Origin: a virus
Length of the DNA: 64,000 bases
Virus record (IMG/VR): IMGVR_UViG_3300025168_000033
Coordinates: 64,001 to 128,000 of that record
Direction: 5' to 3' (one strand)
Shown here: positions 1-64,000 of the stretch, piece after piece
Numbering within the stretch: position 1 is the stretch's first letter
Layout of the letters: each line of letters starts with the position of its first letter
Notes under the pieces: model-generated
Databases searched by the model: none
What the model saw: only the letters and a program-made list of their open reading frames with translations
Told to the model about the DNA's origin: nothing
Translations under genes and position numbers: made by a program

Positions 1-30
1 ATTATATACCAGTCACATGTTATTGTTTCA
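1..30 (-). promoter_or_regulatory. Putative early/middle promoter TGAAAC-N18-TATAAT for a gene beyond the left edge
   Basis: Minus strand reads TGAAAC(30-25)-18 nt-TATAAT(6-1); the same spacing recurs at 7680-7709, 11214-11243, 16590-16619 and 32893-32922. Confidence 0.55.
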
Positions 31-38
31 AAACCCCT

Positions 39-63
39 AAAAAGCCTAGACGAATCTAGGCTT
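39..63 (-). terminator. Rho-independent terminator
   Basis: Minus strand AAGCCTAGA-TTCG-TCTAGGCTT stem with a UUCG loop running into a T-tract, just after the stop at 77. Confidence 0.8.
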
Positions 64-76
64 CTTGAGTATTTAA

Positions 77-373
77 TTATTTTTTCCAAATATAATATTC
101 AGCACCGTAATCTTCAAAGTAAATTATTTTGTTTTTAGCATCATAATCGGCTATACGTCCAGGAAAACCAAATGCTATATCATTTTCAGTTGCATTAAAC
201 ATTTTTTTAACTTTGTTATATGTAGCTATTTCATCGTCATCTTCATCTTGCGAACTAGCAATAAATGCTTGATTAGCTGATTTGATATTCAATTTTTTTA
301 GAACATACTTTATCTCACTGGGAAGAAAACTAGCATCATTTAATGTATAATTTCCTTTCAATGCTTCATTCAA
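77..373 (-). CDS. Hypothetical protein; probably a -1 frameshift extension of the upstream 420-aa ORF
   Basis: The only start is a TTG overlapping the upstream stop; it is preceded by an A9 run; it begins (S)LNEA, like the processing sites of the internal proteins. Confidence 0.6.
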   Translation of the reverse strand: MNEALKGNYTLNDASFLPSEIKYVLKKLNIKSANQAFIASSQDEDDDEIATYNKVKKMFNATENDIAFGFPGRIADYDAKNKIIYFEDYGAEYYIWKK

Positions 374-1632
374 GCTTTTTTTTTGAGTAAAGTAGATAAA
401 GAAGCTTGTTCATTATCTAAAGATTCCTTAATAATTACTTTAGCTTGATTCAATTCATCCGATTGTCCTATTTCTGTTTCAGCAGCATAAATATTACCAA
501 GTTGCTCATTTAAAAATGCAATTCTATCATTGATCAATTGTTTTGATTCGGAAATTTGTTCTTCAAATTTTTCTTCAGTTCCAAGTAATCCAACTACAAA
601 GTTAGAAACATCATAACATACAAATTCCTTTACCATTGCAACTGCATCAGTAGCTGTAGCTGAATCTAATGTATTAGACATCATTGATCTGTTAATTTTA
701 TTAACAAATATTGATTCATCCAATTTAACAACATTAGCTGTAACACCTTCATAATGATTAGATTTAATTGTAGTAATATTATCCATTTCTACAATTTTAT
801 TTGCATGTTGAGATGCAAAATCTATCATTTCTAAAATATGCATTTCATTAAGATAGAATGCACCAGATGCAGTAAGTGTGGATCTAACAGATCCTTCATC
901 AACTTTAGCACCATTAATAAAAGTTTCACAATTGTCTTCGTTTATAGCGATTTCTATTGCTTGATTTTTATGATTATATTTTAATCTATTGTCAACTATA
1001 TCAAATTTTTCACAGATCTGAACTAATTTATTGAATATTGGCGATGTAGCTTTATCACTTACAGTAATACCGTAATCATCCATTTCATATAAAGTTCCAT
1101 CCATTGCAAAAACAAAAGATTCGTCTTCATTAATTTCTACAGGACTATAAACCTTTCCAACTGTTACATCAGGATTTAATGAATCTACAGAATTTGTAGA
1201 AGATTCAACAACTGAAATTAGATTTTTAATTGCAGGAATCCATGTAGATTCTTGTAATGATATAATCAATTTGTCGGTATTTAATTCCTCAGCCATTAAT
1301 CCTTCTAGAATTGAAATAGCACCGTCGTAAGAATTGAATTTGTTATCCATTTTCATTCCTAATAATGTACTTTCTAATGTTAATTCAACATGATTAGAAT
1401 TAACATCGTTTCTTATTGAAGTACAGAATTCATTAATAGCATCGATCCAATCGTATACTTTAAATTCTCTTAACATGTTAGAGATTAATGAAGTTGTGTC
1501 TACATCATTTCTAAATTTAAATGCATTAGCATATTTCTTTATAATGTTATTTGAAGAATGATTCTCATCTAACATAGACTTTAAAACTTCTAGCTTGTTA
1601 ACTACATCTAGTTTTGTTCTGATATTTGTCAT
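370..1632 (-). CDS. Hypothetical acidic protein with a C-terminal coiled coil (possible head/virion protein)
   Basis: 420-aa ORF with a GATAAATAA motif upstream; no recognised family. Confidence 0.6.
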   Translation of the reverse strand: MTNIRTKLDVVNKLEVLKSMLDENHSSNNIIKKYANAFKFRNDVDTTSLISNMLREFKVYDWIDAINEFCTSIRNDVNSNHVELTLESTLLGMKMDNKFNSYDGAISILEGLMAEELNTDKLIISLQESTWIPAIKNLISVVESSTNSVDSLNPDVTVGKVYSPVEINEDESFVFAMDGTLYEMDDYGITVSDKATSPIFNKLVQICEKFDIVDNRLKYNHKNQAIEIAINEDNCETFINGAKVDEGSVRSTLTASGAFYLNEMHILEMIDFASQHANKIVEMDNITTIKSNHYEGVTANVVKLDESIFVNKINRSMMSNTLDSATATDAVAMVKEFVCYDVSNFVVGLLGTEEKFEEQISESKQLINDRIAFLNEQLGNIYAAETEIGQSDELNQAKVIIKESLDNEQASLSTLLKKKA

Positions 1633-1653
1633 TTTATATTGTTTTTATTTTAA

Positions 1654-1663
1654 TTATTTATCT
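1654..1663 (-). promoter_or_regulatory. T4-late-like promoter motif AGATAAATAA
   Basis: One of 15 GATAWATAA copies found just upstream of starts; resembles T4 late TATAAATA. Confidence 0.6.
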
Positions 1664-1680
1664 ATTGTTTGAGTGGTAAT

Positions 1681-2160
1681 TTATATGTCTAGTTCATCAG
1701 AATCCTCTTCCTCGTCTTCCTTTTCATCAGATTTTTTAGATTTTTCTGCATCTTCTTCATCATCTTTCTTTACGATACCTTTGATTTTTGCCATCTTTTC
1801 AATGTCATTGACTGCGTTTTGTAATGCAGTCTTTTTAGCTTCTGTGTCCGCTTCTGGAGCATCATCAGATTCTTTTTCATCTTCGGTTGGATCTTCCTTT
1901 TCCTTTTCATCTTCAGTATCATCATCAGCACCACTTAATAAATCATCTAATGATTCTTCATCCTCGTTTAATGATTCTTGGATACATCCACATGATGCTA
2001 ATGCTCCCATAATTTTAGCTTTAGGAATATTTAATATATCCAAATATGCATAAATTGCTTCATTAGTTTTACCTTCAGATTTTAGCTTGTTTACAATAGC
2101 AACTAGGTAATCTGCGGTAAAGCTTTCGTTTAAGAAATCCTTATAATTTTTAAGCTTCAT
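1681..2160 (-). CDS. Highly acidic putative internal head / prohead core protein with CTS-like leader
   Basis: Starts MKLKNYKDFLNES; internal IQESLNE; D/E-rich. Confidence 0.6.
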   Translation of the reverse strand: MKLKNYKDFLNESFTADYLVAIVNKLKSEGKTNEAIYAYLDILNIPKAKIMGALASCGCIQESLNEDEESLDDLLSGADDDTEDEKEKEDPTEDEKESDDAPEADTEAKKTALQNAVNDIEKMAKIKGIVKKDDEEDAEKSKKSDEKEDEEEDSDELDI

Positions 2161-2207
2161 CGTGTAATTGTTTTATTTAGTTTATATATTTAAGTTGTTC
2201 AGTCTTT

Positions 2208-3122
2208 TTATTGGGGTGCAGCACCACCTTTTGATTGTGAATTTGGCCAAGTCCCATTATCAATTTCTGGATCGTCAATTGAACTATTTGTAGATTTTTG
2301 ATTGCTTGTAACAGATTCAGATCCCATTTTAAATGTAGGATCTATATAAACTCCTGCGGCTGCTGTAGCTCCTAGTCCAGTAGCACCAATATTATCAAAG
2401 ACCGATATATGAACCATACGATTTCCATTAAACATTTCAGTATTCTCAGCACCAGTGAATCCATTTTTAGCATTTTTAAATACTGGATATGTTACATCGA
2501 CTTCAGTACTAAAGGTAATTTTAAATTCTTTTTTGTCTGATGCTCCTTCACTAAATTCAATATTTCTTTCTAACGCATTTGAATCAGACATACTAAACGA
2601 ACAAGGTAATCTAATACCCGCAACATTTATTTGAAAATTATTTGTTTTATATGTATTTCTTATTATTGATTCCAGCGCTTTAAATTGATCTAGAACAGTA
2701 TCAACAACAATAGTAACATCCATTGAAAGTTTAATTGGAATAGGAATAAATTCTGCATTATAGGTTTTAAGAACACCATTTTCAACCTGCTTATCATAGG
2801 TTCCGCGAACATATTGACTTGTATTTTTTGATGGATCAATATCAACACCACTCATATCTACGTGAGCTCGAGGAATTTGATTATAAACGGTTTCTGCTAC
2901 AGTACAATCTGGATCTGTCAAGATATCCTTTAAAAATATATCTTGCATAAATCTTTCATCTCCTGTAGTAGTAAAGAAAAAGGGAATATCAACTATTTCA
3001 GTTTCCGTATTTGATATTTTTTGTTCCCAACATATTCTATTTTGTAAATGTGCTAGAAATCCAACTATTATGTTTCTTAATAATACATCGTCTTTATTAA
3101 ATTCTAAATCGTATACTGACAT
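2208..3122 (-). CDS. gp15: Tail sheath stabiliser / tail completion protein (T4 gp15-like)
   Basis: VDIPF..ERF, QIPRAHVDMSGVDIDP and PIPIKLSMDVTI..LDQFKALESI pattern typical of gp15. Confidence 0.7.
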   Translation of the reverse strand: MSVYDLEFNKDDVLLRNIIVGFLAHLQNRICWEQKISNTETEIVDIPFFFTTTGDERFMQDIFLKDILTDPDCTVAETVYNQIPRAHVDMSGVDIDPSKNTSQYVRGTYDKQVENGVLKTYNAEFIPIPIKLSMDVTIVVDTVLDQFKALESIIRNTYKTNNFQINVAGIRLPCSFSMSDSNALERNIEFSEGASDKKEFKITFSTEVDVTYPVFKNAKNGFTGAENTEMFNGNRMVHISVFDNIGATGLGATAAAGVYIDPTFKMGSESVTSNQKSTNSSIDDPEIDNGTWPNSQSKGGAAPQ

Positions 3123-3135
3123 TAAATTGTTTATG

Positions 3136-3145
3136 TTATTTATCT
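3136..3145 (-). promoter_or_regulatory. T4-late-like promoter motif AGATAAATAA
   Basis: Upstream of the gp15-like gene. Confidence 0.6.
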
Positions 3146-4812
3146 TAATTCAATAATTCAATATCTAATTGTGAGAATCCACTGTCAAAATATACTTCAC
3201 CTCTACGATCAAATAATTCTATAGGTAATTCTGAATGATTAATAACCCATGAAATTAAATTAGATTCTCGTACAGTTTCTCTTAGAATTTTTAATATTTC
3301 ATGTCTTCCACTAGCATCTACAGATGATAATAATTCATCTAAGAAAAGTAGATTTAATTCAGGGTATCTTAATTTCATCAGCCTAATTAGTGCAATAATA
3401 ATGATAAAGTCAGACTTTTTTCTTTGACCACTGCTTAAGGTTTTTGCAGAAATTCGTGTTCCTAAATGTGTAATTATACAATCAAATTTTTCATCAAAAT
3501 AAATAGAATAAGGAAGATGCATTTGAGCCGCCATTTTTGTTATATTGGCATTTAATGAAGGTAATATAGATTTAACTGCTAAATTTTTAACTCCGTCATC
3601 ACCAAGAATAGATTCCAGAATTACTAGGAATGAATCTTCATTTGCATCTTTACCTTTTAATATATTTTTAGATTCTTTACTTTTTTCATTTTCTAATAAC
3701 AATTCATTTAAATGCTTAAATTTTGTATCATCATTCTCAACAGAATATTTTTTAAGATCAGCTATAACGGATTGTAACTTACGATTTAATTCAGCTAATT
3801 GAATTCTAAACTTTGATTCGAACTGCCTAAATTTTTGAATTTGTGATGTTGAATCTGTAAGTTCTTTATTTAAATCATCTTTCTTGACCTTACATTTCGT
3901 TAATGATTTACTGGTTTCATCTTTATTTTTAAGGTCATGTGTATCCCATGCTCGTTCACATGTTGGACAACAGTCATTATCATATAAATCAATCATTCGT
4001 TGTTTTTGACTTATTTCAGTATTTAATTTACCTAACGATGAATTGACTTCTTTATATTTTTCCTGTATTAATGCTTCTTTAGTTTTTAGCTTTTCTAGAT
4101 TTTCATTTACTAGTTTCTTATCTTCTACAAGCTTGGTTGCATCAATTTTTAATTGCGATATTAAAGACTTTTTATCTTCTTTTTGTTCTTCATTTAATGA
4201 TAATAATTTAGCTGAAATAGAATCTATTGATTGATTTATTATATTTAATTCATCATCATAAGTCTTAATAGAAGCCTTTAATTCGCGCCTTTCTAGCTTC
4301 ACAGAGTCTTTCATTTGATTTATAATACTGAATCCAAATAATCTATCAATAATATTTCGCTTATCACCAGGTGTCATTGTAAGAAATGATTTGAAATCTT
4401 CTATTGATAAAACAATAATATTTTTAAATACTTGAAACGGAATATCGTAGAATTCTGTTTCCAGATATTCTTGAACATTGCTTTTACCAGCTTGATCGTA
4501 TGGCTCGCCATCAATAAAAACATCAAATATTCCAGGTGATATTCCTCGAATAATTGTAAGCTTTCTACCTTTACATATAATATTAATTTGAACCCATAAT
4601 TCTTTATTGATTCTATTTGGAAGATCACTCATCTTCTTTCCATCAACTTTACCATAAAGAGCAAATGTAATTGCTTCAGCAATAGTAGATTTTCCATGGC
4701 CGTTTTCACCTATCAACAAATTTAATTCACCACCGGCCTGATTAAATTTAAGTGTTTGTGTATTATTACCGTAGCTGTTAAAATTTCTCCAGCTAATATC
4801 AAGAATTTTCAT
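3145..4812 (-). CDS. gp46: Recombination endonuclease ATPase subunit (gp46 / SbcC / Rad50)
   Basis: Walker A GENGHGKST, central coiled coil with CPTC zinc hook, LSSGQ signature, LFLDE Walker B. Confidence 0.95.
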   Translation of the reverse strand: MKILDISWRNFNSYGNNTQTLKFNQAGGELNLLIGENGHGKSTIAEAITFALYGKVDGKKMSDLPNRINKELWVQINIICKGRKLTIIRGISPGIFDVFIDGEPYDQAGKSNVQEYLETEFYDIPFQVFKNIIVLSIEDFKSFLTMTPGDKRNIIDRLFGFSIINQMKDSVKLERRELKASIKTYDDELNIINQSIDSISAKLLSLNEEQKEDKKSLISQLKIDATKLVEDKKLVNENLEKLKTKEALIQEKYKEVNSSLGKLNTEISQKQRMIDLYDNDCCPTCERAWDTHDLKNKDETSKSLTKCKVKKDDLNKELTDSTSQIQKFRQFESKFRIQLAELNRKLQSVIADLKKYSVENDDTKFKHLNELLLENEKSKESKNILKGKDANEDSFLVILESILGDDGVKNLAVKSILPSLNANITKMAAQMHLPYSIYFDEKFDCIITHLGTRISAKTLSSGQRKKSDFIIIIALIRLMKLRYPELNLLFLDELLSSVDASGRHEILKILRETVRESNLISWVINHSELPIELFDRRGEVYFDSGFSQLDIELLN

Positions 4813-5879
4813 ATTCGATCAGTTATTGTTTTATTGTAAAGACTAAATAATTTACTATTCAGCTTTTTCTTGGTTTCATCATCAACAGATAATTGTTCTA
4901 CATATTTCTCACATAAAGAGTAAATATTTAATGATTTGTCATAATCAACATTTATGTCTAATTCTTCTTCTTCATAAGCAACTACTTCCAATTTACTTGC
5001 AATATCATTTAGCTCATTAATTAAGCCGTTGATAGGATACTTTACAAGATATTCAGATTTAACATAAACATCAACAAAATTATTTTTACATTTTTCTTTT
5101 AGTTGTCCTATTGTTAGTTCATGACATTTATCAAGATATAATCTAATAAATTTAGGTGAATAATTATTTTCATAAAATTCAGTTTCGCTGGTTTCAAGAT
5201 TTAAACAGTGAATTCCTTTTCTGTTACCCGCATCGGATCTTGTCATTTGATATGGATTTCCAACAAATGTTACATTACCATTAGTTTGTGCATAATGAAT
5301 ATGACCAGAAAATACCCTTCGCAATTTTGAATATGCATTAATATCTGATCCATGTTCTATTAACCTTCTAGCATCAAATCGCATTCCAGAAATATTAGCA
5401 TGACAAAAACAATAATGTGCTTCAGTATATTCAAGTATGCAATCAACTTCATCCTGATGACTTTTTCTCCATGGCATTAATAGGATATTATGTTCATCAA
5501 TTTCAAGAATTGTAGGCTCTTTATGAATTGTAATATTTGGAAGATATTTTAAAACATCGATCGATGTAATATCATTAGAATTTTTTCTTAAGATATCATG
5601 ATTTCCTGCAATAATATGAATACCATCTTCAAATATTGCAGAAAGCTCTTCAAAAACTCGTAAACCTTTATTCATTACCAGTAGATTTAATGATTGTCTA
5701 TTATCAAATACATCACCACTATGAATAAGTATATCTCCCTTTTTATAATGTTTCTTGACTAGAGGAATAAAGAAATTATCAAAATAATTTATCATTCGAT
5801 CTAGCCATTCAATAGAATTATTTCTAGCACCTAAATGCGTGTCAGAAATAATCCAGATTTTAGGTTTATGATTTGTCAT
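4809..5879 (-). CDS. gp47: Recombination endonuclease nuclease subunit (gp47 / SbcD / Mre11)
   Basis: Metallophosphoesterase motifs SDTHLG, GDVFD, GNHD, SGHIH; adjacent to gp46. Confidence 0.95.
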   Translation of the reverse strand: MTNHKPKIWIISDTHLGARNNSIEWLDRMINYFDNFFIPLVKKHYKKGDILIHSGDVFDNRQSLNLLVMNKGLRVFEELSAIFEDGIHIIAGNHDILRKNSNDITSIDVLKYLPNITIHKEPTILEIDEHNILLMPWRKSHQDEVDCILEYTEAHYCFCHANISGMRFDARRLIEHGSDINAYSKLRRVFSGHIHYAQTNGNVTFVGNPYQMTRSDAGNRKGIHCLNLETSETEFYENNYSPKFIRLYLDKCHELTIGQLKEKCKNNFVDVYVKSEYLVKYPINGLINELNDIASKLEVVAYEEEELDINVDYDKSLNIYSLCEKYVEQLSVDDETKKKLNSKLFSLYNKTITDRI

Positions 5880-5893
5880 TATAATTTGTTATT

Positions 5894-6355
5894 TTAAAAT
5901 AATTTACCGCCTATTTTTTTAGTTACGGTATCATCACCATATTCCAATTCTTCAATTAATTTTTGTTTAAATGTATTGGAAAGTGAATCATAAAACTTAT
6001 GATAATTAATATCAAAATATTCAGATAACATTGAAAAAATTTGAATTTTGGATACTTTTGGAATTTTATTTACTACAAAAGAATATAGTTTATTGATTTC
6101 TGCTTTACTTAATTTTTTGTATTTTCCTTCATCATTAGGTTTATTTAAAGATTCAAAATCCGATCCAAGTATACAATTTTCAATTTTAGTATAAATTAAA
6201 TCATGATCAATTTGATCTTCCATTGACATTTCAGTATCTACACTTGAGTCAATAACAAAATCAATTTTTGTTGTGCTAATATCCGTAGATTCATATGAAT
6301 TATCGAATATTTTTTTAACATTTACTTCACTTGTACCCTTTTTCTTTTTTGCCAT
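5894..6355 (-). CDS. Hypothetical protein, possibly a gp33-like late-transcription co-activator
   Basis: Helical C-terminal half loosely like gp33; ends in ..GKLF, a possible clamp-binding tail. The functional call is weak. Confidence 0.4.
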   Translation of the reverse strand: MAKKKKGTSEVNVKKIFDNSYESTDISTTKIDFVIDSSVDTEMSMEDQIDHDLIYTKIENCILGSDFESLNKPNDEGKYKKLSKAEINKLYSFVVNKIPKVSKIQIFSMLSEYFDINYHKFYDSLSNTFKQKLIEELEYGDDTVTKKIGGKLF

Positions 6356-6357
6356 TT

Positions 6358-7662
6358 TTATGCGTCGTTATCATCTGTTATTAATGAGTCGGTTTCAATT
6401 AATCGCATATATTCATATAGAATATTATACATTTTGCGATAACCTCGACCATGACCATCCCTGATTTTCAGGATTTTTAGCCAGTAAATTCGATCCCTAT
6501 GTTGATCCGATGTTTGAATAATTCCATAAATCATATCAGCCGTATGAGATAATCCAGCGGATTCAGCAATATGAGAAAGTGTAAGTTCAGAAGAATCATA
6601 ACCACCACGAGTAATTTGAGTTGCAGTAATTATTAACCAATCATTTCTTACAGCCATTGCACGTAAATCTTCCGCAATTTGTTTAATTTTCATGTAAGTA
6701 TTTTCCGTATTAGGGTTACGGTAATTAGCTAAAATATTGATGTAATCAATTACAATTGCTTTTAATTTTATTCCTTTAGTATCTTCAAGGTCTTTTAAAT
6801 AGGATTCAATATCAGGAACCGTAGCTTGTGATGTAGGATATTCTTTAACAAATAATTGACCTGGTGGAATTATTCCACCACCAACAGCTTGTAATCGTGA
6901 TTTCATATAAGCTGTATCAACAGATTTCTTATCATAATCATCCATTGAAATATTAAGAAGATTAGATCCGATTCTTTTCATTACTTTTCTATCAGCCATT
7001 TCAGCAGATATAAAAGCAACATTATGACCTGCTTTTACAAAGTTAGATGCATCATTAGCAAGCCAAATAGATTTTCCTATATTTTGTTCACCTGCATATA
7101 CAATTAATGTTTTTGCATCGTATCCACCACCAGTACAATTATTTATGAATTCATGGCCTGAATCTATTTTTGGATATTTTCTTTGAGTATGTGAATCTAT
7201 ATCAAAGAAAGATAAGCCAAGATTATTATCAAAATTGACATTGTTTCGTGTTAAAATAATATCTTTAACCTTAGCAATAATGCTATGAACATTATCTGGA
7301 TTTACTTTTGTTGTTTTAACAAATTCAATTGTATCAATTAATGATGCATCAAGATTTTTCCAAAGAATCCATGATTCAGCTGTTTCCTGTAACCAATTGT
7401 CATCATAATCAGATAATTTACTATCAAAGATTAAATCTACAATATTGTCTTTTATTTTGTCAGGATATTTACTTTTAACAATAGCTTTTACTTGTTCTCG
7501 TGTAGGAGTTTCTTTAAATCTTTCGTAAAATGCTTTTGTAATATATGATAGTGTTTCTAGATCAGGATTGTCGTAAAATGATTTCTTTACGGATTTAAGA
7601 TACTTTGGATTTTTAATAGTGTATATGTAAAATATTTTTTCAAAGTCGTTAGATTGTATCAT
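6358..7662 (-). CDS. gp41: Replicative DnaB-like helicase (T4 gp41-like)
   Basis: GEQNIGKS Walker A, ISAEM, IVIDYINI, TATQITR, IAESAGL..TAD motifs. Confidence 0.93.
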   Translation of the reverse strand: MIQSNDFEKIFYIYTIKNPKYLKSVKKSFYDNPDLETLSYITKAFYERFKETPTREQVKAIVKSKYPDKIKDNIVDLIFDSKLSDYDDNWLQETAESWILWKNLDASLIDTIEFVKTTKVNPDNVHSIIAKVKDIILTRNNVNFDNNLGLSFFDIDSHTQRKYPKIDSGHEFINNCTGGGYDAKTLIVYAGEQNIGKSIWLANDASNFVKAGHNVAFISAEMADRKVMKRIGSNLLNISMDDYDKKSVDTAYMKSRLQAVGGGIIPPGQLFVKEYPTSQATVPDIESYLKDLEDTKGIKLKAIVIDYINILANYRNPNTENTYMKIKQIAEDLRAMAVRNDWLIITATQITRGGYDSSELTLSHIAESAGLSHTADMIYGIIQTSDQHRDRIYWLKILKIRDGHGRGYRKMYNILYEYMRLIETDSLITDDNDA

Positions 7663-7679
7663 ATAATTTGAATTTAATT

Positions 7680-7709
7680 ATTTTATTTCATAAATAGTCA
7701 TTTGTTTCA
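7680..7709 (-). promoter_or_regulatory. Putative early/middle promoter TGAAAC-N18-TAAAAT
   Basis: Same spacing as the other copies; upstream of the helicase start. Confidence 0.45.
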
Positions 7710-8011
7710 AATCGAAGATATCTATTATGTTGTGTTTCCTTTGGAACTGTAAGTATGCCATCAATTAACATTTTTTCAATTATAGGTTCAAGCTTGCTAG
7801 CTTTTAATCCTGTTAAAGCTTCCGCATTTTGAATTGTAAAAACTGGATTTGAAATATCATCTATTGAAGTATGATTTTTTATATGAGCCCGACCACCATC
7901 TTGATAGTACCATTTTGAGACCTCATAGCAAAGATCTTCCGGTGTTGGATATTCCGGAAGATCTTTATACATTGAGATTAAATGTTTGACTTTAATCTTG
8001 TCTTTATTCAT
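7688..8011 (-). CDS. Hypothetical protein, possible winged-helix DNA-binding domain
   Basis: AEALTGLKASKLEPIIEKMLIDGILTV has a wHTH-like pattern. Confidence 0.5.
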   Translation of the reverse strand: MNKDKIKVKHLISMYKDLPEYPTPEDLCYEVSKWYYQDGGRAHIKNHTSIDDISNPVFTIQNAEALTGLKASKLEPIIEKMLIDGILTVPKETQHNRYLRFETNDYL

Positions 8012-9227
8012 TATTATCGTCTATTTCTTCGTTTAGCATTGCATCTATTTCAGTACCAAGGTGATCGTCCAGATGACCAAATTCAAACATTGGCTTTATT
8101 ACTTTTTCATCTAGTTCATCAATTATAGGTTCCCATACTTCAGGCTTAAATAATTCTGATGCTTTACGAGCTTCACCTAAATGACGAATAACATATTTTT
8201 GTGCTGTTGCTTTTGGATAGAAATAAAAGATTTCACCTTTATGTTCAAATTTATAGTTGTTTTCTTCAGCTTGAATTTTTTCCGCATCAGTCCATTTAGC
8301 ATATTGTTTTTCTGTAAAGATATTTCCTCTACCTATTCCACAATTTTCCCATGACATAAATTCATGAAGACCGATATATGGATTCATACCTTTCTTAAAA
8401 TCAATATGAATCTTAACATTATGTGGTTGAGCAAATCGATTCTTCCAGCATTTAGATGTTAAAATCATACCAGTTTGTCTTTTTGCATCATCTTTATCTT
8501 CTTTTAATTTTGCTTTTGAATAGCAAGAAATAATAGAAGCAGAATATTTTAATCCTTCACCACCACCCATAACGACTGGATCACCATAGCCACCGATGTT
8601 TACACCAATGTGATTAGTTAACACAAATGGCACTTTACAACCAGTCAAATCATTTGTAATAATTCTAAATAAGGATCTAATTTTCTTAGCTCTTGTCATG
8701 TCGGATTTATCAGATCCACTCATGGCATCTTCTATTTCCTTTGTAGTTGCTAACATTCCAAGTGAATCTAATGCAATAAATATTTTAGGTAATTCACCAC
8801 CACTCATTTTTACATCAATCAATGTTTTAGTTACAGTAGTAATTGATGTTCTAAATTTATCAATATCAGAAATAGGTTCATGCTGGAATTTATTAGGGTC
8901 TATGCCAAATGTTTTTGCCATATCTCTATCCACTGCACCTTCCGTGTCATAATAAATTATTGTATATCCCATGTCCTGTGCCTGCTTACATAGATTTAAT
9001 AAAACAAAAGTTTTACCTGCACCGGATTCACCAGCAAGACATATTGATCGATTATTTGGTATTCCTTTTCTTAAGCTTCCAGTTAAAGTTGCATTAAGAA
9101 TATAATTACCGGTACTAATAAATTCAGAAGGTAATGCAAAATCCGATGTAGCAAGTGAATCACCAAATGGATTTATTTTTTTCATCTCTTTAAAAAGATC
9201 TGTTACTGTTATGTTTTTCTTTGCCAT
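8004..9227 (-). CDS. uvsX: RecA-like recombinase UvsX
   Basis: AGESGAGKT, YYDTEGA, IALDSLG, DMTRAK, TNH, MGGGEG motifs. Confidence 0.95.
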   Translation of the reverse strand: MAKKNITVTDLFKEMKKINPFGDSLATSDFALPSEFISTGNYILNATLTGSLRKGIPNNRSICLAGESGAGKTFVLLNLCKQAQDMGYTIIYYDTEGAVDRDMAKTFGIDPNKFQHEPISDIDKFRTSITTVTKTLIDVKMSGGELPKIFIALDSLGMLATTKEIEDAMSGSDKSDMTRAKKIRSLFRIITNDLTGCKVPFVLTNHIGVNIGGYGDPVVMGGGEGLKYSASIISCYSKAKLKEDKDDAKRQTGMILTSKCWKNRFAQPHNVKIHIDFKKGMNPYIGLHEFMSWENCGIGRGNIFTEKQYAKWTDAEKIQAEENNYKFEHKGEIFYFYPKATAQKYVIRHLGEARKASELFKPEVWEPIIDELDEKVIKPMFEFGHLDDHLGTEIDAMLNEEIDDNNE

Positions 9228-9246
9228 AATTTAATTTAATTTAGAT

Positions 9247-10419
9247 TTAAAAAAGTGCTGTTGTATAAACAAGATTTCTATTTAATTGTGGTAATCCAGA
9301 AGGGACTATTATTCGATTAAGAGGTTCAAGAATAAATTTTTCAAATTGCTTTTCATATGATATTTGTGCAGCAAATTCATAAGGATAATCCCCAGCTATA
9401 TAAGCAAAGACATTACAAAATGGATCATCTGTATGATAGAATCTAATCTTTTGGCCTGACGTAATTAACTGATATTTATTTTTGTATTTTGAATTATTTA
9501 ATAGATAATTGTAGTATCCACCAGCCCTAACATGAAAAGGACATTTTGATGCTATTTGAAATTCTGTTTTATCATCAATTATGTATTTCTTATAGTTTGA
9601 TATTGACCGATTTGCGCTTATATCTTCAATGTTAGCCATCTTAAATTCATCTTTAATATCCTTTAGAACTCCTATAAGCTTATCGGATCTTAATTCATCC
9701 TGAGCAAATATCCAGGAAACAAGATCTTTTAGTTTTTTACGAGCAAATGACGGTGTAGAAGATTGAATTAATTCCAGACCTTTTGCTTTTATTGAAGATA
9801 AATTATCATAATGCTTACCATCTTTCCAGATTATATTTTGAACATATTTCTTTTTAGCTACCCATATTCCGTTAGTTGCTATAGTTTCAAGTTCAAAATT
9901 TAAGAAGTTTTCTGAATTATGCTTGTTTGCATAAATTTCAAAACATTTATTTAAGTAAGGACCTAAACGATATTCATTAAGCTTTAGAATAAAATCGATA
10001 ATGCCACCAGACCAGTTAACCGCTTTCATTGCTTCATTAAAAACTAAATAACCTGAATCCGTATCTGTATAAATCCATACAGATTCTTTCATCGACGGTA
10101 ATGGCTTATCATTATCTAATCCTAATATTTTATGCAATTTATAATCAGTTGGCCAAAAGTCCTTGAAATATCGTTGAACACATTTTTCAGAATATTTAAT
10201 AGCATCTTGACCTTGTAATGTAATTGCTTCAGCAATATTTAAATTAAAGAAGTGAAAATATTCATTAGCAAAGGCTCCATAAATACTGTTAATTATAAGT
10301 TTTATGGCTTGTTCCTGTGTAGAGCAATCTAAAGATTCATTTTCTAGTTGAATAATATATTCCGATAATTCAGCTTTAGTCATTCCACTAACATCCAAGA
10401 TATTAGCAAATTCAGTCAT
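9247..10419 (-). CDS. gp43B: Family B DNA polymerase, C-terminal subunit (second finger helix, palm motifs B/C, thumb) of a split gp43
   Basis: KLIINSIYGAF (motif B), YTDTDS (motif C), KKKY, KGLE..SSTP; lacks the exonuclease domain and motif A. Confidence 0.92.
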   Translation of the reverse strand: MTEFANILDVSGMTKAELSEYIIQLENESLDCSTQEQAIKLIINSIYGAFANEYFHFFNLNIAEAITLQGQDAIKYSEKCVQRYFKDFWPTDYKLHKILGLDNDKPLPSMKESVWIYTDTDSGYLVFNEAMKAVNWSGGIIDFILKLNEYRLGPYLNKCFEIYANKHNSENFLNFELETIATNGIWVAKKKYVQNIIWKDGKHYDNLSSIKAKGLELIQSSTPSFARKKLKDLVSWIFAQDELRSDKLIGVLKDIKDEFKMANIEDISANRSISNYKKYIIDDKTEFQIASKCPFHVRAGGYYNYLLNNSKYKNKYQLITSGQKIRFYHTDDPFCNVFAYIAGDYPYEFAAQISYEKQFEKFILEPLNRIIVPSGLPQLNRNLVYTTALF

Positions 10420-10420
10420 A

Positions 10421-11188
10421 TTAATCTGGGGTATTTGAATCTACACCTAATGCCAAGTTAATAGCAACTTTAGTATCCGTAGATATTGAATTACAAATTA
10501 TTTTATTTTGAGCACCTGAACATACAGTTACAACATAACTTTCAGCATCGATTCTTTCTAGCTGTTTATTATGAACATGAACTTTTTCATGTACTTCAGT
10601 TACAGAATCATCAATAATATAATCGTAAGTGGATCCTTTAATATGAATTCCTTGTTCATCACCATGAATAGAAAAGATATCTGAATTACCTATTGTATTT
10701 AACGATATGATTTTCTTTAAATCGGTTTCAGTCATTTGAAATTCAAATTTCTTAGCAGTATCACTAAATGCTATATCCTGTTGAGCACTTGTCATGGAAA
10801 TAAATCCTAAATCGTGATGTAAGCAATTTAATTTGATTTTTAATGTATTGTCTTGTAATTCAAGATATTGTACAAAATTTTCATCATTAAGTGTTTCATA
10901 AACAATATGGCCATGAATAGCCGACATGTCAAAATAATTTAATGCTTCAATAATCTTTTTGCCATTAAAGAATCCCATTTTTAAAGGAGATTCTAAATCT
11001 TGATCCAGATCAAATACATCCGCAATATTGACAGTTGTAGATTTTACAACATCTTTAGTTGGTAGATATACATTGGAAGTTACTACTTCATTAGATAAAG
11101 TTAAATAGACCTGTGGATCCATTCGTAACATTTTTGTTAAAAGGTTGCTTAATGCATTTCCTTTTATTCTGTTGATTTTTACTTTCAT
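10421..11188 (-). CDS. gp45: Putative sliding clamp (gp45/PCNA-like)
   Basis: 255 aa, two-fold beta-alpha-beta pattern, ..ESYVVTV..IICNS..VAI C-terminus, adjacent to the polymerase. Confidence 0.6.
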   Translation of the reverse strand: MKVKINRIKGNALSNLLTKMLRMDPQVYLTLSNEVVTSNVYLPTKDVVKSTTVNIADVFDLDQDLESPLKMGFFNGKKIIEALNYFDMSAIHGHIVYETLNDENFVQYLELQDNTLKIKLNCLHHDLGFISMTSAQQDIAFSDTAKKFEFQMTETDLKKIISLNTIGNSDIFSIHGDEQGIHIKGSTYDYIIDDSVTEVHEKVHVHNKQLERIDAESYVVTVCSGAQNKIICNSISTDTKVAINLALGVDSNTPD

Positions 11189-11213
11189 TTATTACAATTT
11201 AGTTAATTTATTA

Positions 11214-11243
11214 GTTATATTACTTTTTATTATTATTGTTTCA
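11214..11243 (-). promoter_or_regulatory. Putative early/middle promoter TGAAAC-N18-TATAAC
   Basis: Upstream of the clamp and polymerase C-subunit; a GATATATAA copy also lies at 11264-11273. Confidence 0.55.
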
Positions 11244-11282
11244 CTCTTTATAACACTTACGCATTATATATCTTAATCAATA

Positions 11283-13451
11283 TTATGCGTCGCATCCACC
11301 ACCCGCACAAGTAAACATTGAATTTTCTGGCCTTTTTGGTGTAGCCTTTGAAGTATTTTCCGATGCAGATAACTTTTTATTTTTATCGATTTTTGATTTT
11401 GTTCGAGTATAGTAAACACCGGTTTTTAGTCCTTTCTTCCAGGCATAAGTTAATGCACTTGATATTTTGCTATATTTAGCATCTTTATGATAAACATTCA
11501 TGCTTTGAGATTGATCAACATATTGGTTTCTAATAATTGCTAAATCTAAAAGAATTTTCTGTGGAATTTCCCAAACAGTTTTATATCTATATCTAATATC
11601 ATCAGGAATTTCCTGAATATTTTGAACACTACCACCATGAGCAATTACCTTATCCCTAATATCCTGATTCCATAATCCAAGTTCATCTAATTCATTTACT
11701 AGATATTTGTTTATAACTATAAATTCACCATCACCAACCATTCTTGTAAAAATATTAGAAGTTACAGGTTCAAAACATTCAAATGCTCCTAGTAAAATAG
11801 CACTTGATGCAGTTGGCATTAACGCAATTAATAATGAATTACGCATAGGAATAGGTTCTCCTGCGGGTGCCGGCGACCATCCTTCTATATATGTTTCTCC
11901 TTTGCTATATTTACTTCCTTCCCAAGCTGGGTAATTTTTATCTTCTTCTATTGCTAATATCATGCTTTCTTCGGCTGCAGCTTTATACATTGTTGAAAAT
12001 ATTTCATCGTTATATTTTTTAGCTTCTTCTGATTCAAACGATATTTTCCTTAACGCAAGAAAATCAGCCATACCAGCAACACCTATTGCAATTGCTCGTT
12101 GATCTTCTCCTGCATTTTTACTCCATTCATCAGACCATTTGTTTTTATCAATTACACGATTCAAAGCTCTTACTAAAACCTTTGTAGATTTTGCAATAGA
12201 TTTCATTGTTTTATGTTCCGCTAAATTTACAGATGCTAATGTACATTGTGGTGTATAGCCAGGTTTACTAGCTTGCATGATTTCAATGCATAAATTAGAT
12301 TGTCCAATAACGCCTATGTTATCTTGCATATTTACTTTATTGGCATTATCCTTGTAGAACACGTATGGCGTACCAGATTCAACACAGGATCTAATAATTG
12401 CATCCCATATTCTTTTAGCTGGTAATTCAGTTCCTAATCCTAGCTCAACCGCTTTATTATATTCATCTTTTAGTTCCGATCCATGTAAATCGTAGAATGG
12501 TTTTAATCCGGCTAATTTAATATCATTAGGACAAAACACATAATACGGCGTTTCATTTGTTAAAGATTCCATAAATATATCATCAACTGAAACCGCCGTA
12601 AATAAATCTCTAGCTCTATTTAATTCTTCACCTATTGGCAATCTTAATTCTAAGAATTCTAAAATATCCGCATGCCAAGTTGAAAGATAAAGAGCACAAC
12701 TACCAGATCTATTTCCTTGTTTATAGAATCTCATGTGCGATTGAACCATATCAGAAAATCTTACAACACCACCAGCAAATCCTTTGAAACTTGACACCAT
12801 ACTTTTTGAGCTTCGTAATCTATCGATACAAAGTCCTATCCCTGATCCTTCTTTAGATCCGTGTGAAATTTTATCTAGGGTTTCATTGATTCCTTCTATA
12901 CTATCATCTTTTAATGTAGTCAAGTTACAGCTAATCATTCCATTTCGTCCTTCAATACCAGAATTAGATAATGTAGGCGTAGCAAAATTTATTTGCTTTG
13001 CATACAATTGATCGAGTAATTTTCTTCTTTCTTTAAATGACTCAGGATAAAGATGATTAGCAACTCTATTATGCATCATAGATGGTATTTCAACTGGAAC
13101 ACCATCATCATTCTTTTTTGAATATTTTGTAAGAAACGTCGAAGCCGCAAATGAATCAAATTTTTCATCTACAGCTTTTGTTTCAACTTCCAGTATTTTT
13201 GCCTGCCTCGTAATTAAAATTCTACCACCAAGAGTTGAATAATCTTGATGTTCGATTTGTAAATCCGCTGCTTGAAAAGCAATAATCTCATCAATATCAG
13301 TTGCAGTCATTTCATCTTTAATGTGCGGTACAACTCTTTGAAAAAGCTTGTCCGGATTAACATTAAGACCTTTTGATTGTCTTTTTAATCTTGTGAGAAT
13401 TTTATTTGGCATGAACGATTGTCTCGTTCCATCACGTTTAATTATCTTCAT
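11283..13451 (-). CDS. nrdA: Ribonucleotide reductase class Ia alpha subunit with ATP cone
   Basis: MKIIKRDG ATP cone, ATPTL, ISC, SNLCIEI, MPTASS, KTGVYY, C-terminal CAGGGC. Confidence 0.97.
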   Translation of the reverse strand: MKIIKRDGTRQSFMPNKILTRLKRQSKGLNVNPDKLFQRVVPHIKDEMTATDIDEIIAFQAADLQIEHQDYSTLGGRILITRQAKILEVETKAVDEKFDSFAASTFLTKYSKKNDDGVPVEIPSMMHNRVANHLYPESFKERRKLLDQLYAKQINFATPTLSNSGIEGRNGMISCNLTTLKDDSIEGINETLDKISHGSKEGSGIGLCIDRLRSSKSMVSSFKGFAGGVVRFSDMVQSHMRFYKQGNRSGSCALYLSTWHADILEFLELRLPIGEELNRARDLFTAVSVDDIFMESLTNETPYYVFCPNDIKLAGLKPFYDLHGSELKDEYNKAVELGLGTELPAKRIWDAIIRSCVESGTPYVFYKDNANKVNMQDNIGVIGQSNLCIEIMQASKPGYTPQCTLASVNLAEHKTMKSIAKSTKVLVRALNRVIDKNKWSDEWSKNAGEDQRAIAIGVAGMADFLALRKISFESEEAKKYNDEIFSTMYKAAAEESMILAIEEDKNYPAWEGSKYSKGETYIEGWSPAPAGEPIPMRNSLLIALMPTASSAILLGAFECFEPVTSNIFTRMVGDGEFIVINKYLVNELDELGLWNQDIRDKVIAHGGSVQNIQEIPDDIRYRYKTVWEIPQKILLDLAIIRNQYVDQSQSMNVYHKDAKYSKISSALTYAWKKGLKTGVYYTRTKSKIDKNKKLSASENTSKATPKRPENSMFTCAGGGCDA

Positions 13452-13461
13452 GTTTTATATT

Positions 13462-14421
13462 TTAAAATTCTTCGTCGTCAAATATTCCTTCGTTTGATAC
13501 TGGTACATCTACTCGTGTATATCCACCACCTGTTCTTCTTTCAAAGAAATTATTCTTTGAATCTAATCCTATCTTTTTCATAAAGTCTAAAGGATTTCTT
13601 GTATTAAAATGTGTTTCGCCAGTAAAGTCATTTAAAACTATGTCTGTTACAAATTCAACATATTCTATCATCATTTCTTTTGTCATTCCTTGTAATCCAC
13701 TAGGCAAACTTTCATTTACAAATGTCTTTTCAGTTTCTGAACAGGATAAAATAATTTCTGTAATTCTTTCTTTAGATGGCTTATATTCATCTTTAACATA
13801 ATCCTTAAATAGCTGTAATGCAAATTCATAATGAAATGATTCATCACTTAATATTAATTCATTCATTTCAGCAAGTCCAGGCATTTTTTGTCTGCTTCTA
13901 AACCAGAATACACCAGCAAAAACAGATGAAAATGCAATTCCTTCAACACAAGCAAAAGCAATTAATTTTTCTATAAATGTACCATTATCTAACCAATGTT
14001 CAGCCCATGATGCTTTTGCATTTACAGATTTATTGGTTGACATAGAATCAAATAATTCCTTCTTTTCATGCGGATCAGTAATATAGGTATCAATAAGCAA
14101 TGCATATCCATTAGCATGTACTTGTTCTATAAACATTTGATGATTATAATAGTATTTAGCCTCGGATATATCTATATTGTCTATTACATTTTTTGAAAGA
14201 TTATCAATAACCAATCCGTCAGATATAGTAAAAAATGCCAATATGTTTTTTAAATAAAACTTCTCGTCATCATTTAATTCATCATAATTATCTTGTGCTA
14301 AACTTACTTCTTCAGCCACCCAAGTTTGTTTTTCTGCAGATTTATAAGCATCCCATAAATCTTGATTCTTAATAGGAAATATTGAATATCGCTTTTCGAT
14401 ATCGGCGTTTTTTAGATACAT
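13462..14421 (-). CDS. nrdB: Ribonucleotide reductase class Ia beta subunit
   Basis: W..EEV, FF..SD, EQVHANGY, VEGIAF, DESFH, NFFE motifs. Confidence 0.97.
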   Translation of the reverse strand: MYLKNADIEKRYSIFPIKNQDLWDAYKSAEKQTWVAEEVSLAQDNYDELNDDEKFYLKNILAFFTISDGLVIDNLSKNVIDNIDISEAKYYYNHQMFIEQVHANGYALLIDTYITDPHEKKELFDSMSTNKSVNAKASWAEHWLDNGTFIEKLIAFACVEGIAFSSVFAGVFWFRSRQKMPGLAEMNELILSDESFHYEFALQLFKDYVKDEYKPSKERITEIILSCSETEKTFVNESLPSGLQGMTKEMMIEYVEFVTDIVLNDFTGETHFNTRNPLDFMKKIGLDSKNNFFERRTGGGYTRVDVPVSNEGIFDDEEF

Positions 14422-14452
14422 CTTGTTAATTTATTTTGTTAGTTTATGTTAA

Positions 14453-14932
14453 TTAATAATTACGTGCTTGGCGATCTTTATTTTCAGCCGCTTTAGCAAA
14501 ATAAAATGAAAAAATTTCTTCAGGCGTAAATCCAATTGATATAGGAAAGTTAAGCATGAAATGTAGAATATCTATCCATTCCATAAACAATTCCTTACGA
14601 TCTCCGTCACTTAAATCACTTATTTTTTTATCTTTATATGAATCATGTTTTGATTTCCAATATTTCCAAACTGCATTACCATCACCATCTTTAATTCCTC
14701 CTAAAGCATCCATCATTTCATGCATTTCATCCTGAACTGCAAATGTATTAGTCATCCAGAAATCTTTTATTTCTCGAATTGTCATGTTTTCAAAATCAAA
14801 TCCGTATGTATTTTCTTGCATTTCCTTTTGATGATTATAAATTGCAGCAAAAGTATCTACGCCATTTTTCATTGCCTCAGTATGTAATTCGTTTACTTTA
14901 AGGTCTTTGCATTCATTATCAATATTCGCCAT
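14453..14932 (-). CDS. Dimeric all-alpha dUTPase/dCTPase (T4 gp56-like)
   Basis: DEMHEMMD, WKYWK, EWIDILHF, K..EN..RQ...Y motifs. Confidence 0.85.
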   Translation of the reverse strand: MANIDNECKDLKVNELHTEAMKNGVDTFAAIYNHQKEMQENTYGFDFENMTIREIKDFWMTNTFAVQDEMHEMMDALGGIKDGDGNAVWKYWKSKHDSYKDKKISDLSDGDRKELFMEWIDILHFMLNFPISIGFTPEEIFSFYFAKAAENKDRQARNY

Positions 14933-14935
14933 AAT

Positions 14936-16345
14936 TTACTTGTTTTTAAGTTGTTCTTTTAATTTTACTAATTCAATTTCTAAAAATAAATGTCGTTTCT
15001 TAAGTGTTTTTCTTTGACCATATAATTCACCTAGCACCTGTTTTAATATAGAATCTCCTTCATTTTTAAATACTGCACCAGTGGATGACACAATTAAAGA
15101 TTTATCTTTTCGTTTTTCTTCAATTTCATTTTGATCGCTTAATTTTTCAACAAATACTTCAGGAGATATATTTATTTGGCGCATTACGGAAGGATATAGT
15201 GAAGCAAAATCAAAGCATGCCACTGCATCATAAAGACCAGGTACTGGTTGCTTTACATAAGCACCTTCATAAGCACCTGTTACTTTAGATGTATATTCAT
15301 CCGCAATAACCATATTATTTTGATAAAACTTTTTAAACATTAATGCTTCAGTAAGATTTACTGCAGAACTCGCTTTATAGATAGTTAGATTATTTAATGC
15401 CGCTACAGAAAGAATTGTATTAACAGTCTTTAGTTTTCTATGAATCAATGTTACTAATCCTGCATCAGCAGCATTATAAGCAACATATTTTAAATAGTCA
15501 TTTTCATACATATCCTGTATCGATCCTTGATATTTTACTTTATTAATACCAAGAACCTGTCGGCCTGCAGTATCTAATGAATGATTTTCTTTTGGTGAAA
15601 CAGTCCTATCGTATGACTTATAAATTTCCATGTAATCTATCATTCCTAGATGAATAGGCAGATCTCCGCGATATGATAATTCATTTACTGGTGATGCAAT
15701 TGCTGGATCGATTCCAAGATTTCTAGCTCGTTTAGTTAAATAGGCCCAGTCAAATCTAAACCAGTTCCAACCTGTTACAAGTGCAAATTTAGGAAGCATC
15801 TTTGAAAAGAATGTATATAACATATCAAATTCAGTTTCAAAGCAAATATATTTAAATTTAAATGTAAGGCCTAATTTAGCAAAATGTTCATCAATCATAA
15901 CTTGAACTCGTGATTGATCCGCTTGACTCATTGGTTTCCAACCTAATACAATAGCTTGTAAATCATCAGTTGTTACAGCAATAGTAGTAACACGTTCTTT
16001 AGCTATTTCAGTATTCGGGAATCCATCAATTACTTCGGTTTCAATATCAATAGAACTCATCTTAGGAAAATTGACAGCCGTAATTACATCTTTATCTTCT
16101 TTAGGAAGGTTTTCAATAATTTCATAGATATCAAATTTAGATAATTTACCTTTGACTGGCCTTACTTTCTTAACTGATTTACCATCCCAGTTTTTAAATT
16201 CATCAGATTTATTTGGATCTGTATCTGCACATACTTTCCAGGATTTGAAATTAGAAATATCGAATTTTTTAATTTGCTTATTTCCTTTAGCATCAAAAAA
16301 TGAAATATTCAATGCGCCATATTGTTTTTGAATATCTAATATCAT
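14936..16345 (-). CDS. gp43A: Family B DNA polymerase, N-terminal subunit (3'-5' exonuclease, motif A, first finger helix) of a split gp43
   Basis: DIETE (ExoI), GWNWFRFDW (ExoII), YNAAD (ExoIII), YEGAYV, FDFASLYPS (motif A); ends after LYGQRK. Confidence 0.92.
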   Translation of the reverse strand: MILDIQKQYGALNISFFDAKGNKQIKKFDISNFKSWKVCADTDPNKSDEFKNWDGKSVKKVRPVKGKLSKFDIYEIIENLPKEDKDVITAVNFPKMSSIDIETEVIDGFPNTEIAKERVTTIAVTTDDLQAIVLGWKPMSQADQSRVQVMIDEHFAKLGLTFKFKYICFETEFDMLYTFFSKMLPKFALVTGWNWFRFDWAYLTKRARNLGIDPAIASPVNELSYRGDLPIHLGMIDYMEIYKSYDRTVSPKENHSLDTAGRQVLGINKVKYQGSIQDMYENDYLKYVAYNAADAGLVTLIHRKLKTVNTILSVAALNNLTIYKASSAVNLTEALMFKKFYQNNMVIADEYTSKVTGAYEGAYVKQPVPGLYDAVACFDFASLYPSVMRQINISPEVFVEKLSDQNEIEEKRKDKSLIVSSTGAVFKNEGDSILKQVLGELYGQRKTLKKRHLFLEIELVKLKEQLKNK

Positions 16346-16572
16346 ATATCTTCTAATTTATCGTTAGGAAATTTAGGAGTAAATTCATCATTTATGTGAC
16401 CACAGGATGCACATGCGAGTACAGGCATAGGAACAATTTGATCTTTATCGGATGCCATTATTATTTTTGAAATTCTTCGTAAAAACGTTTTATTCTCAAA
16501 TACATCATGGCTGCATTCATCACAAGTAACAGGTGTTGACATCATGATGTGTTGCATTGGATTGTCTATCAT
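16342..16572 (-). CDS. Small zinc-ribbon protein
   Basis: CDECSH ... CASCGH. Confidence 0.75.
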   Translation of the reverse strand: MIDNPMQHIMMSTPVTCDECSHDVFENKTFLRRISKIIMASDKDQIVPMPVLACASCGHINDEFTPKFPNDKLEDI

Positions 16573-16589
16573 ATAATTTTGATTTAATT

Positions 16590-16619
16590 ATTATATTCCT
16601 AGCAAGCTTCTATGTTTCA
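16590..16619 (-). promoter_or_regulatory. Putative early/middle promoter TGAAAC-N18-TATAAT
   Basis: Heads the zinc-ribbon / polymerase / dUTPase / nrd operon. Confidence 0.6.
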
Positions 16620-16624
16620 TCTAG

Positions 16625-16660
16625 ACTATCAATCCTGAATAAAAAATTCAGGATTGTAGT
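16625..16660. repeat. Inverted repeat CAATCCTGAAT-AAAAA-ATTCAGGATTG (11-bp stem, extendable)
   Basis: Perfect stem at 16630-16640/16646-16656 with no U-tract on either side. Confidence 0.6.
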
Positions 16661-16719
16661 TACTATATTAAGTTTATAAAAGTGTATTAGATTGTATCAG
16701 ATGTCTTCATGTTACTTCA

Positions 16720-17358
16720 TTAATCAATACCCATTACGTTATTAAAACCTTGCTGTTTCAAAGCTTTTATTCCGTTATCTTGATGTCTTTTATTTTCACC
16801 TTCAACTTCGTAATATCCGCCATTTGCATCAACATGAGCTTTAATTTTTTTAGATGCAAAGTATTTTTCAATATATAATAATTGTTGAGACCTATTAAAA
16901 TCTCTAAATTCATTATGATCGAATTCCATTGATTCATTTACGAATCTTGAGAATTTCATAAATGCTGATTCATCTACTTCATCCTCGTCTTCATCATCAA
17001 TATCGCCATTTAAGCTATGAATTTTATCACCACTTCCGTTAGGTAATCCACCGTCGGCTCCAGGCATTGAAGTAGGACCCATTCCATTTACATTTCCTGG
17101 AGTTACTTCTTCTATCAATTGATCATTATCAAATTTTATGGCTGAAGTTGTATTATAATCACTAATTCTTGATTTAATACCATAAAGATCCATCATCATT
17201 TTAACAACAGTAGAACCTTTCTTTTTATCTTTCAATTGAAAGTAAGTTACTTTATCATTTGATTGAGATATTATTTGACTCACATATTGACTCAACTCTT
17301 TAGAAATATCTAATGCTGAATCACCTGATAATTGTCCTTTAAAGTTTGATTCGTTCAT
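16720..17358 (-). CDS. Putative internal head protein with an internal CTS-like motif
   Basis: MNES start, acidic linker, internal VDESAFMKFSRFVNES. Confidence 0.6.
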   Translation of the reverse strand: MNESNFKGQLSGDSALDISKELSQYVSQIISQSNDKVTYFQLKDKKKGSTVVKMMMDLYGIKSRISDYNTTSAIKFDNDQLIEEVTPGNVNGMGPTSMPGADGGLPNGSGDKIHSLNGDIDDEDEDEVDESAFMKFSRFVNESMEFDHNEFRDFNRSQQLLYIEKYFASKKIKAHVDANGGYYEVEGENKRHQDNGIKALKQQGFNNVMGID

Positions 17359-17364
17359 ATTGAT

Positions 17365-18102
17365 TTATTTTTTATAAGGAGCTCTAACATCGATTTTACC
17401 GCCACTTAATTCTTTTGCAACTTTATCAACCTGTTCTGGTTCAATCTTTGGCATATCCGCTCTTGGTGGTGCACCTTCTGGTGGTCCAACTCTTTGAATA
17501 GCAGCTAAGGCTTTTGCAATTGTAGCTTCACCTCTTTTTTCAAACCAAGCAATAGCTTTTTCTTTATTATAGAATTTTTTATCCATTCCTTCACCGTCAT
17601 AGATTGCAGCTTTAACATTATCCATAGTTGATGTGAAAATATTAGCATCTCCAGCAACAGCTAGACCTCTTTTATTTCCTAATGCATCTCCGGCAGCTCT
17701 AAGAACTGGAACTAAATCACCAATATTTAATTCAGATTGTACTCCTGTTACTTTTGCAGAAGGATTGTTGAACATTGTAGCAGCCCATCTATGATGACCA
17801 TCTAGAATTCTGTTATCTTGTGAAATAACAGCACCAAGATCTCCACCTTCAACTCCTACAATAGCCATACTTAATGCCTTAGCTAAATAAACTGCATCCT
17901 GTGATGGCTTTAATGATTTAGCTGGAATAGAAGCTTTTTTAGTTACTACTACATCGTCTTGAGTATCTCCATCTTTTTTACCAGCTTTAAAAAATTCCTT
18001 GTCATTTTTATTTCCAGGATTTGGAAATTTTGATGGATCGATTTCTTTAGTTTTTAAGCTTTCATTAATAACGAATTGCTCAAATGATATTAATTTTTTC
18101 AT
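17365..18102 (-). CDS. ParB/Sulfiredoxin-family protein with CTS-like leader
   Basis: LKPSQ..VISQDNRILDGHHRW; leader MKKLISFEQFVINES. Confidence 0.8.
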   Translation of the reverse strand: MKKLISFEQFVINESLKTKEIDPSKFPNPGNKNDKEFFKAGKKDGDTQDDVVVTKKASIPAKSLKPSQDAVYLAKALSMAIVGVEGGDLGAVISQDNRILDGHHRWAATMFNNPSAKVTGVQSELNIGDLVPVLRAAGDALGNKRGLAVAGDANIFTSTMDNVKAAIYDGEGMDKKFYNKEKAIAWFEKRGEATIAKALAAIQRVGPPEGAPPRADMPKIEPEQVDKVAKELSGGKIDVRAPYKK

Positions 18103-18119
18103 GTTTAAAAGTATTTATT

Positions 18120-18129
18120 TTATTTATCT
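18120..18129 (-). promoter_or_regulatory. T4-late-like promoter motif AGATAAATAA
   Basis: Upstream of the ParB-like gene; further copies at 18479-18488 and 20731-20740. Confidence 0.6.
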
Positions 18130-18144
18130 TGTTCTATATGTAGT

Positions 18145-18459
18145 TTAGTCATAAACTACTGCACCATCATCACCATAAGTAAATACTGCGGTTTCACCTT
18201 CTAGATCTAAAGCAATTACATCTTCATCAGGCTCTAAAAAATCTCCGGCAGTTCCAGAATCGTCATATTTTTTAAGGTCTTTCATCTTGCCTTTAGCAAT
18301 AACATTATAGACATCTCCATGATAATCCTCAGCTTTATCACCAACCTTTACTTTATTAAAAGGCTTTATTTTTTTAGCTTCATTAACTTCATCGTTAGTT
18401 GATTCTTTTAAATTATAAGATTCATTTACAAAATCTTCAAATGATTCAATATTTCTCAT
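18145..18459 (-). CDS. Putative internal head protein (small beta/SH3-like domain)
   Basis: Leader MRNIESFEDFVNES, then LKES and VNEA. Confidence 0.6.
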   Translation of the reverse strand: MRNIESFEDFVNESYNLKESTNDEVNEAKKIKPFNKVKVGDKAEDYHGDVYNVIAKGKMKDLKKYDDSGTAGDFLEPDEDVIALDLEGETAVFTYGDDGAVVYD

Positions 18460-18487
18460 ATTTATTTATTTATTTGTTTTATTTATC

Positions 18488-20713
18488 TTAAAGTGATCTA
18501 TATTTCTTTTGAATAGCCTGCCAAACTTTTTCTGGTGTAGTATTTCTACCGGTAGCAAATTTATTAACGCTAGTAGAACCACGTTTATTAGGTGAAGTTA
18601 TTGATAATTGAATGAAAGGTTTGTCACCAATTTCGTTATATTGGAATGCCCATATTAATGCTAATTCATCAACTTTAACAGTGAATTCTACTGCACCATA
18701 AAAGTTTTCTTTTACATCTTCAACCTTCATATTTCCTAAATATTTGTCACCCTTTAATAAAAATTCCGTAAAAGATTTATACCAGTCGTTCGATCTTTTT
18801 TCAAATTCTGACAACGGCCATGCTTCATTAACAGATTCAAATTTCAGATTTTGAGTAACTTCTGGTGGAAGATCGTTATATTCAGAATCAATATATTTTT
18901 CTACATTATCTGGGTCTTTAACTGCTGTTAATAGTGCTGATTCTCTTTCGTCATCACTTAATTCATCCCATTTAATTGATTTTTGAGATTTCTCGTTTAA
19001 AAATTCGTCTAGTGATTCCGCAACTAATTTCATGTTTGGCTTTGATTTTGTCTGATTAATATTATCAAATATTCGTTGTCCAAATTTAGAAAGTTGATAT
19101 GTTTTTTCACCGCTTTCATTTTTTGATACTTTAAAGTAATTCATGTTTGATTTGAACCATCGAGTTTGATTAACTGATTTTCCTAAATCTTCTTCAACAC
19201 GAATTAACATATCCTTGATTTGTTCTTCGGTCATTATATTGTTACCAATATATTTGATAATTGAATTACGTAAGGGTGCTTTTTCATTTATACGTCTAGC
19301 ATCATAAATTCCATATTTACGTTTAATAGTATGTTTAGCTTCATTAACACTAACTATCTTAGCTTGTTTTATACGTGATTTATTTACTAATTCTTTTTCT
19401 TTCGTTTCAGCTTCTTCTTTAGTTTTAAATATTCCAGATTTAGCATTTTCCCCATCTTGGGTTTTATATTCAACTCTAAAACCTTCCCCTGATTGATTAA
19501 CTGATTCAGTTATAGAATTCAACATTTCCTGTTTACTAAATACTAAGCTTTTTGGATGACTTGAAAGTTCAAATGTAGTACTATACATAGCACTAAGTTT
19601 AGCACCAATTTCTTTACCATTTTTATCTGTTACGATATATTCATTGAAAGCGTTTGACTTTCTACCATAATCAGTAACAGTATAAACATTAGTATCTGTA
19701 TTAAATTTAGATCCGATTTCTATTTTATTGAAAATTTTAGTACCTAGCATACTGATTTTACTTCCAGAAATAGTTCCCTCATTTAAGTCATAAGATTCAC
19801 TAAATAATCTTCTACCTGTTTTATCTTCTAGATGTAATTTTGCTTTAGGATATTTCTCTTGCATTACATTAAATGTAGCAGGAGCAACATCTGGAGTAGA
19901 AACTGGTTCTTGATGAATTACTTTGCCATCTTGTATAACTACAATTACTGCTGGATAGCTTCCTTGAGTTGCAGCTTTATATACTTTACGTCTAGATGCT
20001 TCAGTAACTAATGATTCATCCATTACCATATATTTAGATGGAACTATAAATTCTCCTTGTCCACTTTTTACAATCATTCCTTTATTACCACGAGTCATCT
20101 TAATAACTTTATAAACATCGTCATAATCTAAAGAAACACCTTCCTTATCTAGAATTTCTTCAACAAAATGTGGAGCTCCCAGAACTACAAAATCACCTTT
20201 CTTGAATTTAGATTCGTTAATTTCTTTATTTTCCTCATTTGCTAAAGGATTAGGAATAGTAATTGATTTACCTTGATAAAATCTCTTTTTTAGTTTATCA
20301 ATAGTATCATTCTTCTTTAAATAGTAAGGATGCTCATATTGATCTGAATCATCTCCTACAATAAGAATAATATGTTCTCCTTCATCAGAACTATATATTT
20401 TAAAGTCTGAACCTAATACTTTACCTTTTATATTCTTTTTAGCCTCATTTACAGATTCGGTATATAATATTTCAGAATCAAAATTATATTTAGGACCATC
20501 TTGTTCAGCATCTTGTACATCTATAGTTCCGTTTTTATTAATATTGATAACTCTGAATTCAGTTCCAACTGAGGCACCTTTATGCATTTCTTCATCTCTA
20601 TCATCGTCACCAGTTTGATATATTACAACAATATCACCGACTTTTGATCGTTCGCCATTGTAATATTTTGCAGATGCCTCATTCAAGAAGTCTTCAAATT
20701 TTTCTATTGCCAT
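18488..20713 (-). CDS. Putative internal head polyprotein of small domains separated by xNE/xxE sites
   Basis: MAIEKFEDFLNEA; YTESVNEA, INES, MDESLVTEA, FSESYDLNEG, ITES, VNEA, VAESLDEFLNE, FESVNEA. Confidence 0.65.
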   Translation of the reverse strand: MAIEKFEDFLNEASAKYYNGERSKVGDIVVIYQTGDDDRDEEMHKGASVGTEFRVININKNGTIDVQDAEQDGPKYNFDSEILYTESVNEAKKNIKGKVLGSDFKIYSSDEGEHIILIVGDDSDQYEHPYYLKKNDTIDKLKKRFYQGKSITIPNPLANEENKEINESKFKKGDFVVLGAPHFVEEILDKEGVSLDYDDVYKVIKMTRGNKGMIVKSGQGEFIVPSKYMVMDESLVTEASRRKVYKAATQGSYPAVIVVIQDGKVIHQEPVSTPDVAPATFNVMQEKYPKAKLHLEDKTGRRLFSESYDLNEGTISGSKISMLGTKIFNKIEIGSKFNTDTNVYTVTDYGRKSNAFNEYIVTDKNGKEIGAKLSAMYSTTFELSSHPKSLVFSKQEMLNSITESVNQSGEGFRVEYKTQDGENAKSGIFKTKEEAETKEKELVNKSRIKQAKIVSVNEAKHTIKRKYGIYDARRINEKAPLRNSIIKYIGNNIMTEEQIKDMLIRVEEDLGKSVNQTRWFKSNMNYFKVSKNESGEKTYQLSKFGQRIFDNINQTKSKPNMKLVAESLDEFLNEKSQKSIKWDELSDDERESALLTAVKDPDNVEKYIDSEYNDLPPEVTQNLKFESVNEAWPLSEFEKRSNDWYKSFTEFLLKGDKYLGNMKVEDVKENFYGAVEFTVKVDELALIWAFQYNEIGDKPFIQLSITSPNKRGSTSVNKFATGRNTTPEKVWQAIQKKYRSL

Positions 20714-20730
20714 AATATAATTTTCTTTTA

Positions 20731-21585
20731 TTATTTATCTTCAGATAGTTCGTCTTTTAATTGAGGATAATATTGATGTGTAGTTGTATCAGTCATGGAT
20801 TTGAATGATTTTATATCATCTTCTATTAAAGCTTTACGAACTTTAGATGCACTAATATTATCATCAGTACGTTTTATTTCATGAGCTTTAAATTCTGGAT
20901 CTACATTTAAATCCAATCTATAAGAATCTTTTTGAATTTGACCGCTATAGGCTTTTAATCTATCTGATCCAGTACCCCACAAAATAGGCTCATATTCAGG
21001 ACGTAATTCATTATAAATTGTATCTATACCCGCTCTTGAAATAGTTCTGAATCCTTCTATAAATTTATGTTTCTTTGCAAGATCGTTAAATATTTGCTCT
21101 ATTAAACCTTCACTAAACGGTGTTTTTTCCTTGTTAATTTTCTTTGCACGCACCATAAGTACTATTACAGGATATCCATTTTCTTCGGACAAAGATTTAA
21201 GAACTTTTATATGTCCTAGCGTCGGAGGTTGAAAACGTCCCGCAATAATATTAACTTTTTTATTGCCAGGTTCTGTTGAATCTACCTTTAAAGCTTCATT
21301 TAAAGATTCAGATATTTTTCCGGTTTTAGATACTTTATAATATGTAGGTATTTTATCCCAATCTTTACCGTTAGTTTTTATGCCTGAATACATTTGATTT
21401 TTATCACTTTTCCATGCACCACCAGTTCCATCTTTATATTTGATCATGGTTGGTGTTTCTTCATAAAACCACCAATCGCCATCAGAATGCTGTGCTAAAT
21501 ATCTTGCCCAATCTGGGATATTTTTAAATTTAGGAAATTGTTTTCCTTCATTTATGAAATCAAAAAATCTTTTGAATCTATTCAT
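20731..21585 (-). CDS. HxGH-class nucleotidyltransferase (cytidylyltransferase/NMNAT-like) with an extra N-terminal domain and CTS-like leader
   Basis: GRFQPPTLGH, GSDR, ISASKVRKAL; leader MNRFKRFFDFINEG; internal ISESLNEA. Confidence 0.85.
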   Translation of the reverse strand: MNRFKRFFDFINEGKQFPKFKNIPDWARYLAQHSDGDWWFYEETPTMIKYKDGTGGAWKSDKNQMYSGIKTNGKDWDKIPTYYKVSKTGKISESLNEALKVDSTEPGNKKVNIIAGRFQPPTLGHIKVLKSLSEENGYPVIVLMVRAKKINKEKTPFSEGLIEQIFNDLAKKHKFIEGFRTISRAGIDTIYNELRPEYEPILWGTGSDRLKAYSGQIQKDSYRLDLNVDPEFKAHEIKRTDDNISASKVRKALIEDDIKSFKSMTDTTTHQYYPQLKDELSEDK

Positions 21586-21586
21586 G

Positions 21587-22816
21587 TTAATTGTTTAATT
21601 TTAGAAATTCAGAAAATGATAAAGTAACATCAGATTCATTTGTATTTTTAGCTATTGTAACATTATCAATATTTGTAATGATTTGATTGATGTCATTAAT
21701 CATAGCCTTATCTATAACCTGTGTTGCTCGTTTACGTAATTTTTTAAATGTTCCAATAAGAACTTTAAAAGTATCATGATAAAGCGGCTTAGACTTTATT
21801 AATTTTAATGCTTCTTTATTATCTATAAATTTATAGTTAACTTTGAATTCAGGTATTTTTGCAAAATCTGGAGTATCAAATTCAAATCCATCTATGACAG
21901 ATTTCTTTTTAGATACAAAGTCTACAAATATCTGTGACATTAAATCGATATATCTATCGTCTTTTGTATTACCCGATATTGAATAAGAATCAACACCATT
22001 AATTCTCATAAATTCAACCATTTGCATAATAGCAATTGCCGTTGAATCCGGTGTTTGTCTTGGCTTTTGTCTGTCTTTTGATTTTAATCTAGCATTTGCA
22101 GTAAAAAGTGGATCGACCATTTTAGCACTAAATTCTTCTTTAGGACCGCTTATGAATTTAAAAACAATTCCTTCAATAGGCTTGTCTAGATCATTTTGTA
22201 ATGCAGTTTTTTTAAGCTTTGGATTAATTATAGATAGAATATATCTTACAAATGAAGTAGTTTCAAATTTCTTAACTAGATCTTCAAATGGTGTTTGAAT
22301 AAATTCCAATAGGTCTTCTCTTTGTTGTGGTTTTAATTTGCCACTAAAATATACAGGCGGTTCATCAACATTAATTATATTAGCCCATTTACTAAGAACC
22401 TTTGGATCGGTAATAACTTTCTTGGTTCTTCCACCTGAATCAACAATTTTTATATCTGTAAGAACTAAAGAATTTTTAGGCATTTTATCATATAACGTAT
22501 TGACTGGCTTCTTGTTTACAAAATATTCAAATCCAAATCTAAAATCTGTTGGCAATAATTTCTTTTTAGAATCTGCAATAGCCTCAATAAATTCAATAGG
22601 CCTTTCAAATACAGACATCATAGTTCTTTCAACCTTACTAATAGGATTTTTAGGATCTCTTTTATAGAATAAAATTGATTGATCCGATTGCTTTTGAAAT
22701 TCAAATCTAGTACCATCCAATTTCTCAGATACTAATACATAATTATTTAAAAGTGACTTAACAAATTCTTCTCCTTTTTTAGAAGATATATCAAATAAGT
22801 GTGGTAATCCGGCCAT
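21587..22816 (-). CDS. ATP-dependent ligase-like covalent nucleotidyltransferase (RNA-ligase-like)
   Basis: Motif I SEKLDG, III FGFEYF, IIIa LVLTDI, IV EGIVFK, V SAKMV. Confidence 0.7.
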   Translation of the reverse strand: MAGLPHLFDISSKKGEEFVKSLLNNYVLVSEKLDGTRFEFQKQSDQSILFYKRDPKNPISKVERTMMSVFERPIEFIEAIADSKKKLLPTDFRFGFEYFVNKKPVNTLYDKMPKNSLVLTDIKIVDSGGRTKKVITDPKVLSKWANIINVDEPPVYFSGKLKPQQREDLLEFIQTPFEDLVKKFETTSFVRYILSIINPKLKKTALQNDLDKPIEGIVFKFISGPKEEFSAKMVDPLFTANARLKSKDRQKPRQTPDSTAIAIMQMVEFMRINGVDSYSISGNTKDDRYIDLMSQIFVDFVSKKKSVIDGFEFDTPDFAKIPEFKVNYKFIDNKEALKLIKSKPLYHDTFKVLIGTFKKLRKRATQVIDKAMINDINQIITNIDNVTIAKNTNESDVTLSFSEFLKLNN

Positions 22817-22835
22817 TGTTTTTGTTTATGTTGTA

Positions 22836-23990
22836 TTATTTTATTTTCATTCCAATCATCATATTCTTATCGGAAATACCAATAACAATACCATCTCTTT
22901 CATATTCAGTTCCGTCAGCATAAGCACCAATTGGCTTAACATATTTAAATCCAAGATTTTTAATAAGTTTTGAAGTAATATCAAATCCTAGACTGGATTC
23001 AAATCCAGTAACTTTACCAAATCCAGTAACAAATCCTGTTTTAGCTGCAATTATACCTTTAGGATTTTTTTGAAATGCTTCAGGAGCAACAGTCTTAAAT
23101 TCTTTTACAAATGCTTTCCATATTGGATCACTAGATAATGTTTTTCTGTCCCAAGTAAAATCACGAATCATTGAAAAACTATCCGATTCAAATACTTCTA
23201 TTCCATTATCACCATAGAATTTTTTAATTATATCGTAAAGATCGTCCTTTGCATCTTGATTATTTTTTATAAAAACTTTTAACGGTCTTATTAGATTTAA
23301 AAAGTTTTTTCTACTAAGCTTCATTTCTTCATCTATAAATTCAGACTCATTAATAGATTTAAGATTTAATTCAATTAAAGTATTAACACCATCTCTATGA
23401 ACCTCAGAAAATTTGACATCACCAAAATCAGATAAAATATCTTTTAAAATTGTTGTATCTAATTCTATTATCTCATCTTTTAAATGTTCATAAGCAGAAG
23501 TATAAAATTGTAATTTGCCACTTCTTAATCGTGCTATTAATATTCCAATATTTTCAACTGCTAGCCAGGCATGCCTATTTCTTTTGCCTCTTCGACTTAC
23601 TTTACGAGCCATTAATTCTTCTATTAAAAGCGCTTGAAATCTAGAACTAGCCTGATCAACACCACTATAAGTAATATTATCTGTTACAAAAAAATCATAT
23701 AGTGTATCAGCTTTAAAAGTTTCATTTAATGGAAATGACCATTGTCTTGATGACATTGGTGCATAAGGAGCTAATTTCTTCCATGCCTTTTCAGCATCTT
23801 TACGTTTACCAGCTTTATCCAGATCCTGTATCATTTGATTAGTTGTTTCCCAATCAGCAATACCAGCCTTATAAGCTCTCGGATCATCACTCATCATATA
23901 AGTCCAATCCATAGATTTTAATTGTGCCTCAAGATCCTTGATAGTAACTCTTTCATTTAAGAAATCGTCAAACTTTTTAAATTGTCCCAT
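22836..23990 (-). CDS. Putative internal head multi-domain protein
   Basis: Leader MGQFKKFDDFLNER; internal LNET, INES, VFES; DW.Y..SDD.R domain. Confidence 0.6.
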   Translation of the reverse strand: MGQFKKFDDFLNERVTIKDLEAQLKSMDWTYMMSDDPRAYKAGIADWETTNQMIQDLDKAGKRKDAEKAWKKLAPYAPMSSRQWSFPLNETFKADTLYDFFVTDNITYSGVDQASSRFQALLIEELMARKVSRRGKRNRHAWLAVENIGILIARLRSGKLQFYTSAYEHLKDEIIELDTTILKDILSDFGDVKFSEVHRDGVNTLIELNLKSINESEFIDEEMKLSRKNFLNLIRPLKVFIKNNQDAKDDLYDIIKKFYGDNGIEVFESDSFSMIRDFTWDRKTLSSDPIWKAFVKEFKTVAPEAFQKNPKGIIAAKTGFVTGFGKVTGFESSLGFDITSKLIKNLGFKYVKPIGAYADGTEYERDGIVIGISDKNMMIGMKIK

Positions 23991-24004
23991 TGTAATTTAT
24001 AATT

Positions 24005-24943
24005 TTAATTCCATCCGCCAGAATAGTAATCACTACCACCTGAAACTTTTGGTATTTTGAATGTTTTTCCGTTTATTGTAAATGTAGCTGTGTAAAAATA
24101 TGTAGTAGAAAATGAAGAACTAACAACTGCGCTATGCTCACTTCCTAGCATCTTGATTTCTTTTACATCTATTTTATCCCACTTAACATCATCACCTTTT
24201 AGTATAATTTCTTTAATGTATGCAAATGGTTTAGCCATTGGAGGTTGAACCCATGCCAATTTACCAAGATTAGTTCCGTTTCCACCAGGTCTATCTGCAA
24301 CTTTATACATGTCTGTCTTATATTCTATTAGTTCTCTGATATTGAAATCCGTCCACCAACTTCTTGCAAATTGAGCCATCTTTGGAATTCCAAATTTTAA
24401 TATATGAGCCTTCTCAACATCAGTAAAAGTTTTAATTATATCATAAAGCTTGTATTTTTTGTTAAGTTCACGTCTATCTTTACTTGCAAGACCAGACCAT
24501 AATGCATATATAATCTCATCATCGTCATTATCTTCAATTAGCTTAGTATATGAAGCTGCTAATCTAACTGCTTCTTCCTTGCTTCTAGGATCTGCATTAT
24601 TACGATGTGCATCTTTATAATCATCACCAAAGTTTCTGAATACCTCTGTAAATTCCTTTATCATCTTTGAATTTGGTGTTCTACCTGTTCCAGCTGCAGC
24701 TAATATATCATTTTTATCGTTTTCACCGAGTTCAGCAAATTTAGGATCTTTAACAAGCTTTGCTAATGTTATATTTGTATCAATTCCAGCATTTTTTAAT
24801 GACCAAGCAAGATCTCCTTGTTTACTTTCAACATCACCTTTACTATAAGAATTCTTTATTGTATAAACTTTCTTTACAACTTTCATATAATCGCCGTAAT
24901 AAGCTTCGTTTAAAAATTGTTCATAGGATTGTATCTTCTTCAT
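24005..24943 (-). CDS. Putative internal head protein
   Basis: Leader MKKIQSYEQFLNEA, identical to that of the neighbouring gene. Confidence 0.65.
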   Translation of the reverse strand: MKKIQSYEQFLNEAYYGDYMKVVKKVYTIKNSYSKGDVESKQGDLAWSLKNAGIDTNITLAKLVKDPKFAELGENDKNDILAAAGTGRTPNSKMIKEFTEVFRNFGDDYKDAHRNNADPRSKEEAVRLAASYTKLIEDNDDDEIIYALWSGLASKDRRELNKKYKLYDIIKTFTDVEKAHILKFGIPKMAQFARSWWTDFNIRELIEYKTDMYKVADRPGGNGTNLGKLAWVQPPMAKPFAYIKEIILKGDDVKWDKIDVKEIKMLGSEHSAVVSSSFSTTYFYTATFTINGKTFKIPKVSGGSDYYSGGWN

Positions 24944-24946
24944 AAT
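24902..24946. repeat. 45-bp direct repeat, copy 1 (leader cassette)
   Basis: 44/45 identical to 25343-25387. Confidence 0.9.
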
Positions 24947-24952
24947 ATGTAT

Positions 24953-25384
24953 TTATTTGTTTAGGTCTTTATTAAAATCAATGTAACTATCACGATCTGT
25001 AAGTTTTTTCATTCCTTGAACCATATCTCTAGTTAATGATTCTTTATTATCGTATGCAATAACTAAAAAGAAGTCTGCGTTGTTACCACTGTCATTTTGT
25101 CTATCTGAAGATTCCCATCCCGGACCCCATTTCACCCAAGATCCATTTACTGATTCAAGATTTTTCACATCCTTAGTATAAAGATCACCAGCAGCATTGG
25201 TTGTTAACAAATATGCAAAGTCTTCTTTATATTTGAAGTTTTTGTCTTTTGGTTCATAAACATCGAATCCGAGTTTCTTAAGACCTTTTTTGATATTAGG
25301 CATATCACGTATAATGTAATGTGGTTCATATCTAGAAGTATTAGCTTCGTTTAAAAATTGTTCATATGATTGTATCTTCTTCAT
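24953..25384 (-). CDS. Putative internal head protein
   Basis: Leader MKKIQSYEQFLNEA; GATATATAA motif upstream at 25403-25412. Confidence 0.65.
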   Translation of the reverse strand: MKKIQSYEQFLNEANTSRYEPHYIIRDMPNIKKGLKKLGFDVYEPKDKNFKYKEDFAYLLTTNAAGDLYTKDVKNLESVNGSWVKWGPGWESSDRQNDSGNNADFFLVIAYDNKESLTRDMVQGMKKLTDRDSYIDFNKDLNK

Positions 25385-25387
25385 AAT
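25343..25387. repeat. 45-bp direct repeat, copy 2 (leader cassette)
   Basis: 44/45 identical to 24902-24946; the single difference is synonymous (Ser TCA/TCC). Confidence 0.9.
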
Positions 25388-25453
25388 CGTACTTTTGTTT
25401 TTTTATATATCTTTGCACTATCTATAGTTAAATATAAACAATTTTTTTGACAT

Positions 25454-25486
25454 AAAAAAATCTGGAAGTAACGAATTTCCAGATTT
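25454..25486 (-). terminator. Rho-independent terminator
   Basis: AAATCTGGAA / TTCCAGATTT stem running into T7 on the minus strand, downstream of the NTase gene. Confidence 0.75.
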
Positions 25487-25490
25487 AAAT

Positions 25491-25513
25491 GGTCGTAACC
25501 ATCCCGGTCCTAA
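25491..25513 (-). other. 23S rRNA helix-69-like segment, antisense on the mRNA strand
   Basis: + strand GGTCGTAACCATCCCGGTCCTAA versus conserved 23S GGCCGTAACTATAACGGTCCTAA, 19/23 identical. Confidence 0.55.
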
Positions 25514-25525
25514 AATCGGTTTATT

Positions 25526-26455
25526 TTATGCCATTTCACTTGGATAAGGAAATCCAGCCTTGACAATTCCTTCTTTATATACTTTTATTATTTCACTTAA
25601 TTTGTGTTTGTGAATAAATTTAGATGAATTCATCCAGTTCCAAATAGATTCGAATGAATTTAAATCATTCACCTTTCCTTCGGGTCCTAAAACAAATTTA
25701 GCAATATCATCAATATTTTTTGTAATAGCTTTGTCTGCACCTTTAATTGTAGATGCATTTTTCTTTCTTCCCCTTTTACCGTCAAATGATTTAGTTTGTA
25801 TTTTTAAACCGTCATGTGCAGTAAGAGTATATTTTTGAAAGTCTTTTACTAATCCTTCATATTCACCGCCAAATTCTTTCTTATAGATATTTGGTTCACC
25901 ATCAAAATCGATATTTTGAATAATATCATAAATAAGTTTAGTTCTATAAACTCCTTTATATTTTGATTCTTCTTTTGTAAAGTCTGGTGAATGATAAATG
26001 AATGTTGCTAATTTAATATCATCAACAACCATAAAATCTATTTGAACAAATTTATCTGTAATCTTGCCTTTTTCATCATACTGTGGAAATTTAATGTTTG
26101 TAACACCTAATCCTTTAGTAAGATTTGTTTCATATTTAGGAAATGTTTTTGTTAGTTGATTATAAACTTCCGTAACAACATCGCCAAATGATAATTTATT
26201 TGCAGCACCATAAACTAATCCGTTTATTGAAATATCAATATCACCAGATGTAGATCCAGCTTTCTTTTTAAATGTACTTCCTAATACACCATATTCATCT
26301 TTATTTAAACCAAGAACTGGCTTGATAAATGTCTTTAATAAAACGTCAAATGTCGGTTTTTGATATTCCGCTGGAATAGGATGAGTGCCATTAAATGCAT
26401 TACCTGATTCCAGTAATCTTTCTTCAACAAAAGCTTCAAATAATTTAAATTCCAT
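25526..26455 (-). CDS. Pol-beta-superfamily nucleotidyltransferase with CTS-like leader
   Basis: LGS...SGDIDISI ... VQIDFM catalytic triad pattern; leader MEFKLFEAFVEERLLES. Confidence 0.8.
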   Translation of the reverse strand: MEFKLFEAFVEERLLESGNAFNGTHPIPAEYQKPTFDVLLKTFIKPVLGLNKDEYGVLGSTFKKKAGSTSGDIDISINGLVYGAANKLSFGDVVTEVYNQLTKTFPKYETNLTKGLGVTNIKFPQYDEKGKITDKFVQIDFMVVDDIKLATFIYHSPDFTKEESKYKGVYRTKLIYDIIQNIDFDGEPNIYKKEFGGEYEGLVKDFQKYTLTAHDGLKIQTKSFDGKRGRKKNASTIKGADKAITKNIDDIAKFVLGPEGKVNDLNSFESIWNWMNSSKFIHKHKLSEIIKVYKEGIVKAGFPYPSEMA

Positions 26456-26470
26456 TTATTGATTATATTT

Positions 26471-26896
26471 TTAAGCTATTTTATACAATGCCTTATATAC
26501 TGTATTAATTTGCTTTTCTAATGTATTTAACTTTTTAGGATCCATTTTTTTAATAGATTCAGCAACCCAATACTGTGTACCTTCATGACCTAAAAGAGCA
26601 ACTAAGTCACCGAATGCTTTCATAGTCGAACCTGCATTAGCTTCATTTACTACATCATTAACCGATTCATAAACATCGATTTCTGGATTTTTTGATTTAA
26701 TTAATTTCTTTTCCGCCGAGTCAATAGCATCACTTAAATTATCCTGATATTCAGGATTAATAAATCCTTCCCAATCACCAGAATTTTGTAATTCAGTTAA
26801 TCCAACTATACAGGCTTCTATTTCCATCTCTTCTAATTTAATATTAGATGCTTTACCCTCAGTTAAAAAGTCTTTATATGCTTTTATATTTTTCAT
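26471..26896 (-). CDS. Putative internal head protein
   Basis: Leader MKNIKAYKDFLTEG; internal VYESVNDVVNEA. Confidence 0.6.
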   Translation of the reverse strand: MKNIKAYKDFLTEGKASNIKLEEMEIEACIVGLTELQNSGDWEGFINPEYQDNLSDAIDSAEKKLIKSKNPEIDVYESVNDVVNEANAGSTMKAFGDLVALLGHEGTQYWVAESIKKMDPKKLNTLEKQINTVYKALYKIA

Positions 26897-26913
26897 ATTT
26901 AAAAAAATGATTT

Positions 26914-27357
26914 TTATTTAGTTGTAGAATCCATACTTGGTGTATCTTTATCACCAGTAACTTTAAATGTTTCTCCTTCAAATTCAAATTCATCTTTACC
27001 ATCATCGATAGCTTTTTGTCTAGCTGCAGAAAATGCATTACCTTCTTTTATTTTAGCTTCATTAGCTGCTTCTTCTTCTTCACTTTCACCATCACCGTAT
27101 TCATTAGCTGCTTCTTCTTCTTCTTCACTTTCACCATCACCATATTCATTAGTTTTAGCTTCCATCATAGGTTTTAAAGAATCATAAAATTTAATTTGAT
27201 CCTCTTCGCTTAGTTCGCTTGGACTAGATACTTTAAACTCTTTTAATTTTTCGTTAAAAAGTTGAATATGCTTTTTATATGCATTCTTTTTTGAAGCTTC
27301 AGCTATTGCTGCAGTTCTTTGTTTCTTGAATTTTGAAAATTTTAAAATATTTCCCAT
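26914..27357 (-). CDS. Acidic putative internal head / core protein with a tandem repeat
   Basis: MGNILKFSKFK leader; NEYGDGESEEEE(E)AA x2; IKEGNAFSAARQKA..GKDEFEFEG motif; GATATATAA upstream at 27381-27390. Confidence 0.6.
   Translation of the reverse strand: MGNILKFSKFKKQRTAAIAEASKKNAYKKHIQLFNEKLKEFKVSSPSELSEEDQIKFYDSLKPMMEAKTNEYGDGESEEEEEAANEYGDGESEEEEAANEAKIKEGNAFSAARQKAIDDGKDEFEFEGETFKVTGDKDTPSMDSTTK
27058..27152. repeat. In-frame tandem repeat (42 bp + 45 bp + partial)
   Basis: TTCATTAGCTGC(TTC)nACTTTCACCATCACCRTA twice. Confidence 0.9.
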
Positions 27358-27397
27358 TATAGTTCTTTGTTTTAATTTATTTATATATCCTTTTGTA

Positions 27398-28906
27398 TTA
27401 ATAACTTTTTGTCAAATCCACTTTAGAAATAGTAAATGGAAAGTTCTGATCATTATAAATTTCCTGTCTTGAAATAGCATGTCGAAATAAATAATTTGTA
27501 AATCCTGCAATACAGAAATTATCTACAAAATCTATAATTAATAGTTCGTCTTTATCTTCATGTTTTCTTAATCCTCTACCTATTGATTGTCGTATTATTA
27601 CATCAGATTTAAATGATTCAGCAAATCCAACATTATGTAGATTTTTTACATTTATACCTGTTGAAAATGTTCCGTAAGATGCAACTAATATTTTATCATT
27701 TCCACTTTCCATTTCTGCTTTATATTGTTCACGTATATCTTTATCGGTTTCACCTGCAATATAAAAGATTTCTCTATCGGATTTTTGCCGTAGCATATTA
27801 TAAATTGCATCACCGTAATCTAATCGATAAAACAAAATCAAAGTATTATTTTTTAATGATAGAAGAACATCAGTTATAAATTCCAATCTCATACGATTTT
27901 GAATAACAAAAGCCTGTTCTAGATTAAGCAATCTTTTCCTATCTTCTTCAGTCTTTGTTAAATCTTTAAATGCCGCCTTTACGTCCTGATTAGCATAATC
28001 CATTTCTATTATCTTAACTCTACATGGAGTTATGTGTCCTTTCTTAATAAGATAATCCGCAGATATTTGAGTAATTACTGGACCCGTATATGCCATTAAG
28101 GTTAAATAATCTAAAGTATCTGATTTTGGAATAGTTCCAGATACACCAAATTTTCTATTAGAATTACATTTTTCTAGAATATTTTTTATTGATGCAGATT
28201 TTGCTTTATGAGTTTCATCAACACAAATCATTCCAAATTTATCAAAATATTCTTTAGGTCGCTTTACCAGTGATTGATAAGTTCCAATAACAATATTACA
28301 ATTTGTACGTTCTTTTTGACCAGCAAATATCTGTTGAATATTAAGCTTAAGATCTGGATTTCCTGAATTATATTCATAGAAATCTTCAGTTGCCTGAACA
28401 ACTAAAGAAACATTAGGTACTATCATTAAAATCTTTTCAGTCAATTCATGTTCTAGCATATACGCAAACACAATATAAACAATTAAAGATTTACCTGCGG
28501 ATGTTGCTAATTCTCCTAGACAAGATTTATATCTTAAAATTTTATATGCAGTATCTATTTGATAATCTCGAGGAGTTAAATCATGACCTTCAAATCTTTT
28601 AGCAACCCAAGCTTTAAATTCAACTTCATCTATAGTATTATCAAATTTATCATCCAATCCATCAATTTCAACAGGCATATTAAATCGCTTGCCAATATCT
28701 AGAATTTCATTCCAAAGGCCGGCTGGAGCAAATTTGTTATTTTTAAAATATGAAATCTTACCATCCCAGTATCCTTTCTTAACTCTTGGATCCCACTTCC
28801 AGCTAGCTATACGACGAGTTAAAGATAGATTTAATTGATCGATTTCTATCTCAGTTGCATCTACTAGAGTAAGTAATTGTTCGTTATGTGTTAATTGAAA
28901 TTTCAT
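27398..28906 (-). CDS. uvsW: SF2 DNA helicase UvsW
   Basis: PRDYQ, LATSAGKS, VDETH, SGT, STGIN, QSIGRGLR. Confidence 0.95.
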   Translation of the reverse strand: MKFQLTHNEQLLTLVDATEIEIDQLNLSLTRRIASWKWDPRVKKGYWDGKISYFKNNKFAPAGLWNEILDIGKRFNMPVEIDGLDDKFDNTIDEVEFKAWVAKRFEGHDLTPRDYQIDTAYKILRYKSCLGELATSAGKSLIVYIVFAYMLEHELTEKILMIVPNVSLVVQATEDFYEYNSGNPDLKLNIQQIFAGQKERTNCNIVIGTYQSLVKRPKEYFDKFGMICVDETHKAKSASIKNILEKCNSNRKFGVSGTIPKSDTLDYLTLMAYTGPVITQISADYLIKKGHITPCRVKIIEMDYANQDVKAAFKDLTKTEEDRKRLLNLEQAFVIQNRMRLEFITDVLLSLKNNTLILFYRLDYGDAIYNMLRQKSDREIFYIAGETDKDIREQYKAEMESGNDKILVASYGTFSTGINVKNLHNVGFAESFKSDVIIRQSIGRGLRKHEDKDELLIIDFVDNFCIAGFTNYLFRHAISRQEIYNDQNFPFTISKVDLTKSY

Positions 28907-28907
28907 C

Positions 28908-29333
28908 TTAAAATTTTATTGCCAACGATACTTTATTTGATATTGCAAATCCCATTTTATCTAGAGTATCTATTGTCATTTGATAATAAATTAATTGAGT
29001 TTCTAATAATGATATAGTGAGAATTGTATCTTTTACATCAGCATCAATAAATTCATTGATTTCTGATTGATTTAATTTAATATTGTAATTTGTCTTGTAA
29101 TGAATATATCTTGTTCTTCGAGTTTCCCAGCTTTGAGCCTGTTGGCTTTTAACTATATTTTTCATTTCAACTAATTTATCCACTAATTGATGTCTATAAG
29201 AAAGCATTAAAACCTGTGCTTCAGATATATTATCTACATGGCGTATCATTGCAACAAGATCTTTTACTGTATCATTCCACTTTTTCTTTTCCGCTTCAAG
29301 CTTTACTTCAAGCATTTCTTTTTTATTTTCCAT
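28908..29333 (-). CDS. uvsY: Recombination mediator UvsY-like protein
   Basis: 141-aa helical protein beside uvsW; ..FIDAD..L..MGFAISN pattern. Confidence 0.6.
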   Translation of the reverse strand: MENKKEMLEVKLEAEKKKWNDTVKDLVAMIRHVDNISEAQVLMLSYRHQLVDKLVEMKNIVKSQQAQSWETRRTRYIHYKTNYNIKLNQSEINEFIDADVKDTILTISLLETQLIYYQMTIDTLDKMGFAISNKVSLAIKF

Positions 29334-29518
29334 TAGAATAATGAGTTTTTAGATTTCTTAATACCAATCGACTTGGTCTTTTTAATAATTACTTTCTTAA
29401 CAGGTTTTGACACTTCAAATTCACCACCATCATATTCTAATTTATCATCAAAATCAATAGGCATTTTGATTTTACGTTTTTTCTTTGGTGCATCTTCACC
29501 TTCTAGTATATTTATCAT
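29333..29518 (-). CDS. Small hypothetical protein ending in SLF
   Basis: 61-aa ORF overlapping both neighbours. Confidence 0.55.
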   Translation of the reverse strand: MINILEGEDAPKKKRKIKMPIDFDDKLEYDGGEFEVSKPVKKVIIKKTKSIGIKKSKNSLF

Positions 29519-30609
29519 ATATAGTATGAGTCGAATTTGTTATCACTAAAACAACCTTCTATGAGTTTAAATCCAGTGTCTTTTTTACGATAGCAATATA
29601 ATAATAGATCGTTATAGTCTTTTATTTTTCTATCTGGGATTCCAGTAGTTTCAAAGAATTTCTTCCATAAAAATACTTTCTTTTTTATTTTTAATTTGTC
29701 ATTCATGATTCCTTTACCAACCTTATCATTATCAAAGAAATATCGAGTATTAGGATTGTCATCAAACATTACAGTATTTTTACCAGCTCCTGATATTGCT
29801 ATTGAATTTCTTGGAAATAAAAAATGATCCATAGGACCTTCAAATATAGTAAATTCTTTAGTAAAATCACAATAAAACAATCCAAAATATAATGATAATG
29901 TGTTTATTTTTTCGATATCTTCAATACCAATAAGGGCATCAGAATCCTTTAAAACATCTTTATATATTTTTTCTATTGTATAGCTTACATATTTAGCACC
30001 ATAATATTTATCATTCATATTACGGACTTGATATCCAATCACGCGATCTTCAACCATGTTTAAAATATACAATTTATTTTTTCTTTGATCAAATAAGAAA
30101 TTATCTACCTGTTTATGTAATAATCGACATTTTAAATAATTATATGCGCTATCCGTTTTCCAAAGTGGCCTTGCTCCTAGTGCCTTTCCTAATGTTACTT
30201 TATCTATGCTTAATTTATTTAATGATTCAAATACGCTAAATTTTAAAAAGTCCGCAGTAACTACTTCAACTTTATTTTCTTTAATATATTCTAAAACATT
30301 ACTTAAATCACTTAAATTATTAAATCCCTGATCAAAATCTTTTAAAAGAGTTACTATGCTTGCATGTGGTTTTGAACAACCTGCATTATAACAATGAAAC
30401 ATTAATGTATTCCAATATAAATTACCACGTTTTTTATGCGATGAATCTGAATCACCACAATAAGGACAAGCAAAATTTAATCTTCCATGCTTTTTATCGC
30501 ATTGAGATTTAGATCCTGTAAATTCTTTAGATAACACAGTTTCAAGGGATCTTGTAATTTTATCCTGTATTTCTGTCGTTAATTTCATGTTTTTTGTAGA
30601 TATTTCCAT
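29515..30609 (-). CDS. gp61: DNA primase (T4 gp61-like)
   Basis: CPYCGDS..KKRG..FHCYNAGC zinc finger; TOPRIM FEGPMD, FFDND, KDYND. Confidence 0.92.
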   Translation of the reverse strand: MEISTKNMKLTTEIQDKITRSLETVLSKEFTGSKSQCDKKHGRLNFACPYCGDSDSSHKKRGNLYWNTLMFHCYNAGCSKPHASIVTLLKDFDQGFNNLSDLSNVLEYIKENKVEVVTADFLKFSVFESLNKLSIDKVTLGKALGARPLWKTDSAYNYLKCRLLHKQVDNFLFDQRKNKLYILNMVEDRVIGYQVRNMNDKYYGAKYVSYTIEKIYKDVLKDSDALIGIEDIEKINTLSLYFGLFYCDFTKEFTIFEGPMDHFLFPRNSIAISGAGKNTVMFDDNPNTRYFFDNDKVGKGIMNDKLKIKKKVFLWKKFFETTGIPDRKIKDYNDLLLYCYRKKDTGFKLIEGCFSDNKFDSYYI

Positions 30610-30613
30610 AATG

Positions 30614-30646
30614 AAAAAATGCCTAGGATTTTTAAGTCCTAGGCAT
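30614..30646 (-). terminator. Rho-independent terminator after ssb
   Basis: ATGCCTAGGA / TCCTAGGCAT stem running into a T-tract on the minus strand. Confidence 0.8.
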
Positions 30647-30662
30647 ATAGTTTAGATTAATA

Positions 30663-31604
30663 CTATGCATTAAGTCCATTAAGGAAATCATCTAGATCAT
30701 CCACTGGTTTAGCAGCATCATTAACTGCATCCAATGAAGCAACAGGATCCGGTGTCGGAGTTGATACCGGTGTTGATACCGCAACAGGTTTAACAGCTTG
30801 ATTTGATGATGCTATTGCATTATAAGAAGCACCTGGATTTGATGTATCAATATCACTTAAAACGCCTGTTAATTGAACATCTTTTTCAGCATCAATTGCC
30901 TTATATTCATACATTTTAATATTTGGCGTATCACTTAAATATGCTAATGCAACTTTTTGTGATTCTGGTGTTCTTTCAATTACCGTACCATCAATTGATA
31001 ATGCTGTTTTACTATCACCGAATTTACATTCATCATAATTCCAGTAACCACCTTTGACAGTAACTTTAATATTGAAGTTTTTACCTTCATATAAATCAAA
31101 TACGTTACAAGGTTCTTGGCCCATTGCCATATCTTCTTTAGAAGGAGTAGTTTGTGCATCAACAATTTTCTTGATTGTTTTTGGATAACGATAAACCTGA
31201 ATTGTTCCTTCCATTTCTGGATTTTGAGGATCTTTTATGATTTGAACCAATGAGAAATAATATTCCTTTCTTTGTAATCTTTCAGCAGCTTTTTGATCCG
31301 CAGCAGATTTTGATTTTGAAAGTTTATAATATAAATCAGCAATTCTACATTTTTCATCCCATGAAATAGATTTAGGTGAATCATAATATGATCCGTTTCC
31401 TGAACTATCTTCTAGCCAATAGGTAAATTTCTTGATTGCAGATTGTTTTGGATTTTCGACTCTAGGTAAGAATCTTACGACAGCTCGATAAATGTTGTCT
31501 TTTCCGTTTTTAGGATCAGGCTTATATAGCTGATTTCCTTTTGATTGAATTTCTTCCGTTTGAAAGTCTTCCAGTTTTAAATTGAAAATGTCTTGATTTT
31601 CCAT
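30663..31604 (-). CDS. gp32: Single-stranded DNA-binding protein (T4 gp32-like)
   Basis: AVVRFLP, IIKDPQNPEMEG, FDLYEGKNF.IKV, NYDECKF; acidic tail DDLDDFLNGL. Confidence 0.9.
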   Translation of the reverse strand: MENQDIFNLKLEDFQTEEIQSKGNQLYKPDPKNGKDNIYRAVVRFLPRVENPKQSAIKKFTYWLEDSSGNGSYYDSPKSISWDEKCRIADLYYKLSKSKSAADQKAAERLQRKEYYFSLVQIIKDPQNPEMEGTIQVYRYPKTIKKIVDAQTTPSKEDMAMGQEPCNVFDLYEGKNFNIKVTVKGGYWNYDECKFGDSKTALSIDGTVIERTPESQKVALAYLSDTPNIKMYEYKAIDAEKDVQLTGVLSDIDTSNPGASYNAIASSNQAVKPVAVSTPVSTPTPDPVASLDAVNDAAKPVDDLDDFLNGLNA

Positions 31605-31740
31605 AATACACTTTAGTTAATTTGATTATTTAATTTGTTTTATTACTCTTGATTTACTTTGTTTCACTTTCCTTTAATTCATTCTATCTCCTTATTACAT
31701 TAAAATTACACTTTATTACTCTTTACATTATTATATATCT
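31605..31740 (-). promoter_or_regulatory. Long purine-rich unstructured ssb leader with promoter motifs
   Basis: GATATATAA at 31731-31740, TGAAAC-N18-TAAAAC at 31637-31666, AAGAGTAATAAA twice. Confidence 0.5.
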
Positions 31741-31764
31741 ATCCCCTTATTGATTGTACTGGAA

Positions 31765-32829
31765 TTATTTCAATAATTTTTTAACTAATTTATCACCACG
31801 TCTTGAATGTTCAAAGGCTTTATCTCTTGCCTGCTTTGCAGTTTTTGTAACCGCTTTATCAAATTTCACTTTATTGCGAACCTTTTCATTACGATCAAGA
31901 AAGTCTTCCTTAATTGAATCTAATAATTCACGACCAGTATCAACTTTTAATTTACCACCTAAAGCATTATTCAAATCCATAGTTGCAGCAAATCCTTTGA
32001 TTCCATTAGCTATATTTTCAAGTGTCATATCTTTGGCATTCAATCCAGGAGTCTTCTTTAAAATTGAATCTATCTTAAAGTTTTTAATATCTATATCATT
32101 ATAAACAGCTAAAAATTTAGCAACATCAAGAAAAAGAGTTTTTGGATTAGATGTAATCTGTATAATTTTAACATCCTTTCTATTTGAAAATGGAATCAAT
32201 AATTCATCACGGGTCTTAGCAATAACGCCAAATTTAGCAAGATTTATGTCAAGTATTTTTGCGAATGATGAAAATAAATTTCCAGTTACAAATCCTTTAA
32301 GATTGTATTCTGGTGTATATCTCATTTGCATCCATTCTTTATATGAAGGAAATCCAAATACAAAATCTATTTGAACATGAACATCAGGCTCTATTTCAAA
32401 TATCAATCCACTTGAACCTTTAACAAAATCCATGTATTCATCTTCTGGAATATTTTTAGGTTTTTTAGCTTCTACATAATCACCAATCAGTCTTCTATAT
32501 TTTCTTTCTATTTTACCTGAATCTGCTCTAAATTCTTCAAATGATGGATATTCATTTCCAGGTAAAATTACCAGATAATCAACATCGCCATAAATTCTAT
32601 CAGGGGTTTCTTCTAGATCTCTATCAACATATCCACTTGAACCATTAGCTTCTACAAATTCTATAGGAGCTTCACCTTTTGATTCCAGCCATTTATTAAG
32701 ATTCTTTCCAAATGCCTCAAATTGCTTTATTGATTTTTTAACTAGAATTGGATTTAAAACTGTATTCTGTGTCTTAGTAGTTTGCCATCCTCCTTCATTC
32801 AAGAATTCATTGAATCTTTTAAATTTCAT
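31765..32829 (-). CDS. Second Pol-beta-superfamily nucleotidyltransferase with CTS-like leader
   Basis: NGSS...YGDVDYL ... VQIDF; leader MKFKRFNEFLNEG; GATATATAA at 32851-32860. Confidence 0.75.
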   Translation of the reverse strand: MKFKRFNEFLNEGGWQTTKTQNTVLNPILVKKSIKQFEAFGKNLNKWLESKGEAPIEFVEANGSSGYVDRDLEETPDRIYGDVDYLVILPGNEYPSFEEFRADSGKIERKYRRLIGDYVEAKKPKNIPEDEYMDFVKGSSGLIFEIEPDVHVQIDFVFGFPSYKEWMQMRYTPEYNLKGFVTGNLFSSFAKILDINLAKFGVIAKTRDELLIPFSNRKDVKIIQITSNPKTLFLDVAKFLAVYNDIDIKNFKIDSILKKTPGLNAKDMTLENIANGIKGFAATMDLNNALGGKLKVDTGRELLDSIKEDFLDRNEKVRNKVKFDKAVTKTAKQARDKAFEHSRRGDKLVKKLLK

Positions 32830-32892
32830 AATAAATATATTTTTTCTAAATTATATATCTATGAAAAATTAAGTTAAAATAATTCTTATAAT

Positions 32893-32922
32893 TGAAACAT
32901 ATCTGCCTCGATTGAATATAAT
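32893..32922 (+). promoter_or_regulatory. Antisense-oriented promoter TGAAAC-N18-TATAAT
   Basis: Exact match to the motif and spacing seen on the minus strand elsewhere, but on the + strand. Confidence 0.5.
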
Positions 32923-32954
32923 AATTATCAGTTGTGTTAAGGAATTTAGTATAT

Positions 32955-33599
32955 TTAAGAGTGACTATAATCTGTCACTAGTTTTCTAAGAATTGCGAAT
33001 GAATCGACTAGATCGTCGAAGGGTTTTGCTGGATCGGCACCATCTAATATTTCCAGTGAAGAACAATGTTTCCAGATCGCATCTTTACATAATCTTTTAT
33101 CATCAACATTTAAGAATGATTCAAACATCTTGTTTTTACCACAGTTACCCTTGCCAGTAAAATCCTTTTTTATTTCAGACGGTGAATAAACCTTTATTTC
33201 TGTAATTCCTGCAGTAACCAGTAAAGATTTTAAAGTAGAATTATATGCAATTAAATCTATGAATGATCGTCCTTTAGATCCATAAGAGAATCCTTCAAAT
33301 GCGACAATAATTCTATCGTCCTTGCCTGCAATATCCTTGATTTTTTCTATGATTTTTTGTGCTATTCCGTAAGCATTATTAATCTTGTATTCCTGTTCAT
33401 CTGAATATGACGTCTTAGGAACCTTACGTTCATAGCTTTCTATATGAACATTTTTAAAATCTTTAATTATATTATGCTGTATGAAAGGCTTGTTGCCATA
33501 TTTGACATTAGCGGCAAAATTCAACCAAATGAATTTGTCGTTTTTTAAAATAGTAACGCCAGTTGAATTAATAGAAAAATCTATTCCTACATATATCAT
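32955..33599 (-). CDS. RuvC-like Holliday junction resolvase
   Basis: YVGIDFSINSTG, FEGFSY, SPSEIKK..TGKGN..K, DDLVDSF (RNase H fold acidic tetrad). Confidence 0.85.
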   Translation of the reverse strand: MIYVGIDFSINSTGVTILKNDKFIWLNFAANVKYGNKPFIQHNIIKDFKNVHIESYERKVPKTSYSDEQEYKINNAYGIAQKIIEKIKDIAGKDDRIIVAFEGFSYGSKGRSFIDLIAYNSTLKSLLVTAGITEIKVYSPSEIKKDFTGKGNCGKNKMFESFLNVDDKRLCKDAIWKHCSSLEILDGADPAKPFDDLVDSFAILRKLVTDYSHS

Positions 33600-33609
33600 T
33601 TAAATAATT

Positions 33610-33960
33610 TTAAAAGAATTTCTTACCCATAGAAGAACCTAATGCAGCTCCAACTAATCGTGAAGTTAATAGATCGTAAAATACACCAGATTTAATTCCT
33701 AATGCTTTAGCAATCATTTTACCTACAGATTTTCCTAATGCAAATCCAGTAAGTCCACCTAGTAACGATCCAAAGATACCTTCATTGGTAAGCTCATGTT
33801 CCAATTGTTCCAGAGTCATTTCACTTTCAATAAATCTTTGATATGCCTGTTCAACCAGTAACTCTTCTTCGGCTGTAATTCCCTCAGTAAGATTTTCCTT
33901 GAACGATGGAATTAAATCTAATTCTTTATCTTCATTAATTAATTCTTGAAATGTTTTCAT
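33610..33960 (-). CDS. Putative packaged membrane-active (glycine-zipper) protein with an acidic propeptide
   Basis: MKTFQELINE leader; acidic residues 1-60; TNE/GIFGSLLGGLTGFALG...LVGAALG; GATATATAA at 33977-33986. Confidence 0.6.
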   Translation of the reverse strand: MKTFQELINEDKELDLIPSFKENLTEGITAEEELLVEQAYQRFIESEMTLEQLEHELTNEGIFGSLLGGLTGFALGKSVGKMIAKALGIKSGVFYDLLTSRLVGAALGSSMGKKFF

Positions 33961-33987
33961 GGTCTGTATAATTTATTTATATATCTT

Positions 33988-34554
33988 TTAGTCTACGTCT
34001 AGCGAAGATTCAAATGTGTTATATGTGAATGTGCATTCAAAAGTACTAAATTCACGAATATTATTTGCATAGGATAATTCAAATTCACTCATACCAGTAA
34101 ATAATACATTAGTAAATTTTGCAGTATACATGATTATTCCATTATCATCCAGTATTCTAACAGGTATGTCACACGTATATGTCTGTCCAGCCTTATAGTA
34201 ATATTCATAGATTTCATCCATTATCCAATAATTAAAATATCCGTTAAGCATTTTAAATGTTATTGTGAATGTTTTTTCTCTTAAATTCTGTCTATGGATC
34301 GATGACCTAAATGATCGAGTTCTTCCACGAGATTCAGGATCTCTATCGTTTTTGGCATGTGTTTGTTCAACCGGATCATAAGATTTTGGCGGAATAGTAA
34401 TACTTTGAATAGTCAGATTTATTAGTTCTGGAATACTCTTTACTATATTTGGCAATCTTTCATGATAAGGCTTGTACTTATCAGAAATATGCTTTGGAAT
34501 AAATGCCTTAGGTATCTCAACTCTAAACGCATCCTGTTGACTATCTAAATACAT
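33988..34554 (-). CDS. Tail tube / tube-initiator-like protein (gp19/gp54 fold)
   Basis: IQSITIP..FTITF..NYWIM..ILDDNG..F.NV..TGMSEFELSY..FECTFTY pattern. Confidence 0.65.
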   Translation of the reverse strand: MYLDSQQDAFRVEIPKAFIPKHISDKYKPYHERLPNIVKSIPELINLTIQSITIPPKSYDPVEQTHAKNDRDPESRGRTRSFRSSIHRQNLREKTFTITFKMLNGYFNYWIMDEIYEYYYKAGQTYTCDIPVRILDDNGIIMYTAKFTNVLFTGMSEFELSYANNIREFSTFECTFTYNTFESSLDVD

Positions 34555-34557
34555 AAT

Positions 34558-36756
34558 TTATTTCCATTTGTTTCCACCTTTCTTAACTGTCTGTGCATTA
34601 ATAGCTACATCCGCTTCTATTTGCGTAGTCGATTCAGGTCGTTTCTTTTTATTACCAGCACTAGTAATTCCTCTAGATTGTTTGAATTCTGAAATTACCT
34701 TGTCTAGTTCTGTTTGATTATCCGCATCAGTTTTATAATTATCTGTATATTGCGGATCATTTACATTAGGAGCTTTTGGCTCAATAATTTCATTATCACT
34801 AGTTCCAATATTATTTTCTAGATTGAATATTCTTCTCTTATATTGCGATAAAACTACAGATACTTTATTTATGTAATTCTTTAATTCTTCTTCAGCTAAT
34901 CTTTTTTCAATAATAGTATCTTCAGCAGATTTTAATTTTTTACTGGTTTCTAGATTATCATTTCTTAATGATCGAATTGCGTTATTTAAATTTTTATCTA
35001 TTTGATCTGTGCCAGGTCCTGTATATTTAGCTTTGTAAACTACAGTCTCAGGTCCACCTCCTTCAGGTTTTGCAGATACATAAAGCATTTCATTTGAAGA
35101 TCCGACAAGTTCTTTAGCTTTGTCCGCAGCAATCTTAAATATGACTTCACCTTTTGATTTATTAGCTCCTGAATTATCCAGTTCAGCTATATCAAATTTC
35201 TTATCATTATTTGAGAAAAATTGAAGTGTTAATTTTCCAATTCCATTTAAATTCATTTGAGTTTTTTGACCTAGTTTATCATCAGTATAAATTATGAATC
35301 TATAATAAGAATCAGTTCTATTTATGTCTAGGAATAATTCTCCTTGACCATGAATTTCCGTGTCATTAATTGATGCATTTTCTTTTGCAACAAATATAGT
35401 TTCACCATTTACAACTCGTTGAAATACTGTATCACTAGATAATCCAACATTAGCTGTATTTATAAATGATGTCACATATTTAGTATATCCAGAAGCCTTA
35501 ACTAGAGATTCATCTGCAGTTAATTCACTTCCAACCTGTAATGTTTTTTGAATTATATTATTATAAACATTTGCAATAATAGGATTAGTTCCAATATTTA
35601 ATTTATTTAAATTTTTTGCATATTTCATTACATCAGTATTAATCTTAGTTGCTTTCTTCCAGATCTGAGTATTATCATTTCTATTATATAGTCTAGCAAC
35701 ATAATCAATCCGGTAGCTTACTGCAACAGAGCCATTTTTTATAATAGGTCTAAATGTTATTGCTTCATCAAAACTATCTATTTGAGCAATCTGTAAATCT
35801 TGAGTCTTGGTAAAACCTGTACTTGGAATCTGTTCAAATACTGCAATATCATGCAAAATAATATAGTCACCGCCGTCGTTATTTAATCCAATTATATAGT
35901 TTTCAATATTTAATAAATTATAAAGAGGTTGTAATTGATAGTAATCTCCGTCTGCTGCTTCCTCAACAGATGCAGTAACACCGCTAAATTGATCGGTTTT
36001 ATTTAATGAGATAGTATCCTGATAATATGAATATAAAAATGTATTTCCATTTATTACTTCAACCTTTTCAATAAATCCAAATTTAAATGTAATAGGTTTT
36101 GTTAATGAATATCCAATTGGTGATATTTTATAGGCTGCAAAATCATTAGAACCACCAGCAACATAATCTGCCTGATAGTCAGAAATTAAATTAACTAATG
36201 CTGGAATTTCTATATGAATAAATGATGTATATTGTCTTCCTGCAAATAAAAATGGTGATGCATTTAATTGTGCATAATTATCTTCTTCAAGATATGCAAT
36301 AGATCCAAGAATCTGTCTATTATTTTGTGCATCATCAATACTGGCTTCAAGAATTAATCCTTCATTCTGCTCAAAATTAAATCCTTGAGTAAAATGTAAA
36401 ATAATTTTATCATATACAATAAAGTCTGCTGTCGTAGGACTATTAGGTAAACTTGCAGTAGATGTTAAATTAGTATCTATATCATTATAAGCACTAATCC
36501 CATCTATATTTAAATATGCATATTTTCCGGTAGTTTGATCTATAAGAGTAGCAGCTCTATCTCTAACATTATTAGTAGTAGCTTCGGCTCCATCAGTATT
36601 AAAAAAATGATCAACTCCAGTATAAGCATTAGCCATTTTTAAAATACCTAAAGTACTGGTATTTCGACGATGTGATGCTAGATCTGCTTGATCTGCATAT
36701 TGGTATTCCATCAATACTGATGAAGATAATTGTATAAATTTAGAGCTAGCTGCCAT
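34558..36756 (-). CDS. Putative virion structural protein
   Basis: 732 aa, beta-rich with a C-terminal coiled coil, inside the tail/baseplate operon. Confidence 0.55.
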   Translation of the reverse strand: MAASSKFIQLSSSVLMEYQYADQADLASHRRNTSTLGILKMANAYTGVDHFFNTDGAEATTNNVRDRAATLIDQTTGKYAYLNIDGISAYNDIDTNLTSTASLPNSPTTADFIVYDKIILHFTQGFNFEQNEGLILEASIDDAQNNRQILGSIAYLEEDNYAQLNASPFLFAGRQYTSFIHIEIPALVNLISDYQADYVAGGSNDFAAYKISPIGYSLTKPITFKFGFIEKVEVINGNTFLYSYYQDTISLNKTDQFSGVTASVEEAADGDYYQLQPLYNLLNIENYIIGLNNDGGDYIILHDIAVFEQIPSTGFTKTQDLQIAQIDSFDEAITFRPIIKNGSVAVSYRIDYVARLYNRNDNTQIWKKATKINTDVMKYAKNLNKLNIGTNPIIANVYNNIIQKTLQVGSELTADESLVKASGYTKYVTSFINTANVGLSSDTVFQRVVNGETIFVAKENASINDTEIHGQGELFLDINRTDSYYRFIIYTDDKLGQKTQMNLNGIGKLTLQFFSNNDKKFDIAELDNSGANKSKGEVIFKIAADKAKELVGSSNEMLYVSAKPEGGGPETVVYKAKYTGPGTDQIDKNLNNAIRSLRNDNLETSKKLKSAEDTIIEKRLAEEELKNYINKVSVVLSQYKRRIFNLENNIGTSDNEIIEPKAPNVNDPQYTDNYKTDADNQTELDKVISEFKQSRGITSAGNKKKRPESTTQIEADVAINAQTVKKGGNKWK

Positions 36757-37526
36757 TATCGTTTAAATAATTTTTTTATTGACTTATTAAAATTGTAACT
36801 TATGGCTACTCCTATTTGAGGACCGTAAGTAACATTGTTATTTACAAATTGAAGTCCGTATCCAATAAAAGGACCCGCAACCCATGAACTTTCATTGGAT
36901 TGAATCATGCTCTTATCTATAATAGCTCCTTCAATTTTACCGACCTTAAAATTAGGATAATCTGATGTAACAAATATTTCATAATTTCCATTCTTCTCGA
37001 TTATTCCAGTTTTAAATGTCATACCAAAACTATTAGTATTTAATGAAGCACTGGCATCATAGGATCCTGTTGAATCTATTTTAAATCGAGTAATTCCTTC
37101 AAGTTTTTGAAAATTACCTTCAGAATATATCGAATCATACTCCCATTTAATTCCATTGCTTCCGTCAGAATATTTTATAATTTCGGTTTCTAATAAGGTA
37201 GTATCATGAATTATTATTGTCTCGGTCTTTATAATAACTTTAGGGTTATTCTTAAGATCTTTTATATCATTATATAAAGCCTTATTTAAGTCTTTTAATT
37301 CTTTCTTAGAAGCAATGAGAATACCCTTCTCATATACTAGATCACCATTTCTAGACCTATAGGTTTTAATGCTATCGCTTAAAGCTGTTGAATTATTTAT
37401 AGTAATTGCAAGCTCATCATTAATATTAGAAGATATATTGCACTGTCTGAATAGCAAGATTGCCAATATGACAATTGCTATCCAGGTAATTATATTTAAG
37501 CTCGTTTTTTTCATAAAATTATTCAA
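36756..37526 (-). CDS. Membrane-anchored protein, possibly spanin-like
   Basis: N-terminal TM helix followed by RQC, coiled coil, C-terminal amphipathic beta strands (WVAGPFIGYG..GPQIGVAISYNF). Confidence 0.5.
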   Translation of the reverse strand: MNNFMKKTSLNIITWIAIVILAILLFRQCNISSNINDELAITINNSTALSDSIKTYRSRNGDLVYEKGILIASKKELKDLNKALYNDIKDLKNNPKVIIKTETIIIHDTTLLETEIIKYSDGSNGIKWEYDSIYSEGNFQKLEGITRFKIDSTGSYDASASLNTNSFGMTFKTGIIEKNGNYEIFVTSDYPNFKVGKIEGAIIDKSMIQSNESSWVAGPFIGYGLQFVNNNVTYGPQIGVAISYNFNKSIKKLFKR

Positions 37527-40500
37527 AACGTTGTTCTTTAAAATTCACAGTACATTGCGCACTACCAGTACTTCTTCTACCTACTACAAAACAACGCCAT
37601 TTACATCCAGCAGGCACATACATTGACATTGTGCCAAGGTTACCCTCAATTTCAGCCATTTGTTCAAAACCATAAGGCACCGCACCACTGCTAATATAAT
37701 ATTTTCCAAAATTTCCGCCTGGTCCATTTTCAAGATAAAAGGCAGCACGAAACATTCGAGCCGCACTATTACCACCGGTAGGGTGATTCTGACTAGACAT
37801 AGTTATTATTCTATCATAAGTTCTAGAAGGCATATCATTAACAGTTGCATTATTAAAAACTGAACTTCCACCGTAAAAGTTATAACTAGAACTAAGGTAA
37901 TTATATGTTGTTGGTTGAGGACTAGTTACCGACGTACTTGTTGTTGTACCAACCGTTACCCATGCTACTGTTGTAGTAGTTGTAGTAGTTGTAGTTGCTT
38001 TAGTATAATTAAGAATAGCGTCATTACTAGTAAATGTAGATTTCATTGTTGACGAAGTATTAGTTGCTACTTGGGTTTGCCACTTAGCAGTTCCGTCAGA
38101 AGCAGTACACGTCAATATTTTATTGGCTCCAGGATTAGTAGTTCCTCCAGAAATTTTAATAGTATCTGTGGTAGTTAAATTTATAGCTGATGATGCACCG
38201 CTAGTTTGAATAGTAATATCTCCTTGATTTCCACCCGTCGCAGTACCGTTACCATAACTTTTTATTACAATATCTCTATCAGCTAATATTTCAATATCAT
38301 TACTAGATCCACCTGTAGCATTCAATTTTATGTCATCTTTCGAATCTATAAGTATATCTTTTGCAGCATAAAGATAAATTTCATCAGCAGAATCTAAATA
38401 AATAGAACTTGAAGTATTAGTAGTACGAATTACCATATCTATTAATGCACCACCTGCAATTCCAGTAACGGCTCCTGAAGAAAGGAAATTTCCGGAAGAT
38501 TCTATGACAAATCGTCCGTGATAACCAAAATCAGTACTACTAGCACTTCTACCACTTTGACCGCTACCTTGTTCTATAAATATCTTCCCATACATATTTA
38601 TAGGATTTAATGTATGTCCACTAACAGTCATCGAATCTCGTTTATCCCATAATGTAATAGCTGAGCCTCCGTTTTTGATTCCAGTAGAAGGAGAATAAAT
38701 ATTTAATTTTCCATAAGGATTTGGCGCATAAGCATAAGTACTACCGGATCCTAAAGATGTATGTAGATTCATATCATCTTTAGGATCTTCAGTTTTACTT
38801 CCTAAATATAATGTAGATCTATCATTACCATCGCCATTAAACATTATATCACTATAATGCTTTCCAATATTAGTATATTGATTTGTACCAGTATCAAATC
38901 CAGGAGAATTTGCAGTCAATTTAATACCACCTGCAATATTTACTTTATCTGTTGTATATTTGGTTCTAGTATATGTAATACCAGATCCAAAATTAAATAC
39001 TACTGGTTTAGTAGCAGGTGAGCCTGAATAACCTGGAACACCGTTAGGCAAACCAGATACCGTACCCCAAGTAAAATTATTTGCTGTAGTAGGAACGGTA
39101 CTGTCATAACTACCATATATTGCCCCAGCAGCATCACTCGTAGTACCATTCCGTTTAACCTGCTGTATTGCAGTATAATTATTAATATCATATCCTAGAG
39201 CCATTCTTGGTCTTATAGAATCATTTCCACTTCCAATAAGAAGAGTTTTATATTGTTGTCCACCAGCAGCAATATCACCGGTTAAAAAATTACTCGGCAT
39301 ACTATGTTTTCCAATAGTAACTCCTTCAAGAATATTATTATCATCCTGTAATTTTATTCTACCATCGTAACTTCTTATTGCAATAGGTTCTAATAATTTA
39401 GTCGAACTAGAACCTAAATCCGTTCCAGCTGCAGTTGGTGTAAAACCAGTACTTGTTCTACTATCACCAGCAACATAAATTTTAAATTCACTTTCATACA
39501 ATTCACCTTGCCCTGGTCGATTCATATGAATTCTCCAGCCAGCACCAGATTCTTCATTCTTCCAATAACTATCCCAAAGAATATTGCTACTTACTGCTTC
39601 ACCACGACCCATAGATAAAGCACCATTTAAAATTTTGACAGAATATTGCCAGTGTATACCTGGAGAAGTTGTTAAAGGATCCCCAATTTTTAATGTATTT
39701 CTTATTGCAGCTTCACCGCCACGAGTAATACGAAATTGTTCTACTAACGAAGAACCATTCAAAGTTGTATAATTTATTTTCGCTTCATCAAGAGTAAAAT
39801 TCTCATCTCGAGTTCCAGTTAATAGCCTTAAATTAATATCTCCGTTCGATTTTTCTGTTTGTATTCTTATAGTACCGGTTCCAGATGTGTCACCTACACT
39901 TATATTTGCATTTTGATTTTTTGCATTCAAAAATACTTTTCCTGATGGTCCCTTTGCATTTAATGTAATATCTCCTTCAGATCCACTTATACTATCAGTT
40001 CTAGTACTATCAATAGTAAATCCTGATGCTCCTTTAAAAATATTTGCATACTTATTAAAATCTGGACTTCCGATAACTGCATCACCAGAAGTATATTCAC
40101 CACCTAGTCCTAAATAAATACCGGCATTTAAATTAGATTGCATTATTAATGCAGTTGGTTGCTCACTTGGACCAGGGGCATTACTAGCAGTTACAGCATC
40201 TTCTAAATGTCCAAAAACATGTACATTAACTCCGGCTTTATTTCCATCGTTAAACCCAAAGAAATCCGGCGTATTACGATCATTAAGAGGGGTGGCAATA
40301 TCCGTTGCAACATATTCACCACCATTAAGAACACCTTGATATCTTTTTATATCTGCTGAAACTCCGTCAGCACCAGTATCTCCTTTGACACCTTTTATAT
40401 TTATAGTAGATACCCAAGTTGAACCAGTATAATTCCAAACAGTCCCACCAATATCTAATACTTTATCATTAGCTAATGAAGTACTTAAAAAAGTAGCACC

Positions 40501-40701
40501 ACTTGTTCCACTAACATTGCTAGTATTCCATTGAGATCCTCGAACCCCGTTAGCACCATTAGGTCCTACGGGTCCTGCAATTCCAATAGGTCCTGGGGGT
40601 CCGCCTCCGCTCAATATTAATTGATCAAAGTTAAAATTAAGTTTTTCTATTGCCTGTGATAACGAATCCGATGAGATAAGTTCTTTAATTTGTATTGGCA
40701 T
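37519..40701 (-). CDS. Tail fibre / fibre-like protein with collagen-like segment
   Basis: EKLNFNFDQL N-terminal anchor, GPPGPIGIAGPVGPNGANGVRG, G/S/T-rich beta repeats, Thr9 tract. Confidence 0.7.
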   Translation of the reverse strand: MPIQIKELISSDSLSQAIEKLNFNFDQLILSGGGPPGPIGIAGPVGPNGANGVRGSQWNTSNVSGTSGATFLSTSLANDKVLDIGGTVWNYTGSTWVSTINIKGVKGDTGADGVSADIKRYQGVLNGGEYVATDIATPLNDRNTPDFFGFNDGNKAGVNVHVFGHLEDAVTASNAPGPSEQPTALIMQSNLNAGIYLGLGGEYTSGDAVIGSPDFNKYANIFKGASGFTIDSTRTDSISGSEGDITLNAKGPSGKVFLNAKNQNANISVGDTSGTGTIRIQTEKSNGDINLRLLTGTRDENFTLDEAKINYTTLNGSSLVEQFRITRGGEAAIRNTLKIGDPLTTSPGIHWQYSVKILNGALSMGRGEAVSSNILWDSYWKNEESGAGWRIHMNRPGQGELYESEFKIYVAGDSRTSTGFTPTAAGTDLGSSSTKLLEPIAIRSYDGRIKLQDDNNILEGVTIGKHSMPSNFLTGDIAAGGQQYKTLLIGSGNDSIRPRMALGYDINNYTAIQQVKRNGTTSDAAGAIYGSYDSTVPTTANNFTWGTVSGLPNGVPGYSGSPATKPVVFNFGSGITYTRTKYTTDKVNIAGGIKLTANSPGFDTGTNQYTNIGKHYSDIMFNGDGNDRSTLYLGSKTEDPKDDMNLHTSLGSGSTYAYAPNPYGKLNIYSPSTGIKNGGSAITLWDKRDSMTVSGHTLNPINMYGKIFIEQGSGQSGRSASSTDFGYHGRFVIESSGNFLSSGAVTGIAGGALIDMVIRTTNTSSSIYLDSADEIYLYAAKDILIDSKDDIKLNATGGSSNDIEILADRDIVIKSYGNGTATGGNQGDITIQTSGASSAINLTTTDTIKISGGTTNPGANKILTCTASDGTAKWQTQVATNTSSTMKSTFTSNDAILNYTKATTTTTTTTTVAWVTVGTTTSTSVTSPQPTTYNYLSSSYNFYGGSSVFNNATVNDMPSRTYDRIITMSSQNHPTGGNSAARMFRAAFYLENGPGGNFGKYYISSGAVPYGFEQMAEIEGNLGTMSMYVPAGCKWRCFVVGRRSTGSAQCTVNFKEQRFE

Positions 40702-40709
40702 CTATTAAT

Positions 40710-43700
40710 TTATTTTTTTCTTAATAATACCTTAAGGGAAATTGAAGTTAATTTCCTTTCTTCTGGTATGTTATATATCAATTTAAAATTCAAATTAGAA
40801 TTAACTAGATTCTGAGTTCTAAAGTTTCTTGTATTTTGAAAACTATATATTCTTCTATCAGTATCATTAAGGCCTAATTCTAATAATTCAAAGCTATTGA
40901 TATTATTTCTATATCGTAATTCACTTAATTCTATTGTGTCTATAGAATATACTTTTAAAATATTTTGTTTAATATATGATTTGACATCATCATTTATAGT
41001 ATCTTTTAATCCTGTTGATAATGCTGGATTAACAAATGTAGTAAATACTGATGAAATATTATCACCTATTAAATATTTTTCTAAAGCCTTTTCAATATAT
41101 ACCCATAATTCAACTATTGGCGGATTATTAAATGCCAAAGTAGTAGAATCATTATTTGTTCTTCCTGTATTTCCAGAAACTGTTGTATTTTCACCAGTAT
41201 TTTGAATTCTACTTACAATATCAAAATCAAGATCAGACGGTAAAAATAATTCTCTACCTCCTATTTTTGAATCATTAATATCTATATCATTGAATGATTC
41301 TAGCTCTATAGTTTCTGGAAGATTCATTATTTTAGATCCGTAAAAAGATCTTTTTTCAAGCATACTATGAGTACCTTTAATTTTTTTGAATGATGCCTTA
41401 TCATCATATCTTAAGAAATAATCGTTGCTCCAATTAGATAAAGTTGTATCAAAATCAAGATAATTAATAGCAATCTCATTAATCTTTGGATATACTGGAT
41501 TGAATCCATCTATACGAGTAAGTTCAAGTAATCCTTTAGGATTGTTTTCATTTACCTTATTATGATACATGTTTTTTATTTTTGCAAATCCTTCAGCGGC
41601 AGTATCAAATGTTACATTATCTATAATACCGTCGACCTTATCAGCAGCTATTCCTTGATTTGTTAATGCAGGTTTTAATGTAGTAACATCATTCTTATAG
41701 AATAAAACATCTTTAAATCTTGGCGTATAATTACCATTATATCTTGTAATAGGAGCAACATAAGTTCTATTAAGAAATTCTAATGTAGATCCAATAGAAT
41801 CCGATGTAGTAGAAAATGTTGTAGGTCTATTAAAATCTTCAATCGATCCAAATGTAGTTACTTTATTTTCCTGCTCAGGTTTTAATAGCTCAATTAAATA
41901 TGAATTAGATTTAGCAGCTACGCCAGTAGAACCAACGTCCCAGTATTCTATAACTGGATCTCCACTATTAATCTTATCAGCTATTGTTGCAAATGAGATA
42001 TTATTCATCATTCGTTTATGTGCATTAAATCCACCAGGATAAATTGGCGCAGTTGCAACTCTATTATTTAATGAAAGTGGTGATCCACTTGCCCAAATAT
42101 CATTTGTAATATCAGTAGTAACACCACTAGTTTCAAGTTCAATAGTTTTACAAATAATAGAATTAGTATAAACTTTTTTAATTCCTTTATATGTAAGCTT
42201 ATCACCTGAAAAATATGTAATAATAATATCACCATATTCACCACCAGCACTTGCATTTATGTCATTTGAAAAATTTGGAATAGATTTATCGAGTCCATCA
42301 ACTCTACTTAAACCTGGTATTTTAAGTAATCCAAAAAACGGATCTAATACATCTGTTATTCCATAACAATCTCGTGGTGATCTTGGATCTATTACTGTAA
42401 GGCTACCATAAATTTCTAATGTTCCTGATACTTCAATTGTTTTATATACTGTTGGATCATTTATATCCCCAGTAGCATATAATGCAGCTTTATCATATTT
42501 GTGATCTGCAGTATACAGTATTGTCCGATCAAAATATCTTGACGGTGTACTGGTTGCACTAGCACCTACTGTCGGTTCAAATAATTCATCCTCAAATCCA
42601 ATACCAATTACAAAAGTTATATGCTTAAATGTATCATTCTTAATAAATCTATATCTTAAATTCGAATCATCGTCAAATACAAGAACTGCACTAAATTTAT
42701 AATCATTAAATTTGTCAGTTGCTTCAGTAATTATATCATTAATATTAAATTTAATCTCTTGATCTGTATTACTTTTTTCAGATATTTTAACTTTAATTCC
42801 TCTAAAAAATGTTTCTGCAAAATTAGCAGTATCACCACCACTAAATATCGAATATTTAAATTTAGTTGGAAATTCTACAGATCCAGCCTTATCTTGTGTG
42901 AAATATTCAAGAAATTTATCAACAGTTACATTATATAAATCTACAAGATCTAATTCGCTATCAAAATAGCTATATGATTTTTTCTTTTCATCATCAGTCA
43001 TATATGCAGGATAGCTCTGAAGATAGTACCATTCATGTGTATAGAATTTTGGATCCTGATTAAATGCATTAAATGAAGGAGAAAAATTAGAATATCTAAA
43101 TGCTTCAGATACATCAAATCTATAGTCGTTTTCTCTAACATCTTTACCTTGATCGTCATAAACCCATTTATTAATAAATGGAATTATTCGTGATTGAGTC
43201 GATAAATTAAGATTAATATTTTCATTTAATCTGTCATATTCATTAACATTATTTAATGTCATTTCACCGCTAAGTTCGTCAATATCACCAGCTAATTTAA
43301 TAAATCCACCAGAAGTTATAAACTGTGAAGTAGGTCCTATTAATTTATTTATCGCTGTAACACCAGTACTTCCTATAGCAGCAGCTTCTTGATAAGCTAA
43401 TAAACTTGTAGGATTTGAATCAACATCGTTAGTATAATCAGTATTATGGAAATCAAAATCGAAATCTTTTACTGGATACATACTTAAAAATCCAGTTCCA
43501 TTTTCAACCGTATCATATAATGTAATTTTACGTCCGCTATTAATTGAAATTACTTGATCCGCATCTTCAATTTGAACAACTCGATATTTATCAAAGTCAT
43601 TTAATTTTATTATATCAGATCCAAGAGGACCGAATGAAGGATTATCTAAATAATGATTTACACTTTTTATTTTACTCCATCCAGTCTGAGTTTTTAAATA

Positions 43701-45491
43701 TTTATCAGTTGTAAGTACAACAATATCTTCACTATTTACTACAACATAATTTTCTTTGGAATCTGTTCCGCCAGTAAAAGTCGTTTTTGCAACAAATCCT
43801 GTAGTTTCAAGAGCTGTTGATGGTATTACAGTTGAATAACTTGCGCCTATCGCTGGTACATAATCAACACCAAAAATATTTATTGTATCTGATGAATTTA
43901 ATTTATATGATTGAATTTCTATTTTATTCCAAATGGTATTAACAAATCTTGAATAAACAATAACTTTAGTTCCTACTTCAACTGCTCTAAAAATTTCACG
44001 ATCACCATCTAATTTAATTATATTATTCAGTGCCTTTCTTAAAGCAATTGCCACCTGTTCTTTAGTTCCATTTAAACTATATGTTCTTCCAGCAATAGTA
44101 CCAGCAGGTAATCCTGAAGTTGCTGTAACCGTATGTGATAATACTGAATCTTTATGCGTACCATAATCAGAAGGATTATCATAAATTTCTTTTACTCTAA
44201 TTTGATCACCGCTAAAAGGATTATTTGTTATATCAATTATTGCATAAGGGCGACCATAATCTTTTGGTCTAAAAGCATCTATAGAATCAATAGGCTTGGA
44301 GAATCCTGTAAATGATTCCCAATTTACAGTTTTATCATCTATTCTTAATTGAGTGTTATCATCCCATAGACCACCGTTCTTTAAAGAATATAATTTTCCT
44401 GTTTTATCTTTTACAAATCCAAATCGTGGAATATTATCAAAATATTCATCTTTTGGAATAACTCCAGACTGTTTATCCAGATAGATTTTTATTCCATTTT
44501 CATTTGTTTGTATTTGGGATTCTATATTATCAGCATATCCAACAGTATCAGATTCCGGCTTTGGTAATTGAATAACTTCATTAGTCCTATCTGCAAATAA
44601 TGCAGCCCCATTTAATTTAAATTTCCCAATTTCTTCTGCATTACAGTAGAATCCAAAATATCTATTTATTTCATATTTTTTTGCATCAACATCATCAAAT
44701 AGAAATTCCATATTTAAGATATTTGCACATACTATTCCGTTAGTTTGAAAACCATTTGTAATTAAATTTTCTATTTCCATGATTGTCTTATCACGAATTA
44801 AAAGATCCTCATACATGAATGCCTTTTTCTCTGTCATTTCACCTCTATCAAATGATATTCCGTTCCATGTGGTAAATTCATTTTTTACAAAATTTATATT
44901 TATAGGAGCTTCAGGAAACAATTCATCTTTTACATGCCTTCTAATATATCTTCCAATATTTGTATTTTCTGTAAGGTCTATAATAGCATGAATTTTACTA
45001 GATTCTATAATATTTTTATAAAAATCATTATCAATACTAGTAGCAGTTGCTGTATATCCGACAGGATCTGGATTCTTAAATACTACGAAATAATCAGGGA
45101 TATTAAGCGGTTCTAACCATAACGGCGCAAATACTGCAAATTCTTCATTATATAATTTTGAAATTTTTGGATATGCACCGGCGGAATAAGTCATATCATA
45201 TTGTTCCTTAAAATTAGATTTAACAGATAAACTATCATCTTTAATTACGGGTGAATATGCTATAGCTTTAGGGAATTTTCCTTTATCGTAAAAGTTAAAA
45301 AGATCTTGTGAATAACTTCCACCACTTACTTTAAAACCTTTGAATCTTGCATCCGATAATTCTTCAGCTTCATCAAATGATTCCAGAAAGATTTTATCTT
45401 TTGAATCTACTACAACTTTAATATTGGTAGTAAGCTTTGAATTAGTTCTAGTCATCCCAAAGCTTACTTTTTGTAAAATACGTTTAGCCAT
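40710..45491 (-). CDS. Very large putative baseplate/tail structural protein
   Basis: 1593 aa, in the structural operon; no recognised family. Confidence 0.55.
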   Translation of the reverse strand: MAKRILQKVSFGMTRTNSKLTTNIKVVVDSKDKIFLESFDEAEELSDARFKGFKVSGGSYSQDLFNFYDKGKFPKAIAYSPVIKDDSLSVKSNFKEQYDMTYSAGAYPKISKLYNEEFAVFAPLWLEPLNIPDYFVVFKNPDPVGYTATATSIDNDFYKNIIESSKIHAIIDLTENTNIGRYIRRHVKDELFPEAPININFVKNEFTTWNGISFDRGEMTEKKAFMYEDLLIRDKTIMEIENLITNGFQTNGIVCANILNMEFLFDDVDAKKYEINRYFGFYCNAEEIGKFKLNGAALFADRTNEVIQLPKPESDTVGYADNIESQIQTNENGIKIYLDKQSGVIPKDEYFDNIPRFGFVKDKTGKLYSLKNGGLWDDNTQLRIDDKTVNWESFTGFSKPIDSIDAFRPKDYGRPYAIIDITNNPFSGDQIRVKEIYDNPSDYGTHKDSVLSHTVTATSGLPAGTIAGRTYSLNGTKEQVAIALRKALNNIIKLDGDREIFRAVEVGTKVIVYSRFVNTIWNKIEIQSYKLNSSDTINIFGVDYVPAIGASYSTVIPSTALETTGFVAKTTFTGGTDSKENYVVVNSEDIVVLTTDKYLKTQTGWSKIKSVNHYLDNPSFGPLGSDIIKLNDFDKYRVVQIEDADQVISINSGRKITLYDTVENGTGFLSMYPVKDFDFDFHNTDYTNDVDSNPTSLLAYQEAAAIGSTGVTAINKLIGPTSQFITSGGFIKLAGDIDELSGEMTLNNVNEYDRLNENINLNLSTQSRIIPFINKWVYDDQGKDVRENDYRFDVSEAFRYSNFSPSFNAFNQDPKFYTHEWYYLQSYPAYMTDDEKKKSYSYFDSELDLVDLYNVTVDKFLEYFTQDKAGSVEFPTKFKYSIFSGGDTANFAETFFRGIKVKISEKSNTDQEIKFNINDIITEATDKFNDYKFSAVLVFDDDSNLRYRFIKNDTFKHITFVIGIGFEDELFEPTVGASATSTPSRYFDRTILYTADHKYDKAALYATGDINDPTVYKTIEVSGTLEIYGSLTVIDPRSPRDCYGITDVLDPFFGLLKIPGLSRVDGLDKSIPNFSNDINASAGGEYGDIIITYFSGDKLTYKGIKKVYTNSIICKTIELETSGVTTDITNDIWASGSPLSLNNRVATAPIYPGGFNAHKRMMNNISFATIADKINSGDPVIEYWDVGSTGVAAKSNSYLIELLKPEQENKVTTFGSIEDFNRPTTFSTTSDSIGSTLEFLNRTYVAPITRYNGNYTPRFKDVLFYKNDVTTLKPALTNQGIAADKVDGIIDNVTFDTAAEGFAKIKNMYHNKVNENNPKGLLELTRIDGFNPVYPKINEIAINYLDFDTTLSNWSNDYFLRYDDKASFKKIKGTHSMLEKRSFYGSKIMNLPETIELESFNDIDINDSKIGGRELFLPSDLDFDIVSRIQNTGENTTVSGNTGRTNNDSTTLAFNNPPIVELWVYIEKALEKYLIGDNISSVFTTFVNPALSTGLKDTINDDVKSYIKQNILKVYSIDTIELSELRYRNNINSFELLELGLNDTDRRIYSFQNTRNFRTQNLVNSNLNFKLIYNIPEERKLTSISLKVLLRKK

Positions 45492-45493
45492 TA

Positions 45494-48400
45494 CTATTTA
45501 GATATGTTTGGTTGACTGCTTAATGTAGTAGTCAAAGAATCATTCAAATCATTTATAGTATTTTGGAAAGATTTTACTGGTGTATCAGTTACATCTAAAT
45601 TATTCGATTTATACTTAGCAGTAACAGTGACATCAAAAGAAAACCGTTCATCTAATCCATAAAAGACATCGATTCCAAGTGTTTTATTATATATCAATTG
45701 ATCCAGTTTCGCATTAAGTTTACCACCAACTAACCCAAGTTCATCAGTACCATCACCAAAGAAATCAGTCATTCTATATTGAAATACTAGTGGAATACTT
45801 AAGCTTTTAGTATTTCCAAAGCTTATTTTCTTTGTTGATTTTGAACTGCTACCAGCAACACGACCAAATTCATGATCTTGCATCTTAGGAAAGAAGTAAG
45901 CACCACAGCTACGACCACCTAATAAATATTGATCATTGCTATCAAATCCAGATTTAACACCTCGATTTAATGTGGTATCATAAAATAATGCTGCCTGTTT
46001 ATTACCATTTGTTTCGGCATTATCTAATCGAGATAATATAGTATTTCTGAATTTTATAGGGAATGCTGCTTGCATCAAAAGTGTAGAATATCCAGTAGCA
46101 AGGCCAGAATCATATCCTATCTCTTTTGCATCTATAGCAAAAAACGGATGTAATTTATGAACACCTAAAAGTATATCATAATTTAATATACCAGTTGTAG
46201 AATGTTCACTAAGTGCTTCATCTATAGTAGCTAATGTTGTAGAAGTACCAACCAATGGAGAAATCCAAAAGTTCGAACTACTTCTATCAAATGGCGTAGT
46301 TCCAACAGGATAATCAAATTTATCTTCTAAATCATCTACGCTTGAAGCTGGTAATGTAGTAAAATTACCATTGGCGTCATTCGCTTTAGGCACACCTGTA
46401 TCATCAATATCACTATATAGCGACGAAGTTCCGTCTATATTTGAATATCTAAAATTTATGAATTGTCCTAATGATTGAGAAGACTGAAATGGTAATTCAG
46501 ACCTAACTGTAGCAAATGGATTAGGTGCTCCAGTAGTATTAGTAAGTTTCTCAGAAATATTTAATTTATCAATAAGCATAGGAACAACATCATATCTATC
46601 CTCAACATTATATGCCGAGTCATTACCGTTATATTTGTAATTTCCTTGTAGTGGATCAATAGTATTCCAAGATGCAATAGGTTTTCTATTAACAGGACCG
46701 AAGATTCTAGAATAAAGTTCCATTTCTGAAGCTCTTTCATTTTCAATAGTTAAGAAATATGTCTTGGTAATAATTACGCCTTTACTTATGCTTAATGCGG
46801 CTACTTCATCTTTATAGTTAGGCGCATTAATATATAGTTTTCCATTATTTTCTGCACGATATTCATTACCACTTTCATCGATTATTCTAATATTAAGCTG
46901 GCCTTTAGTTCTTTCAATTAAATCTCTAACTACTTGCAATTCGTCCTGAATTGACTTGATTTTTTCAAACATTGAAATAGGTGTTTGCTGTTCATCAACA
47001 AAACCAGAAGCTAATTCCAATCCGCTATGAGCAAAATACCGTCCGTTAGATTCAGTACTTTCTGATACGTGCCTATAAACACCTTTGGTTTCTAGATCCT
47101 CTTGTAATTCAATTCGTACACTTTCTTTAGTAGCTTCTTCTGTAATATCATCAACACTTATTTGTGATTCTAATTCATCAGGGAAATCTACACGAATAAT
47201 TTCAGTATATGCAGATTTTGTAGGATTTGCAGGATATCCTGCTTCAGAAACAGATTTAATTCTAAATTCTATTCCTTCACCTCCTTTAATAGCAAGGTCT
47301 AATTGATTAATATTTACCGAATCTGAATTTTCATTTTCTTCTACAACCCAACTTACCAATCCGGTATTAGGATCTGTAACTCTTTTTCTAACTGGAGTTT
47401 TAATTTCATTCCAAGTAGAAAATGAACCACGTCTTGTAGAGCCATCAGCCTCAGTAAATTCAATTTGATCAGCTGAATTAGCACCACCATCTTTTGTTAC
47501 ATATCTATATTGAATTTCAAATTGTACTACTTCCTGTGGTGTAGTTTGATTTGAAAATTTAGCATCAGGCAATGGCCAGAATCCACGTAATCTATATTTT
47601 GGTGTTGTACCCGTAATATTAGATTCAATTGTTTTTGTATTTATATCTCTTACTGAAGATGCATACAATTTTGAACGTGAACTTCTTTGACCTATAAGAG
47701 CATTTAATTCATTTCTATCCGCATCTCTTTCAACTTTAGATTTATATTTTTTATTTCCTAGCTGAGATTGCTTTTTATTAATTGCAATATCAAATTGTGA
47801 AATTTCATTTTTAAGTTTTACCTTTTCAGAATGTAATTTCTTGATTTCATCAATTATTGGCGTATCTGTAATGTGTCTATTAATTTGTGTTACTTTAAAA
47901 TCTGTAGCTGTAATTAATGGTGAACTAGGTATTTCTGCTAAAATAGAAGGCACTGTTCCTTCTTTAGCCATTGAAAAAAGAAATGCACCAAAATCTACAA
48001 CATCATCTTTATAATACTGATCTAGTGTTCTTGTAGTATTTCCATCATCAATAGTTAAATCATTTGAAAAATATCCAACACCAGGCGACCAGTTAGTTGC
48101 TTTAATTTCTGAATCTGGATCGATTGGCTTTATAAACATTACTGTTCTTTCATTAAAACCTACATTAACTTCTACAAGACTTGCAGCATTATTATCACCA
48201 AAGAAAATAAGATTATCATTTCCAATAGATATTTTTTCAAATCCTTCAAGTAATTCAACAGAAACTGTAGAAGTTCCTTCGTCTATTGAAGTAATTTTAT
48301 ATCGTGTATTTCTTGATTCAGAATTAATTACAATAGAATCATTGATTTTCAATTGTTGTGTATTAATATATCTTGAATCTCTATCTGAATATGTTAATTT

Positions 48401-49126
48401 ATCTAGCTTAAATTTTAAATCACGTTTAGTAATTTCCTCACCATTTTCCGTAACTGTTATAGGATTATCTAGAATTCTAATTACACTAAAAGTACCGTAA
48501 AATTTAAGGTCTCTTGGCGGAAGATTAATTACATCTTGATCTAAAAAGAATAATATTCCTTCCTGAAGTAATGAACTTAAAAATGTATCGTAATCCAGGT
48601 TTGATTTTCCTTGAAAATTCTTTTCAAAAAAATCTAATTTTTTATCTGTATCTAATGTTAAAATATATCTTGCGGTTTCTACTCTTTCAGTATTTGATTT
48701 AATTTGAACACCAAAATCGAATGAAACAAAAAGTAAAGGATTTAAAAATGATTCAAAAAACCAATTTGCTCTTGATCCAAAAGATGTCGGCGTAGAAATA
48801 GTTTTAATATCATTAGCTTCCTTTTTTAATGAATCCTGTAGAACTTTTCTAAAAGATCCGTCAGCTAATTGTAATACTGAATTTGAACTACCTAACCCTG
48901 AAAGAGACTCAACATTTTGATCAAGTCTTTCAATTTGTGATTGTAATTTTCCAAATGATGGAATTACAACTTTTTTAATTACATTATTTTCATCAAGTAT
49001 ATCAATTTCTACAGTATCAGATTTAGATGAAACTACATCAGATAACTTGTTAACTATTTCTAACCCGTTTTTCTGAACTTTAATAAGATCAGAAAGTAAA
49101 GTAGATAATGAATTTTTAGTAGGCAT
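45494..49126 (-). CDS. Large putative baseplate/tail structural protein
   Basis: 1210 aa with coiled coils and an FnIII-like segment (FEIQYRY..W..IEFRIKSVSEAG). Confidence 0.55.
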   Translation of the reverse strand: MPTKNSLSTLLSDLIKVQKNGLEIVNKLSDVVSSKSDTVEIDILDENNVIKKVVIPSFGKLQSQIERLDQNVESLSGLGSSNSVLQLADGSFRKVLQDSLKKEANDIKTISTPTSFGSRANWFFESFLNPLLFVSFDFGVQIKSNTERVETARYILTLDTDKKLDFFEKNFQGKSNLDYDTFLSSLLQEGILFFLDQDVINLPPRDLKFYGTFSVIRILDNPITVTENGEEITKRDLKFKLDKLTYSDRDSRYINTQQLKINDSIVINSESRNTRYKITSIDEGTSTVSVELLEGFEKISIGNDNLIFFGDNNAASLVEVNVGFNERTVMFIKPIDPDSEIKATNWSPGVGYFSNDLTIDDGNTTRTLDQYYKDDVVDFGAFLFSMAKEGTVPSILAEIPSSPLITATDFKVTQINRHITDTPIIDEIKKLHSEKVKLKNEISQFDIAINKKQSQLGNKKYKSKVERDADRNELNALIGQRSSRSKLYASSVRDINTKTIESNITGTTPKYRLRGFWPLPDAKFSNQTTPQEVVQFEIQYRYVTKDGGANSADQIEFTEADGSTRRGSFSTWNEIKTPVRKRVTDPNTGLVSWVVEENENSDSVNINQLDLAIKGGEGIEFRIKSVSEAGYPANPTKSAYTEIIRVDFPDELESQISVDDITEEATKESVRIELQEDLETKGVYRHVSESTESNGRYFAHSGLELASGFVDEQQTPISMFEKIKSIQDELQVVRDLIERTKGQLNIRIIDESGNEYRAENNGKLYINAPNYKDEVAALSISKGVIITKTYFLTIENERASEMELYSRIFGPVNRKPIASWNTIDPLQGNYKYNGNDSAYNVEDRYDVVPMLIDKLNISEKLTNTTGAPNPFATVRSELPFQSSQSLGQFINFRYSNIDGTSSLYSDIDDTGVPKANDANGNFTTLPASSVDDLEDKFDYPVGTTPFDRSSSNFWISPLVGTSTTLATIDEALSEHSTTGILNYDILLGVHKLHPFFAIDAKEIGYDSGLATGYSTLLMQAAFPIKFRNTILSRLDNAETNGNKQAALFYDTTLNRGVKSGFDSNDQYLLGGRSCGAYFFPKMQDHEFGRVAGSSSKSTKKISFGNTKSLSIPLVFQYRMTDFFGDGTDELGLVGGKLNAKLDQLIYNKTLGIDVFYGLDERFSFDVTVTAKYKSNNLDVTDTPVKSFQNTINDLNDSLTTTLSSQPNISK

Positions 49127-49143
49127 GTAAGGTTGTTTTTATT

Positions 49144-51165
49144 TTATTTTATTACATCAATATGAAATAAATATTTAATATCGTTTGCGCAAATTACATC
49201 AAAAACTGGTTTAGTTGAGATGATATTTATATTATCTATCACACCAATTGTCTTGCCGTATTTACCTAGATTAAATTTATTTGCAGCATCCGTAAATAAT
49301 ACAATTCGCTTTCCATTTAAATTTATATCATTTTCAAAAGATATTCTTAAAGTTTGACCTTGAGACCAGCTAGTACTTAAGTCAGAAATATTAATTATTA
49401 GATCTGTAGTTAACGTTCCTGTAGCACTTGTATTTTTAAAATAATTAGAAAACTTACCAAGTGTTATAATATTGTTTCTTTCAGCATAATTACTGTCGTT
49501 GATATCAAAAACACCATTATCAAGTCCGTAACTTAAAAATCCTGTAGATGTTGAAATTTCAGGAAATGAAGAATACGTTTGATTTTTATTAATAATTTTT
49601 GCTTTATTTGGAACCGATCTATCGATTGAAATACCATCACCAAAATCAAGTACATTAGAATCAATTGTTAATGTTAAAGGAAGTTGACCGCCAATAATTT
49701 GATTTATTTTATCTGAATTATTTCCAATTAAATCTAGTATTGAAGTATTATCTTCTAGCGCAATACTGGCATTATTAATTTTACTTTCTAATGCAGCAAT
49801 TTCACTTGTTAAGGTTTTTATATTGTCTTGAGTATAAATTAATTTTTCTAGATTATCTAATCTAGACATTAAACTAATAGTATCTAGCTTTTGAGTTAGA
49901 AACATATCAGTTGTTTCCTGTAATCTTGTCGATGCATCAACAAAAATATCCATTGAGAATGTATTGTAATCATTGATAACAGTAGTAATTCCTACATTAT
50001 CCGTTGATGTATCAAATTTAACATTCAATTTTAATCCATATGAATTACCATTTAATTTAGTAACTGGATTAGGTTTAAATTTAGCAAAGCTTTTTAATGC
50101 ACCAATACCTCCAGCAGAATTCTTATAATCGTCAAGAACCAATATCCCGTAAACATTGGTTGCACTTTTAGATGGATTTGATGCACTATATACATCATAA
50201 TATAAAAGAACTGCATTGAATTCAAAATCACTTGCAGCATCGGAAGAATTTAATTCTGAAATAGAATTTAAATTTGGATTAGATGCAATGGGGGTATAAT
50301 TCTGTGGATCAAAATCTAATACAACACCAGCCATATCAGATTTAAGTACTGGTTTACTATTTGCTGTTACTCCTGTATTTGTAACTAATCCAAATGTTGT
50401 ACCAGTAGAATAACTATTGTCTCCATCATCATCATAATATGCGGTAAGTGATAATCCAGCAGGATGAGTTCCACTTCTATCGTTTATATCTTCCTGTGAT
50501 GTATTAATAAATTTTATATTTGCCTTATAATTATCGTCGGCAAATTCCTTGAATAGTACTAATGGTGTATTACCATGACCTGTTGGAATATTTATATATA
50601 GTTCTGTATATGTATGTCCTCCTCTAGAAACAGTATTTATAATATCTAAATCACCGATATATTTGACAACACTATCATAGCGTTGAGTTCCTATATTGGT
50701 TTGTGTTTCTTCTTTAAATCGATTATTAACTGTAGCTTCTGTAGGAAATGCAGAAGTTTGAAATCTCATAGCACCTAATTCAATAAGCCACTTCCAAAAA
50801 ATTCTTTCAGATGCTGTGGCAAATTCACTATCATCATATTCAATACCTGTACTGTTCTTGCTATTTAAAACAAGATCTTCAATATTAAGTGCATAGTTCT
50901 GTAAAGATTTAGCAAAATTTACATTATGATCTATAGATAATTCAGAAATAGCACCTGAAGCTGCCATACCAGCGGCTTCCCAAACAACATTATTTTGTTT
51001 ATTTGTAGGAGTTTCTACATCTGGAATATCCAGACATACAAATTTAGAAAACACAAATCTTGCATCATCATCAGTAAAAGTTTTAGAAATATCCGATGCC
51101 GCAGAGCTAAACGTATAGAACGTTCCACCTTGAACTTGCAACGGCTTTATGAGTGGAGTAGCCAT
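49144..51165 (-). CDS. Putative baseplate/tail structural protein
   Basis: 673 aa with a central coiled coil, in the structural operon. Confidence 0.55.
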   Translation of the reverse strand: MATPLIKPLQVQGGTFYTFSSAASDISKTFTDDDARFVFSKFVCLDIPDVETPTNKQNNVVWEAAGMAASGAISELSIDHNVNFAKSLQNYALNIEDLVLNSKNSTGIEYDDSEFATASERIFWKWLIELGAMRFQTSAFPTEATVNNRFKEETQTNIGTQRYDSVVKYIGDLDIINTVSRGGHTYTELYINIPTGHGNTPLVLFKEFADDNYKANIKFINTSQEDINDRSGTHPAGLSLTAYYDDDGDNSYSTGTTFGLVTNTGVTANSKPVLKSDMAGVVLDFDPQNYTPIASNPNLNSISELNSSDAASDFEFNAVLLYYDVYSASNPSKSATNVYGILVLDDYKNSAGGIGALKSFAKFKPNPVTKLNGNSYGLKLNVKFDTSTDNVGITTVINDYNTFSMDIFVDASTRLQETTDMFLTQKLDTISLMSRLDNLEKLIYTQDNIKTLTSEIAALESKINNASIALEDNTSILDLIGNNSDKINQIIGGQLPLTLTIDSNVLDFGDGISIDRSVPNKAKIINKNQTYSSFPEISTSTGFLSYGLDNGVFDINDSNYAERNNIITLGKFSNYFKNTSATGTLTTDLIINISDLSTSWSQGQTLRISFENDINLNGKRIVLFTDAANKFNLGKYGKTIGVIDNINIISTKPVFDVICANDIKYLFHIDVIK

Positions 51166-51183
51166 TTAGTAAGTTTTTAATTT

Positions 51184-51699
51184 TTATGCACTTGTAACTT
51201 GTTCCCAAGCTGAACCATTCCAAAATTGTAGTTTTCCGCCAGTAATCATAAGTGGATTAGATCCTGCTACCGGAGCAGTAAGCGTAGCAGTTGCCCCAAT
51301 TGGAATTCCAATTGCTGATGCACCAACAGTTAAAATCGGTGTAGTTTGAACTAAAGAATATATTAAATCTGCATCCTGAATACTTATTTTACCAGCACTT
51401 ATATCTACATCACCTGAAGTTACAGTTAAATTACCTGAGTCTAATTCAAAATTGCCAGAATTAATTTTTATAGTACCATTTTGAACTGTAATTCCTGAAG
51501 TAGTAACAATAATACCGTTAGTCTTAACAATATTACCAGATGTTCCATAAATTGAATTATCAAATTCTCCGGTACTTGTATCAAATGCATCCAACACATC
51601 ATTGACAGATTCTTTAATAGTATTAATATTGTCATTGATAGTTATTCTTGATGCTGAAACTGAATCAGTTCCCAAGATGTCTTTTGTTGTAATAGCCAT
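51184..51699 (-). CDS. Short fibre-like structural protein
   Basis: TDSVSASRITINDN anchor-type N-terminus, beta repeats, LQFWNGSAW end. Confidence 0.55.
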   Translation of the reverse strand: MAITTKDILGTDSVSASRITINDNINTIKESVNDVLDAFDTSTGEFDNSIYGTSGNIVKTNGIIVTTSGITVQNGTIKINSGNFELDSGNLTVTSGDVDISAGKISIQDADLIYSLVQTTPILTVGASAIGIPIGATATLTAPVAGSNPLMITGGKLQFWNGSAWEQVTSA

Positions 51700-51702
51700 T
51701 TT

Positions 51703-54700
51703 TTAAATTATTTTTATGAATTCATTCTTAATTATGTTACTTTTGTTACCATTAGTATCTTCTAGTTCCAATGAAAAGGTATAACTTCCTTTTTGATTGA
51801 ATAAATAAGATAGGTATTCATTTCTGTAATATATATCTACCCATTGATTATCGTTTTCCTTTGTGATTTTCCATACTGGTTTGACTCCTCCTGGCACAGA
51901 AGAATTATCATAAGTAAAATTACCTCGTACAAGATTCTTTAATGTATCAGAATATTTTATACTTCTTAATGTGTCGTAAGTAGGATTTGTGGTAATATTT
52001 CTACCATAAGACGTTCCTATCATTGTCGATCCATATTGAATATTGACAGTATCATATGAATTAAATCCTTTATCTGTAGCTATTATTTTATTAAACGCAT
52101 TACCAGCTAATGTCATACCAGTAGCACCAGTACCTAAATGTGTACCACCAGTATATCCAGTAATAACAGTATAATCAAACTTAGATATTTCAGGACCAGT
52201 AGATAAATTTAGTTCATCGGCTAATATTGAAAGATCAGTTACCGTAGAACCTACAGTAAAAACCGTACCGTTATTAATACTAAATGTGGATCCGACTGGA
52301 GCTGTATAAATTTCAAATCCTGTCGGAATGTCTCCGAGTGTTTGTACATTTGCGTGATACGGACTTGAATCACCTGTTATATCAGTATATGTTATTTCTA
52401 TTCTATTTGGAACTTCAATATTTTTTGAAATGGCCTTTATAGACGGAACAAAATTATGTGAATGTACTCCAGTTCCAAATGCATTATCATATTTAAAATC
52501 ATAATGAAATATAAATATATCAAATAAATTTACGGTATCATCTCCAACAGGACCAATTAAATTTGTATTGATTGCAGATGCACCTACATTTTCATTTAAT
52601 TGTTTTACTGCATTTTTAAATTTATCGTATGGATCTGTTCCAAGATTATCAAATGTGAATGCGCTTTTCTTTCCAAGAACTGGATGAGTTAATGTAATAG
52701 TAGGCGTTGTCGAAGTTATAGTATCAATTGAAAATTGAACTAAAGTTGGATCGCAATAATCCCAGTATAATGCTGATGTATCATCCCAAGTTGATTGTTC
52801 TCCTAGATTATTCCAGAAATAAGGTGTAATATCAATTCTAGGATCTGTAGGAATCTCATTAAATTGTCTTTGAGCAAATTCTATTTTATCAAGAAATTCA
52901 TAAGTCATTTCCGCCATATCAAGCTCCTCATTAGGATGAACAGGAATATTCCAGCTAGAATTGTAATCGTTCCAACTAAGCATATTAGATAGCTTGTTAT
53001 CGTTAATGGCTTTTGTTTTTCTTGGTTCTCTCGTATCATCCCATGTATATTTAGGTTTTATAGATTCATGCCAAGCAATAAAGTTTGGCTTTTTAGCTTC
53101 AACTTCAACAAAATTATCTGTTTTAAGATATGTTATTCCATTAAATAAATCTCTCATTCGCATTTCTAATCTATACTTTCCAGTATATGGAAGTACAAGT
53201 GGATATTTATCTAGCAGATCTATTGATTGATATCCAGTATCATGAACCCATCCGCTTGCACCAACTGTATTGGATTCTGTACAGGTAACAACCCATTGCA
53301 TTTCATAGAAATTCATTCTTTCTACATTATACCATTGATATTGAGCAGATGAAGGGGTGGTAGCATAAATACCGGTTGGAAATCCTGCTGCGGGTACCGG
53401 TGTATAAGTTGATCCAGCACTCACAGTAAGACTTGAAAACGAAGTTGTAAAAGGTCCATATAAAGGCAATCCAAAATTATCGGAGCCTGATGTTATTTCA
53501 GTTTCATCTAAAGAATTCCAAGTAAGAGTCATTTCATCCCAAGGGATAGTTAATGAATTATTGTCTAGTACTATTGGATATCCTACAGGAATTCCTTCAG
53601 CATCACTTAATTCATTTACTGGAATTTGAGCTCCAGTAAAATATCCAATAAAGCAATCAGCATAATCACTTATTGCCGATGCACCCATAAATAATTCAGT
53701 TTCAACTATAGTAGATGGCGTTCCTGAACTAGTGCCCTGAGTAATATCAAAAACATAATTAAATGTAGTCGGATATTGTTCAACTACTCGCATTACACCA
53801 TTAGCAGTAGCACCAAAAGGATAAACTTTAAAATTAATAAATGGATAATTTGGTGATGCATTCCAAGCATCAACTAATCCTAATAATGTTTCTGCATCAT
53901 TTTCAGAAAACTGAGTAGTATATTCTATTGAGTTATTTGTTGTTGTATCTCTAATTACAAATTTGTCACCTTCATCCGCATTAGCAATAGTAAAATTATA
54001 AATATGTAAAGAATGAGTTCCACCAATACTAAGATCTGGTGCTATAGGGCAACCTAAATGATTAAGCGGTCTTAAATCTTCAATATATCCAAAATCTGAA
54101 GGAAGTACCTTAACATCAGGCCTAATATTTAAATCGATTTTATCTATTCTTGTTTGATCGACCCAGCTATTAATATCATATTTAGTAAAGTAAATTGCTT
54201 CACCAATAATATCAACAATACGGGCATTCATTGGAAGAAAATGAGTCTTCAATTTTTGCTTTAATGCAAATAACTTGATTAATACTTCTTCTAGGCTAAA
54301 TTCATTTGATTCTATTACTGTTGGTAATCCATCGTCATCATATTTACCATCCCATTCTGTAATATTATAGAACAATCCAAATTTAGAAGTCTTCTTATAA
54401 AATTTATTTGGTATGAATTTTTCACTGACATTTGGATCGCCATCATTAGAAAAAATATCTACAATATCTGTATGTCTATATTTTCCAAAATTTACAGATT
54501 CAATTTCAATATTCTTCCAGTATTCTTTTAGCTTAACATTGTCATATCCAAAATATTTTACAATATTAATTAATGCCTTGTAGCTACCTAAATACGGAAA
54601 TATATTTTCAAATTCTAATAAAAGTTCTTTTCTTTTTGTATTTAATTTTTGATTGTCTGGAATATCTTCATTAATGTCAGTAGATTGAAATATTTTGAAA

Positions 54701-55308
54701 TCTCTAGCATTAATGTTCCAGCCAAAATTATCAAGCATTACTGCTAATCTTTTATCTTCTTCAATACCTTCACCATAGAATGTTATTTTTGCAAATACTT
54801 CATTAGTATGTGAATCCTTAAGCTGAAGTACATTTTCATATGCAATATCCTGTTTAGGACAAAATCCAATATTTAATGCTATCACATTATCTGTAATATT
54901 AGATGTAATTTTCATTCCAGTTGCACCAGTAGTTTCTATAGTTTCGGTAGAATCTATATCAAATGTAACTTCCTGTGAAGTTGATTTTGTTAGTAAAATA
55001 TTTTCGGCAGTTGCATCAAAAGAATATAAAAATAATTCTGGAGTTTTATCATCGACCCAAGATACATTTACTGCAGATGTAGCACCAGCACCATTAAAAA
55101 TATGTGGTAATCCAAATGTCGTAGTTGCTGCTCCAGCAGAAGCTTTAAATTCTTCAGAAATAAATATTTGATAACTTTCAATTAAGTCTGTAGATACTTT
55201 TGGAATATGAACTCTACCTGTTAGTAGCCCTAAATCTGAATCATAATCTAGATTCAGATTGTCTCCACTTTTATTGTAGAAATTAAGAAATTTATATTTA
55301 GTAGCCAT
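51703..55308 (-). CDS. Baseplate wedge-like protein (gp7-like) with Ig/PKD-like domains
   Basis: YLGSYKALINIVKYFGY..LKEYW motif typical of wedge / P2 gpI-like proteins; C-terminal YLFNQKGSYTFSLELED; follows gp6. Confidence 0.55.
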   Translation of the reverse strand: MATKYKFLNFYNKSGDNLNLDYDSDLGLLTGRVHIPKVSTDLIESYQIFISEEFKASAGAATTTFGLPHIFNGAGATSAVNVSWVDDKTPELFLYSFDATAENILLTKSTSQEVTFDIDSTETIETTGATGMKITSNITDNVIALNIGFCPKQDIAYENVLQLKDSHTNEVFAKITFYGEGIEEDKRLAVMLDNFGWNINARDFKIFQSTDINEDIPDNQKLNTKRKELLLEFENIFPYLGSYKALINIVKYFGYDNVKLKEYWKNIEIESVNFGKYRHTDIVDIFSNDGDPNVSEKFIPNKFYKKTSKFGLFYNITEWDGKYDDDGLPTVIESNEFSLEEVLIKLFALKQKLKTHFLPMNARIVDIIGEAIYFTKYDINSWVDQTRIDKIDLNIRPDVKVLPSDFGYIEDLRPLNHLGCPIAPDLSIGGTHSLHIYNFTIANADEGDKFVIRDTTTNNSIEYTTQFSENDAETLLGLVDAWNASPNYPFINFKVYPFGATANGVMRVVEQYPTTFNYVFDITQGTSSGTPSTIVETELFMGASAISDYADCFIGYFTGAQIPVNELSDAEGIPVGYPIVLDNNSLTIPWDEMTLTWNSLDETEITSGSDNFGLPLYGPFTTSFSSLTVSAGSTYTPVPAAGFPTGIYATTPSSAQYQWYNVERMNFYEMQWVVTCTESNTVGASGWVHDTGYQSIDLLDKYPLVLPYTGKYRLEMRMRDLFNGITYLKTDNFVEVEAKKPNFIAWHESIKPKYTWDDTREPRKTKAINDNKLSNMLSWNDYNSSWNIPVHPNEELDMAEMTYEFLDKIEFAQRQFNEIPTDPRIDITPYFWNNLGEQSTWDDTSALYWDYCDPTLVQFSIDTITSTTPTITLTHPVLGKKSAFTFDNLGTDPYDKFKNAVKQLNENVGASAINTNLIGPVGDDTVNLFDIFIFHYDFKYDNAFGTGVHSHNFVPSIKAISKNIEVPNRIEITYTDITGDSSPYHANVQTLGDIPTGFEIYTAPVGSTFSINNGTVFTVGSTVTDLSILADELNLSTGPEISKFDYTVITGYTGGTHLGTGATGMTLAGNAFNKIIATDKGFNSYDTVNIQYGSTMIGTSYGRNITTNPTYDTLRSIKYSDTLKNLVRGNFTYDNSSVPGGVKPVWKITKENDNQWVDIYYRNEYLSYLFNQKGSYTFSLELEDTNGNKSNIIKNEFIKII

Positions 55309-55317
55309 CTAATGTAT

Positions 55318-55560
55318 TTATTTAACGTCTTTTTGATCCTGTTTTATAGTATAATTTACGAATGTTTTTATTCTTTTAACTGATTCAATAGCTTCAAATA
55401 GAATATCATTAATATATCCTAAAAATCCTTCCGCAATTGGATTTCCTGCAAAAAATCTAGGAGATAAAGAATTCTTCATTAAAGATTTACTATAATCATA
55501 TCCAGTTTTATTCTTATCAGATCCAAATGACCAGGTCTCATCGTATAATTTCTTTGCCAT
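55318..55560 (-). CDS. Small hypothetical baseplate-associated protein
   Basis: 80-aa ORF between the gp6-like and gp7-like genes. Confidence 0.55.
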   Translation of the reverse strand: MAKKLYDETWSFGSDKNKTGYDYSKSLMKNSLSPRFFAGNPIAEGFLGYINDILFEAIESVKRIKTFVNYTIKQDQKDVK

Positions 55561-55562
55561 AA

Positions 55563-57341
55563 TTAAAATGATTTTTTTACATCAGCTTTACGCTGTCTTG
55601 TAATTTGTGAATTGATATCTTCAATAATCACATCCTTGATTATTACATTCAATGAGCTAAATTCTGCATCACTAGCAGTATCTTCAAAATAAACACTATT
55701 TCTATCTGACCAACCACCACGTATAATTGGAAATTCATTTTCACCAATGATTATATCATTAAATTCATCAAGTCCTAAAGACGGATCTTCACCTTTAGCT
55801 ACCGGTATTTTTTCAACTATTTCCTCTTTAATTGAAGTCAATCTATTTACTTTAAATGATTTCTTCCAGTAGTATCCATTTGCAATTGCCTCTTCATTTT
55901 CTTGGGATACAAATTTAACATTAACAGAATCAACACCAGAAACTCCTTCAAGTATTTCAATAATATCTGACTTTGGAATTTTATCTCGCCTTTTAACATT
56001 AACAAAATATTCACCGAGCCTTGCAACAATATCCGCCTTTAATACCGATTCATCCGCAGTATCAAATATTCTTAAATAAATATTAAGCAAATATCTTTTA
56101 ACTATTGGATCCTGTATTTTAACTTCTGTAGTTACAATTTGTCTTCCACTTTTTTGAAGAACTTTTTTAAGCGCAGATTTTTCATCAGCATCAATATAAA
56201 AGTTATCTACGTTTGTAGAAAAATATTCTGAACTTGCATCAAGTTTCTTTTTAATATTAGGAATCAAGAACAAATAAATAATATTGTCATCATCAAGATA
56301 TTCATCATCAAATGTAGTATAAGCATCTATAAATGAAAAGGAATCATACCGTGATAAAAAGTGAATATAATTACGCGGGTGTGCGAGAACTAATGACCTA
56401 GAATTTGATCCAGCTATAAGCCTTGTTAAATCTAAATCTTCACCGTCAGATCCGAGCAAGAATTTTTCTTCAACCGACACAAACATTACTTCATTTAAAT
56501 CGATTTCTTCACCTAAAATTCCAGTTGCATCATCCAAAAATTCCCATTCAATTGTAGTTGCCTTTGAACTTATAATTCCAATAGCACCAGCTGAAATAAT
56601 ATATTCAATTTTTATAGTAGCACCAGAAGGAGGAATAGTCCCGTAATCTTCATTGCCAAAATAAACATCAATTCCAGCAGTAATAGAAGTTTTTACAATT
56701 ACCGCTTTATCACCTTTATTCATATCATATAATGATTCTACAATATCATATTTTTCACCATTAACATAAACAAAAACATGTTCATTTTCAATTTCACCAT
56801 TCCCACGAATAAAAACATTAAATGATTGTAATTCATCACCAGTACTAATTCTATTTTGACTTTCTAATTTTCCTTGAATAGCCTTTAAAGATAATTTTTG
56901 TGATGAATTTTTATCCCATCTAATTCTCTCAGAATCTAACATAATCAAATATTCCTGACCATTTGTTTTGTTATTTATTGATGTGAAATTATTAATAAAG
57001 AAAAAGTTTGATTCTATATCCGAACTTGCCCCTGGTTTTAATTTAAGTCCTAGCATTCCTTGAGCAGAAATAGCTCTTGTCGGATTATGACCACTTAATC
57101 TAGCCATCCCATAAATAGAATCAGCTTTACTAGCTTTAAAAATATTTAATTCTGTTATAGAATCTTCAATATATAAAAGAATTAAATCTACATATTCACT
57201 TAATACTTGAAGTATTTGTCCATATGCAGACGAAGGCGAAAATACTTCACCTGTTTGTCTATATTTATTTACTAAATATTGTAAAGATTGATTTTTTAAT
57301 TCACTAACCTTTACTTTTGCTTTATCTAAAAATCCAGCCAT
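55563..57341 (-). CDS. gp6: Baseplate wedge protein (T4 gp6 / P2 gpJ-like)
   Basis: SIYGMARLSGHNP.RAISA, VYFGNEDYGTIP, IEYIISAGAIG, GSDGED. Confidence 0.85.
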   Translation of the reverse strand: MAGFLDKAKVKVSELKNQSLQYLVNKYRQTGEVFSPSSAYGQILQVLSEYVDLILLYIEDSITELNIFKASKADSIYGMARLSGHNPTRAISAQGMLGLKLKPGASSDIESNFFFINNFTSINNKTNGQEYLIMLDSERIRWDKNSSQKLSLKAIQGKLESQNRISTGDELQSFNVFIRGNGEIENEHVFVYVNGEKYDIVESLYDMNKGDKAVIVKTSITAGIDVYFGNEDYGTIPPSGATIKIEYIISAGAIGIISSKATTIEWEFLDDATGILGEEIDLNEVMFVSVEEKFLLGSDGEDLDLTRLIAGSNSRSLVLAHPRNYIHFLSRYDSFSFIDAYTTFDDEYLDDDNIIYLFLIPNIKKKLDASSEYFSTNVDNFYIDADEKSALKKVLQKSGRQIVTTEVKIQDPIVKRYLLNIYLRIFDTADESVLKADIVARLGEYFVNVKRRDKIPKSDIIEILEGVSGVDSVNVKFVSQENEEAIANGYYWKKSFKVNRLTSIKEEIVEKIPVAKGEDPSLGLDEFNDIIIGENEFPIIRGGWSDRNSVYFEDTASDAEFSSLNVIIKDVIIEDINSQITRQRKADVKKSF

Positions 57342-57349
57342 CTCTTTAA

Positions 57350-57712
57350 TTATTTTATTGCTAGTCCAAGTAGTTTAGCACCGTTTATTGCTATATCTAT
57401 TACAGCAATATCTTGAAAATTTATTTCTTCTACTGTTGCATATATTTCAACATCATAGTTAACTCTATATGAACAATATTTATTTATTTGTCGCATTGCC
57501 TCGGCTTCTAATTCAGGGCCAGTCTTACCAAAACTCCATAAATAAGTATCTAAAGAAGCTCCATAATCCGGATCACCCATAACCGATCCTTTTGGTGTAA
57601 GAAGAACCATTTCAATTTGTTGTAGAAATAAATCTAGCTCTTCTGAAATTTCTGCTCGACCTTCTTCATAAGTAGGATCCGTTGAATTACGTAAGTAAAT
57701 ATCTACAGCCAT
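57350..57712 (-). CDS. gp25: Baseplate wedge subunit gp25-like
   Basis: IEMVLLTPKGSVMGDPDYGASL motif. Confidence 0.85.
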   Translation of the reverse strand: MAVDIYLRNSTDPTYEEGRAEISEELDLFLQQIEMVLLTPKGSVMGDPDYGASLDTYLWSFGKTGPELEAEAMRQINKYCSYRVNYDVEIYATVEEINFQDIAVIDIAINGAKLLGLAIK

Positions 57713-57725
57713 TTTTATTTATATT

Positions 57726-58475
57726 TTATTTACCGCCAGTCATTACAAACCAGTCCATTCCTTCATCATTTTTCAATTCTTCTTCAAGCTTTTCCAGTTC
57801 TTCAGAACCTTCTTCTTTATATGAATCAAAATTAATTGTAATTCCACCAGGCAATTTGAAATCAAATGCACCTAACATTCTAGCTAATTGAGTTTTACTC
57901 TTAGCTACACAATATCTATAGAATATTTCATCATCCATCAAAAATTCTAAAGGAACTTTATTATAAACCTGAAGTACCATGTCTGTCTGTGGTGTTTCAC
58001 CTAAAATTACAAGGTCTCTAGTAAGTCTGCTAAAATTATAAGAAATTGGATGATACAAAATATGTCTGCTCAAATCTATAAATGATTCTTGCATTACATA
58101 TTCCATTAATGCTTCAGTTGAATTTGAAATATCACTTACATCTTTAAATAATGCCTTTTCTAATGAAAAATCTGCCATATTACTAAATGGTGATGCAGAT
58201 CCTCCGCCTTGGCCATTAGTTTGTGAAATTGAATTTACTGAATAAATACAACTCGGTAATGTAATAGTCCTGTATTTTGTAAAATTGGAATCGCTAAGCT
58301 GTGATTTTTTTATAATATAATATCGTTCTTCAACGGCTTCTTCATATTTCTTGTAGATCCATTTTTCCGCATATTTTAATATTCTTTCAATCTCGGTTTT
58401 TGGCACATTAAATGGAAGAGAACATCCAACTGTAATCTCATCCTGTATTTCTTTTATAAATTCATCTTTAAGCAT
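57726..58475 (-). CDS. gp13: Neck protein (T4 gp13-like)
   Basis: C-terminal LPGGITIN....EG.EELEKLEEEL typical of gp13. Confidence 0.75.
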   Translation of the reverse strand: MLKDEFIKEIQDEITVGCSLPFNVPKTEIERILKYAEKWIYKKYEEAVEERYYIIKKSQLSDSNFTKYRTITLPSCIYSVNSISQTNGQGGGSASPFSNMADFSLEKALFKDVSDISNSTEALMEYVMQESFIDLSRHILYHPISYNFSRLTRDLVILGETPQTDMVLQVYNKVPLEFLMDDEIFYRYCVAKSKTQLARMLGAFDFKLPGGITINFDSYKEEGSEELEKLEEELKNDEGMDWFVMTGGK

Positions 58476-58476
58476 A

Positions 58477-59790
58477 TTAGTATACTTTTAATTTTGTTGG
58501 TTTTATCTTTGTATATTCAACAACTTTTACATTGCTTTTAAGTGAAGCACTATCGCTAATATTTCCTTCTCTAAAAATACCGCCATTCATAGTTCCATTG
58601 AATATTGTTTCCTTACCGTTAACATAACAATCAAAAATATCTACAGTGGAATTGCAATATGAATTTTTAAGTTTTGAATTTTTAATTTCTGTATTTGCAT
58701 AAATATTGTTTACTTCTATATTAGAATTAATTACAGTACATTTATATAAATTACATTTATTTAATACTGAATCATAAATTTCTGAATCAACAACTTCAAT
58801 ATCTCTTAGATTTAATGATTTAAATTTTGCATCCTTGATTTGCATCCTAGATAAAAATGTATCATAATTAATAGAGCCTGTTTTTAAATTGCTATTAACT
58901 AATATACAAAAAATTTTATCTTTAATTTTTGGCCAATGAGTTTTTAATACCTGCTCATTATCATTAAGATCGACTGTTAATTTTAATTCTGGAAATTCCT
59001 TTTTGAATTTCATCGGTGATTCATAACCTATTAAAACATCACGTAAATCATCAAGAATTAATTCTAATTTAATTCTATTTTTTTCAGTATATTCATTAGA
59101 ATTTAAAGTTGATGCTAAACTTATCATATAATAGTCTACACAATCTAATGCCTCATTTATTTTCTTTTCATATTTTTCACCACCAATATAGTTAAATCCT
59201 ATTTGATTAGTCAATATGCCAGTATAATCAATTCCGTACAAATTACTATTAGGAAGTTTATATCTAGTAGAATCTATAGTTTTTATATTATCAACAATTT
59301 TATTTACAGGTACAATATGATACATCGAACGCACAAATGGAGAGTCCTTCTGTAGTTCAAATTTTGACCATATAAGACTCTCATCAAAATTCAATATGTA
59401 CCTTAATCTATCTATATTTGATACATCAGGGATCAACTGTGAACCTTCTGCAACACTTAATTTGACTCTAAGAAATGTTTTAGGATCTGTATAACCAAAT
59501 TCACGTATTTTTTCAAATACTTTAATAATTGTTAATCTAGCAGTTTGATAATCTAGATTGCCTGTTATTAATTGTACGTATGGATTTAAAAATGCATTAT
59601 TGAATTTCAATTTATATGTGTAATCATCACATATTATATTGTCTTCGTTATCTTTAATTATTTCTTTGTTAAGATGATCCTTTAGAATTTGTACTGTTTT
59701 ATCAACGCCATAATAAGAAAAGAATTCAAATTTTAATTGAATTTCAAACTGATTATAAACTTTGCTATATTTTACAGGATCAAATGACAT
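58477..59790 (-). CDS. Degenerate amidoligase (COOH-NH2 ligase)-like protein with a C-terminal beta-helix
   Basis: QLKFEFFS, QLITG, GYTDPKTFLRVKLS and QIGFNYIGG map to amidoligase motifs with catalytic residues substituted; C-terminal I..S repeats; GATATATAA at 59809-59818. Confidence 0.55.
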   Translation of the reverse strand: MSFDPVKYSKVYNQFEIQLKFEFFSYYGVDKTVQILKDHLNKEIIKDNEDNIICDDYTYKLKFNNAFLNPYVQLITGNLDYQTARLTIIKVFEKIREFGYTDPKTFLRVKLSVAEGSQLIPDVSNIDRLRYILNFDESLIWSKFELQKDSPFVRSMYHIVPVNKIVDNIKTIDSTRYKLPNSNLYGIDYTGILTNQIGFNYIGGEKYEKKINEALDCVDYYMISLASTLNSNEYTEKNRIKLELILDDLRDVLIGYESPMKFKKEFPELKLTVDLNDNEQVLKTHWPKIKDKIFCILVNSNLKTGSINYDTFLSRMQIKDAKFKSLNLRDIEVVDSEIYDSVLNKCNLYKCTVINSNIEVNNIYANTEIKNSKLKNSYCNSTVDIFDCYVNGKETIFNGTMNGGIFREGNISDSASLKSNVKVVEYTKIKPTKLKVY

Positions 59791-59838
59791 GGATATATTA
59801 CGTTTAAGTTATATATCTACTTTGCTAATTGATGAATT

Positions 59839-61317
59839 TTACTTTACCTTGATTCCGTATGTTTTATCAGACTTAGCTAAGGCTGTATCGTATTTTCCAT
59901 CAAACCCGCTTACAACAAAAGTTTTTTGTGGATTGACAACGACTCCTATTTTTTCCATCAATTCCCTATTAATAAGCATAGGAGTAGATTTAGATGAACG
60001 ATCAACAACGCTAAAATGCATTTTACTATATGATATTCCTCTAAATTTAATATCAAGTTCTATTATAGGACGTTTTGTAACCGTATCACCTACTTCGGCA
60101 TTAGCGTAACCAACAATTTTTGATTTCATTTTTTTATTTCCAGCAGACCAATTTAAATAGCCATTTTTTTCTGACATTTTATCCGCATGAACTGATGACG
60201 ATTTAGTACCGTTTCCACTATCAAATTTAGCAACATATTCACCAAATCCAGTAAGATTAACAACTTCCATATATCCTATTTCAGTAACATTGACAGACCA
60301 ATTAGATTTATCTTTTATGAAATCTATAATATCTTGTAATATAGATTTTCCAATAACTTTTTTAATTCCTTTAGTCCCAGGAGAAGCATTTACTTCAAGT
60401 ATATAATTCTTTTTAGTTTTATCATCAACAATAATATCAACACCACACCAATGACATCCCATAGCATCTGCAGCCTTAACTGCTAAATTAATTTGTTCTT
60501 CAGTTAATTTTACATTTTCAACAGATCCACCAAGTGAATGATTAGTTCTAAAATCTTTTTTGTCTCCTCTATTACGTCGCATATATCCAATGATTTTAAC
60601 ATTGTCTTTATTGTTTCCGTGATAGTCAAATCTTTTAGTTAAGACCTGAATTCTAATATCGTAATCCGAATCAATTTTTTCTTGAATTAAAGTTTCAGTA
60701 TCAGAAAGTTTCCACATTGTCTGTAAAACAGATTTAAGCGATCCTTGTGAATCAATAATAGAAACACCTATTCCTTGAGATCCTGAAAGAGTCTTTAAAA
60801 TTATAGGAAATTTTCCACCTATTTTTTTAATTGCATCATCTAATGAATCTATACTAGGAACTAATGCCGTTCTAGGCGTCGGTAATAAATGCTGCTCTAG
60901 TTTTTGTGCAGTTAAATATTTATTTTCACAATCCAGGATTGAAGATAATGAATTAATGCAGAAGAATCCATTACTTTCAAATAATGATAGAATTCCACGA
61001 GTATATGTGTTTTTTACAACACCACGTCTAGCTATTATAACAGTATTTTCTTTATTAATAACAAATCCTTTTGATTCACCTTTATTTGTTAGCGTAATAT
61101 TTCCATCATCATCTGGATCACTAATAGTACAGTCTTTTAAGCAAAATAAAAATCCGTTCATTCCAGAATTTACAGCCTTTTCAATTAAAAACTGTGGTGT
61201 ATCTTGTGAATCTGGATCTACTGGCGTATTTGTCATTACAACAAGATTTAATTTATTACCTAGCTGAACTGCTTCAGTTAGCATATCATCAAATCTCTTG
61301 AACCTTATATTTTGCAT
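59839..61317 (-). CDS. rimK: RimK-family ATP-grasp ligase fused to a RimK-associated retropepsin-like protease domain, with CTS-like leader
   Basis: CENKY, PTPRT, PIILKTLSGSQGIGV, IQEKI, DIR, FRTNHSLGG, GVDI, LEVNASPG; C-terminal AKFDSGNG...LINR; leader MQNIRFKRFDDMLTEA. Confidence 0.88.
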   Translation of the reverse strand: MQNIRFKRFDDMLTEAVQLGNKLNLVVMTNTPVDPDSQDTPQFLIEKAVNSGMNGFLFCLKDCTISDPDDDGNITLTNKGESKGFVINKENTVIIARRGVVKNTYTRGILSLFESNGFFCINSLSSILDCENKYLTAQKLEQHLLPTPRTALVPSIDSLDDAIKKIGGKFPIILKTLSGSQGIGVSIIDSQGSLKSVLQTMWKLSDTETLIQEKIDSDYDIRIQVLTKRFDYHGNNKDNVKIIGYMRRNRGDKKDFRTNHSLGGSVENVKLTEEQINLAVKAADAMGCHWCGVDIIVDDKTKKNYILEVNASPGTKGIKKVIGKSILQDIIDFIKDKSNWSVNVTEIGYMEVVNLTGFGEYVAKFDSGNGTKSSSVHADKMSEKNGYLNWSAGNKKMKSKIVGYANAEVGDTVTKRPIIELDIKFRGISYSKMHFSVVDRSSKSTPMLINRELMEKIGVVVNPQKTFVVSGFDGKYDTALAKSDKTYGIKVK

Positions 61318-61334
61318 GTGAATACTTATTTTAG

Positions 61335-61344
61335 TTATTTATCT
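61335..61344 (-). promoter_or_regulatory. T4-late-like promoter motif AGATAAATAA
   Basis: Upstream of rimK; further copies at 62558-62567 and 63609-63618. Confidence 0.6.
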
Positions 61345-61349
61345 AAATT

Positions 61350-61378
61350 AAAAATGGAGGAAACTTAATTCCTCCATT
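61350..61378 (-). terminator. Rho-independent terminator after the S1 gene
   Basis: AATGGAGGAA / TTCCTCCATT stem running into a T-tract on the minus strand. Confidence 0.8.
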
Positions 61379-61382
61379 GATT

Positions 61383-62525
61383 CTATAATTTAAAAAATAG
61401 CTTTTTTGATTCTTTATCTATTCGATACAGATCGACTGTTATATCATCACCCTGTTCGAGTTCAATATTAAGACCTTCATATTCAGATTTATGAAGCAGT
61501 CCTGTTATTTTAGGTTCTAGTTCAACAAATAATCCGAATCGAGTTATATTTCTAATTTTACCAGTAACGCTACTAGGAACTTTATATCGTTTTTCAATAT
61601 CATCCCAAGGATCAAGTTCTTCAATTATTTCTTTTTGAGTAAGAACAATTCTAAATGCATCTACAACCTCTTTAATTTTAAATTCTATTGAATCTCCTGG
61701 CTTGATACTTCTACTATTAAATTCTTCAAATGATTTCGAATCTAATTCAGATTTATGAATTAATCCAGTAAGACAACTATCAAATTCTACAAAAATACCT
61801 ATCTTTGATGCGCCTGTTACAAATCCAGTTTTAGTCTCACCTTGAACGAGATTTGCTGCAGCTTCAGGAACCTGAGTTTTTAGAAATGCTCTATGTGAAA
61901 CTACAATATAATTTTTACCTGAATCATAATTGATAGGACATACATAAATATCTTGTCCTAATAAAGATTCAAAGTTTGTTAATTTATTCATACCACCTTG
62001 TGATCCAGGCATAAATACTTCAATACCTCCTATATCTAGAAAATATCCACCGTAAACTAGGGTTTTAACTTTTGCAGGATATGCAAAATTAGCACCAATA
62101 TTAGATTTTATTTCTTCAAACCTACGTTTCTTAATACCGTCAGTATAGGATCCTACAATATTATAATTTTTTGATTTTTGCTTATTTGAAACTTCTTTTA
62201 ATAAGACTTCTATTGAATCACCTTCATTAAGATCCTCAATAAATTCTGGACTTTCTTTTGATAAATCTAGATATGCTGATTCTCTCCAGTTAATGTCTAC
62301 TTCTAAATAGCCATTACTCTTTTTTACTATTGTTCCTTGTGTAATTGTTTTGCTAGAAGGTTTTTTGAAATCTTTGCCTTCCCAGTGAGATGTTAATGTG
62401 TCGTAATATTCTTGTGCATAATCTTCTTTTGAAAGAATTTTTTCACCATTAGATGTTATTACTGTTGAGGTTTTTGTTGACCAATCGAAATTATCAATTG
62501 GTGATACATGATTGTACGCTGACAT
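61383..62525 (-). CDS. rpsA: Ribosomal protein S1 homologue (about four S1/OB domains)
   Basis: GGYFLDIGGIEVFMPGSQ, IVVSHRAFL, GIFVEF..LTGLIHKSEL, DPW, FGLFVELEPKITGLLHKSE. Confidence 0.85.
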   Translation of the reverse strand: MSAYNHVSPIDNFDWSTKTSTVITSNGEKILSKEDYAQEYYDTLTSHWEGKDFKKPSSKTITQGTIVKKSNGYLEVDINWRESAYLDLSKESPEFIEDLNEGDSIEVLLKEVSNKQKSKNYNIVGSYTDGIKKRRFEEIKSNIGANFAYPAKVKTLVYGGYFLDIGGIEVFMPGSQGGMNKLTNFESLLGQDIYVCPINYDSGKNYIVVSHRAFLKTQVPEAAANLVQGETKTGFVTGASKIGIFVEFDSCLTGLIHKSELDSKSFEEFNSRSIKPGDSIEFKIKEVVDAFRIVLTQKEIIEELDPWDDIEKRYKVPSSVTGKIRNITRFGLFVELEPKITGLLHKSEYEGLNIELEQGDDITVDLYRIDKESKKLFFKL

Positions 62526-62573
62526 TTTTTTAAGTTTAAGTAAATAATTAATATAGGTTATATATCCCTAGTA

Positions 62574-63026
62574 TTATTTGAATTTCTTTATAAGATCTGT
62601 AATATCAATATGAACACCTACCATTCTTACCGGCTTATCATCATCCCATTCACAAACACAACCACGACACAAAATATCTACAGTATGTCCTAATTTATGT
62701 TTATATCTAGATATAACTTCAAATTTAATTTTTCCTTTTGATTTTACGTGATCTGCAAATTGTTGAAGAGCATCAGTTAAATCATCCGAATGAATTAATT
62801 TCATCCATGTACTGGTTGAATTTTCTAATTCACTGTCGCTATATCCTAATTGATTTTTCCATGAGGGACTTAAATATTCATAGTTAGTAACAATATTCCA
62901 ATCCCAGTATCCATCTAAAGTATTATCAAGTACATCGGTTAATGTCTGATTTTCGCTAGCAAGATTCAACTCTATTTTATTTAAAGTATCTGTTAGCTCT
63001 TTTATTTTTTTTAAATTATCTGGCAT
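62574..63026 (-). CDS. Stand-alone PAS/PAC domain protein
   Basis: DGYWDWNI..YLSPSWKNQLGY..WMKLIHSDD..RYKHKLG..RG..PVRMVGVHIDIT. Confidence 0.9.
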   Translation of the reverse strand: MPDNLKKIKELTDTLNKIELNLASENQTLTDVLDNTLDGYWDWNIVTNYEYLSPSWKNQLGYSDSELENSTSTWMKLIHSDDLTDALQQFADHVKSKGKIKFEVISRYKHKLGHTVDILCRGCVCEWDDDKPVRMVGVHIDITDLIKKFK

Positions 63027-63028
63027 AT

Positions 63029-63388
63029 TTAAAAAATTTTATCTTTAAAAAAGACTATAATAACCCAAAGAACCTGTACTGCAATTCCAACTCCAACAAC
63101 TAATTGCCATTTAGATTTTTGATGATACAATTCATCTTTTGCTTCTTTCATTTGAGATGGCGACCATACTTCATTAACCTTTTCCTTGAATTCTTTAAGT
63201 TCGTTTACTTCTCGTTCAGTTGTCTTAAAATCTGATAAAGTCTCATTAATTTCTTTAAATCTTTTGTCCATATCAGCACGAAGTCGTTCCTGTCCTGTAG
63301 TCAATTGCTCTAATTGAGCGAGCACTAATCGTCCATATTCAGACCATCCGTTTTTTGGAGTATTTTTATTTTCGTTAGACATAATCAT
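63029..63388 (-). CDS. Coiled-coil protein with a C-terminal transmembrane helix (holin/XhlA-like?)
   Basis: LVVGVGIAVQVLWVIIVFF TM segment. Confidence 0.55.
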   Translation of the reverse strand: MIMSNENKNTPKNGWSEYGRLVLAQLEQLTTGQERLRADMDKRFKEINETLSDFKTTEREVNELKEFKEKVNEVWSPSQMKEAKDELYHQKSKWQLVVGVGIAVQVLWVIIVFFKDKIF

Positions 63389-63600
63389 TGAGATGAAAGC
63401 AATGCAAGTAACCTATTACACATATTCTCATAATGTTTAATTTTTGTACCGGGTTTTTCAAGTGTTGCAATTATCTTCATTTCAGCATGAAGTAAACTTT
63501 GAATATCATTAAGAATTTCCATATATCTAGGAGAATCATTTGGATAGTTTTCTAACGTATCCAACAATATTCTTAGATTTATGATATTTTCACTTGCCAT
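63385..63600 (-). CDS. Hypothetical protein
   Basis: 71-aa ORF with a GATATATAA motif upstream. Confidence 0.55.
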   Translation of the reverse strand: MASENIINLRILLDTLENYPNDSPRYMEILNDIQSLLHAEMKIIATLEKPGTKIKHYENMCNRLLALLSSQ

Positions 63601-63623
63601 AATATGATTTATATATCTAAAGT

Positions 63624-63866
63624 TTATGTTATAACTCCTATACTGCTTCCAGTACCAGCACCTACTTGAGCTACTGCTGATCCTGTAGTAGCAACAACTG
63701 TTAATATCGGTACTGTTATTGTTTGTGATCTTATATATGCATCTATTGCGGTTGCTAAATCTGCAGCAACTTTGTCAATGGCAGCTTTTGATTTTGTATC
63801 TGGTGCATCAAGACTACCTAATGCTGCTGCTATTTGAAGTTCGAATGGTTTTTTTATTAGTGGCAT
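63624..63866 (-). CDS. Small putative structural protein (possibly spike-associated)
   Basis: LATAIDAYIRSQTITV..G.G.G pattern; follows a partial gene. Confidence 0.5.
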   Translation of the reverse strand: MPLIKKPFELQIAAALGSLDAPDTKSKAAIDKVAADLATAIDAYIRSQTITVPILTVVATTGSAVAQVGAGTGSSIGVIT

Positions 63867-63894
63867 AATTATATGATTTAATTTAATTTAATTA

Positions 63895-64000
63895 TTATGA
63901 TTTTGATGGACCGTCGACAGAAACAGTATTACTTCTTGTCTGTGGTATTTCTTTTGAATCTATAGAAGTAAGTGCAGGTGTAATTGGTGCTACTGCAGCC
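63895..64000 (-). CDS. 3' end of a gene entering from the right edge (..AAVAPITPALTSIDSKEIPQTRSNTVSVDGPSKS*)
   Basis: Open frame from the window end to TAA at 63897-63895. Confidence 0.5.
   Translation of the reverse strand, partial: AAVAPITPALTSIDSKEIPQTRSNTVSVDGPSKS

What the first reader, a model, noticed from the sequence alone, without database searches (positions are those of the whole stretch)
1681..61317. Shared capsid-targeting-like leader marks about 14 unrelated proteins as a packaged, protease-processed, injected cargo set
Seen: near-identical N-terminal motifs on unrelated ORFs: MKLKNYKDFLNES (1681), MKKLISFEQFVINES (17365), MRNIESFEDFVNES (18145), MAIEKFEDFLNEA (18488), MNRFKRFFDFINEG (20731), MGQFKKFDDFLNER (22836), MKKIQSYEQFLNEA (24005 and 24953), MEFKLFEAFVEERLLES (25526), MKNIKAYKDFLTEG (26471), MGNILKFSKFK..IAEA (26914), MKFKRFNEFLNEG (31765), MKTFQELINED (33610), MQNIRFKRFDDMLTEA (59839). 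None of the replication or tail genes has it, and many of these genes have a late-like promoter. Known: the T4 internal-protein capsid targeting sequence is MKTYQEFIAE, and gp21 protease cleaves after (L/I)xE. Inference: the tag works as a general address label that loads enzymes (NTases, ParB/Srx, RimK) into the head, so they act before phage transcription starts.
Basis: partly seen in the sequence, partly recalled or inferred. Interest (0 to 1): 0.85.

Follow-up and report, generated by a model that had tools for sequence, protein, structure and literature searches.

The report
Capsid-loading leader on many phage proteins
An uncultured marine T4-type jumbo phage starts about a quarter of the genes on this contig with one 13-residue tag that closely matches phage T4's "load into the head, then clip off" signal and ends in the motif its own head protease appears to cut, so it probably ships some 25 unrelated proteins inside the capsid, though no experiment shows this yet.

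Summary
All 15 quoted N-termini exist. They are minus-strand ORFs, and the coordinates given are their 3' ends. The 108-kb contig holds 26-27 such genes out of about 109.

The tag is M-K-N-[LIF]-x-S-[YF]-[DE]-[EDQ]-F-[LIV]-N-E|[SAG]. It is conserved as peptide, not as DNA. The mature parts show no similarity to each other.

Just outside the window the phage encodes a T4-type head module:
- a gp20-like portal;
- a gp23-like capsid protein;
- a gp21-family (S77) protease fused to a scaffold.

[ILV]-N-E-[SG] is the most enriched motif in that scaffold across 120 homologues. It also heads the capsid protein and joins modules of cargo polyproteins. The tag matches T4's MKTYQEFIAE at the four residues that T4 genetics mapped.

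Other supporting facts:
- Tagged genes share a late-type promoter with structural genes.
- Their products are mostly basic.
- They turn over fast between relatives.
- They include a RimK-like ligase, nucleotidyltransferase(s) and a probable ParB/Srx-like protein.

Best reading, about 0.75: an expanded T4-style capsid-targeting and processing system. Packaging, cleavage and injection are all inferred. This scan has already reported similar leader systems in other uncultured T4-like jumbo phages. I found no published description.

The parts
1681..2160 (-). Leader-tagged gene, 159 aa, MKLKNYKDFLNE|S; function unknown
   Evidence: no Pfam family above cut-off
16720..17358 (-). 212-aa ORF that starts MNE|S. 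It lies in frame directly after the TAA stop of the upstream tagged gene. It has a full internal leader, FMKFSRFVNE|S, at residues 130-139. Probably a two-module cargo.
17365..18102 (-). Leader-tagged ParB/Srx-like protein, 245 aa, MKKLISFEQFVINE|S, with an invariant DGHHR motif
   Evidence: DGHHR is present in 120/120 homologues, and long forms carry internal full leaders at module junctions. The AF2 model has pLDDT 90 with leader residues 1-12 below 50. ParB/Noc/Srx are the top fold hits, Foldseek E 0.016-0.4 and VIA Z 4.0-4.7.
18145..18459 (-). Leader-tagged gene, 104 aa, MRNIESFEDFVNE|S, with a second VNE|A site at residue 27
18488..20713 (-). Leader-tagged 741-aa polyprotein. It has 8 modules of 55-172 aa separated by [LIV][NT]E|[SAG] sites.
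   Evidence: A stand-alone 84-aa tagged protein of relative G002 aligns to residues 233-306, with its FLNE|G over the internal LVTE|A. A second G002 protein aligns to 463-561.
20731..21585 (-). Leader-tagged cytidylyltransferase-like nucleotidyltransferase, 284 aa, MNRFKRFFDFINE|G
   Evidence: Pfam CTP_transf_like 6.9e-6; PHROG cytidyltransferase 2e-14; the G002 homologue keeps a leader-like start
22836..23990 (-). Leader-tagged gene, 384 aa, MGQFKKFDDFLNE|R; function unknown
24005..24943 (-). Leader-tagged gene, 312 aa, MKKIQSYEQFLNE|A; function unknown
   Evidence: Its leader DNA is nearly identical to that of the next gene, while the mature parts are unrelated.
24953..25384 (-). Leader-tagged gene, 143 aa, MKKIQSYEQFLNE|A; own late-type promoter
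25526..26455 (-). Leader-tagged gene, 309 aa, MEFKLFEAFVEE|R; possible Pol-beta-type nucleotidyltransferase (lead only)
   Evidence: Atlas feature search scores 0.96-0.97 to viral clusters named nucleotidyltransferase / NTP_transf_2. No Pfam or NCBIfam hit.
26471..26896 (-). Leader-tagged gene, 141 aa, MKNIKAYKDFLTE|G
26914..27357 (-). Weak variant, 147 aa, MGNILKFSKFKKQRTAAIAE|A. The 20-residue leader ends as T4's IAE|A does and resembles T4 IPI's 19-residue propeptide in length.
31765..32829 (-). Leader-tagged gene, 354 aa, MKFKRFNEFLNE|G; own late-type promoter
33610..33960 (-). Short-form leader, 116 aa, MKTFQELINE|D. It is 7/10 identical to the T4 IPII/IPIII CTS MKTYQEFIAE. A second site, NLTE|G, lies at residue 26.
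59839..61317 (-). Leader-tagged RimK-like ATP-grasp ligase, 492 aa, MQNIRFKRFDDMLTE|A, sitting among baseplate/tail genes
   Evidence: Pfam RimK 8.2e-34. By inspection of the listing, most of the 120 best homologues start with a leader-like ..F[VL](x)NE|[AS]K; a loose pattern flagged 47 and the strict leader pattern 48. The Mosig homologue starts MQVQPFKNYLEE|A. The YerA41 homologue is annotated as a particle protein.
61335..61343 (-). Example of the late-type promoter motif GATA[TA]ATAA, 26 nt upstream of the RimK-like gene. The same motif starts at window positions 33985, 32859, 27389, 25411, 20739, 18487 and 18128.
   Evidence: The same motif sits 21-43 nt upstream of the sheath, tube, portal, protease and baseplate genes. 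A gp55-like late sigma factor is present.

Best explanation
The 13-residue leader is an expanded version of the phage T4 capsid targeting sequence (CTS).

**Proposed mechanism (inferred)**
1. Late in infection the tagged proteins are made together with the head proteins.
2. The short amphipathic leader has its hydrophobic face formed by L/I/F at -9, Y/F at -6, F at -3 and L/I/V at -2. It docks on the assembling prohead core, which here is built from a protease-scaffold fusion protein.
3. Once the shell closes, the gp21-family protease cuts after [ILV]-N-E. This removes the leader, separates the modules of cargo polyproteins, frees the protease from the scaffold, chops the scaffold and trims the capsid protein.
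4. The mature, mostly basic cargo stays with the DNA and is delivered with it.

**Shown by sequence**
- The shared leader exists and is selected at the peptide level.
- The T4-type head genes are present.
- The leader's end is the same motif that is enriched in the scaffold.
- The leader corresponds to the T4 CTS position by position.
- The leader is used at internal module junctions.
- Tagged and structural genes share a late-type promoter motif.
- The cargo set turns over rapidly between relatives.

**Inferred only**: binding to the core, cleavage, retention in the head and injection.
For: 1. **T4-type head module, just outside the window.**
   - Gp23 capsid protein, Pfam 6e-36.
   - Portal_T4, 1.8e-68.
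   - Peptidase_S77, 42.5 bits against a cut-off of 27, at the start of a 612-aa protein.
   - A profile of that protein finds the T4 gp21 structure 5JBL, E 1.2e-5.
   - A gp2-like end protector, a gp4-like head-closure protein and a gp55-like late sigma factor are also present.
2. **An independent estimate of protease specificity.**
   - In 120 protease-scaffold homologues, the tripeptides most in excess in the scaffold part are NES, INE, VNE, LNE and NEG.
   - The median is 5 [LIVM][NT]E[SAG] sites per scaffold, against 0.33 in shuffles and 0 in the protease domain.
   - The sites fall in 35 alignment columns. The most conserved (41/45) lies at the protease/scaffold boundary.
   - On this contig there are 8 sites in 452 scaffold residues against a background of 0.40 per 1000 (Poisson P 3e-11).
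   - The capsid protein starts MYGHKMINE|A...KWAPIIE|S. This is conserved in relatives and matches T4 gp23 KWKPLLE|G and gp24 MAKINE.
   - T4 gp22 shows the same pattern: 16 [LI]xE against 5.5 expected.
3. **The leader ends in exactly this motif.** Glu is present in all 26, [LIV] at -2 in 25/26, and S/A/G follows in 20/26.
4. **Match to T4.**
   - T4 IPII/IPIII start MKTYQEFIAE|A.
   - T4 genetics places targeting at residues 4 and 7 and processing at residues 8 and 10 (PMC9026906).
   - These align with the most conserved leader positions: aromatic at -6, F at -3, L/I/V at -2 and E at 0.
   - One window gene starts MKTFQELINE.
5. **Portability.**
   - Full leaders occur inside longer homologues at module junctions.
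   - A stand-alone tagged protein of relative G002 aligns inside the 741-aa polyprotein, cut site over cut site.
   - In the AF2 model the leader is a detached low-confidence tail on a confident fold.
6. **Late expression.** GATA[TA]ATAA lies 13-32 nt upstream of 12/26 tagged genes. Among the 83 others, 18 have it, nearly all structural genes (Fisher P 0.02).
7. **Cargo properties.**
   - Median pI is 8.9 against 6.0. 17/26 against 21/83 have pI above 8 (P 3e-4).
   - Only 7/26 have a homologue in G002, against 62/83 of other genes (P 2e-5). Most of those homologues start with a leader or a leader-like sequence; one shows none, possibly a mis-called start.
8. **Spread.**
   - Relative G002 (246 kb) has 21-23 tagged genes.
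   - 42 of 118 IMG/VR loci show N-terminal tags, up to 11 per locus.
   - RimK-like homologues share contigs with protease-scaffold homologues.
Against: - No experimental datum exists for this phage or a close relative. There is no virion proteome, N-terminal sequence or expression timing.
- The receptor for the leader is unknown.
- Twenty-six cargo species on a contig judged 37% complete far exceeds the handful known in T4. Some may not be retained or injected.
- P1' is R, N, D or L in 6 of 26 leaders, so not all may be cut.
- Cultured distant relatives with the same protease-scaffold architecture lack the tag array: PTm1 scores 0/323 and Mosig 0/196 with the strict pattern. A looser pattern finds 4 PTm1 genes and, in Mosig, only the RimK-like homologue. 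The system is therefore clade-specific, and no cultured model is at hand.
- The YerA41 particle proteome that contains the RimK-like homologue also lists replication enzymes. It is weak support.
- The late-promoter assignment rests on a motif and its position only.
Confidence: 0.75

Rival explanations
1. The tag does send proteins to the prohead core. Most of them, however, are assembly accessories: extra core or scaffold subunits, size determinants, or peptides released into the head. They would be degraded and expelled during maturation, like T4 gp22, gp67 and gp68, and would not be delivered to the next host.
For: - The 741-aa protein has 8 cut sites, the same number as the scaffold.
- Internal sites are 7-fold enriched in tagged proteins: 2.9 against 0.40 per 1000 residues.
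- Two tagged genes lie directly after the capsid gene.
- T4 core proteins gp67 and gp68 also carry L/I-x-E sites near their N-termini.
Against: - The modules between sites are 55-172 residues long and exist as stand-alone tagged proteins in a relative.
- Several cargoes are confidently folded enzymes: RimK-like, NTase and ParB/Srx-like.
- The set turns over rapidly, unlike core assembly proteins.
- The cargo is mostly basic, like the T4 internal proteins.
Confidence: 0.15
2. The shared peptide is a recognition tag for some other common partner, not for the capsid. Candidates are a modifying enzyme (RiPP-like maturase), a chaperone or a cytoplasmic protease. Its resemblance to the T4 CTS would then be convergent.
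For: An earlier case in this scan (e1-127136) found a shared phage N-terminal tag that tracked a radical-SAM enzyme, not the capsid.
Against: - No radical-SAM gene is present on this contig or in the 246-kb relative.
- The tag's last four residues are the motif enriched in the scaffold and at the capsid protein N-terminus.
- It co-occurs with the S77 protease-scaffold gene.
- It also matches the T4 CTS at all four genetically mapped positions.
Confidence: 0.06
3. The conserved 5' ends act at the nucleic-acid level. They would serve as recombination linkers for swapping gene cassettes, or as a translation-initiation or mRNA regulatory element. The peptide would be incidental.
For: - Adjacent genes 24005-24943 and 24953-25384 have nearly identical leader DNA on unrelated bodies, which suggests leader-mediated recombination.
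- The cargo set is highly variable.
Against: - Synonymous sites vary freely across the 24 aligned leaders.
- Amino-acid properties, not bases, are conserved across distant relatives.
- Full leaders also occur far from any start codon, at internal module junctions.
- Recombination at leaders may still occur as a by-product, as suggested for the T4 ip loci.
Confidence: 0.03

Closest known systems
Phage T4 capsid targeting sequence (CTS) of internal proteins IPI, IPII and IPIII, and the short propeptides of Alt and gp24, removed by the gp21 prohead protease (Mullaney & Black 1996; reviewed in PMC9026906 and PMC3012670)
   Same: - A short N-terminal propeptide is shared by unrelated proteins.
- It has an aromatic residue at -6 and -3, L/I at -2, and Glu before the cut followed by a small residue.
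- A gp21-family protease, gp20 portal and gp23 capsid protein are present.
- The same site motif is dense in the scaffold.
- Cargo is basic and evolves fast.
- The tagged genes appear to be late genes.
- One gene here starts MKTFQELINE, against T4's MKTYQEFIAE.
   Different: - The usual form is 13 residues with an MKN-h-x-S extension and a near-invariant Asn at P2.
- At least 26 tagged genes lie on a partial contig, against a handful in T4.
- The leader also links modules inside polyproteins.
- The protease is fused to the scaffold in one 612-aa protein.
- Cargo includes sizeable enzymes (RimK-like, NTases, ParB/Srx-like).
- Nothing has been shown experimentally.
Ejection / inner-body proteins of giant phages phiKZ, 201phi2-1 and SPN3US, processed by the gp21-like proteases gp175 / gp245 (PMC5694885, PMC9026906)
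   Same: Dozens of proteins are packaged in the head. A gp21-related protease cuts after Glu at a short motif. Propeptides are thought to target proteins into the prohead. The protease is processed at its C-terminus.
   Different: - In those phages most propeptides exceed 100 residues and are not one shared short tag.
- Their motif is S/A-x-E.
- Their capsid and portal proteins are far more diverged from T4.
- Their portal carries a huge propeptide.
Encapsulin cargo-loading peptides (from my own knowledge, not checked here)
   Same: A short portable address peptide directs unrelated enzymes into an HK97-fold shell.
   Different: The encapsulin peptide is usually C-terminal and is not cleaved. 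It binds the shell protein itself, and there is no DNA or delivery step.

Membership tests
T4-type capsid targeting sequence / gp21-processed propeptide | A short (10-19 residue) N-terminal peptide shared by otherwise unrelated proteins | tested here: met
   26 genes carry leaders of 10-15 residues. No BLASTP similarity is found between the mature parts.
T4-type capsid targeting sequence / gp21-processed propeptide | The peptide ends in L/I-x-E followed by the mature protein | tested here: met
   [LIV] at -2 in 25/26; E at 0 in all 26 (column invariant in alignment A1); S/A/G at +1 in 20/26.
T4-type capsid targeting sequence / gp21-processed propeptide | Residues equivalent to T4 CTS positions 4 and 7 (targeting) and 8 and 10 (processing) are conserved | tested here: met
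   Y/F at -6 in 25/26, F at -3 in 21/26, L/I/V at -2, E at 0. These align with Y4, F7, I8 and E10 of MKTYQEFIAE (PMC9026906).
T4-type capsid targeting sequence / gp21-processed propeptide | The genome encodes a gp21-family protease with gp20-type portal and gp23-type capsid proteins | tested here: met
   Pfam Peptidase_S77, Portal_T4 and Gp23 all score above their cut-offs. The profile matches PDB 5JBL.
T4-type capsid targeting sequence / gp21-processed propeptide | The same cleavage motif is used in the scaffold/core and capsid protein propeptides | tested here: met
   T4 comparison
T4-type capsid targeting sequence / gp21-processed propeptide | Tagged proteins are made late, together with head proteins | tested here: inconclusive
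   A promoter-like motif is shared with structural genes, and a gp55-like sigma factor is present. No expression data exist.
T4-type capsid targeting sequence / gp21-processed propeptide | Physical incorporation into proheads, removal of the leader, and presence in virions | not testable with these tools
Peptidase S77 (T4 gp21 prohead protease) | The sequence matches the family model above the curated threshold | tested here: met
   42.5 bits against a cut-off of 27, over residues 22-137. PHROG head maturation protease, 4.5e-37.
Peptidase S77 (T4 gp21 prohead protease) | Catalytic His and Ser are conserved | tested here: inconclusive
   H70 (ELDHP) and S125/S126 (HISSR) are invariant in 45 homologues and align to the 5JBL chain. 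I did not verify which residues are catalytic in T4.
RiPP-like leader served by a radical-SAM maturase | A radical-SAM/SPASM enzyme is encoded with the tagged genes | tested here: not met
   PF04055 is absent from this contig and from the 246-kb relative. The control genomes all score.
ParB/Srx fold (claimed for one cargo, 17365-18102) | ParB/Srx core fold with the DGxHR-type motif | tested here: inconclusive
   - DGHHR is invariant in 120/120 homologues.
- All top structural hits are ParB/Noc/Srx, but they are weak: Foldseek E 0.016-0.4; VIA Z 4.0-4.7 with 87 residues aligned at rmsd 3.8.
- No Pfam family was found.
RimK-type ATP-grasp ligase (cargo 59839-61317) | Match to the RimK ATP-grasp domain model | tested here: met
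   PF08443, 8.2e-34, 117 bits against a cut-off of 21, over residues 131-334.

The most novel reading that the evidence does not exclude
The leader is a programmable address label used by a very large clade of uncultured marine jumbo phages; the protease-scaffold family has more than 5000 members.

- It would dock on the protease-scaffold fusion by imitating the scaffold's own conserved internal helix, LHFLxF[LV]xE|SKR.
- This would load 25-50 fast-evolving proteins per virion, partly as polyproteins that are cut into modules inside the capsid.
- The cargo includes a RimK-type ligase, nucleotidyltransferases and a ParB/Srx-like protein.
- The cargo would be injected as a first-strike counter-defence and takeover arsenal.

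If so, the tag would be a sequence-only way to list the injected effectors of thousands of uncultured phages.
Probability: 0.3. Interest if true: 0.8.

Novelty: new variant of a known kind. Interest (0 to 1): 0.62.

Why it matters
Proteins injected with phage DNA act before any phage gene is expressed. The known examples are key counter-defence or takeover factors: T4 IPI* against type IV restriction, Alt, and the P1 Dar proteins. They are normally found only by virion proteomics of cultured phages.

If this tag is a true capsid address, the injected arsenal of a huge uncultured marine phage group can be read from sequence. That arsenal is large, modular and fast-evolving. It contains enzymes not previously linked to capsid delivery, including a RimK-type ligase conserved with its tag across many phages.

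The system would also give a compact natural tag and protease pair, with a defined motif, for loading foreign proteins into capsids of Bacteroidota-type phages.

Tried and rejected
- **Nearest relatives.** Megablast of 17 kb of the window against cultured and deposited phages gave no match.
- **First IMG/VR scans.** An over-specific leader pattern found nothing. A looser pattern worked.
- **Protease-scaffold model.** AF2 gave only a medium-quality model (pLDDT 60). It shows a beta-rich protease domain, a disordered linker holding the first site, long helices, and a confident C-terminal helical domain beginning at the internal CTS-like motif. It says nothing about where leaders bind.
- **Cargo annotation.** Pfam, PHROGs and NCBIfam left most cargo unannotated. 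The Atlas search gave no usable hit for the 384-aa cargo.
- **Cultured model.**
  - With the strict pattern neither PTm1 nor Mosig has a hit.
  - A looser pattern gives 4 of 323 genes in PTm1, about background, and only the RimK-like homologue in Mosig.
  - A separate DNA-pattern scan of PTm1 found no match.
  - Cluster look-up gave no accession or organism names for the NCBI-sourced RimK homologues.
- **YerA41 particle proteome.** It includes the RimK-like homologue but also many replication enzymes, so I count it as weak.
- **Radical-SAM maturase rival.** Tested and rejected.
- **Clamp-binding (PIP-like) reading.** Rejected by inspection: the Gln is not conserved, and the spacing of hydrophobic residues does not fit.
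- **Sec/Tat/lipoprotein signal.** Rejected by inspection: the leader is acidic, 13 residues long, and has no hydrophobic core.
- **Amphipathic helix.** The hydrophobic moment of the consensus leader is only marginally above shuffles (0.42; 6% of shuffles reach it). The amphipathic-helix picture is therefore plausible, not demonstrated.

Full report
**1. What is in the sequence**

The window is positions 39446-103445 of a single 108,411-bp viral contig. The contig has about 30% G+C, and nearly all genes lie on the minus strand. CheckV rates it 37% complete, so it is probably a fragment of a jumbo-phage genome.

The coordinates given are the stop-codon ends of minus-strand ORFs. Each tag is therefore encoded at the other, higher-coordinate end.

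I scanned every called gene on the contig with the strict pattern [FYW]xx[FWM][LIV][NTSE]E in the first 20 residues:
- 24 of 109 genes match.
- Only 2 of 1514 internal 20-residue windows match.
- No gene matches among 323 in Tenacibaculum phage PTm1 or 196 in Pelagibacter phage Mosig.

With two variants added, the contig has 26 tagged genes, 12 of them outside the window.

Aligned on the final Glu, the tag reads M-K-N-[LIF]-[KQ]-S-[YF]-[DE]-[ED]-F-[LIV]-N-E, followed by S, A or G in 20 of 26. Seventeen leaders are exactly 13 residues long.

Synonymous codons are used freely at the conserved positions. Selection therefore acts on the peptide. After removing the leaders, no pair among the 26 is similar by BLASTP at E<=1e-3.

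**2. The surroundings**

Upstream of the window lies a T4-type head module in the order:
- gp55-like late sigma factor
- a tagged gene
- gp4-like head closure protein
- gp2-like end protector
- gp20-like portal
- a 612-aa protein whose first ~150 residues are a gp21-family (Peptidase_S77) protease
- gp23-like major capsid protein
- two more tagged genes

A profile of the 612-aa protein finds the solved T4 gp21 structure 5JBL.

The capsid protein's relatives are uncultured huge phages (56% identity), the Prevotella Lak phages, Sphingomonas phage PAU and Tenacibaculum jumbo phages. PTm1 annotates the equivalent gene as 'prohead core scaffolding protein and protease'.

Inside the window the untagged genes fall into two groups:
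- Replication and recombination genes: SbcCD, helicase, UvsX, a split DNA polymerase, primase, SSB, UvsW and an RNA ligase by family matches, plus the RNR large and small subunits, which I judged from size and sequence only.
- Tail and baseplate genes: gp15-like, gp6-like and others.

None of these carries the tag.

**3. An independent read-out of what the protease cuts**

In T4 the scaffold gp22 is chopped at L/I-x-E. I confirmed 16 such sites in gp22 against 5.5 expected.

I therefore asked, without assuming a motif, which tripeptides are over-represented in the non-protease part of 120 homologues of the 612-aa protein.
- The largest excesses are NES, INE, VNE, LNE and NEG.
- Each scaffold has a median of 5 [LIVM][NT]E[SAG] sites, against 0.33 in shuffles. 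The protease domains have none.
- The sites occupy 35 different alignment columns. The best conserved (41 of 45 sequences) lies exactly at the protease/scaffold boundary. This parallels the C-terminal self-processing described for gp21-type proteases (PMC9026906).
- On this contig the scaffold has 8 sites in 452 residues, against a background of 0.40 per 1000 (P about 3e-11).
- In the AF2 model most of these sites fall in low-confidence linkers between helices.

Other head proteins show T4-like sites too:
- The capsid protein starts MYGHKMINE|A..KWAPIIE|S. This is conserved in relatives and recognisably homologous to T4 gp23 KWKPLLE|G and gp24 MAKINE.
- The protease itself starts MKNLLILE|R, like T4 gp21 ..LLIE|T ('LIE-9' in PMC9026906).

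The leader ends in precisely this motif.

**4. Comparison with the T4 CTS**

T4 IPII and IPIII begin MKTYQEFIAE|A, and IPI begins MKTFKEFTSTTTPVSTITE|A. The review of Black's work states four points (PMC9026906):
- The first 10 residues suffice for encapsidation.
- Residues 4 and 7 matter for targeting.
- Residues 8 and 10 matter for processing.
- gp21 cuts after L/I-X-E.

Aligned from the cut, those four positions coincide with the four best conserved leader positions here: aromatic at -6 in 25/26, F at -3 in 21/26, L/I/V at -2 in 25/26, and E at 0. The gene at 33610-33960 starts MKTFQELINE, 7 of 10 identical to T4.

**5. The tag behaves as a portable module**

- *RimK-like cargo.* It was scored against its 120 best homologues (47-98% identity). 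By inspection of the listing, most begin with a leader-like ..F[VL](x)NE|[AS]K; a loose pattern flagged 47 and the strict pattern 48. Several lie on the same long contigs as protease-scaffold homologues. The homologue in the T4-like Pelagibacter phage Mosig starts MQVQPFKNYLEE|A.
- *ParB/Srx-like cargo.* All 120 homologues keep DGHHR. Most start with the tag directly before a conserved mature start. Longer forms carry complete internal leaders at the junctions between modules, some including the Met.
- *The 741-aa window protein.* It parses into eight modules separated by cut sites. An 84-aa stand-alone tagged protein of relative G002 aligns to residues 233-306, with its FLNE|G placed over the internal LVTE|A. 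A second G002 protein matches another module.
- *Structure.* In the AF2 model of the ParB/Srx-like cargo (pLDDT 90), residues 1-12 are a detached low-confidence tail.

These facts argue against any function that needs a true N-terminus or a start-codon context.

**6. Expression, properties and turnover**

- *Promoter motif.* GATA[TA]ATAA, close to T4's late TATAAATA, lies 13-32 nt upstream of 12 of the 26 tagged genes. It also precedes the sheath, tube, portal, protease and baseplate genes. No recognised replication gene has it within 45 nt of its start. Other tagged genes sit in tight arrays downstream of such a site.
- *Charge.* The mature cargo is basic: median pI 8.9 against 6.0, and 17/26 against 21/83 above pI 8 (P 3e-4). 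The T4 internal proteins are also basic.
- *Turnover.* Only 7 of 26 tagged proteins have any homologue in the 246-kb relative G002, against 62 of 83 other genes (P 2e-5). Most of those homologues start with a leader or a leader-like sequence; one (G2_47921) shows none, possibly because its start was mis-called.
- *Relatives.* G002 has its own 21-23 tagged genes. The 462-kb metagenomic phage LR756500 has about ten.
- *IMG/VR.* A degenerate DNA scan found the tag at ORF starts in 42 of 118 loci, with up to 11 per locus.

**7. Cargo identities**

- RimK-type ATP-grasp ligase, 59839-61317.
- Cytidylyltransferase-like NTase, 20731-21585.
- A possible second NTase, 25526-26455. This rests on an Atlas lead only.
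- A probable ParB/Srx-like protein, 17365-18102. The motif is invariant, and the fold hits are weak but consistent.
- One small protein with a transmembrane stretch.
- The rest have no detectable family.

**8. Rivals**

- *Radical-SAM maturase tag.* This had been found for another phage tag in this scan. It is excluded here because neither this contig nor G002 encodes a radical-SAM enzyme.
- *Nucleic-acid-level function.* This conflicts with the codon data and with the internal leaders. However, the nearly identical leader DNA on the adjacent genes 24005 and 24953 suggests that leaders can also mediate recombination.
- *Assembly accessories.* The live alternative is that many tagged proteins are destroyed during maturation instead of being delivered as cargo. 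I cannot separate retention from expulsion with sequence alone.

**9. Verdict**

The capsid-targeting reading is well supported by convergent sequence evidence, but no step of it has been shown physically. Injection and early action remain conjecture.

I found no published description of such tag arrays. The T4 literature anticipates the principle. This scan has already reported closely similar systems in other uncultured T4-like jumbo phages. I rate it a new variant of a known kind.

Noticed in passing
window 370-400 (minus strand): The 420-aa gene (370-1632) ends ..CTC AAA AAA AAA GCT TGA. A -1 slip on the A9 run would read K-S-L-N-E|A into the 98-aa ORF 77-373, whose only start is TTG. That would recreate a protease site at the junction. 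This is a candidate programmed frameshift fusing a module through a cut site (lead from note e1-5729801).
   Followed up: partly
window 17355-17368 (minus strand): The ParB/Srx-like gene ends ..PYKK-TAA. The next ORF follows in the same frame as ATC AAT ATG AAC GAA TCA (I-N-M-N-E|S). The two genes therefore look like a cargo polyprotein split by one stop codon, or one that is joined by read-through.
   Followed up: partly
contig 33343-35181 (outside the window; L002:13343-15181), residues 461-471: The protease-scaffold protein contains a conserved internal leader-like helix, LHFLHFVTE|SKR (consensus LHFLNFLxE|SKR; F465, F468 and E471 are invariant or nearly so). It forms the first helix of a confidently modelled C-terminal helical domain. 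Cargo leaders may imitate this segment.
   Followed up: partly
window 24824-24943 and 25265-25384: Two adjacent genes share an identical 14-residue leader with almost identical DNA (one synonymous difference in 42 nt), but their bodies are unrelated. This suggests recent leader-mediated recombination or duplication.
   Followed up: no
window 9247-10419 and 14936-16345: The family-B DNA polymerase is split into two genes about 4.5 kb apart. The N-terminal part is at 14936-16345 and the C-terminal part at 9247-10419. A 255-aa gene of unknown function, the ribonucleotide reductase genes and a pyrophosphohydrolase gene lie between them.
   Followed up: no
L144 (Pelagibacter phage Mosig, MT647606) and L143 (Yersinia phage YerA41, MW570730): Homologues of the RimK-like cargo occur in cultured phages that also have S77 proteases. 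Mosig_00005 starts with a CTS-like MQVQPFKNYLEE|A. YerA41_066 is annotated as a particle ('structural') protein.
   Followed up: partly
contig-wide, upstream of start codons: Start codons are preceded by A/T-rich sequence with no Shine-Dalgarno-like purine run. Together with the capsid protein's relatives, this fits a Bacteroidota host.
   Followed up: no

Follow-up and report, generated by a model that had tools for sequence, protein, structure and literature searches.

Large phages carry a family of small structured RNAs, 72 to 100 nt long in the relatives found, whose two conserved unpaired boxes together complement an unbroken run of about 20 universally conserved nucleotides in 23S rRNA. 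The best reading of this family is an antisense RNA that would pair with the host 23S rRNA at the helix 69-70 site, a proposal in which, judging from comparative sequence evidence, we place about as much confidence as doubt. With slightly more reserve, we suggest that large phages may use it as a dedicated small RNA on the helix 69-70 junction of the host 23S rRNA, controlling subunit joining or late 50S maturation. As far as the literature could be found, the family is without an earlier description, and it has no Rfam family. Why consider base pairing with 23S rRNA in the first place? The only invariant parts of the RNA are the complement of the contiguous 23S stretch just mentioned, which makes pairing the most economical explanation.

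One member lies in the window, as we call the whole 64,000-nucleotide stretch of viral DNA that was analyzed. A sequence-only reading of this DNA had pointed to a 23-mer, GGTCGTAACCATCCCGGTCCTAA, at 25491-25513 (+), as resembling helix 69 (H69) of 23S rRNA. Both its position and its match were verified: aligned to a fetched E. coli rrn operon with the numbering checked, it is identical to 23S 1906-1928 at 19 of 23 positions. The 23-mer, with a G+C count of 13/23 in a window of about 30% G+C, is placed between the TAA stop of a 309-amino-acid (aa) open reading frame (ORF) and a hairpin-plus-U7 terminator at 25454-25486, and the genes around it in the ORF list all lie on the minus strand. Read on that strand, hereafter the gene strand, the spacer consists of the stop, AAUAAACCGAUU, UUAGGACCG, GG, AUGGU-UACG-ACCAU, UUAAA, UCUGGAA-AUUCGUUAC-UUCCAGA, and U7. 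RNAfold predicts exactly two hairpins on it, P1 and P2 (z = -3.2). The whole element occupies about 72 nt, 25454-25525 (-), the 23-mer being its front half. Its parts and immediate surroundings are as follows.

25526..26455, minus strand: upstream gene encoding the 309-aa protein, Pol-beta-type nucleotidyltransferase (NTase)-like; outside the RNA family
25526-25528, minus strand: TAA stop of the 309-aa gene, 12 nt ahead of box A
25514..25525, minus strand: 5' leader AAUAAACCGAUU, a tentative feature from alignments and upstream sequences
25505..25513, minus strand: box A, UUAGGACCG, unpaired and near-invariant, antisense to 23S 1920-1928
25489..25502, minus strand: hairpin P1, AUGGU-UACG-ACCAU, from the predicted fold, with compensatory changes at two pairs family-wide
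25484..25488, minus strand: linker UUAAA between P1 and P2, AUUUAAA in most members
25461..25483, minus strand: hairpin P2, UCUGGAA/UUCCAGA, from predicted folds; the stem varies and the loop is kept
25468-25476, minus strand: conserved 9-nt loop of P2, AUUCGUUAC
25468-25475, minus strand: box B, UUCGUUAC, antisense to 23S 1930-1937 with one G.U
25454..25460, minus strand: U7 tract that completes the intrinsic terminator; likely 3' end of the RNA
25385..25453, minus strand: spacer, presumed to hold the promoter and ribosome-binding site for the following gene; outside the RNA

Two further G.U pairs could lengthen P1 to 25487-25504, and the UNCG-type hairpin GGAUGGU-UACG-ACCAUUU, proposed in the earlier reading as an alternative fold, is indeed the predicted fold of the window spacer. 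P2 and the U7 tract (25454-25486) form a stable hairpin directly followed by a U tract, as in an intrinsic (Rho-independent) terminator. For the leader AAUAAACCGAUU, two roles are conceivable: 5' strand of a short helix, P0, or -10-like box of a promoter. A related box, AUA(U/A)ACG(R), recurs in subfamily 1 (described below), and the candidate P0 would join CCG of the leader to CGG at 25503-25505, with an outer pair that changes from A-U to C-G in the alignment, a slight hint of pairing. Past the RNA, the next ORF encodes 143 aa and starts at 25384; the spacer at 25385..25453 precedes a different gene in L004 and L005, two loci whose element is identical to that of the window and whose 309-aa protein is 99% identical. 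ARAGORN found no tRNA or tmRNA in the window, and Rfam 15 gave no match to the window at gathering score. When seven member loci were compared with Rfam by E-value, the only match was a weak one to SpF11 (26.7 bits, where the gathering score is 54; E 0.68).

More than 30 distinct members were found, all from viral or metagenome contigs, using exact patterns over IMG/VR and the JGI metagenomes, and BLAST and a covariance model for GenBank megaphages. On the gene strand, their order is box A, P1, linker, P2 with box B in its loop, and U tract, which follows P2 in the members found. Box A is UUAGGACCG, usually followed by UUA. P1 has the form AUNGN-UNCG-NCNAU in subfamily 1, where two of its pairs show compensatory changes (AUGGU/ACCAU, AUAGC/GCUAU, AUAGU/ACUAU, and AUUGC/GCAAU). 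Subfamily 2 instead has CGUUAYCC-loop-GGRUAACG, with one pair that is U.G in some members and C-G in others. The linker is U/A-rich, mostly AUUUAAA, and has diverged in the megaphage members. P2 stems of 6 to 12 bp differ in nearly every lineage, yet their pairing is kept, and the loop holds UCGYUAC (GUGUCGCUACC, AUUCGCUAC, AUAUCGCUAUC, and, in the window, AUUCGUUAC), the form in Pseudomonas phage PA5oct aside. Some members have an extra hairpin or the short helix P0 ahead of box A. In L036, L038, L055, and L072, there are one or two extra GC-rich hairpins in this place, the first of which comes with a U tract of its own and resembles a terminator for the gene upstream. Just past the U tract of P2, L033, L036, L040, L051, and others carry a TTTG ... 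CATATATTTAT-like motif that may be a Bacteroidota-type promoter of the next gene.

How far is the conservation of the boxes independent of the way in which members were sought? Box A was fixed in most search patterns, so its invariance is only partly independent, and the conservation of the AUUUAAA linker was likewise partly set by the patterns. Box B was left unspecified in several searches; these returned only structured members that carry box B, plus unstructured chance matches that are without it. A search with box B relaxed gave 11 extra matches, all of them unstructured chance matches. The megaphage members found by the covariance model keep both boxes despite their changed linker. On these comparisons, the two boxes are the only invariant unpaired parts of an otherwise covarying scaffold, and the earlier proposal that UUAGGACCG is exposed in the window extends to the family as a whole.

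What do the two boxes complement? Box A is antisense to 23S 1917/20-1928, that is, the 3' strand of helix 69 and the junction, while box B, (U)UCGYUAC(C), complements the neighboring stretch, 1929/30-1936/37, at the start of the helix 70 region. UCGCUACC pairs with 23S 1929-1936 (GGUAGCGA), UUCGCUAC with 1930-1937, and the window's UUCGUUAC with 1930-1937 with a U opposite G1933. In all 23 members scored, the 5' region has 10 to 18 contiguous pairs (G.U allowed) to 1914/20-1928/31 and the P2 loop has 7 to 9 pairs to 23S 1928/31-1936/38. The target sequence is identical in E. coli and Chryseobacterium (Bacteroidota). The earlier reading did not include this second antisense box of the terminator loop (1929/30-1937), which as a sequence finding strengthens the core idea. 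The 7-mer target of box B, GTAGCGA, occurs once in E. coli 23S and 16S rRNA, at 1930, one base past the target of box A; a conserved 7-mer within 12 nt of that target has a chance of ~7e-4, and both boxes jointly ~3e-5. A conserved unpaired seed facing a conserved complementary target is what marks a trans-acting base-pairing small RNA (sRNA), and the boxes and 23S 1917-1937 provide such a pair. What is conserved family-wide, though, is complementarity to 1917/20-1937 and not to the whole of H69. Of the earlier claim that the element is antisense to H69, the part concerning the 3' strand and junction (1917/20-1928) applies throughout the family, whereas the match to the 5' strand and loop (1906-1916) is simply P1 of the window's subfamily.

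The substitutions within the boxes point in the same direction. Seven events were counted, and five of the seven retain the pair through G.U (p 0.002 to 0.2, according to the share of transitions assumed). In these five, G replaces the A that faces U1923 (in two separate lineages), or U replaces the C that faces G1922, G1930, or G1933. Pairing is lost in the other two: in L006/7, box A begins with C in place of U, and in LR756504, box B has C in place of the A that faces U1931. Among 401 Bacteroidota genomes, no host 23S was found with C1923, the Watson-Crick partner for the UUAGGGCCG variant.

Could the family be real and its boxes nonetheless serve a protein or another nucleic acid, for example, rrl gene DNA, with the likeness to 23S left as a relic of captured ribosomal DNA? 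We consider this unlikely, but there are several points in its favor. The boxes are short (9 to 12 and 7 to 9 nt), and their order is permuted, box A lying 5' of box B, the opposite of simple antisense and awkward for plain antisense pairing. The element also shifts between gene contexts, like an autonomous module. When members were hybridized in silico to E. coli rRNA with RNAduplex, the 5' region selected the H69 site in 21 of 27, while the short loops often chose other rRNA sites, such as 23S 1160-1173, some at similar or better energy; energy alone therefore does not single out the target. On the other hand, a protein site would have no reason to complement two adjacent 23S stretches, nor to vary mainly by G.U-compatible transitions, and simple capture of ribosomal DNA predicts a colinear order, not the permuted one. 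As for a target inside the phage itself, the 108-kb record holds one exact 9-mer complement elsewhere, without a box B partner, and thus no bipartite target.

That the likeness to H69 is a coincidence in what is otherwise an mRNA-stabilizing hairpin plus terminator is decidedly improbable, though the window by itself would give little reason to say so. The chance-frequency estimate proposed in the earlier reading comes out differently according to what is asked. Over the whole 23S, 2.07 matches of 19/23 or better are expected per 64-kb window and 2 were observed (window base composition, ungapped), whereas for the H69 23-mer alone only 5e-4 such matches are expected per window. Many conserved sequences are recognizable to a reader, so the window match alone is not significant; its contiguous complementarity to 23S is only 9 nt. 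(The other 19/23 match, at window 56813-56835, is antisense to 23S 2167-2189 and is AT-rich, of the chance type.) By the sequence comparisons, significance derives from the relatives and not from the window. The spacer of L007 differs from the window at 9 of 23 positions, and at each of the four positions where the window departs from H69 it has the H69 base (p ~2e-4 if the window match were chance). Relatives match the 23S complement at 20 or 21 of 23 positions versus 19 in the window, so the fit is better in the relatives, and the second conserved box fits the adjacent 23S stretch. In addition, the P2 loop is kept from 95-kb to 735-kb phages, unlike the loops of ordinary terminators, which are not conserved, and the element is present in single copy, unlike a generic terminator.

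The gene strand was taken to be the RNA by virtue of the U tract on that strand, the co-orientation with the upstream gene, the UNCG loops, and the U.G/C-G pair. It was also postulated that the plus strand is the functional one, a sense mimic with GGUAGCGA in its loop and UAACGGUCCUAA as its tail that would act as a decoy for a host nuclease or other protein that recognizes 23S. Folding energies do not distinguish the strands, P2 being slightly more stable on the plus strand; a C.A mismatch on the gene strand of L018 becomes U.G on the plus strand; and an H69-like stem is possible on the plus strand in the window subfamily. Against these stand the U tract after P2, which exists on the gene strand only, and the constant co-orientation with the upstream gene. 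The P1 loops are UUCG or UACG on the gene strand only, and the U.G/C-G pair of subfamily 2 works only there. The 5' strand and loop of H69 are not kept family-wide: subfamily 2 replaces the 1906-1916 stretch by an unrelated P1, so H69 itself is not mimicked, and we regard a plus-strand decoy as very improbable. The same region of 23S is also the homing site of I-CeuI, but the contiguous 26-bp TAACTATAACGGTCCTAAGGTAGCGA is absent here; its halves are about 45 nt apart and permuted, and allowing up to 3 mismatches to the 23-mer gave no match.

Which genes does the element accompany? It always has the same orientation as the gene whose end lies just upstream, with 10 to 105 nt between stop codon and element across members, and this gene varies. 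It is NTase-like in the window and L007, a tail tube gene after a sheath gene in nine loci, a gene for a 163- to 201-aa protein in eight loci, and others elsewhere; two loci have no following gene on the same strand. The variety of upstream genes means that there is no linkage to NTase or ligase genes. Of the earlier expectation that the element would be conserved in relatives and linked to such genes, then, only the conservation was borne out. In the window, the element sits in a cluster with the NTase-like gene, an RNA-ligase-family gene (PF09414, below the Pfam cut-off), and a helicase. The 309-aa protein has no Pfam or PHROG match; its 11 homologues share an invariant GS..SGDxD, typical of Pol-beta-type nucleotidyltransferases. 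Relatives of this protein (P0008 and P0064) are fused to a cytidylyltransferase-like domain and adjoin RNA ligase genes. Homologues of 74 to 77% identity mostly have the next gene right behind the stop, without a spacer, but one lineage of 75% identity (L006-L010) has a homologous spacer, whose 23-mer matches H69 at 18 of 23 positions. L002, a relative of 48% identity, has no element. A guide or splint for rRNA repair or modification by the neighboring NTase and RNA ligase, suggested by this cluster and by boxes that meet at 1928/1929 like the arms of a splint, is the least credible of the readings, as the neighborhood is not conserved, the NTase-like gene being confined to the window and L007 lineages while tail tube and other unrelated genes lie upstream in most relatives, close NTase-like homologues are without the spacer, and the break in the guide strand at the junction would suit nick-sealing ligases poorly.

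The family is distributed over phages that share few genes. The GenBank megaphage members are LR756501/3 (735 kb), LR745206, LR756502, and LR756504, with genomes of 634 to 735 kb; these megaphages are predicted to replicate in Bacteroidetes (PMC7162821). A single significant copy was found in each of six genomes (108, 153, 182, 194, 319, and 735 kb), two of them records rated 100% complete (319 kb and 182 kb). One copy per genome excludes a generic terminator or a repeated cassette. PeSL-like terminator-promoter cassettes of T4-type phages occur in many copies per genome, and a cassette of this kind was ruled out by the same count. Among 185,579 prokaryote genomes, there was no true member; the sole match, in Chryseobacterium, lies inside a long ORF without the hairpins and is a chance match. 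Megablast against GenBank phages gave no match to the element, the only result being a faint Lak-phage match within the NTase-like gene. Under strict filters Lak-A2 yielded no member, and the RNA was not found in the Vibrio phages KVP40, nt-1, and BONAISHI, the covariance model match in nt-1 being an ordinary terminator. A full-text literature search found no phage RNA antisense to 23S.

Of particular use is a divergent member in a cultured phage, Pseudomonas phage PA5oct (MK797984.1 115,474-115,590). It lies directly behind a stop codon, in the unannotated 136-nt gap between EST35_0189 and EST35_0190 (MK797984.1 115,474-115,609; L117:1175-1310), and consists of CUUAGGACCG, a hairpin, UUCGCUACC, and a terminator, so that box B is outside the terminator loop. 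Ten cultured P. aeruginosa jumbo-phage isolates, including Paride, have a PA5oct-type element that is identical or 99% identical. The RNA-seq annotation of PA5oct lists four noncoding RNAs, and this member is not among them (PMC7318152). A BLAST match at 20,995 of PA5oct is an ordinary terminator, not a member.

How does the RNA compare with known systems? Trans-acting sRNAs combine a seed with a Rho-independent terminator, and those derived from 3' untranslated regions (UTRs) share the terminator of their mRNA. The phage RNA resembles them in its size, its 5' single-stranded box, its A/U-rich linker, its terminal hairpin with a U tail, and its place behind a stop codon. It differs in that its complement is the core of 23S rather than an mRNA, that its second box lies in the terminator loop, and that it is known here from sequence. 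Bacteroidota, the likely megaphage hosts, generally lack Hfq to our knowledge, which also departs from the setting of trans-acting sRNAs. Phage examples of base-pairing small RNAs have been reviewed (PMC12197685). In CopA/CopT of R1 and RNA I/RNA II of ColE1, as here, bases are offered in a hairpin loop and a single strand, and pairing at two sites would lead to a junction complex; such loop-plus-tail complexes resemble the proposed one more than a linear duplex does. However, these antisense RNAs are encoded opposite their targets and are fully complementary to them, whereas the phage RNA is far from its putative target, to which it has a permuted complementarity of about 20 nt. A cis-encoded antisense RNA of the CopA type was considered and rejected, the phage record having neither a 23S gene nor a bipartite target. 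So was a box C/D or H/ACA guide; inspection of the alignment showed no RUGAUGA/CUGA, no ACA tail, and permuted arms.

Viral RNAs with complementarity to rRNA are not without precedent. Motif 1 of the calicivirus termination upstream ribosome-binding site (TURBS) pairs with 18S rRNA, and 3' cap-independent translation elements are likewise complementary to rRNA. These share with the phage RNA a viral origin, a position near a stop codon, and a conserved rRNA complement. The TURBS type, however, acts in cis on the small subunit, retaining ribosomes for reinitiation, while the phage RNA would face the large subunit, its distance to the stop codon varies over the range given above, and in some members no gene follows on that strand. 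A synthetic counterpart is the peptide nucleic acid (PNA) against H69. It is aimed at the same ribosomal region but hits the loop and stem of H69, unlike the phage RNA, whose putative target is the H69 3' strand together with the junction leading to helix 70.

The earlier suggestion of a ribosome-directed 3' UTR or small RNA is the one that the family-wide evidence favors. From the family, its fold, its single-copy status, and its complementarity, we infer the transcript ends, the binding, and its consequence as follows. (i) The RNA would be either the tail end of the mRNA of the upstream gene or a transcript begun shortly ahead of the element, and in both cases would end at its own intrinsic terminator. 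(ii) The covarying hairpin scaffold would present the two unpaired boxes, box A at the 5' side and box B in the terminator loop. (iii) The loop and the single-stranded box would make the first contact, in the manner of antisense RNAs that present a loop. (iv) Simultaneous binding of both boxes would create a three-way junction at 1928/1929, where the helices formed by boxes A and B would meet the P2 stem. (v) Subunit joining or late 50S maturation would be disturbed, or the rRNA marked for a double-strand RNase.

On what form of 23S might the RNA act? In the mature 50S, 23S 1920-1924 is paired within H69 and the target is largely structured, and for this reason action would be expected on nascent or immature 23S, or on free 50S with helices 69 to 71 undocked. 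H69 forms bridge B2a and is moved during recycling. Pairing in this region can be inhibitory: with a PNA directed against H69, both translation and growth of E. coli are reported to be blocked (Kulik 2017, cited in PMC12828698). Two counterpoints must be set against the antisense reading. A phage depends on working ribosomes, which may sit awkwardly with hitting a universal ribosomal site, and the permuted boxes demand the three-way-junction geometry if they are to bind simultaneously.

We know of no phage that remodels translation with an RNA aimed at the rRNA of the catalytic subunit. Phages are known to remodel it with bS21, S1, tRNAs, and synthetases (PMC7162821). If the antisense reading is true, the family would represent a new kind of phage-host contact, made through a single-copy RNA that complements a highly conserved, central stretch of rRNA. 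It would also amount to an RNA-based seizing or throttling of host ribosomes, conserved from jumbo phages of 95 kb up to the largest phage genomes known and found in cultured Pseudomonas phages too, and to a natural case of antisense inhibition at a site to which work on synthetic antibacterials has already turned. The PA5oct-like phages, with P. aeruginosa PAO1 hosts and existing RNA-seq, make the idea directly testable.

Two further observations concern the genes next to the window element. The 143-aa ORF (24953-25384) is missing in the near-identical L004 and L005, where the spacer runs straight into a 312-aa gene. The break of this indel coincides with a repeated 45-bp leader that encodes MKKIQSYEQFLNEA (24902-24946 and 25343-25387), and from the sequence it looks like recombination between the two leader copies. 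Finally, many unrelated neighboring genes in the window at 21587-26455, in L007, and in L022 start with MK.[IL]..[FY]E.F[LV]NE, an N-terminal motif that may be a shared leader or targeting signal.

Follow-up and report, generated by a model that had tools for sequence, protein, structure and literature searches.

A four-domain S1 homologue beside a RimK-RimB fusion in a large T4-like phage: candidate separate functions directed at translation

The question of how phages redirect the ribosomes of hosts that do without Shine-Dalgarno pairing is raised by a pair of genes in a 64,000-nucleotide stretch of viral DNA (positions 64,001 to 128,000 of IMG/VR record IMGVR_UViG_3300025168_000033; hereafter the window). 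A sequence-only reading had described a 380-aa ribosomal protein S1 homologue with about four OB domains directly upstream of a RimK ligase and proposed that the two form a ribosome module. Both open reading frames (ORFs) were recovered on the minus strand, followed by a third gene that is considered with them:

61383..62525, minus strand: S1 homologue, 380 aa (Pfam, PDB phmmer, hhalign, AlphaFold2 model and predicted uS2 docking)
59839..61317, minus strand: RimK-RimB fusion, 492 aa (leader at aa 1-15, pre-ATP-grasp region, RimK ATP-grasp domain and RimB-like retropepsin domain)
58477..59790, minus strand: 437-aa protein, whose gene is the regular downstream companion of S1 in relatives, with a glutamine-synthetase (GS)-like (Amidoligase_2-type) fold and a C-terminal beta-helix

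Part of that proposal stands, in that both homologues are real and Shine-Dalgarno sites are lacking, but gene order, gene spacing and a terminator between the two genes do not support the module itself. We favour, with a probability of about 0.5, the reading that the two genes serve separate phage functions, both directed at translation, and became neighbours when the RimK gene moved.

Judged by its structural genes, this is a large T4-like phage whose host is probably a member of the Bacteroidota. The nearest GenBank relatives of its gp6 and S1 belong to published huge phages and Lak phages. The genome (G000) encodes an S77-type prohead protease, a portal and gp23; the protease (G000 C1:35178-33358) shares 47% identity with a PF03420 (Peptidase_S77) protein encoded at the related locus L001, and the portal and gp23 genes adjoin it. 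No tRNA genes were found within the window. The A-rich leaders without Shine-Dalgarno sites that had been described proved to be general: none of the genome's 101 ORFs carries GGAG, GAGG or AGGA at positions -20 to -4, compared with 9.4% of random windows, and A makes up 55% of the leader sequence and G 6%. The motif GATAWATAA occurs 18 times in the window, against 8.6 expected, and always on the coding strand, and across the whole 108-kb contig it occurs 29 times on one strand and never on the other, with 23 of the 29 copies lying at most 60 nt upstream of an ORF start. As had been noted, S1 and RimK each have a copy of their own, and the gene for the 437-aa protein has a third:

62558..62566, minus strand: late-promoter-like motif GATATATAA, 32 nt upstream of the S1 start
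61335..61343, minus strand: late-promoter-like motif GATAAATAA, 17 nt upstream of the RimK start
59809..59817, minus strand: late-promoter-like motif GATATATAA, 18 nt upstream of the gene for the 437-aa protein

The same late-type motif precedes S1 by 37-52 nt in four related loci (L005, L006, L008 and L119), so that such a motif is found ahead of S1 in several clades.

The S1 homologue matches the Pfam families S1 (87.7 bits) and S1_2 (34.8 bits), and its best PDB match by phmmer is E. coli bS1 (E 7e-36). In an AlphaFold2 model (mean pLDDT 84), a helix at residues 35-48 precedes four OB barrels (60-126, 149-210, 231-296 and 318-379), which correspond to domains D1-D4 of bS1; D5 and D6 are missing. 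Residues 42-236 align by hhalign with residues 7-199 of E. coli bS1 (probability 97.9%), placing D1 and D2 in register, and a family-specific N-terminal extension of about 30 aa carries an invariant FDW at aa 13-15. Single-protein queries of IMG/VR returned no close relatives, which had to be recovered with alignment-based queries; the family is present in >540 contigs. A scan of GTDB genomes for a cellular bS1 donor or a clue to the host gave only S1 proteins of at most 33% identity from unrelated phyla.

Structure prediction had been suggested as a check on whether the ribosome-binding N-terminal segment is kept, and the models bear this out, with the helix and D1 both retained and predicted to dock on uS2. 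The complex was modelled with uS2 of Flavobacterium johnsoniae, assumed to be a stand-in for the host protein, and scored an ipSAE of 0.76 against 0.00 for the best of three controls; since a similar E. coli complex has already been solved, this score shows likeness and is no proof of binding. Three runs shared at least 76% of their contacts, with partner pLDDT of at least 74, and in the tool's calibration the mark is reached by 58 of the 80 complexes of known structure and by 2 of the 110 mismatched pairs. The modelled interface on S1 consists of the helix (residues 34-47) and D1, including W80, R81 and E82, all three of which are invariant in 50 homologues. The docking score may reflect the model's familiarity with the E. 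coli S1-uS2 structure already solved.

These features also bear on whether the phage S1 would instead work off the ribosome as a general RNA-binding factor. It could then act as a chaperone, shield mRNA or assist a phage nuclease or polymerase, a role that the host's S1 plays for T4 RegB and for Q-beta replicase. We consider a function off the ribosome quite unlikely: S1 domains are common in non-ribosomal RNA-binding proteins (PMC6375957, PMC7162821), and the loss of D5 and D6, the FDW extension and the absence of a close cellular donor in GTDB would all suit it, but the half of the protein that is in register with bS1 is the ribosome-binding half, and the retained helix, the predicted docking with its blank controls and the invariant interface residues point towards uS2.

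The second gene appears to encode more than a ligase. Its product can be divided as follows:

61273..61317, minus strand: leader MQNIRFKRFDDMLTE, codons 1-15, with predicted cleavage after E15, which is followed by A
60316..60927, minus strand: RimK ATP-grasp domain, aa 131-334 (PF08443; alignment to RimK structures)
59908..60285, minus strand: RimB-like retropepsin domain, aa ~345-470, with motif KFDSGNG (D366)

The identification as a RimK ATP-grasp ligase was borne out by a PF08443 match of 117 bits (cut-off 21), by alignment with the Pseudomonas and E. coli RimK structures 7qyr, 5zct and 4iwx (E 1e-20 to 1e-24) and by nucleotide- and metal-binding motifs that are invariant across 47 family members. 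The protein is thus a well-conserved RimK-type ATP-grasp enzyme for which glutamylation activity is predicted. The C-terminal domain matches PF05618 weakly (20.5 bits, below the cut-off of 27) and, across residues 396-467, aligns with the RimB structure 9g58_A (E 1e-4). A precomputed PF05618 match is on record for several homologues, and K364, F365, D366, G368, N369 and G370, within KFD(S/T)GNG, are invariant in 47 sequences. The catalytic Asp of the D-T/S-G motif is D31 in Pseudomonas RimB, and the role of the motif has been described (PMC11957791). Neither this domain nor the N-terminal leader figured in the sequence-only reading.

Residue E15 of the leader does not vary among the 47 family members, whose consensus is YFxxFLNE/AK (the slash marking the predicted cut), although this phage's own leader ends in MLTE/A and so deviates from the consensus FLNE/A. 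Such leaders head 12-13 of the 58 ORFs in the window against about one expected, a roughly 12-fold enrichment, and the homologue in Pelagibacter phage Mosig likewise begins ...FKNYLEE/A. T4 internal proteins enter the capsid by means of a conserved capsid-targeting sequence (PMC3012670). The homologue in phage YerA41, which is 35% identical to the protein studied here, was found by LC-MS/MS among the particle-associated proteins, in a virion preparation in which 63 proteins were scored, many of them enzymes (PMC7354516). The motif, together with the proteomics of this 35%-identical homologue, predicts that RimK-RimB is packed into the capsid and injected. S1 was judged to be untagged because it has no hydrophobic-x-Glu site within its first 30 residues and because the FDWxxYE segment of its family has no Leu or Ile at P3. 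With a leader on RimK and none on S1, the two proteins are predicted to act at opposite ends of the infection cycle.

As to what RimK-RimB would modify, bS6 is the sole characterised protein substrate of the RimK family (PMC7343187, PMC11957791), and this argues for a ribosomal target. The alternative is that the enzyme acts away from the ribosome, either glutamylating phage proteins such as capsid-internal or other tagged cargo or making free poly-alpha-glutamate, with the protease setting chain length. RimK is able to make free poly-alpha-glutamate and RimB stimulates the synthesis (PMC11957791), the gene is always surrounded by late and structural genes, the enzyme would be packaged together with many other tagged proteins, and acidic C-terminal tails are found on several phage proteins, among them the tagged 159-aa protein encoded at 1681-2160. 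Capsids contain no ATP, however, and a search of the phage ORFs for a bS6-like Glu-Glu C-terminus that could serve as substrate gave no convincing candidate; on balance we think this alternative improbable.

Two candidate partners of RimK were also considered. One was RegA, to which RimK is linked in Mosig and the 2008 GOS contigs: the ORF of 162-163 aa overlapping RimK in L001 and L003 matches no Pfam family, and a PF01818 search of G000 gave no match but was uninformative, since control genomes gave none either. The other, a 116-aa ORF, was rejected as a companion, the two such ORFs (in L006 and L001) being unrelated to each other.

The arrangement of S1 and RimK bears on whether they form a unit. 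One further feature lies between them:

61353..61378, minus strand: intrinsic-terminator-like hairpin in the gap separating S1 from RimK, with 10 pairs and then a T run

This is the only terminator-like site within 57000-64000 (7 kb), and an equivalent hairpin occurs upstream of RimK in L006 and L119. A promoter-like motif for each gene and a terminator between them indicate that, as far as sequence signals can tell, S1 and RimK are separate transcription units. The synteny survey that had been proposed for the S1-RimK module went against it. Directly behind S1, 80 of 80 related viral loci have the genes for the 437-aa GS-fold protein, gp13, gp25 and gp6, and in none of the 80 is RimK within 10 kb of S1; the genes are also not adjacent in four large, near-complete relatives (G001-G004), where they lie 68-77 kb apart. 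Among relatives RimK occupies three different sites, the third of them in a close relative whose RimK is 62% identical, and the ancestral slot, after the p163 homologue, is empty in this genome. At least four contigs (that of the window, L006, the P0010 contig and L119) have RimK inserted between S1 and the amidoligase-fold gene. The adjacency is therefore, on this comparison, recent and limited to a small subclade. The 80 loci, the wide spacing, the three sites, the empty ancestral slot and the terminator with its second motif together argue that the two genes are independent.

The AlphaFold2 model of the 437-aa protein (pLDDT 90.7) aligns by VIA-align with glutamine synthetase 8oow_A (Z 11.2, rmsd 4.2 over 197 residues) and with Dop (Z 8.7), and a Foldseek search of the fold gave E 1.6e-4. 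PF12224 is matched by 7 of 30 family members; this phage's own protein has no Pfam match. Where the family motifs read GxExE, ELxTG, HxNxS and EFRxxGG, it has KFEFF, QLITG, LRVKLS and GFNYIGG, and because all four are degenerate the protein is probably a pseudo-enzyme in this phage. Intact motifs are confined to a clade with 38-41% S1 identity, which is also the clade where RimK-RimB was not found, and the motifs are degenerate in the clades that bear RimK-RimB. ORF-171 of PTm1 was rejected as a homologue (hhalign probability 0.2%).

It is against this background that a true functional module has to be weighed, in which S1, RimK-RimB and perhaps the amidoligase-fold protein would act jointly on the 30S platform and their adjacency would have been selected. 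Every large contig of the clades that bear RimK (G000 and G001-G004) carries both S1 and RimK-RimB. As the two are kept together there, and as RimK landed exactly between S1 and an amidoligase-fold gene in at least four contigs, they may cooperate in trans. The fold of the regular S1 neighbour is that of a carboxylate-amine ligase, and its complementary pattern, with intact motifs in the absence of RimK-RimB and degenerate ones in its presence, would fit the replacement of one ligase by the other, but this pattern rests on one or two evolutionary events. The entire neck and baseplate cluster is syntenic, so gene order by itself tells little about function. Set against the 80 loci without a nearby RimK, the third site in the close relative, the separate promoter-like motifs and terminator and the packaging-type leader on RimK only, a selected module seems to us unlikely. 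More doubtful again is a two-step takeover, in which injected RimK-RimB would at once glutamylate bS6 at a phylum-specific C-terminal helix lying against the sequestered 3' tail of 16S rRNA, S1 would later dock on uS2 and take over mRNA selection, and the amidoligase-fold gene would be the relic of an older ligase since replaced.

Behind the reading that we prefer, of two separate functions, stand observations on domain composition, conservation, gene order, the promoter, terminator and leader signals and the lack of Shine-Dalgarno sites; that S1 binds the ribosome, that RimK-RimB is packaged, cleaved and injected, and what it modifies are inferred. S1 would be a gene fixed in this lineage of large T4-like phages and expressed late, and its shortened product (D1-D4) would dock on the 30S subunit through uS2 by means of its N-terminal helix and D1, supplementing or displacing host bS1 and so favouring the A-rich, Shine-Dalgarno-free phage leaders. 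RimK-RimB would be a self-contained cassette whose product has a T4-type capsid-targeting leader. This product would be incorporated in the core of the prohead, where the S77-type prohead protease would cleave it behind Glu15, and it would enter the next cell along with the DNA. In the new host it would add and trim alpha-linked glutamates on a target, by family analogy the C-terminus of bS6.

For the question of ribosome redirection, a lineage that is abundant in aquatic metagenomes offers two tools that can be tested separately: a minimal four-domain S1 that is predicted to keep its uS2 anchor, and a single-chain glutamylation writer and eraser that is apparently addressed to the capsid. If packaging is true, the latter would enter the cell by injection and modify part of the translation machinery, much as T4 Alt does with RNA polymerase. 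As the adjacency appears to be recent and incidental, the pair should not be catalogued as a conserved operon.

Phage S1 proteins, phage RimK with DUF785 and RimB-RimK hybrids have all been published already, and the present genes can be placed among them. Putative rpS1 genes were reported in huge phages without Shine-Dalgarno sites (Al-Shayeb et al. 2020, PMC7162821), a likeness that extends to the S1-carrying genome described here. With E. coli bS1 (RpsA) the phage protein shares tandem S1/OB domains, of which D1-D4 can be aligned, and a helix plus D1 predicted to bind uS2, but bS1 has six domains where the phage protein has four and the FDW extension of about 30 aa. It further differs from bS1 and huge-phage rpS1 in occupying a fixed slot of a neck and baseplate cluster under a late-type promoter, with no close cellular homologue found. 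The 437-aa protein has the fold common to Amidoligase_2 (PF12224) and other GS-fold ligases (GS, PafA/Dop and YbdK), whose motifs are kept by its relatives in another clade; in this phage the motifs are degenerate and a pentapeptide-like beta-helix is fused at the C-terminus.

RimK-RimB resembles Pseudomonas RimK and RimB (rimABK) in that its ATP-grasp domain has every motif and its retropepsin-like domain keeps D-T/S-G, and it resembles the RimB-RimK hybrid enzymes (PMC7343187, PMC11957791) in joining ligase and protease in a single chain; unlike these, it is phage-encoded, has the protease at the C-terminus and an added leader, and lacks a RimA-like partner. Its phage relatives come from T4-like contigs of marine origin (Monier et al. 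2008, PMC2530865), from PHROG 2599 and from the isolates Pelagibacter phage Mosig, Methylophilales phage Melnitz and Yersinia phage YerA41. Identity to the isolates is 33-35%, and these relatives share the C-terminal DUF785/PF05618 domain and occur in T4-like genomes. The papers cited here on phage RimK homologues make no mention of a packaging leader, and the gene differs from these homologues in having moved beside S1.

The internal proteins of T4 and Alt are packaged through a capsid-targeting sequence, processed by gp21 and injected. The likeness here lies in a short leader ending in (L/I/F)-x-E followed by A or S, which is common to many unrelated late genes, and in a T4-type prohead protease encoded by the genome. 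Compared with Alt, the predicted modification is glutamylation instead of ADP-ribosylation, packaging is a prediction, and the tagged genes are far more numerous than in T4.

The S1 homologue and the RimK-RimB protein encoded side by side in the window are best explained as having two independent functions:

61383-62525, minus strand: ORF, S1 homologue, 380 aa
59839-61317, minus strand: ORF, RimK, 492 aa

Pfam assigned S1 domains (87.7 bits) and S1_2 to the S1 homologue. Its top match among solved structures was E. coli bS1 (E = 7e-36; phage residues 157-375 on E. coli 113-339), and further bS1 chains aligned from residue ~51 on. A profile of 50 S1 homologues matched E. coli bS1 residues 1-201 with 97.9% probability and placed phage 42-236 on E. 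coli 7-199, so that OB domain D1 pairs with D1 and D2 with D2. In an AlphaFold2 model (mean pLDDT 84), a helix (35-48) precedes four OB barrels (60-126, 149-210, 231-296 and 318-379). Based on the in-register alignment and this fold, the protein corresponds to bS1 D1-D4 plus the N-terminal helix, without D5 and D6.

The sequence-only reading had proposed structure prediction as a check that S1 keeps its ribosome-binding N-terminal segment; the helix and D1 are indeed kept, with predicted docking on uS2. When S1 residues 1-135 were modelled with Flavobacterium johnsoniae uS2, an assumed host stand-in, ipSAE was 0.76 (0.74-0.76 over three runs) against 0.00 for the best of three controls; runs shared at least 76% of contacts, partner pLDDT was at least 74, and the calibration mark was reached by 58 of 80 solved complexes versus 2 of 110 mismatched pairs. 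The predicted interface comprises the helix (residues 34-47) and D1, including invariant W80, R81 and E82. Since the E. coli S1-uS2 complex has already been solved, the modelled pass shows likeness to a known binding mode rather than proof of binding. An off-ribosome role of S1 is possible, the predicted docking notwithstanding. The 50-homologue alignment also revealed a family-specific N-terminal extension of ~30 aa with an FDW motif (aa 13-15, window 62480-62487; W fully conserved, F and D almost fully), which is poorly modelled, lies outside the predicted uS2 interface and has no E. coli bS1 counterpart. Just 5' of S1 is a stand-alone 150-aa PAS_3 protein (62574-63026, E = 1.8e-15) without an output domain, a position taken by an unrelated 231-aa ORF in the related locus L006.

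The window spans bases 39446-103445 of a viral contig (108,411 bp, GC ~29%, nearly all genes on the minus strand) that is 37% complete by CheckV, and the full genome is therefore probably well over 200 kb. The S1/RimK pair is followed 3' by a 437-aa ORF, a gp13-like neck protein, a gp25-like sheath initiator and a gp6-like baseplate wedge; gp2, a T4-type portal, an S77-type prohead protease and gp23 are also encoded. GenBank matches of gp6 were confined to a narrow phage set: the huge phages of Al-Shayeb et al., Prevotella Lak phages, Sphingomonas phage PAU and Tenacibaculum, Chryseobacterium and Flavobacterium phages. Those of S1 include the same huge phages plus Lak phages. A Shine-Dalgarno core was found upstream of 0 of 101 ORFs, whose leader regions have an A content of 55%, highest around -14 and -3, bearing out the sequence-only reading of A-rich leaders. 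This complete absence, together with the gp6 and S1 relatives, makes Bacteroidota the likely host. The ribosome background of that reading was also accurate: Shine-Dalgarno sequences are rare in huge phages that encode a putative rpS1 (Al-Shayeb et al., PMC7162821), and in F. johnsoniae a C-terminal helix of bS6 that is specific to the phylum contacts the last nucleotides of 16S rRNA (PMC7797042).

S1 and RimK each have hundreds of metagenome homologues at 45-60% identity, and the S1 family occurs on >540 IMG/VR contigs. Among the 80 best IMG/VR S1 loci with 10-kb flanks, S1 was directly followed by a 437-aa homologue, gp13 and gp25 in all 80, and by gp6 too in the 77 long enough, while RimK lay within the flanks in 0 of 80. 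Four large relatives, G001 (294 kb, 91% complete), G002 (246 kb, terminal repeats), G003 and G004, carry both genes, and in them RimK follows S1 at a downstream distance of 68-77 kb (measured along the circle in G001), just past the gp23 region; this ancestral slot is empty in the window's contig. RimK sits between S1 and the 437-aa gene in four places only: the window, L006 (63% identity), the P0010 contig (59%) and locus L119 (56%), where a 91-aa ORF intervenes. At locus L118 (62%), it occupies a third site, upstream of a homologue of the 1593-aa fibre-like gene. Across this comparison, in which several relatives are fragments, the RimK-free S1 flanks, the far slot and the third site indicate that the adjacency is recent and confined to one subclade, and that RimK behaves as a movable late-region cassette.

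Transcription signals likewise separate the two genes. The motif GATAWATAA occurs 29 times on the contig's coding strand and 0 times on the other; intergenic sequence makes up only ~5% of the contig, yet 23 of these 29 copies are found ≤60 nt upstream of an ORF start. Many of the genes behind the motif are structural or leader-bearing. We read it as a putative late promoter, analogous to TATAAATA, the late promoter of T4. As had been noted from sequence for S1 and RimK, each has its own copy, as does the 437-aa gene, and the sole terminator-like hairpin within 57000-64000 falls between S1 and RimK. The motif upstream of S1 is kept in other clades; hairpin and motif upstream of RimK are kept in L006 and L119. 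It is possible that S1 and RimK form a true module, as first proposed from their adjacency in the window, but that proposal stands only in part: the arrangement appears recent and limited to one subclade, the promoter-like motifs are separate and a terminator-like hairpin intervenes.

The RimK ATP-grasp domain (aa 131-334; PF08443, 117 bits) aligned with RimK structures from Pseudomonas and from E. coli, with E-values of 1e-20 to 1e-24. The last 150 residues matched PF05618 weakly (20.5 bits, below the cut-off of 27) and RimB structure 9g58_A at E = 1e-4, and KFD(S/T)GNG, invariant across 47 homologues, is the counterpart of D-T-G in RimB, a retropepsin-like protease. RimB trims glutamate runs of ≥6 and stimulates RimK, and hybrid RimB-RimK enzymes have been described (PMC11957791).

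The N-terminus of RimK reads MQNIRFKRFDDMLTE↓A, with a family consensus of YFxxFLNE↓AK whose Glu is shared by all 47 sequences. Such a leader heads 12-13 of the 58 minus-strand ORFs in the window, versus ~1 expected from motif frequency inside proteins. It is similar to MKTYQEFIAE, the sequence that targets T4 internal proteins to the capsid, and this similarity would imply packaging here. A homologue in phage Mosig starts ...FKNYLEE↓A. The targeting concept is documented for T4 (PMC3012670), and the homologue in Yersinia phage YerA41, a 'ribosomal protein modification protein', was particle-associated by LC-MS/MS (PMC7354516). A few genes from the latter (L088, MW570730.1 24478-35623), an ORF carries the annotation LysW-like. 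RimK-family LysX enzymes act on LysW, a carrier protein, which hints that some phage RimK homologues could use their own carrier.

Leaders of the type MKxxxSFE(D/Q)F(L/V)NE↓(A/S) head about a dozen ORFs in the window (1681-33960) that are unrelated to one another, and further ORFs elsewhere on the contig, most of them starting 13-23 nt behind GATAWATAA; ORF 33610-33960 begins MKTFQELINE, close to the T4 leader. Judged by these leaders, the ORFs seem to form a very large set of cargo proteins targeted to the capsid. In a 217-kb relative (L001 5965-9527), the gp23 homologue begins MYLLNE and the next two ORFs have LNE sites near their N-termini, fitting hydrophobic-N-E as the lineage's prohead protease cleavage site.

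The window's 437-aa protein (58477-59790, minus strand) had no Pfam match, while 7 of 30 family members matched PF12224 Amidoligase_2 (best E = 3e-7), in agreement with the Atlas result. In its predicted structure (pLDDT 90.7), an N-terminal domain of glutamine-synthetase-like fold (Z 11.2 and rmsd 4.2 against 8oow_A over 197 residues; Z 8.7 against Dop) is followed by a C-terminal beta-helix. All four amidoligase motifs survive in the clade with 38-41% S1 identity to the window and are degenerate in the window, L006 and the 45-50% clade, so the window's copy is probably catalytically dead. RimK-RimB was found in 6 of 6 records of the degenerate-motif clades and in 0 of 6 intact-motif fragments, which cover 79-110 kb of sequence downstream of S1; only a weak, different ATP-grasp ORF is present in two of these six. 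This complementarity, based on one or two evolutionary events, is suggestive, and one ligase may have replaced the other (loci L005-L087). At L059 (11191-13347), the 437-aa homologue and gp13 form one continuous 719-aa ORF, possibly a fusion or an assembly error.

Under the two-function reading, S1 made late would dock on uS2 and serve leaders without Shine-Dalgarno sequences, while RimK-RimB would be targeted to the capsid and enter the cell together with the DNA, placing their action at opposite ends of the infection cycle. A non-ribosomal target of RimK is also possible. Phage rpS1 has already been published (PMC6375957, PMC7162821, PMC13157829), and phage RimK with DUF785 was reported in marine T4-like contigs in 2008 (PMC2530865). 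Three features are not described in this phage rpS1, RimK and RimB-RimK literature: that phage RimK-RimB proteins bear a leader of capsid-targeting type, that S1 keeps a fixed slot next to a gene of amidoligase fold, and that RimK moves between sites in the late region.
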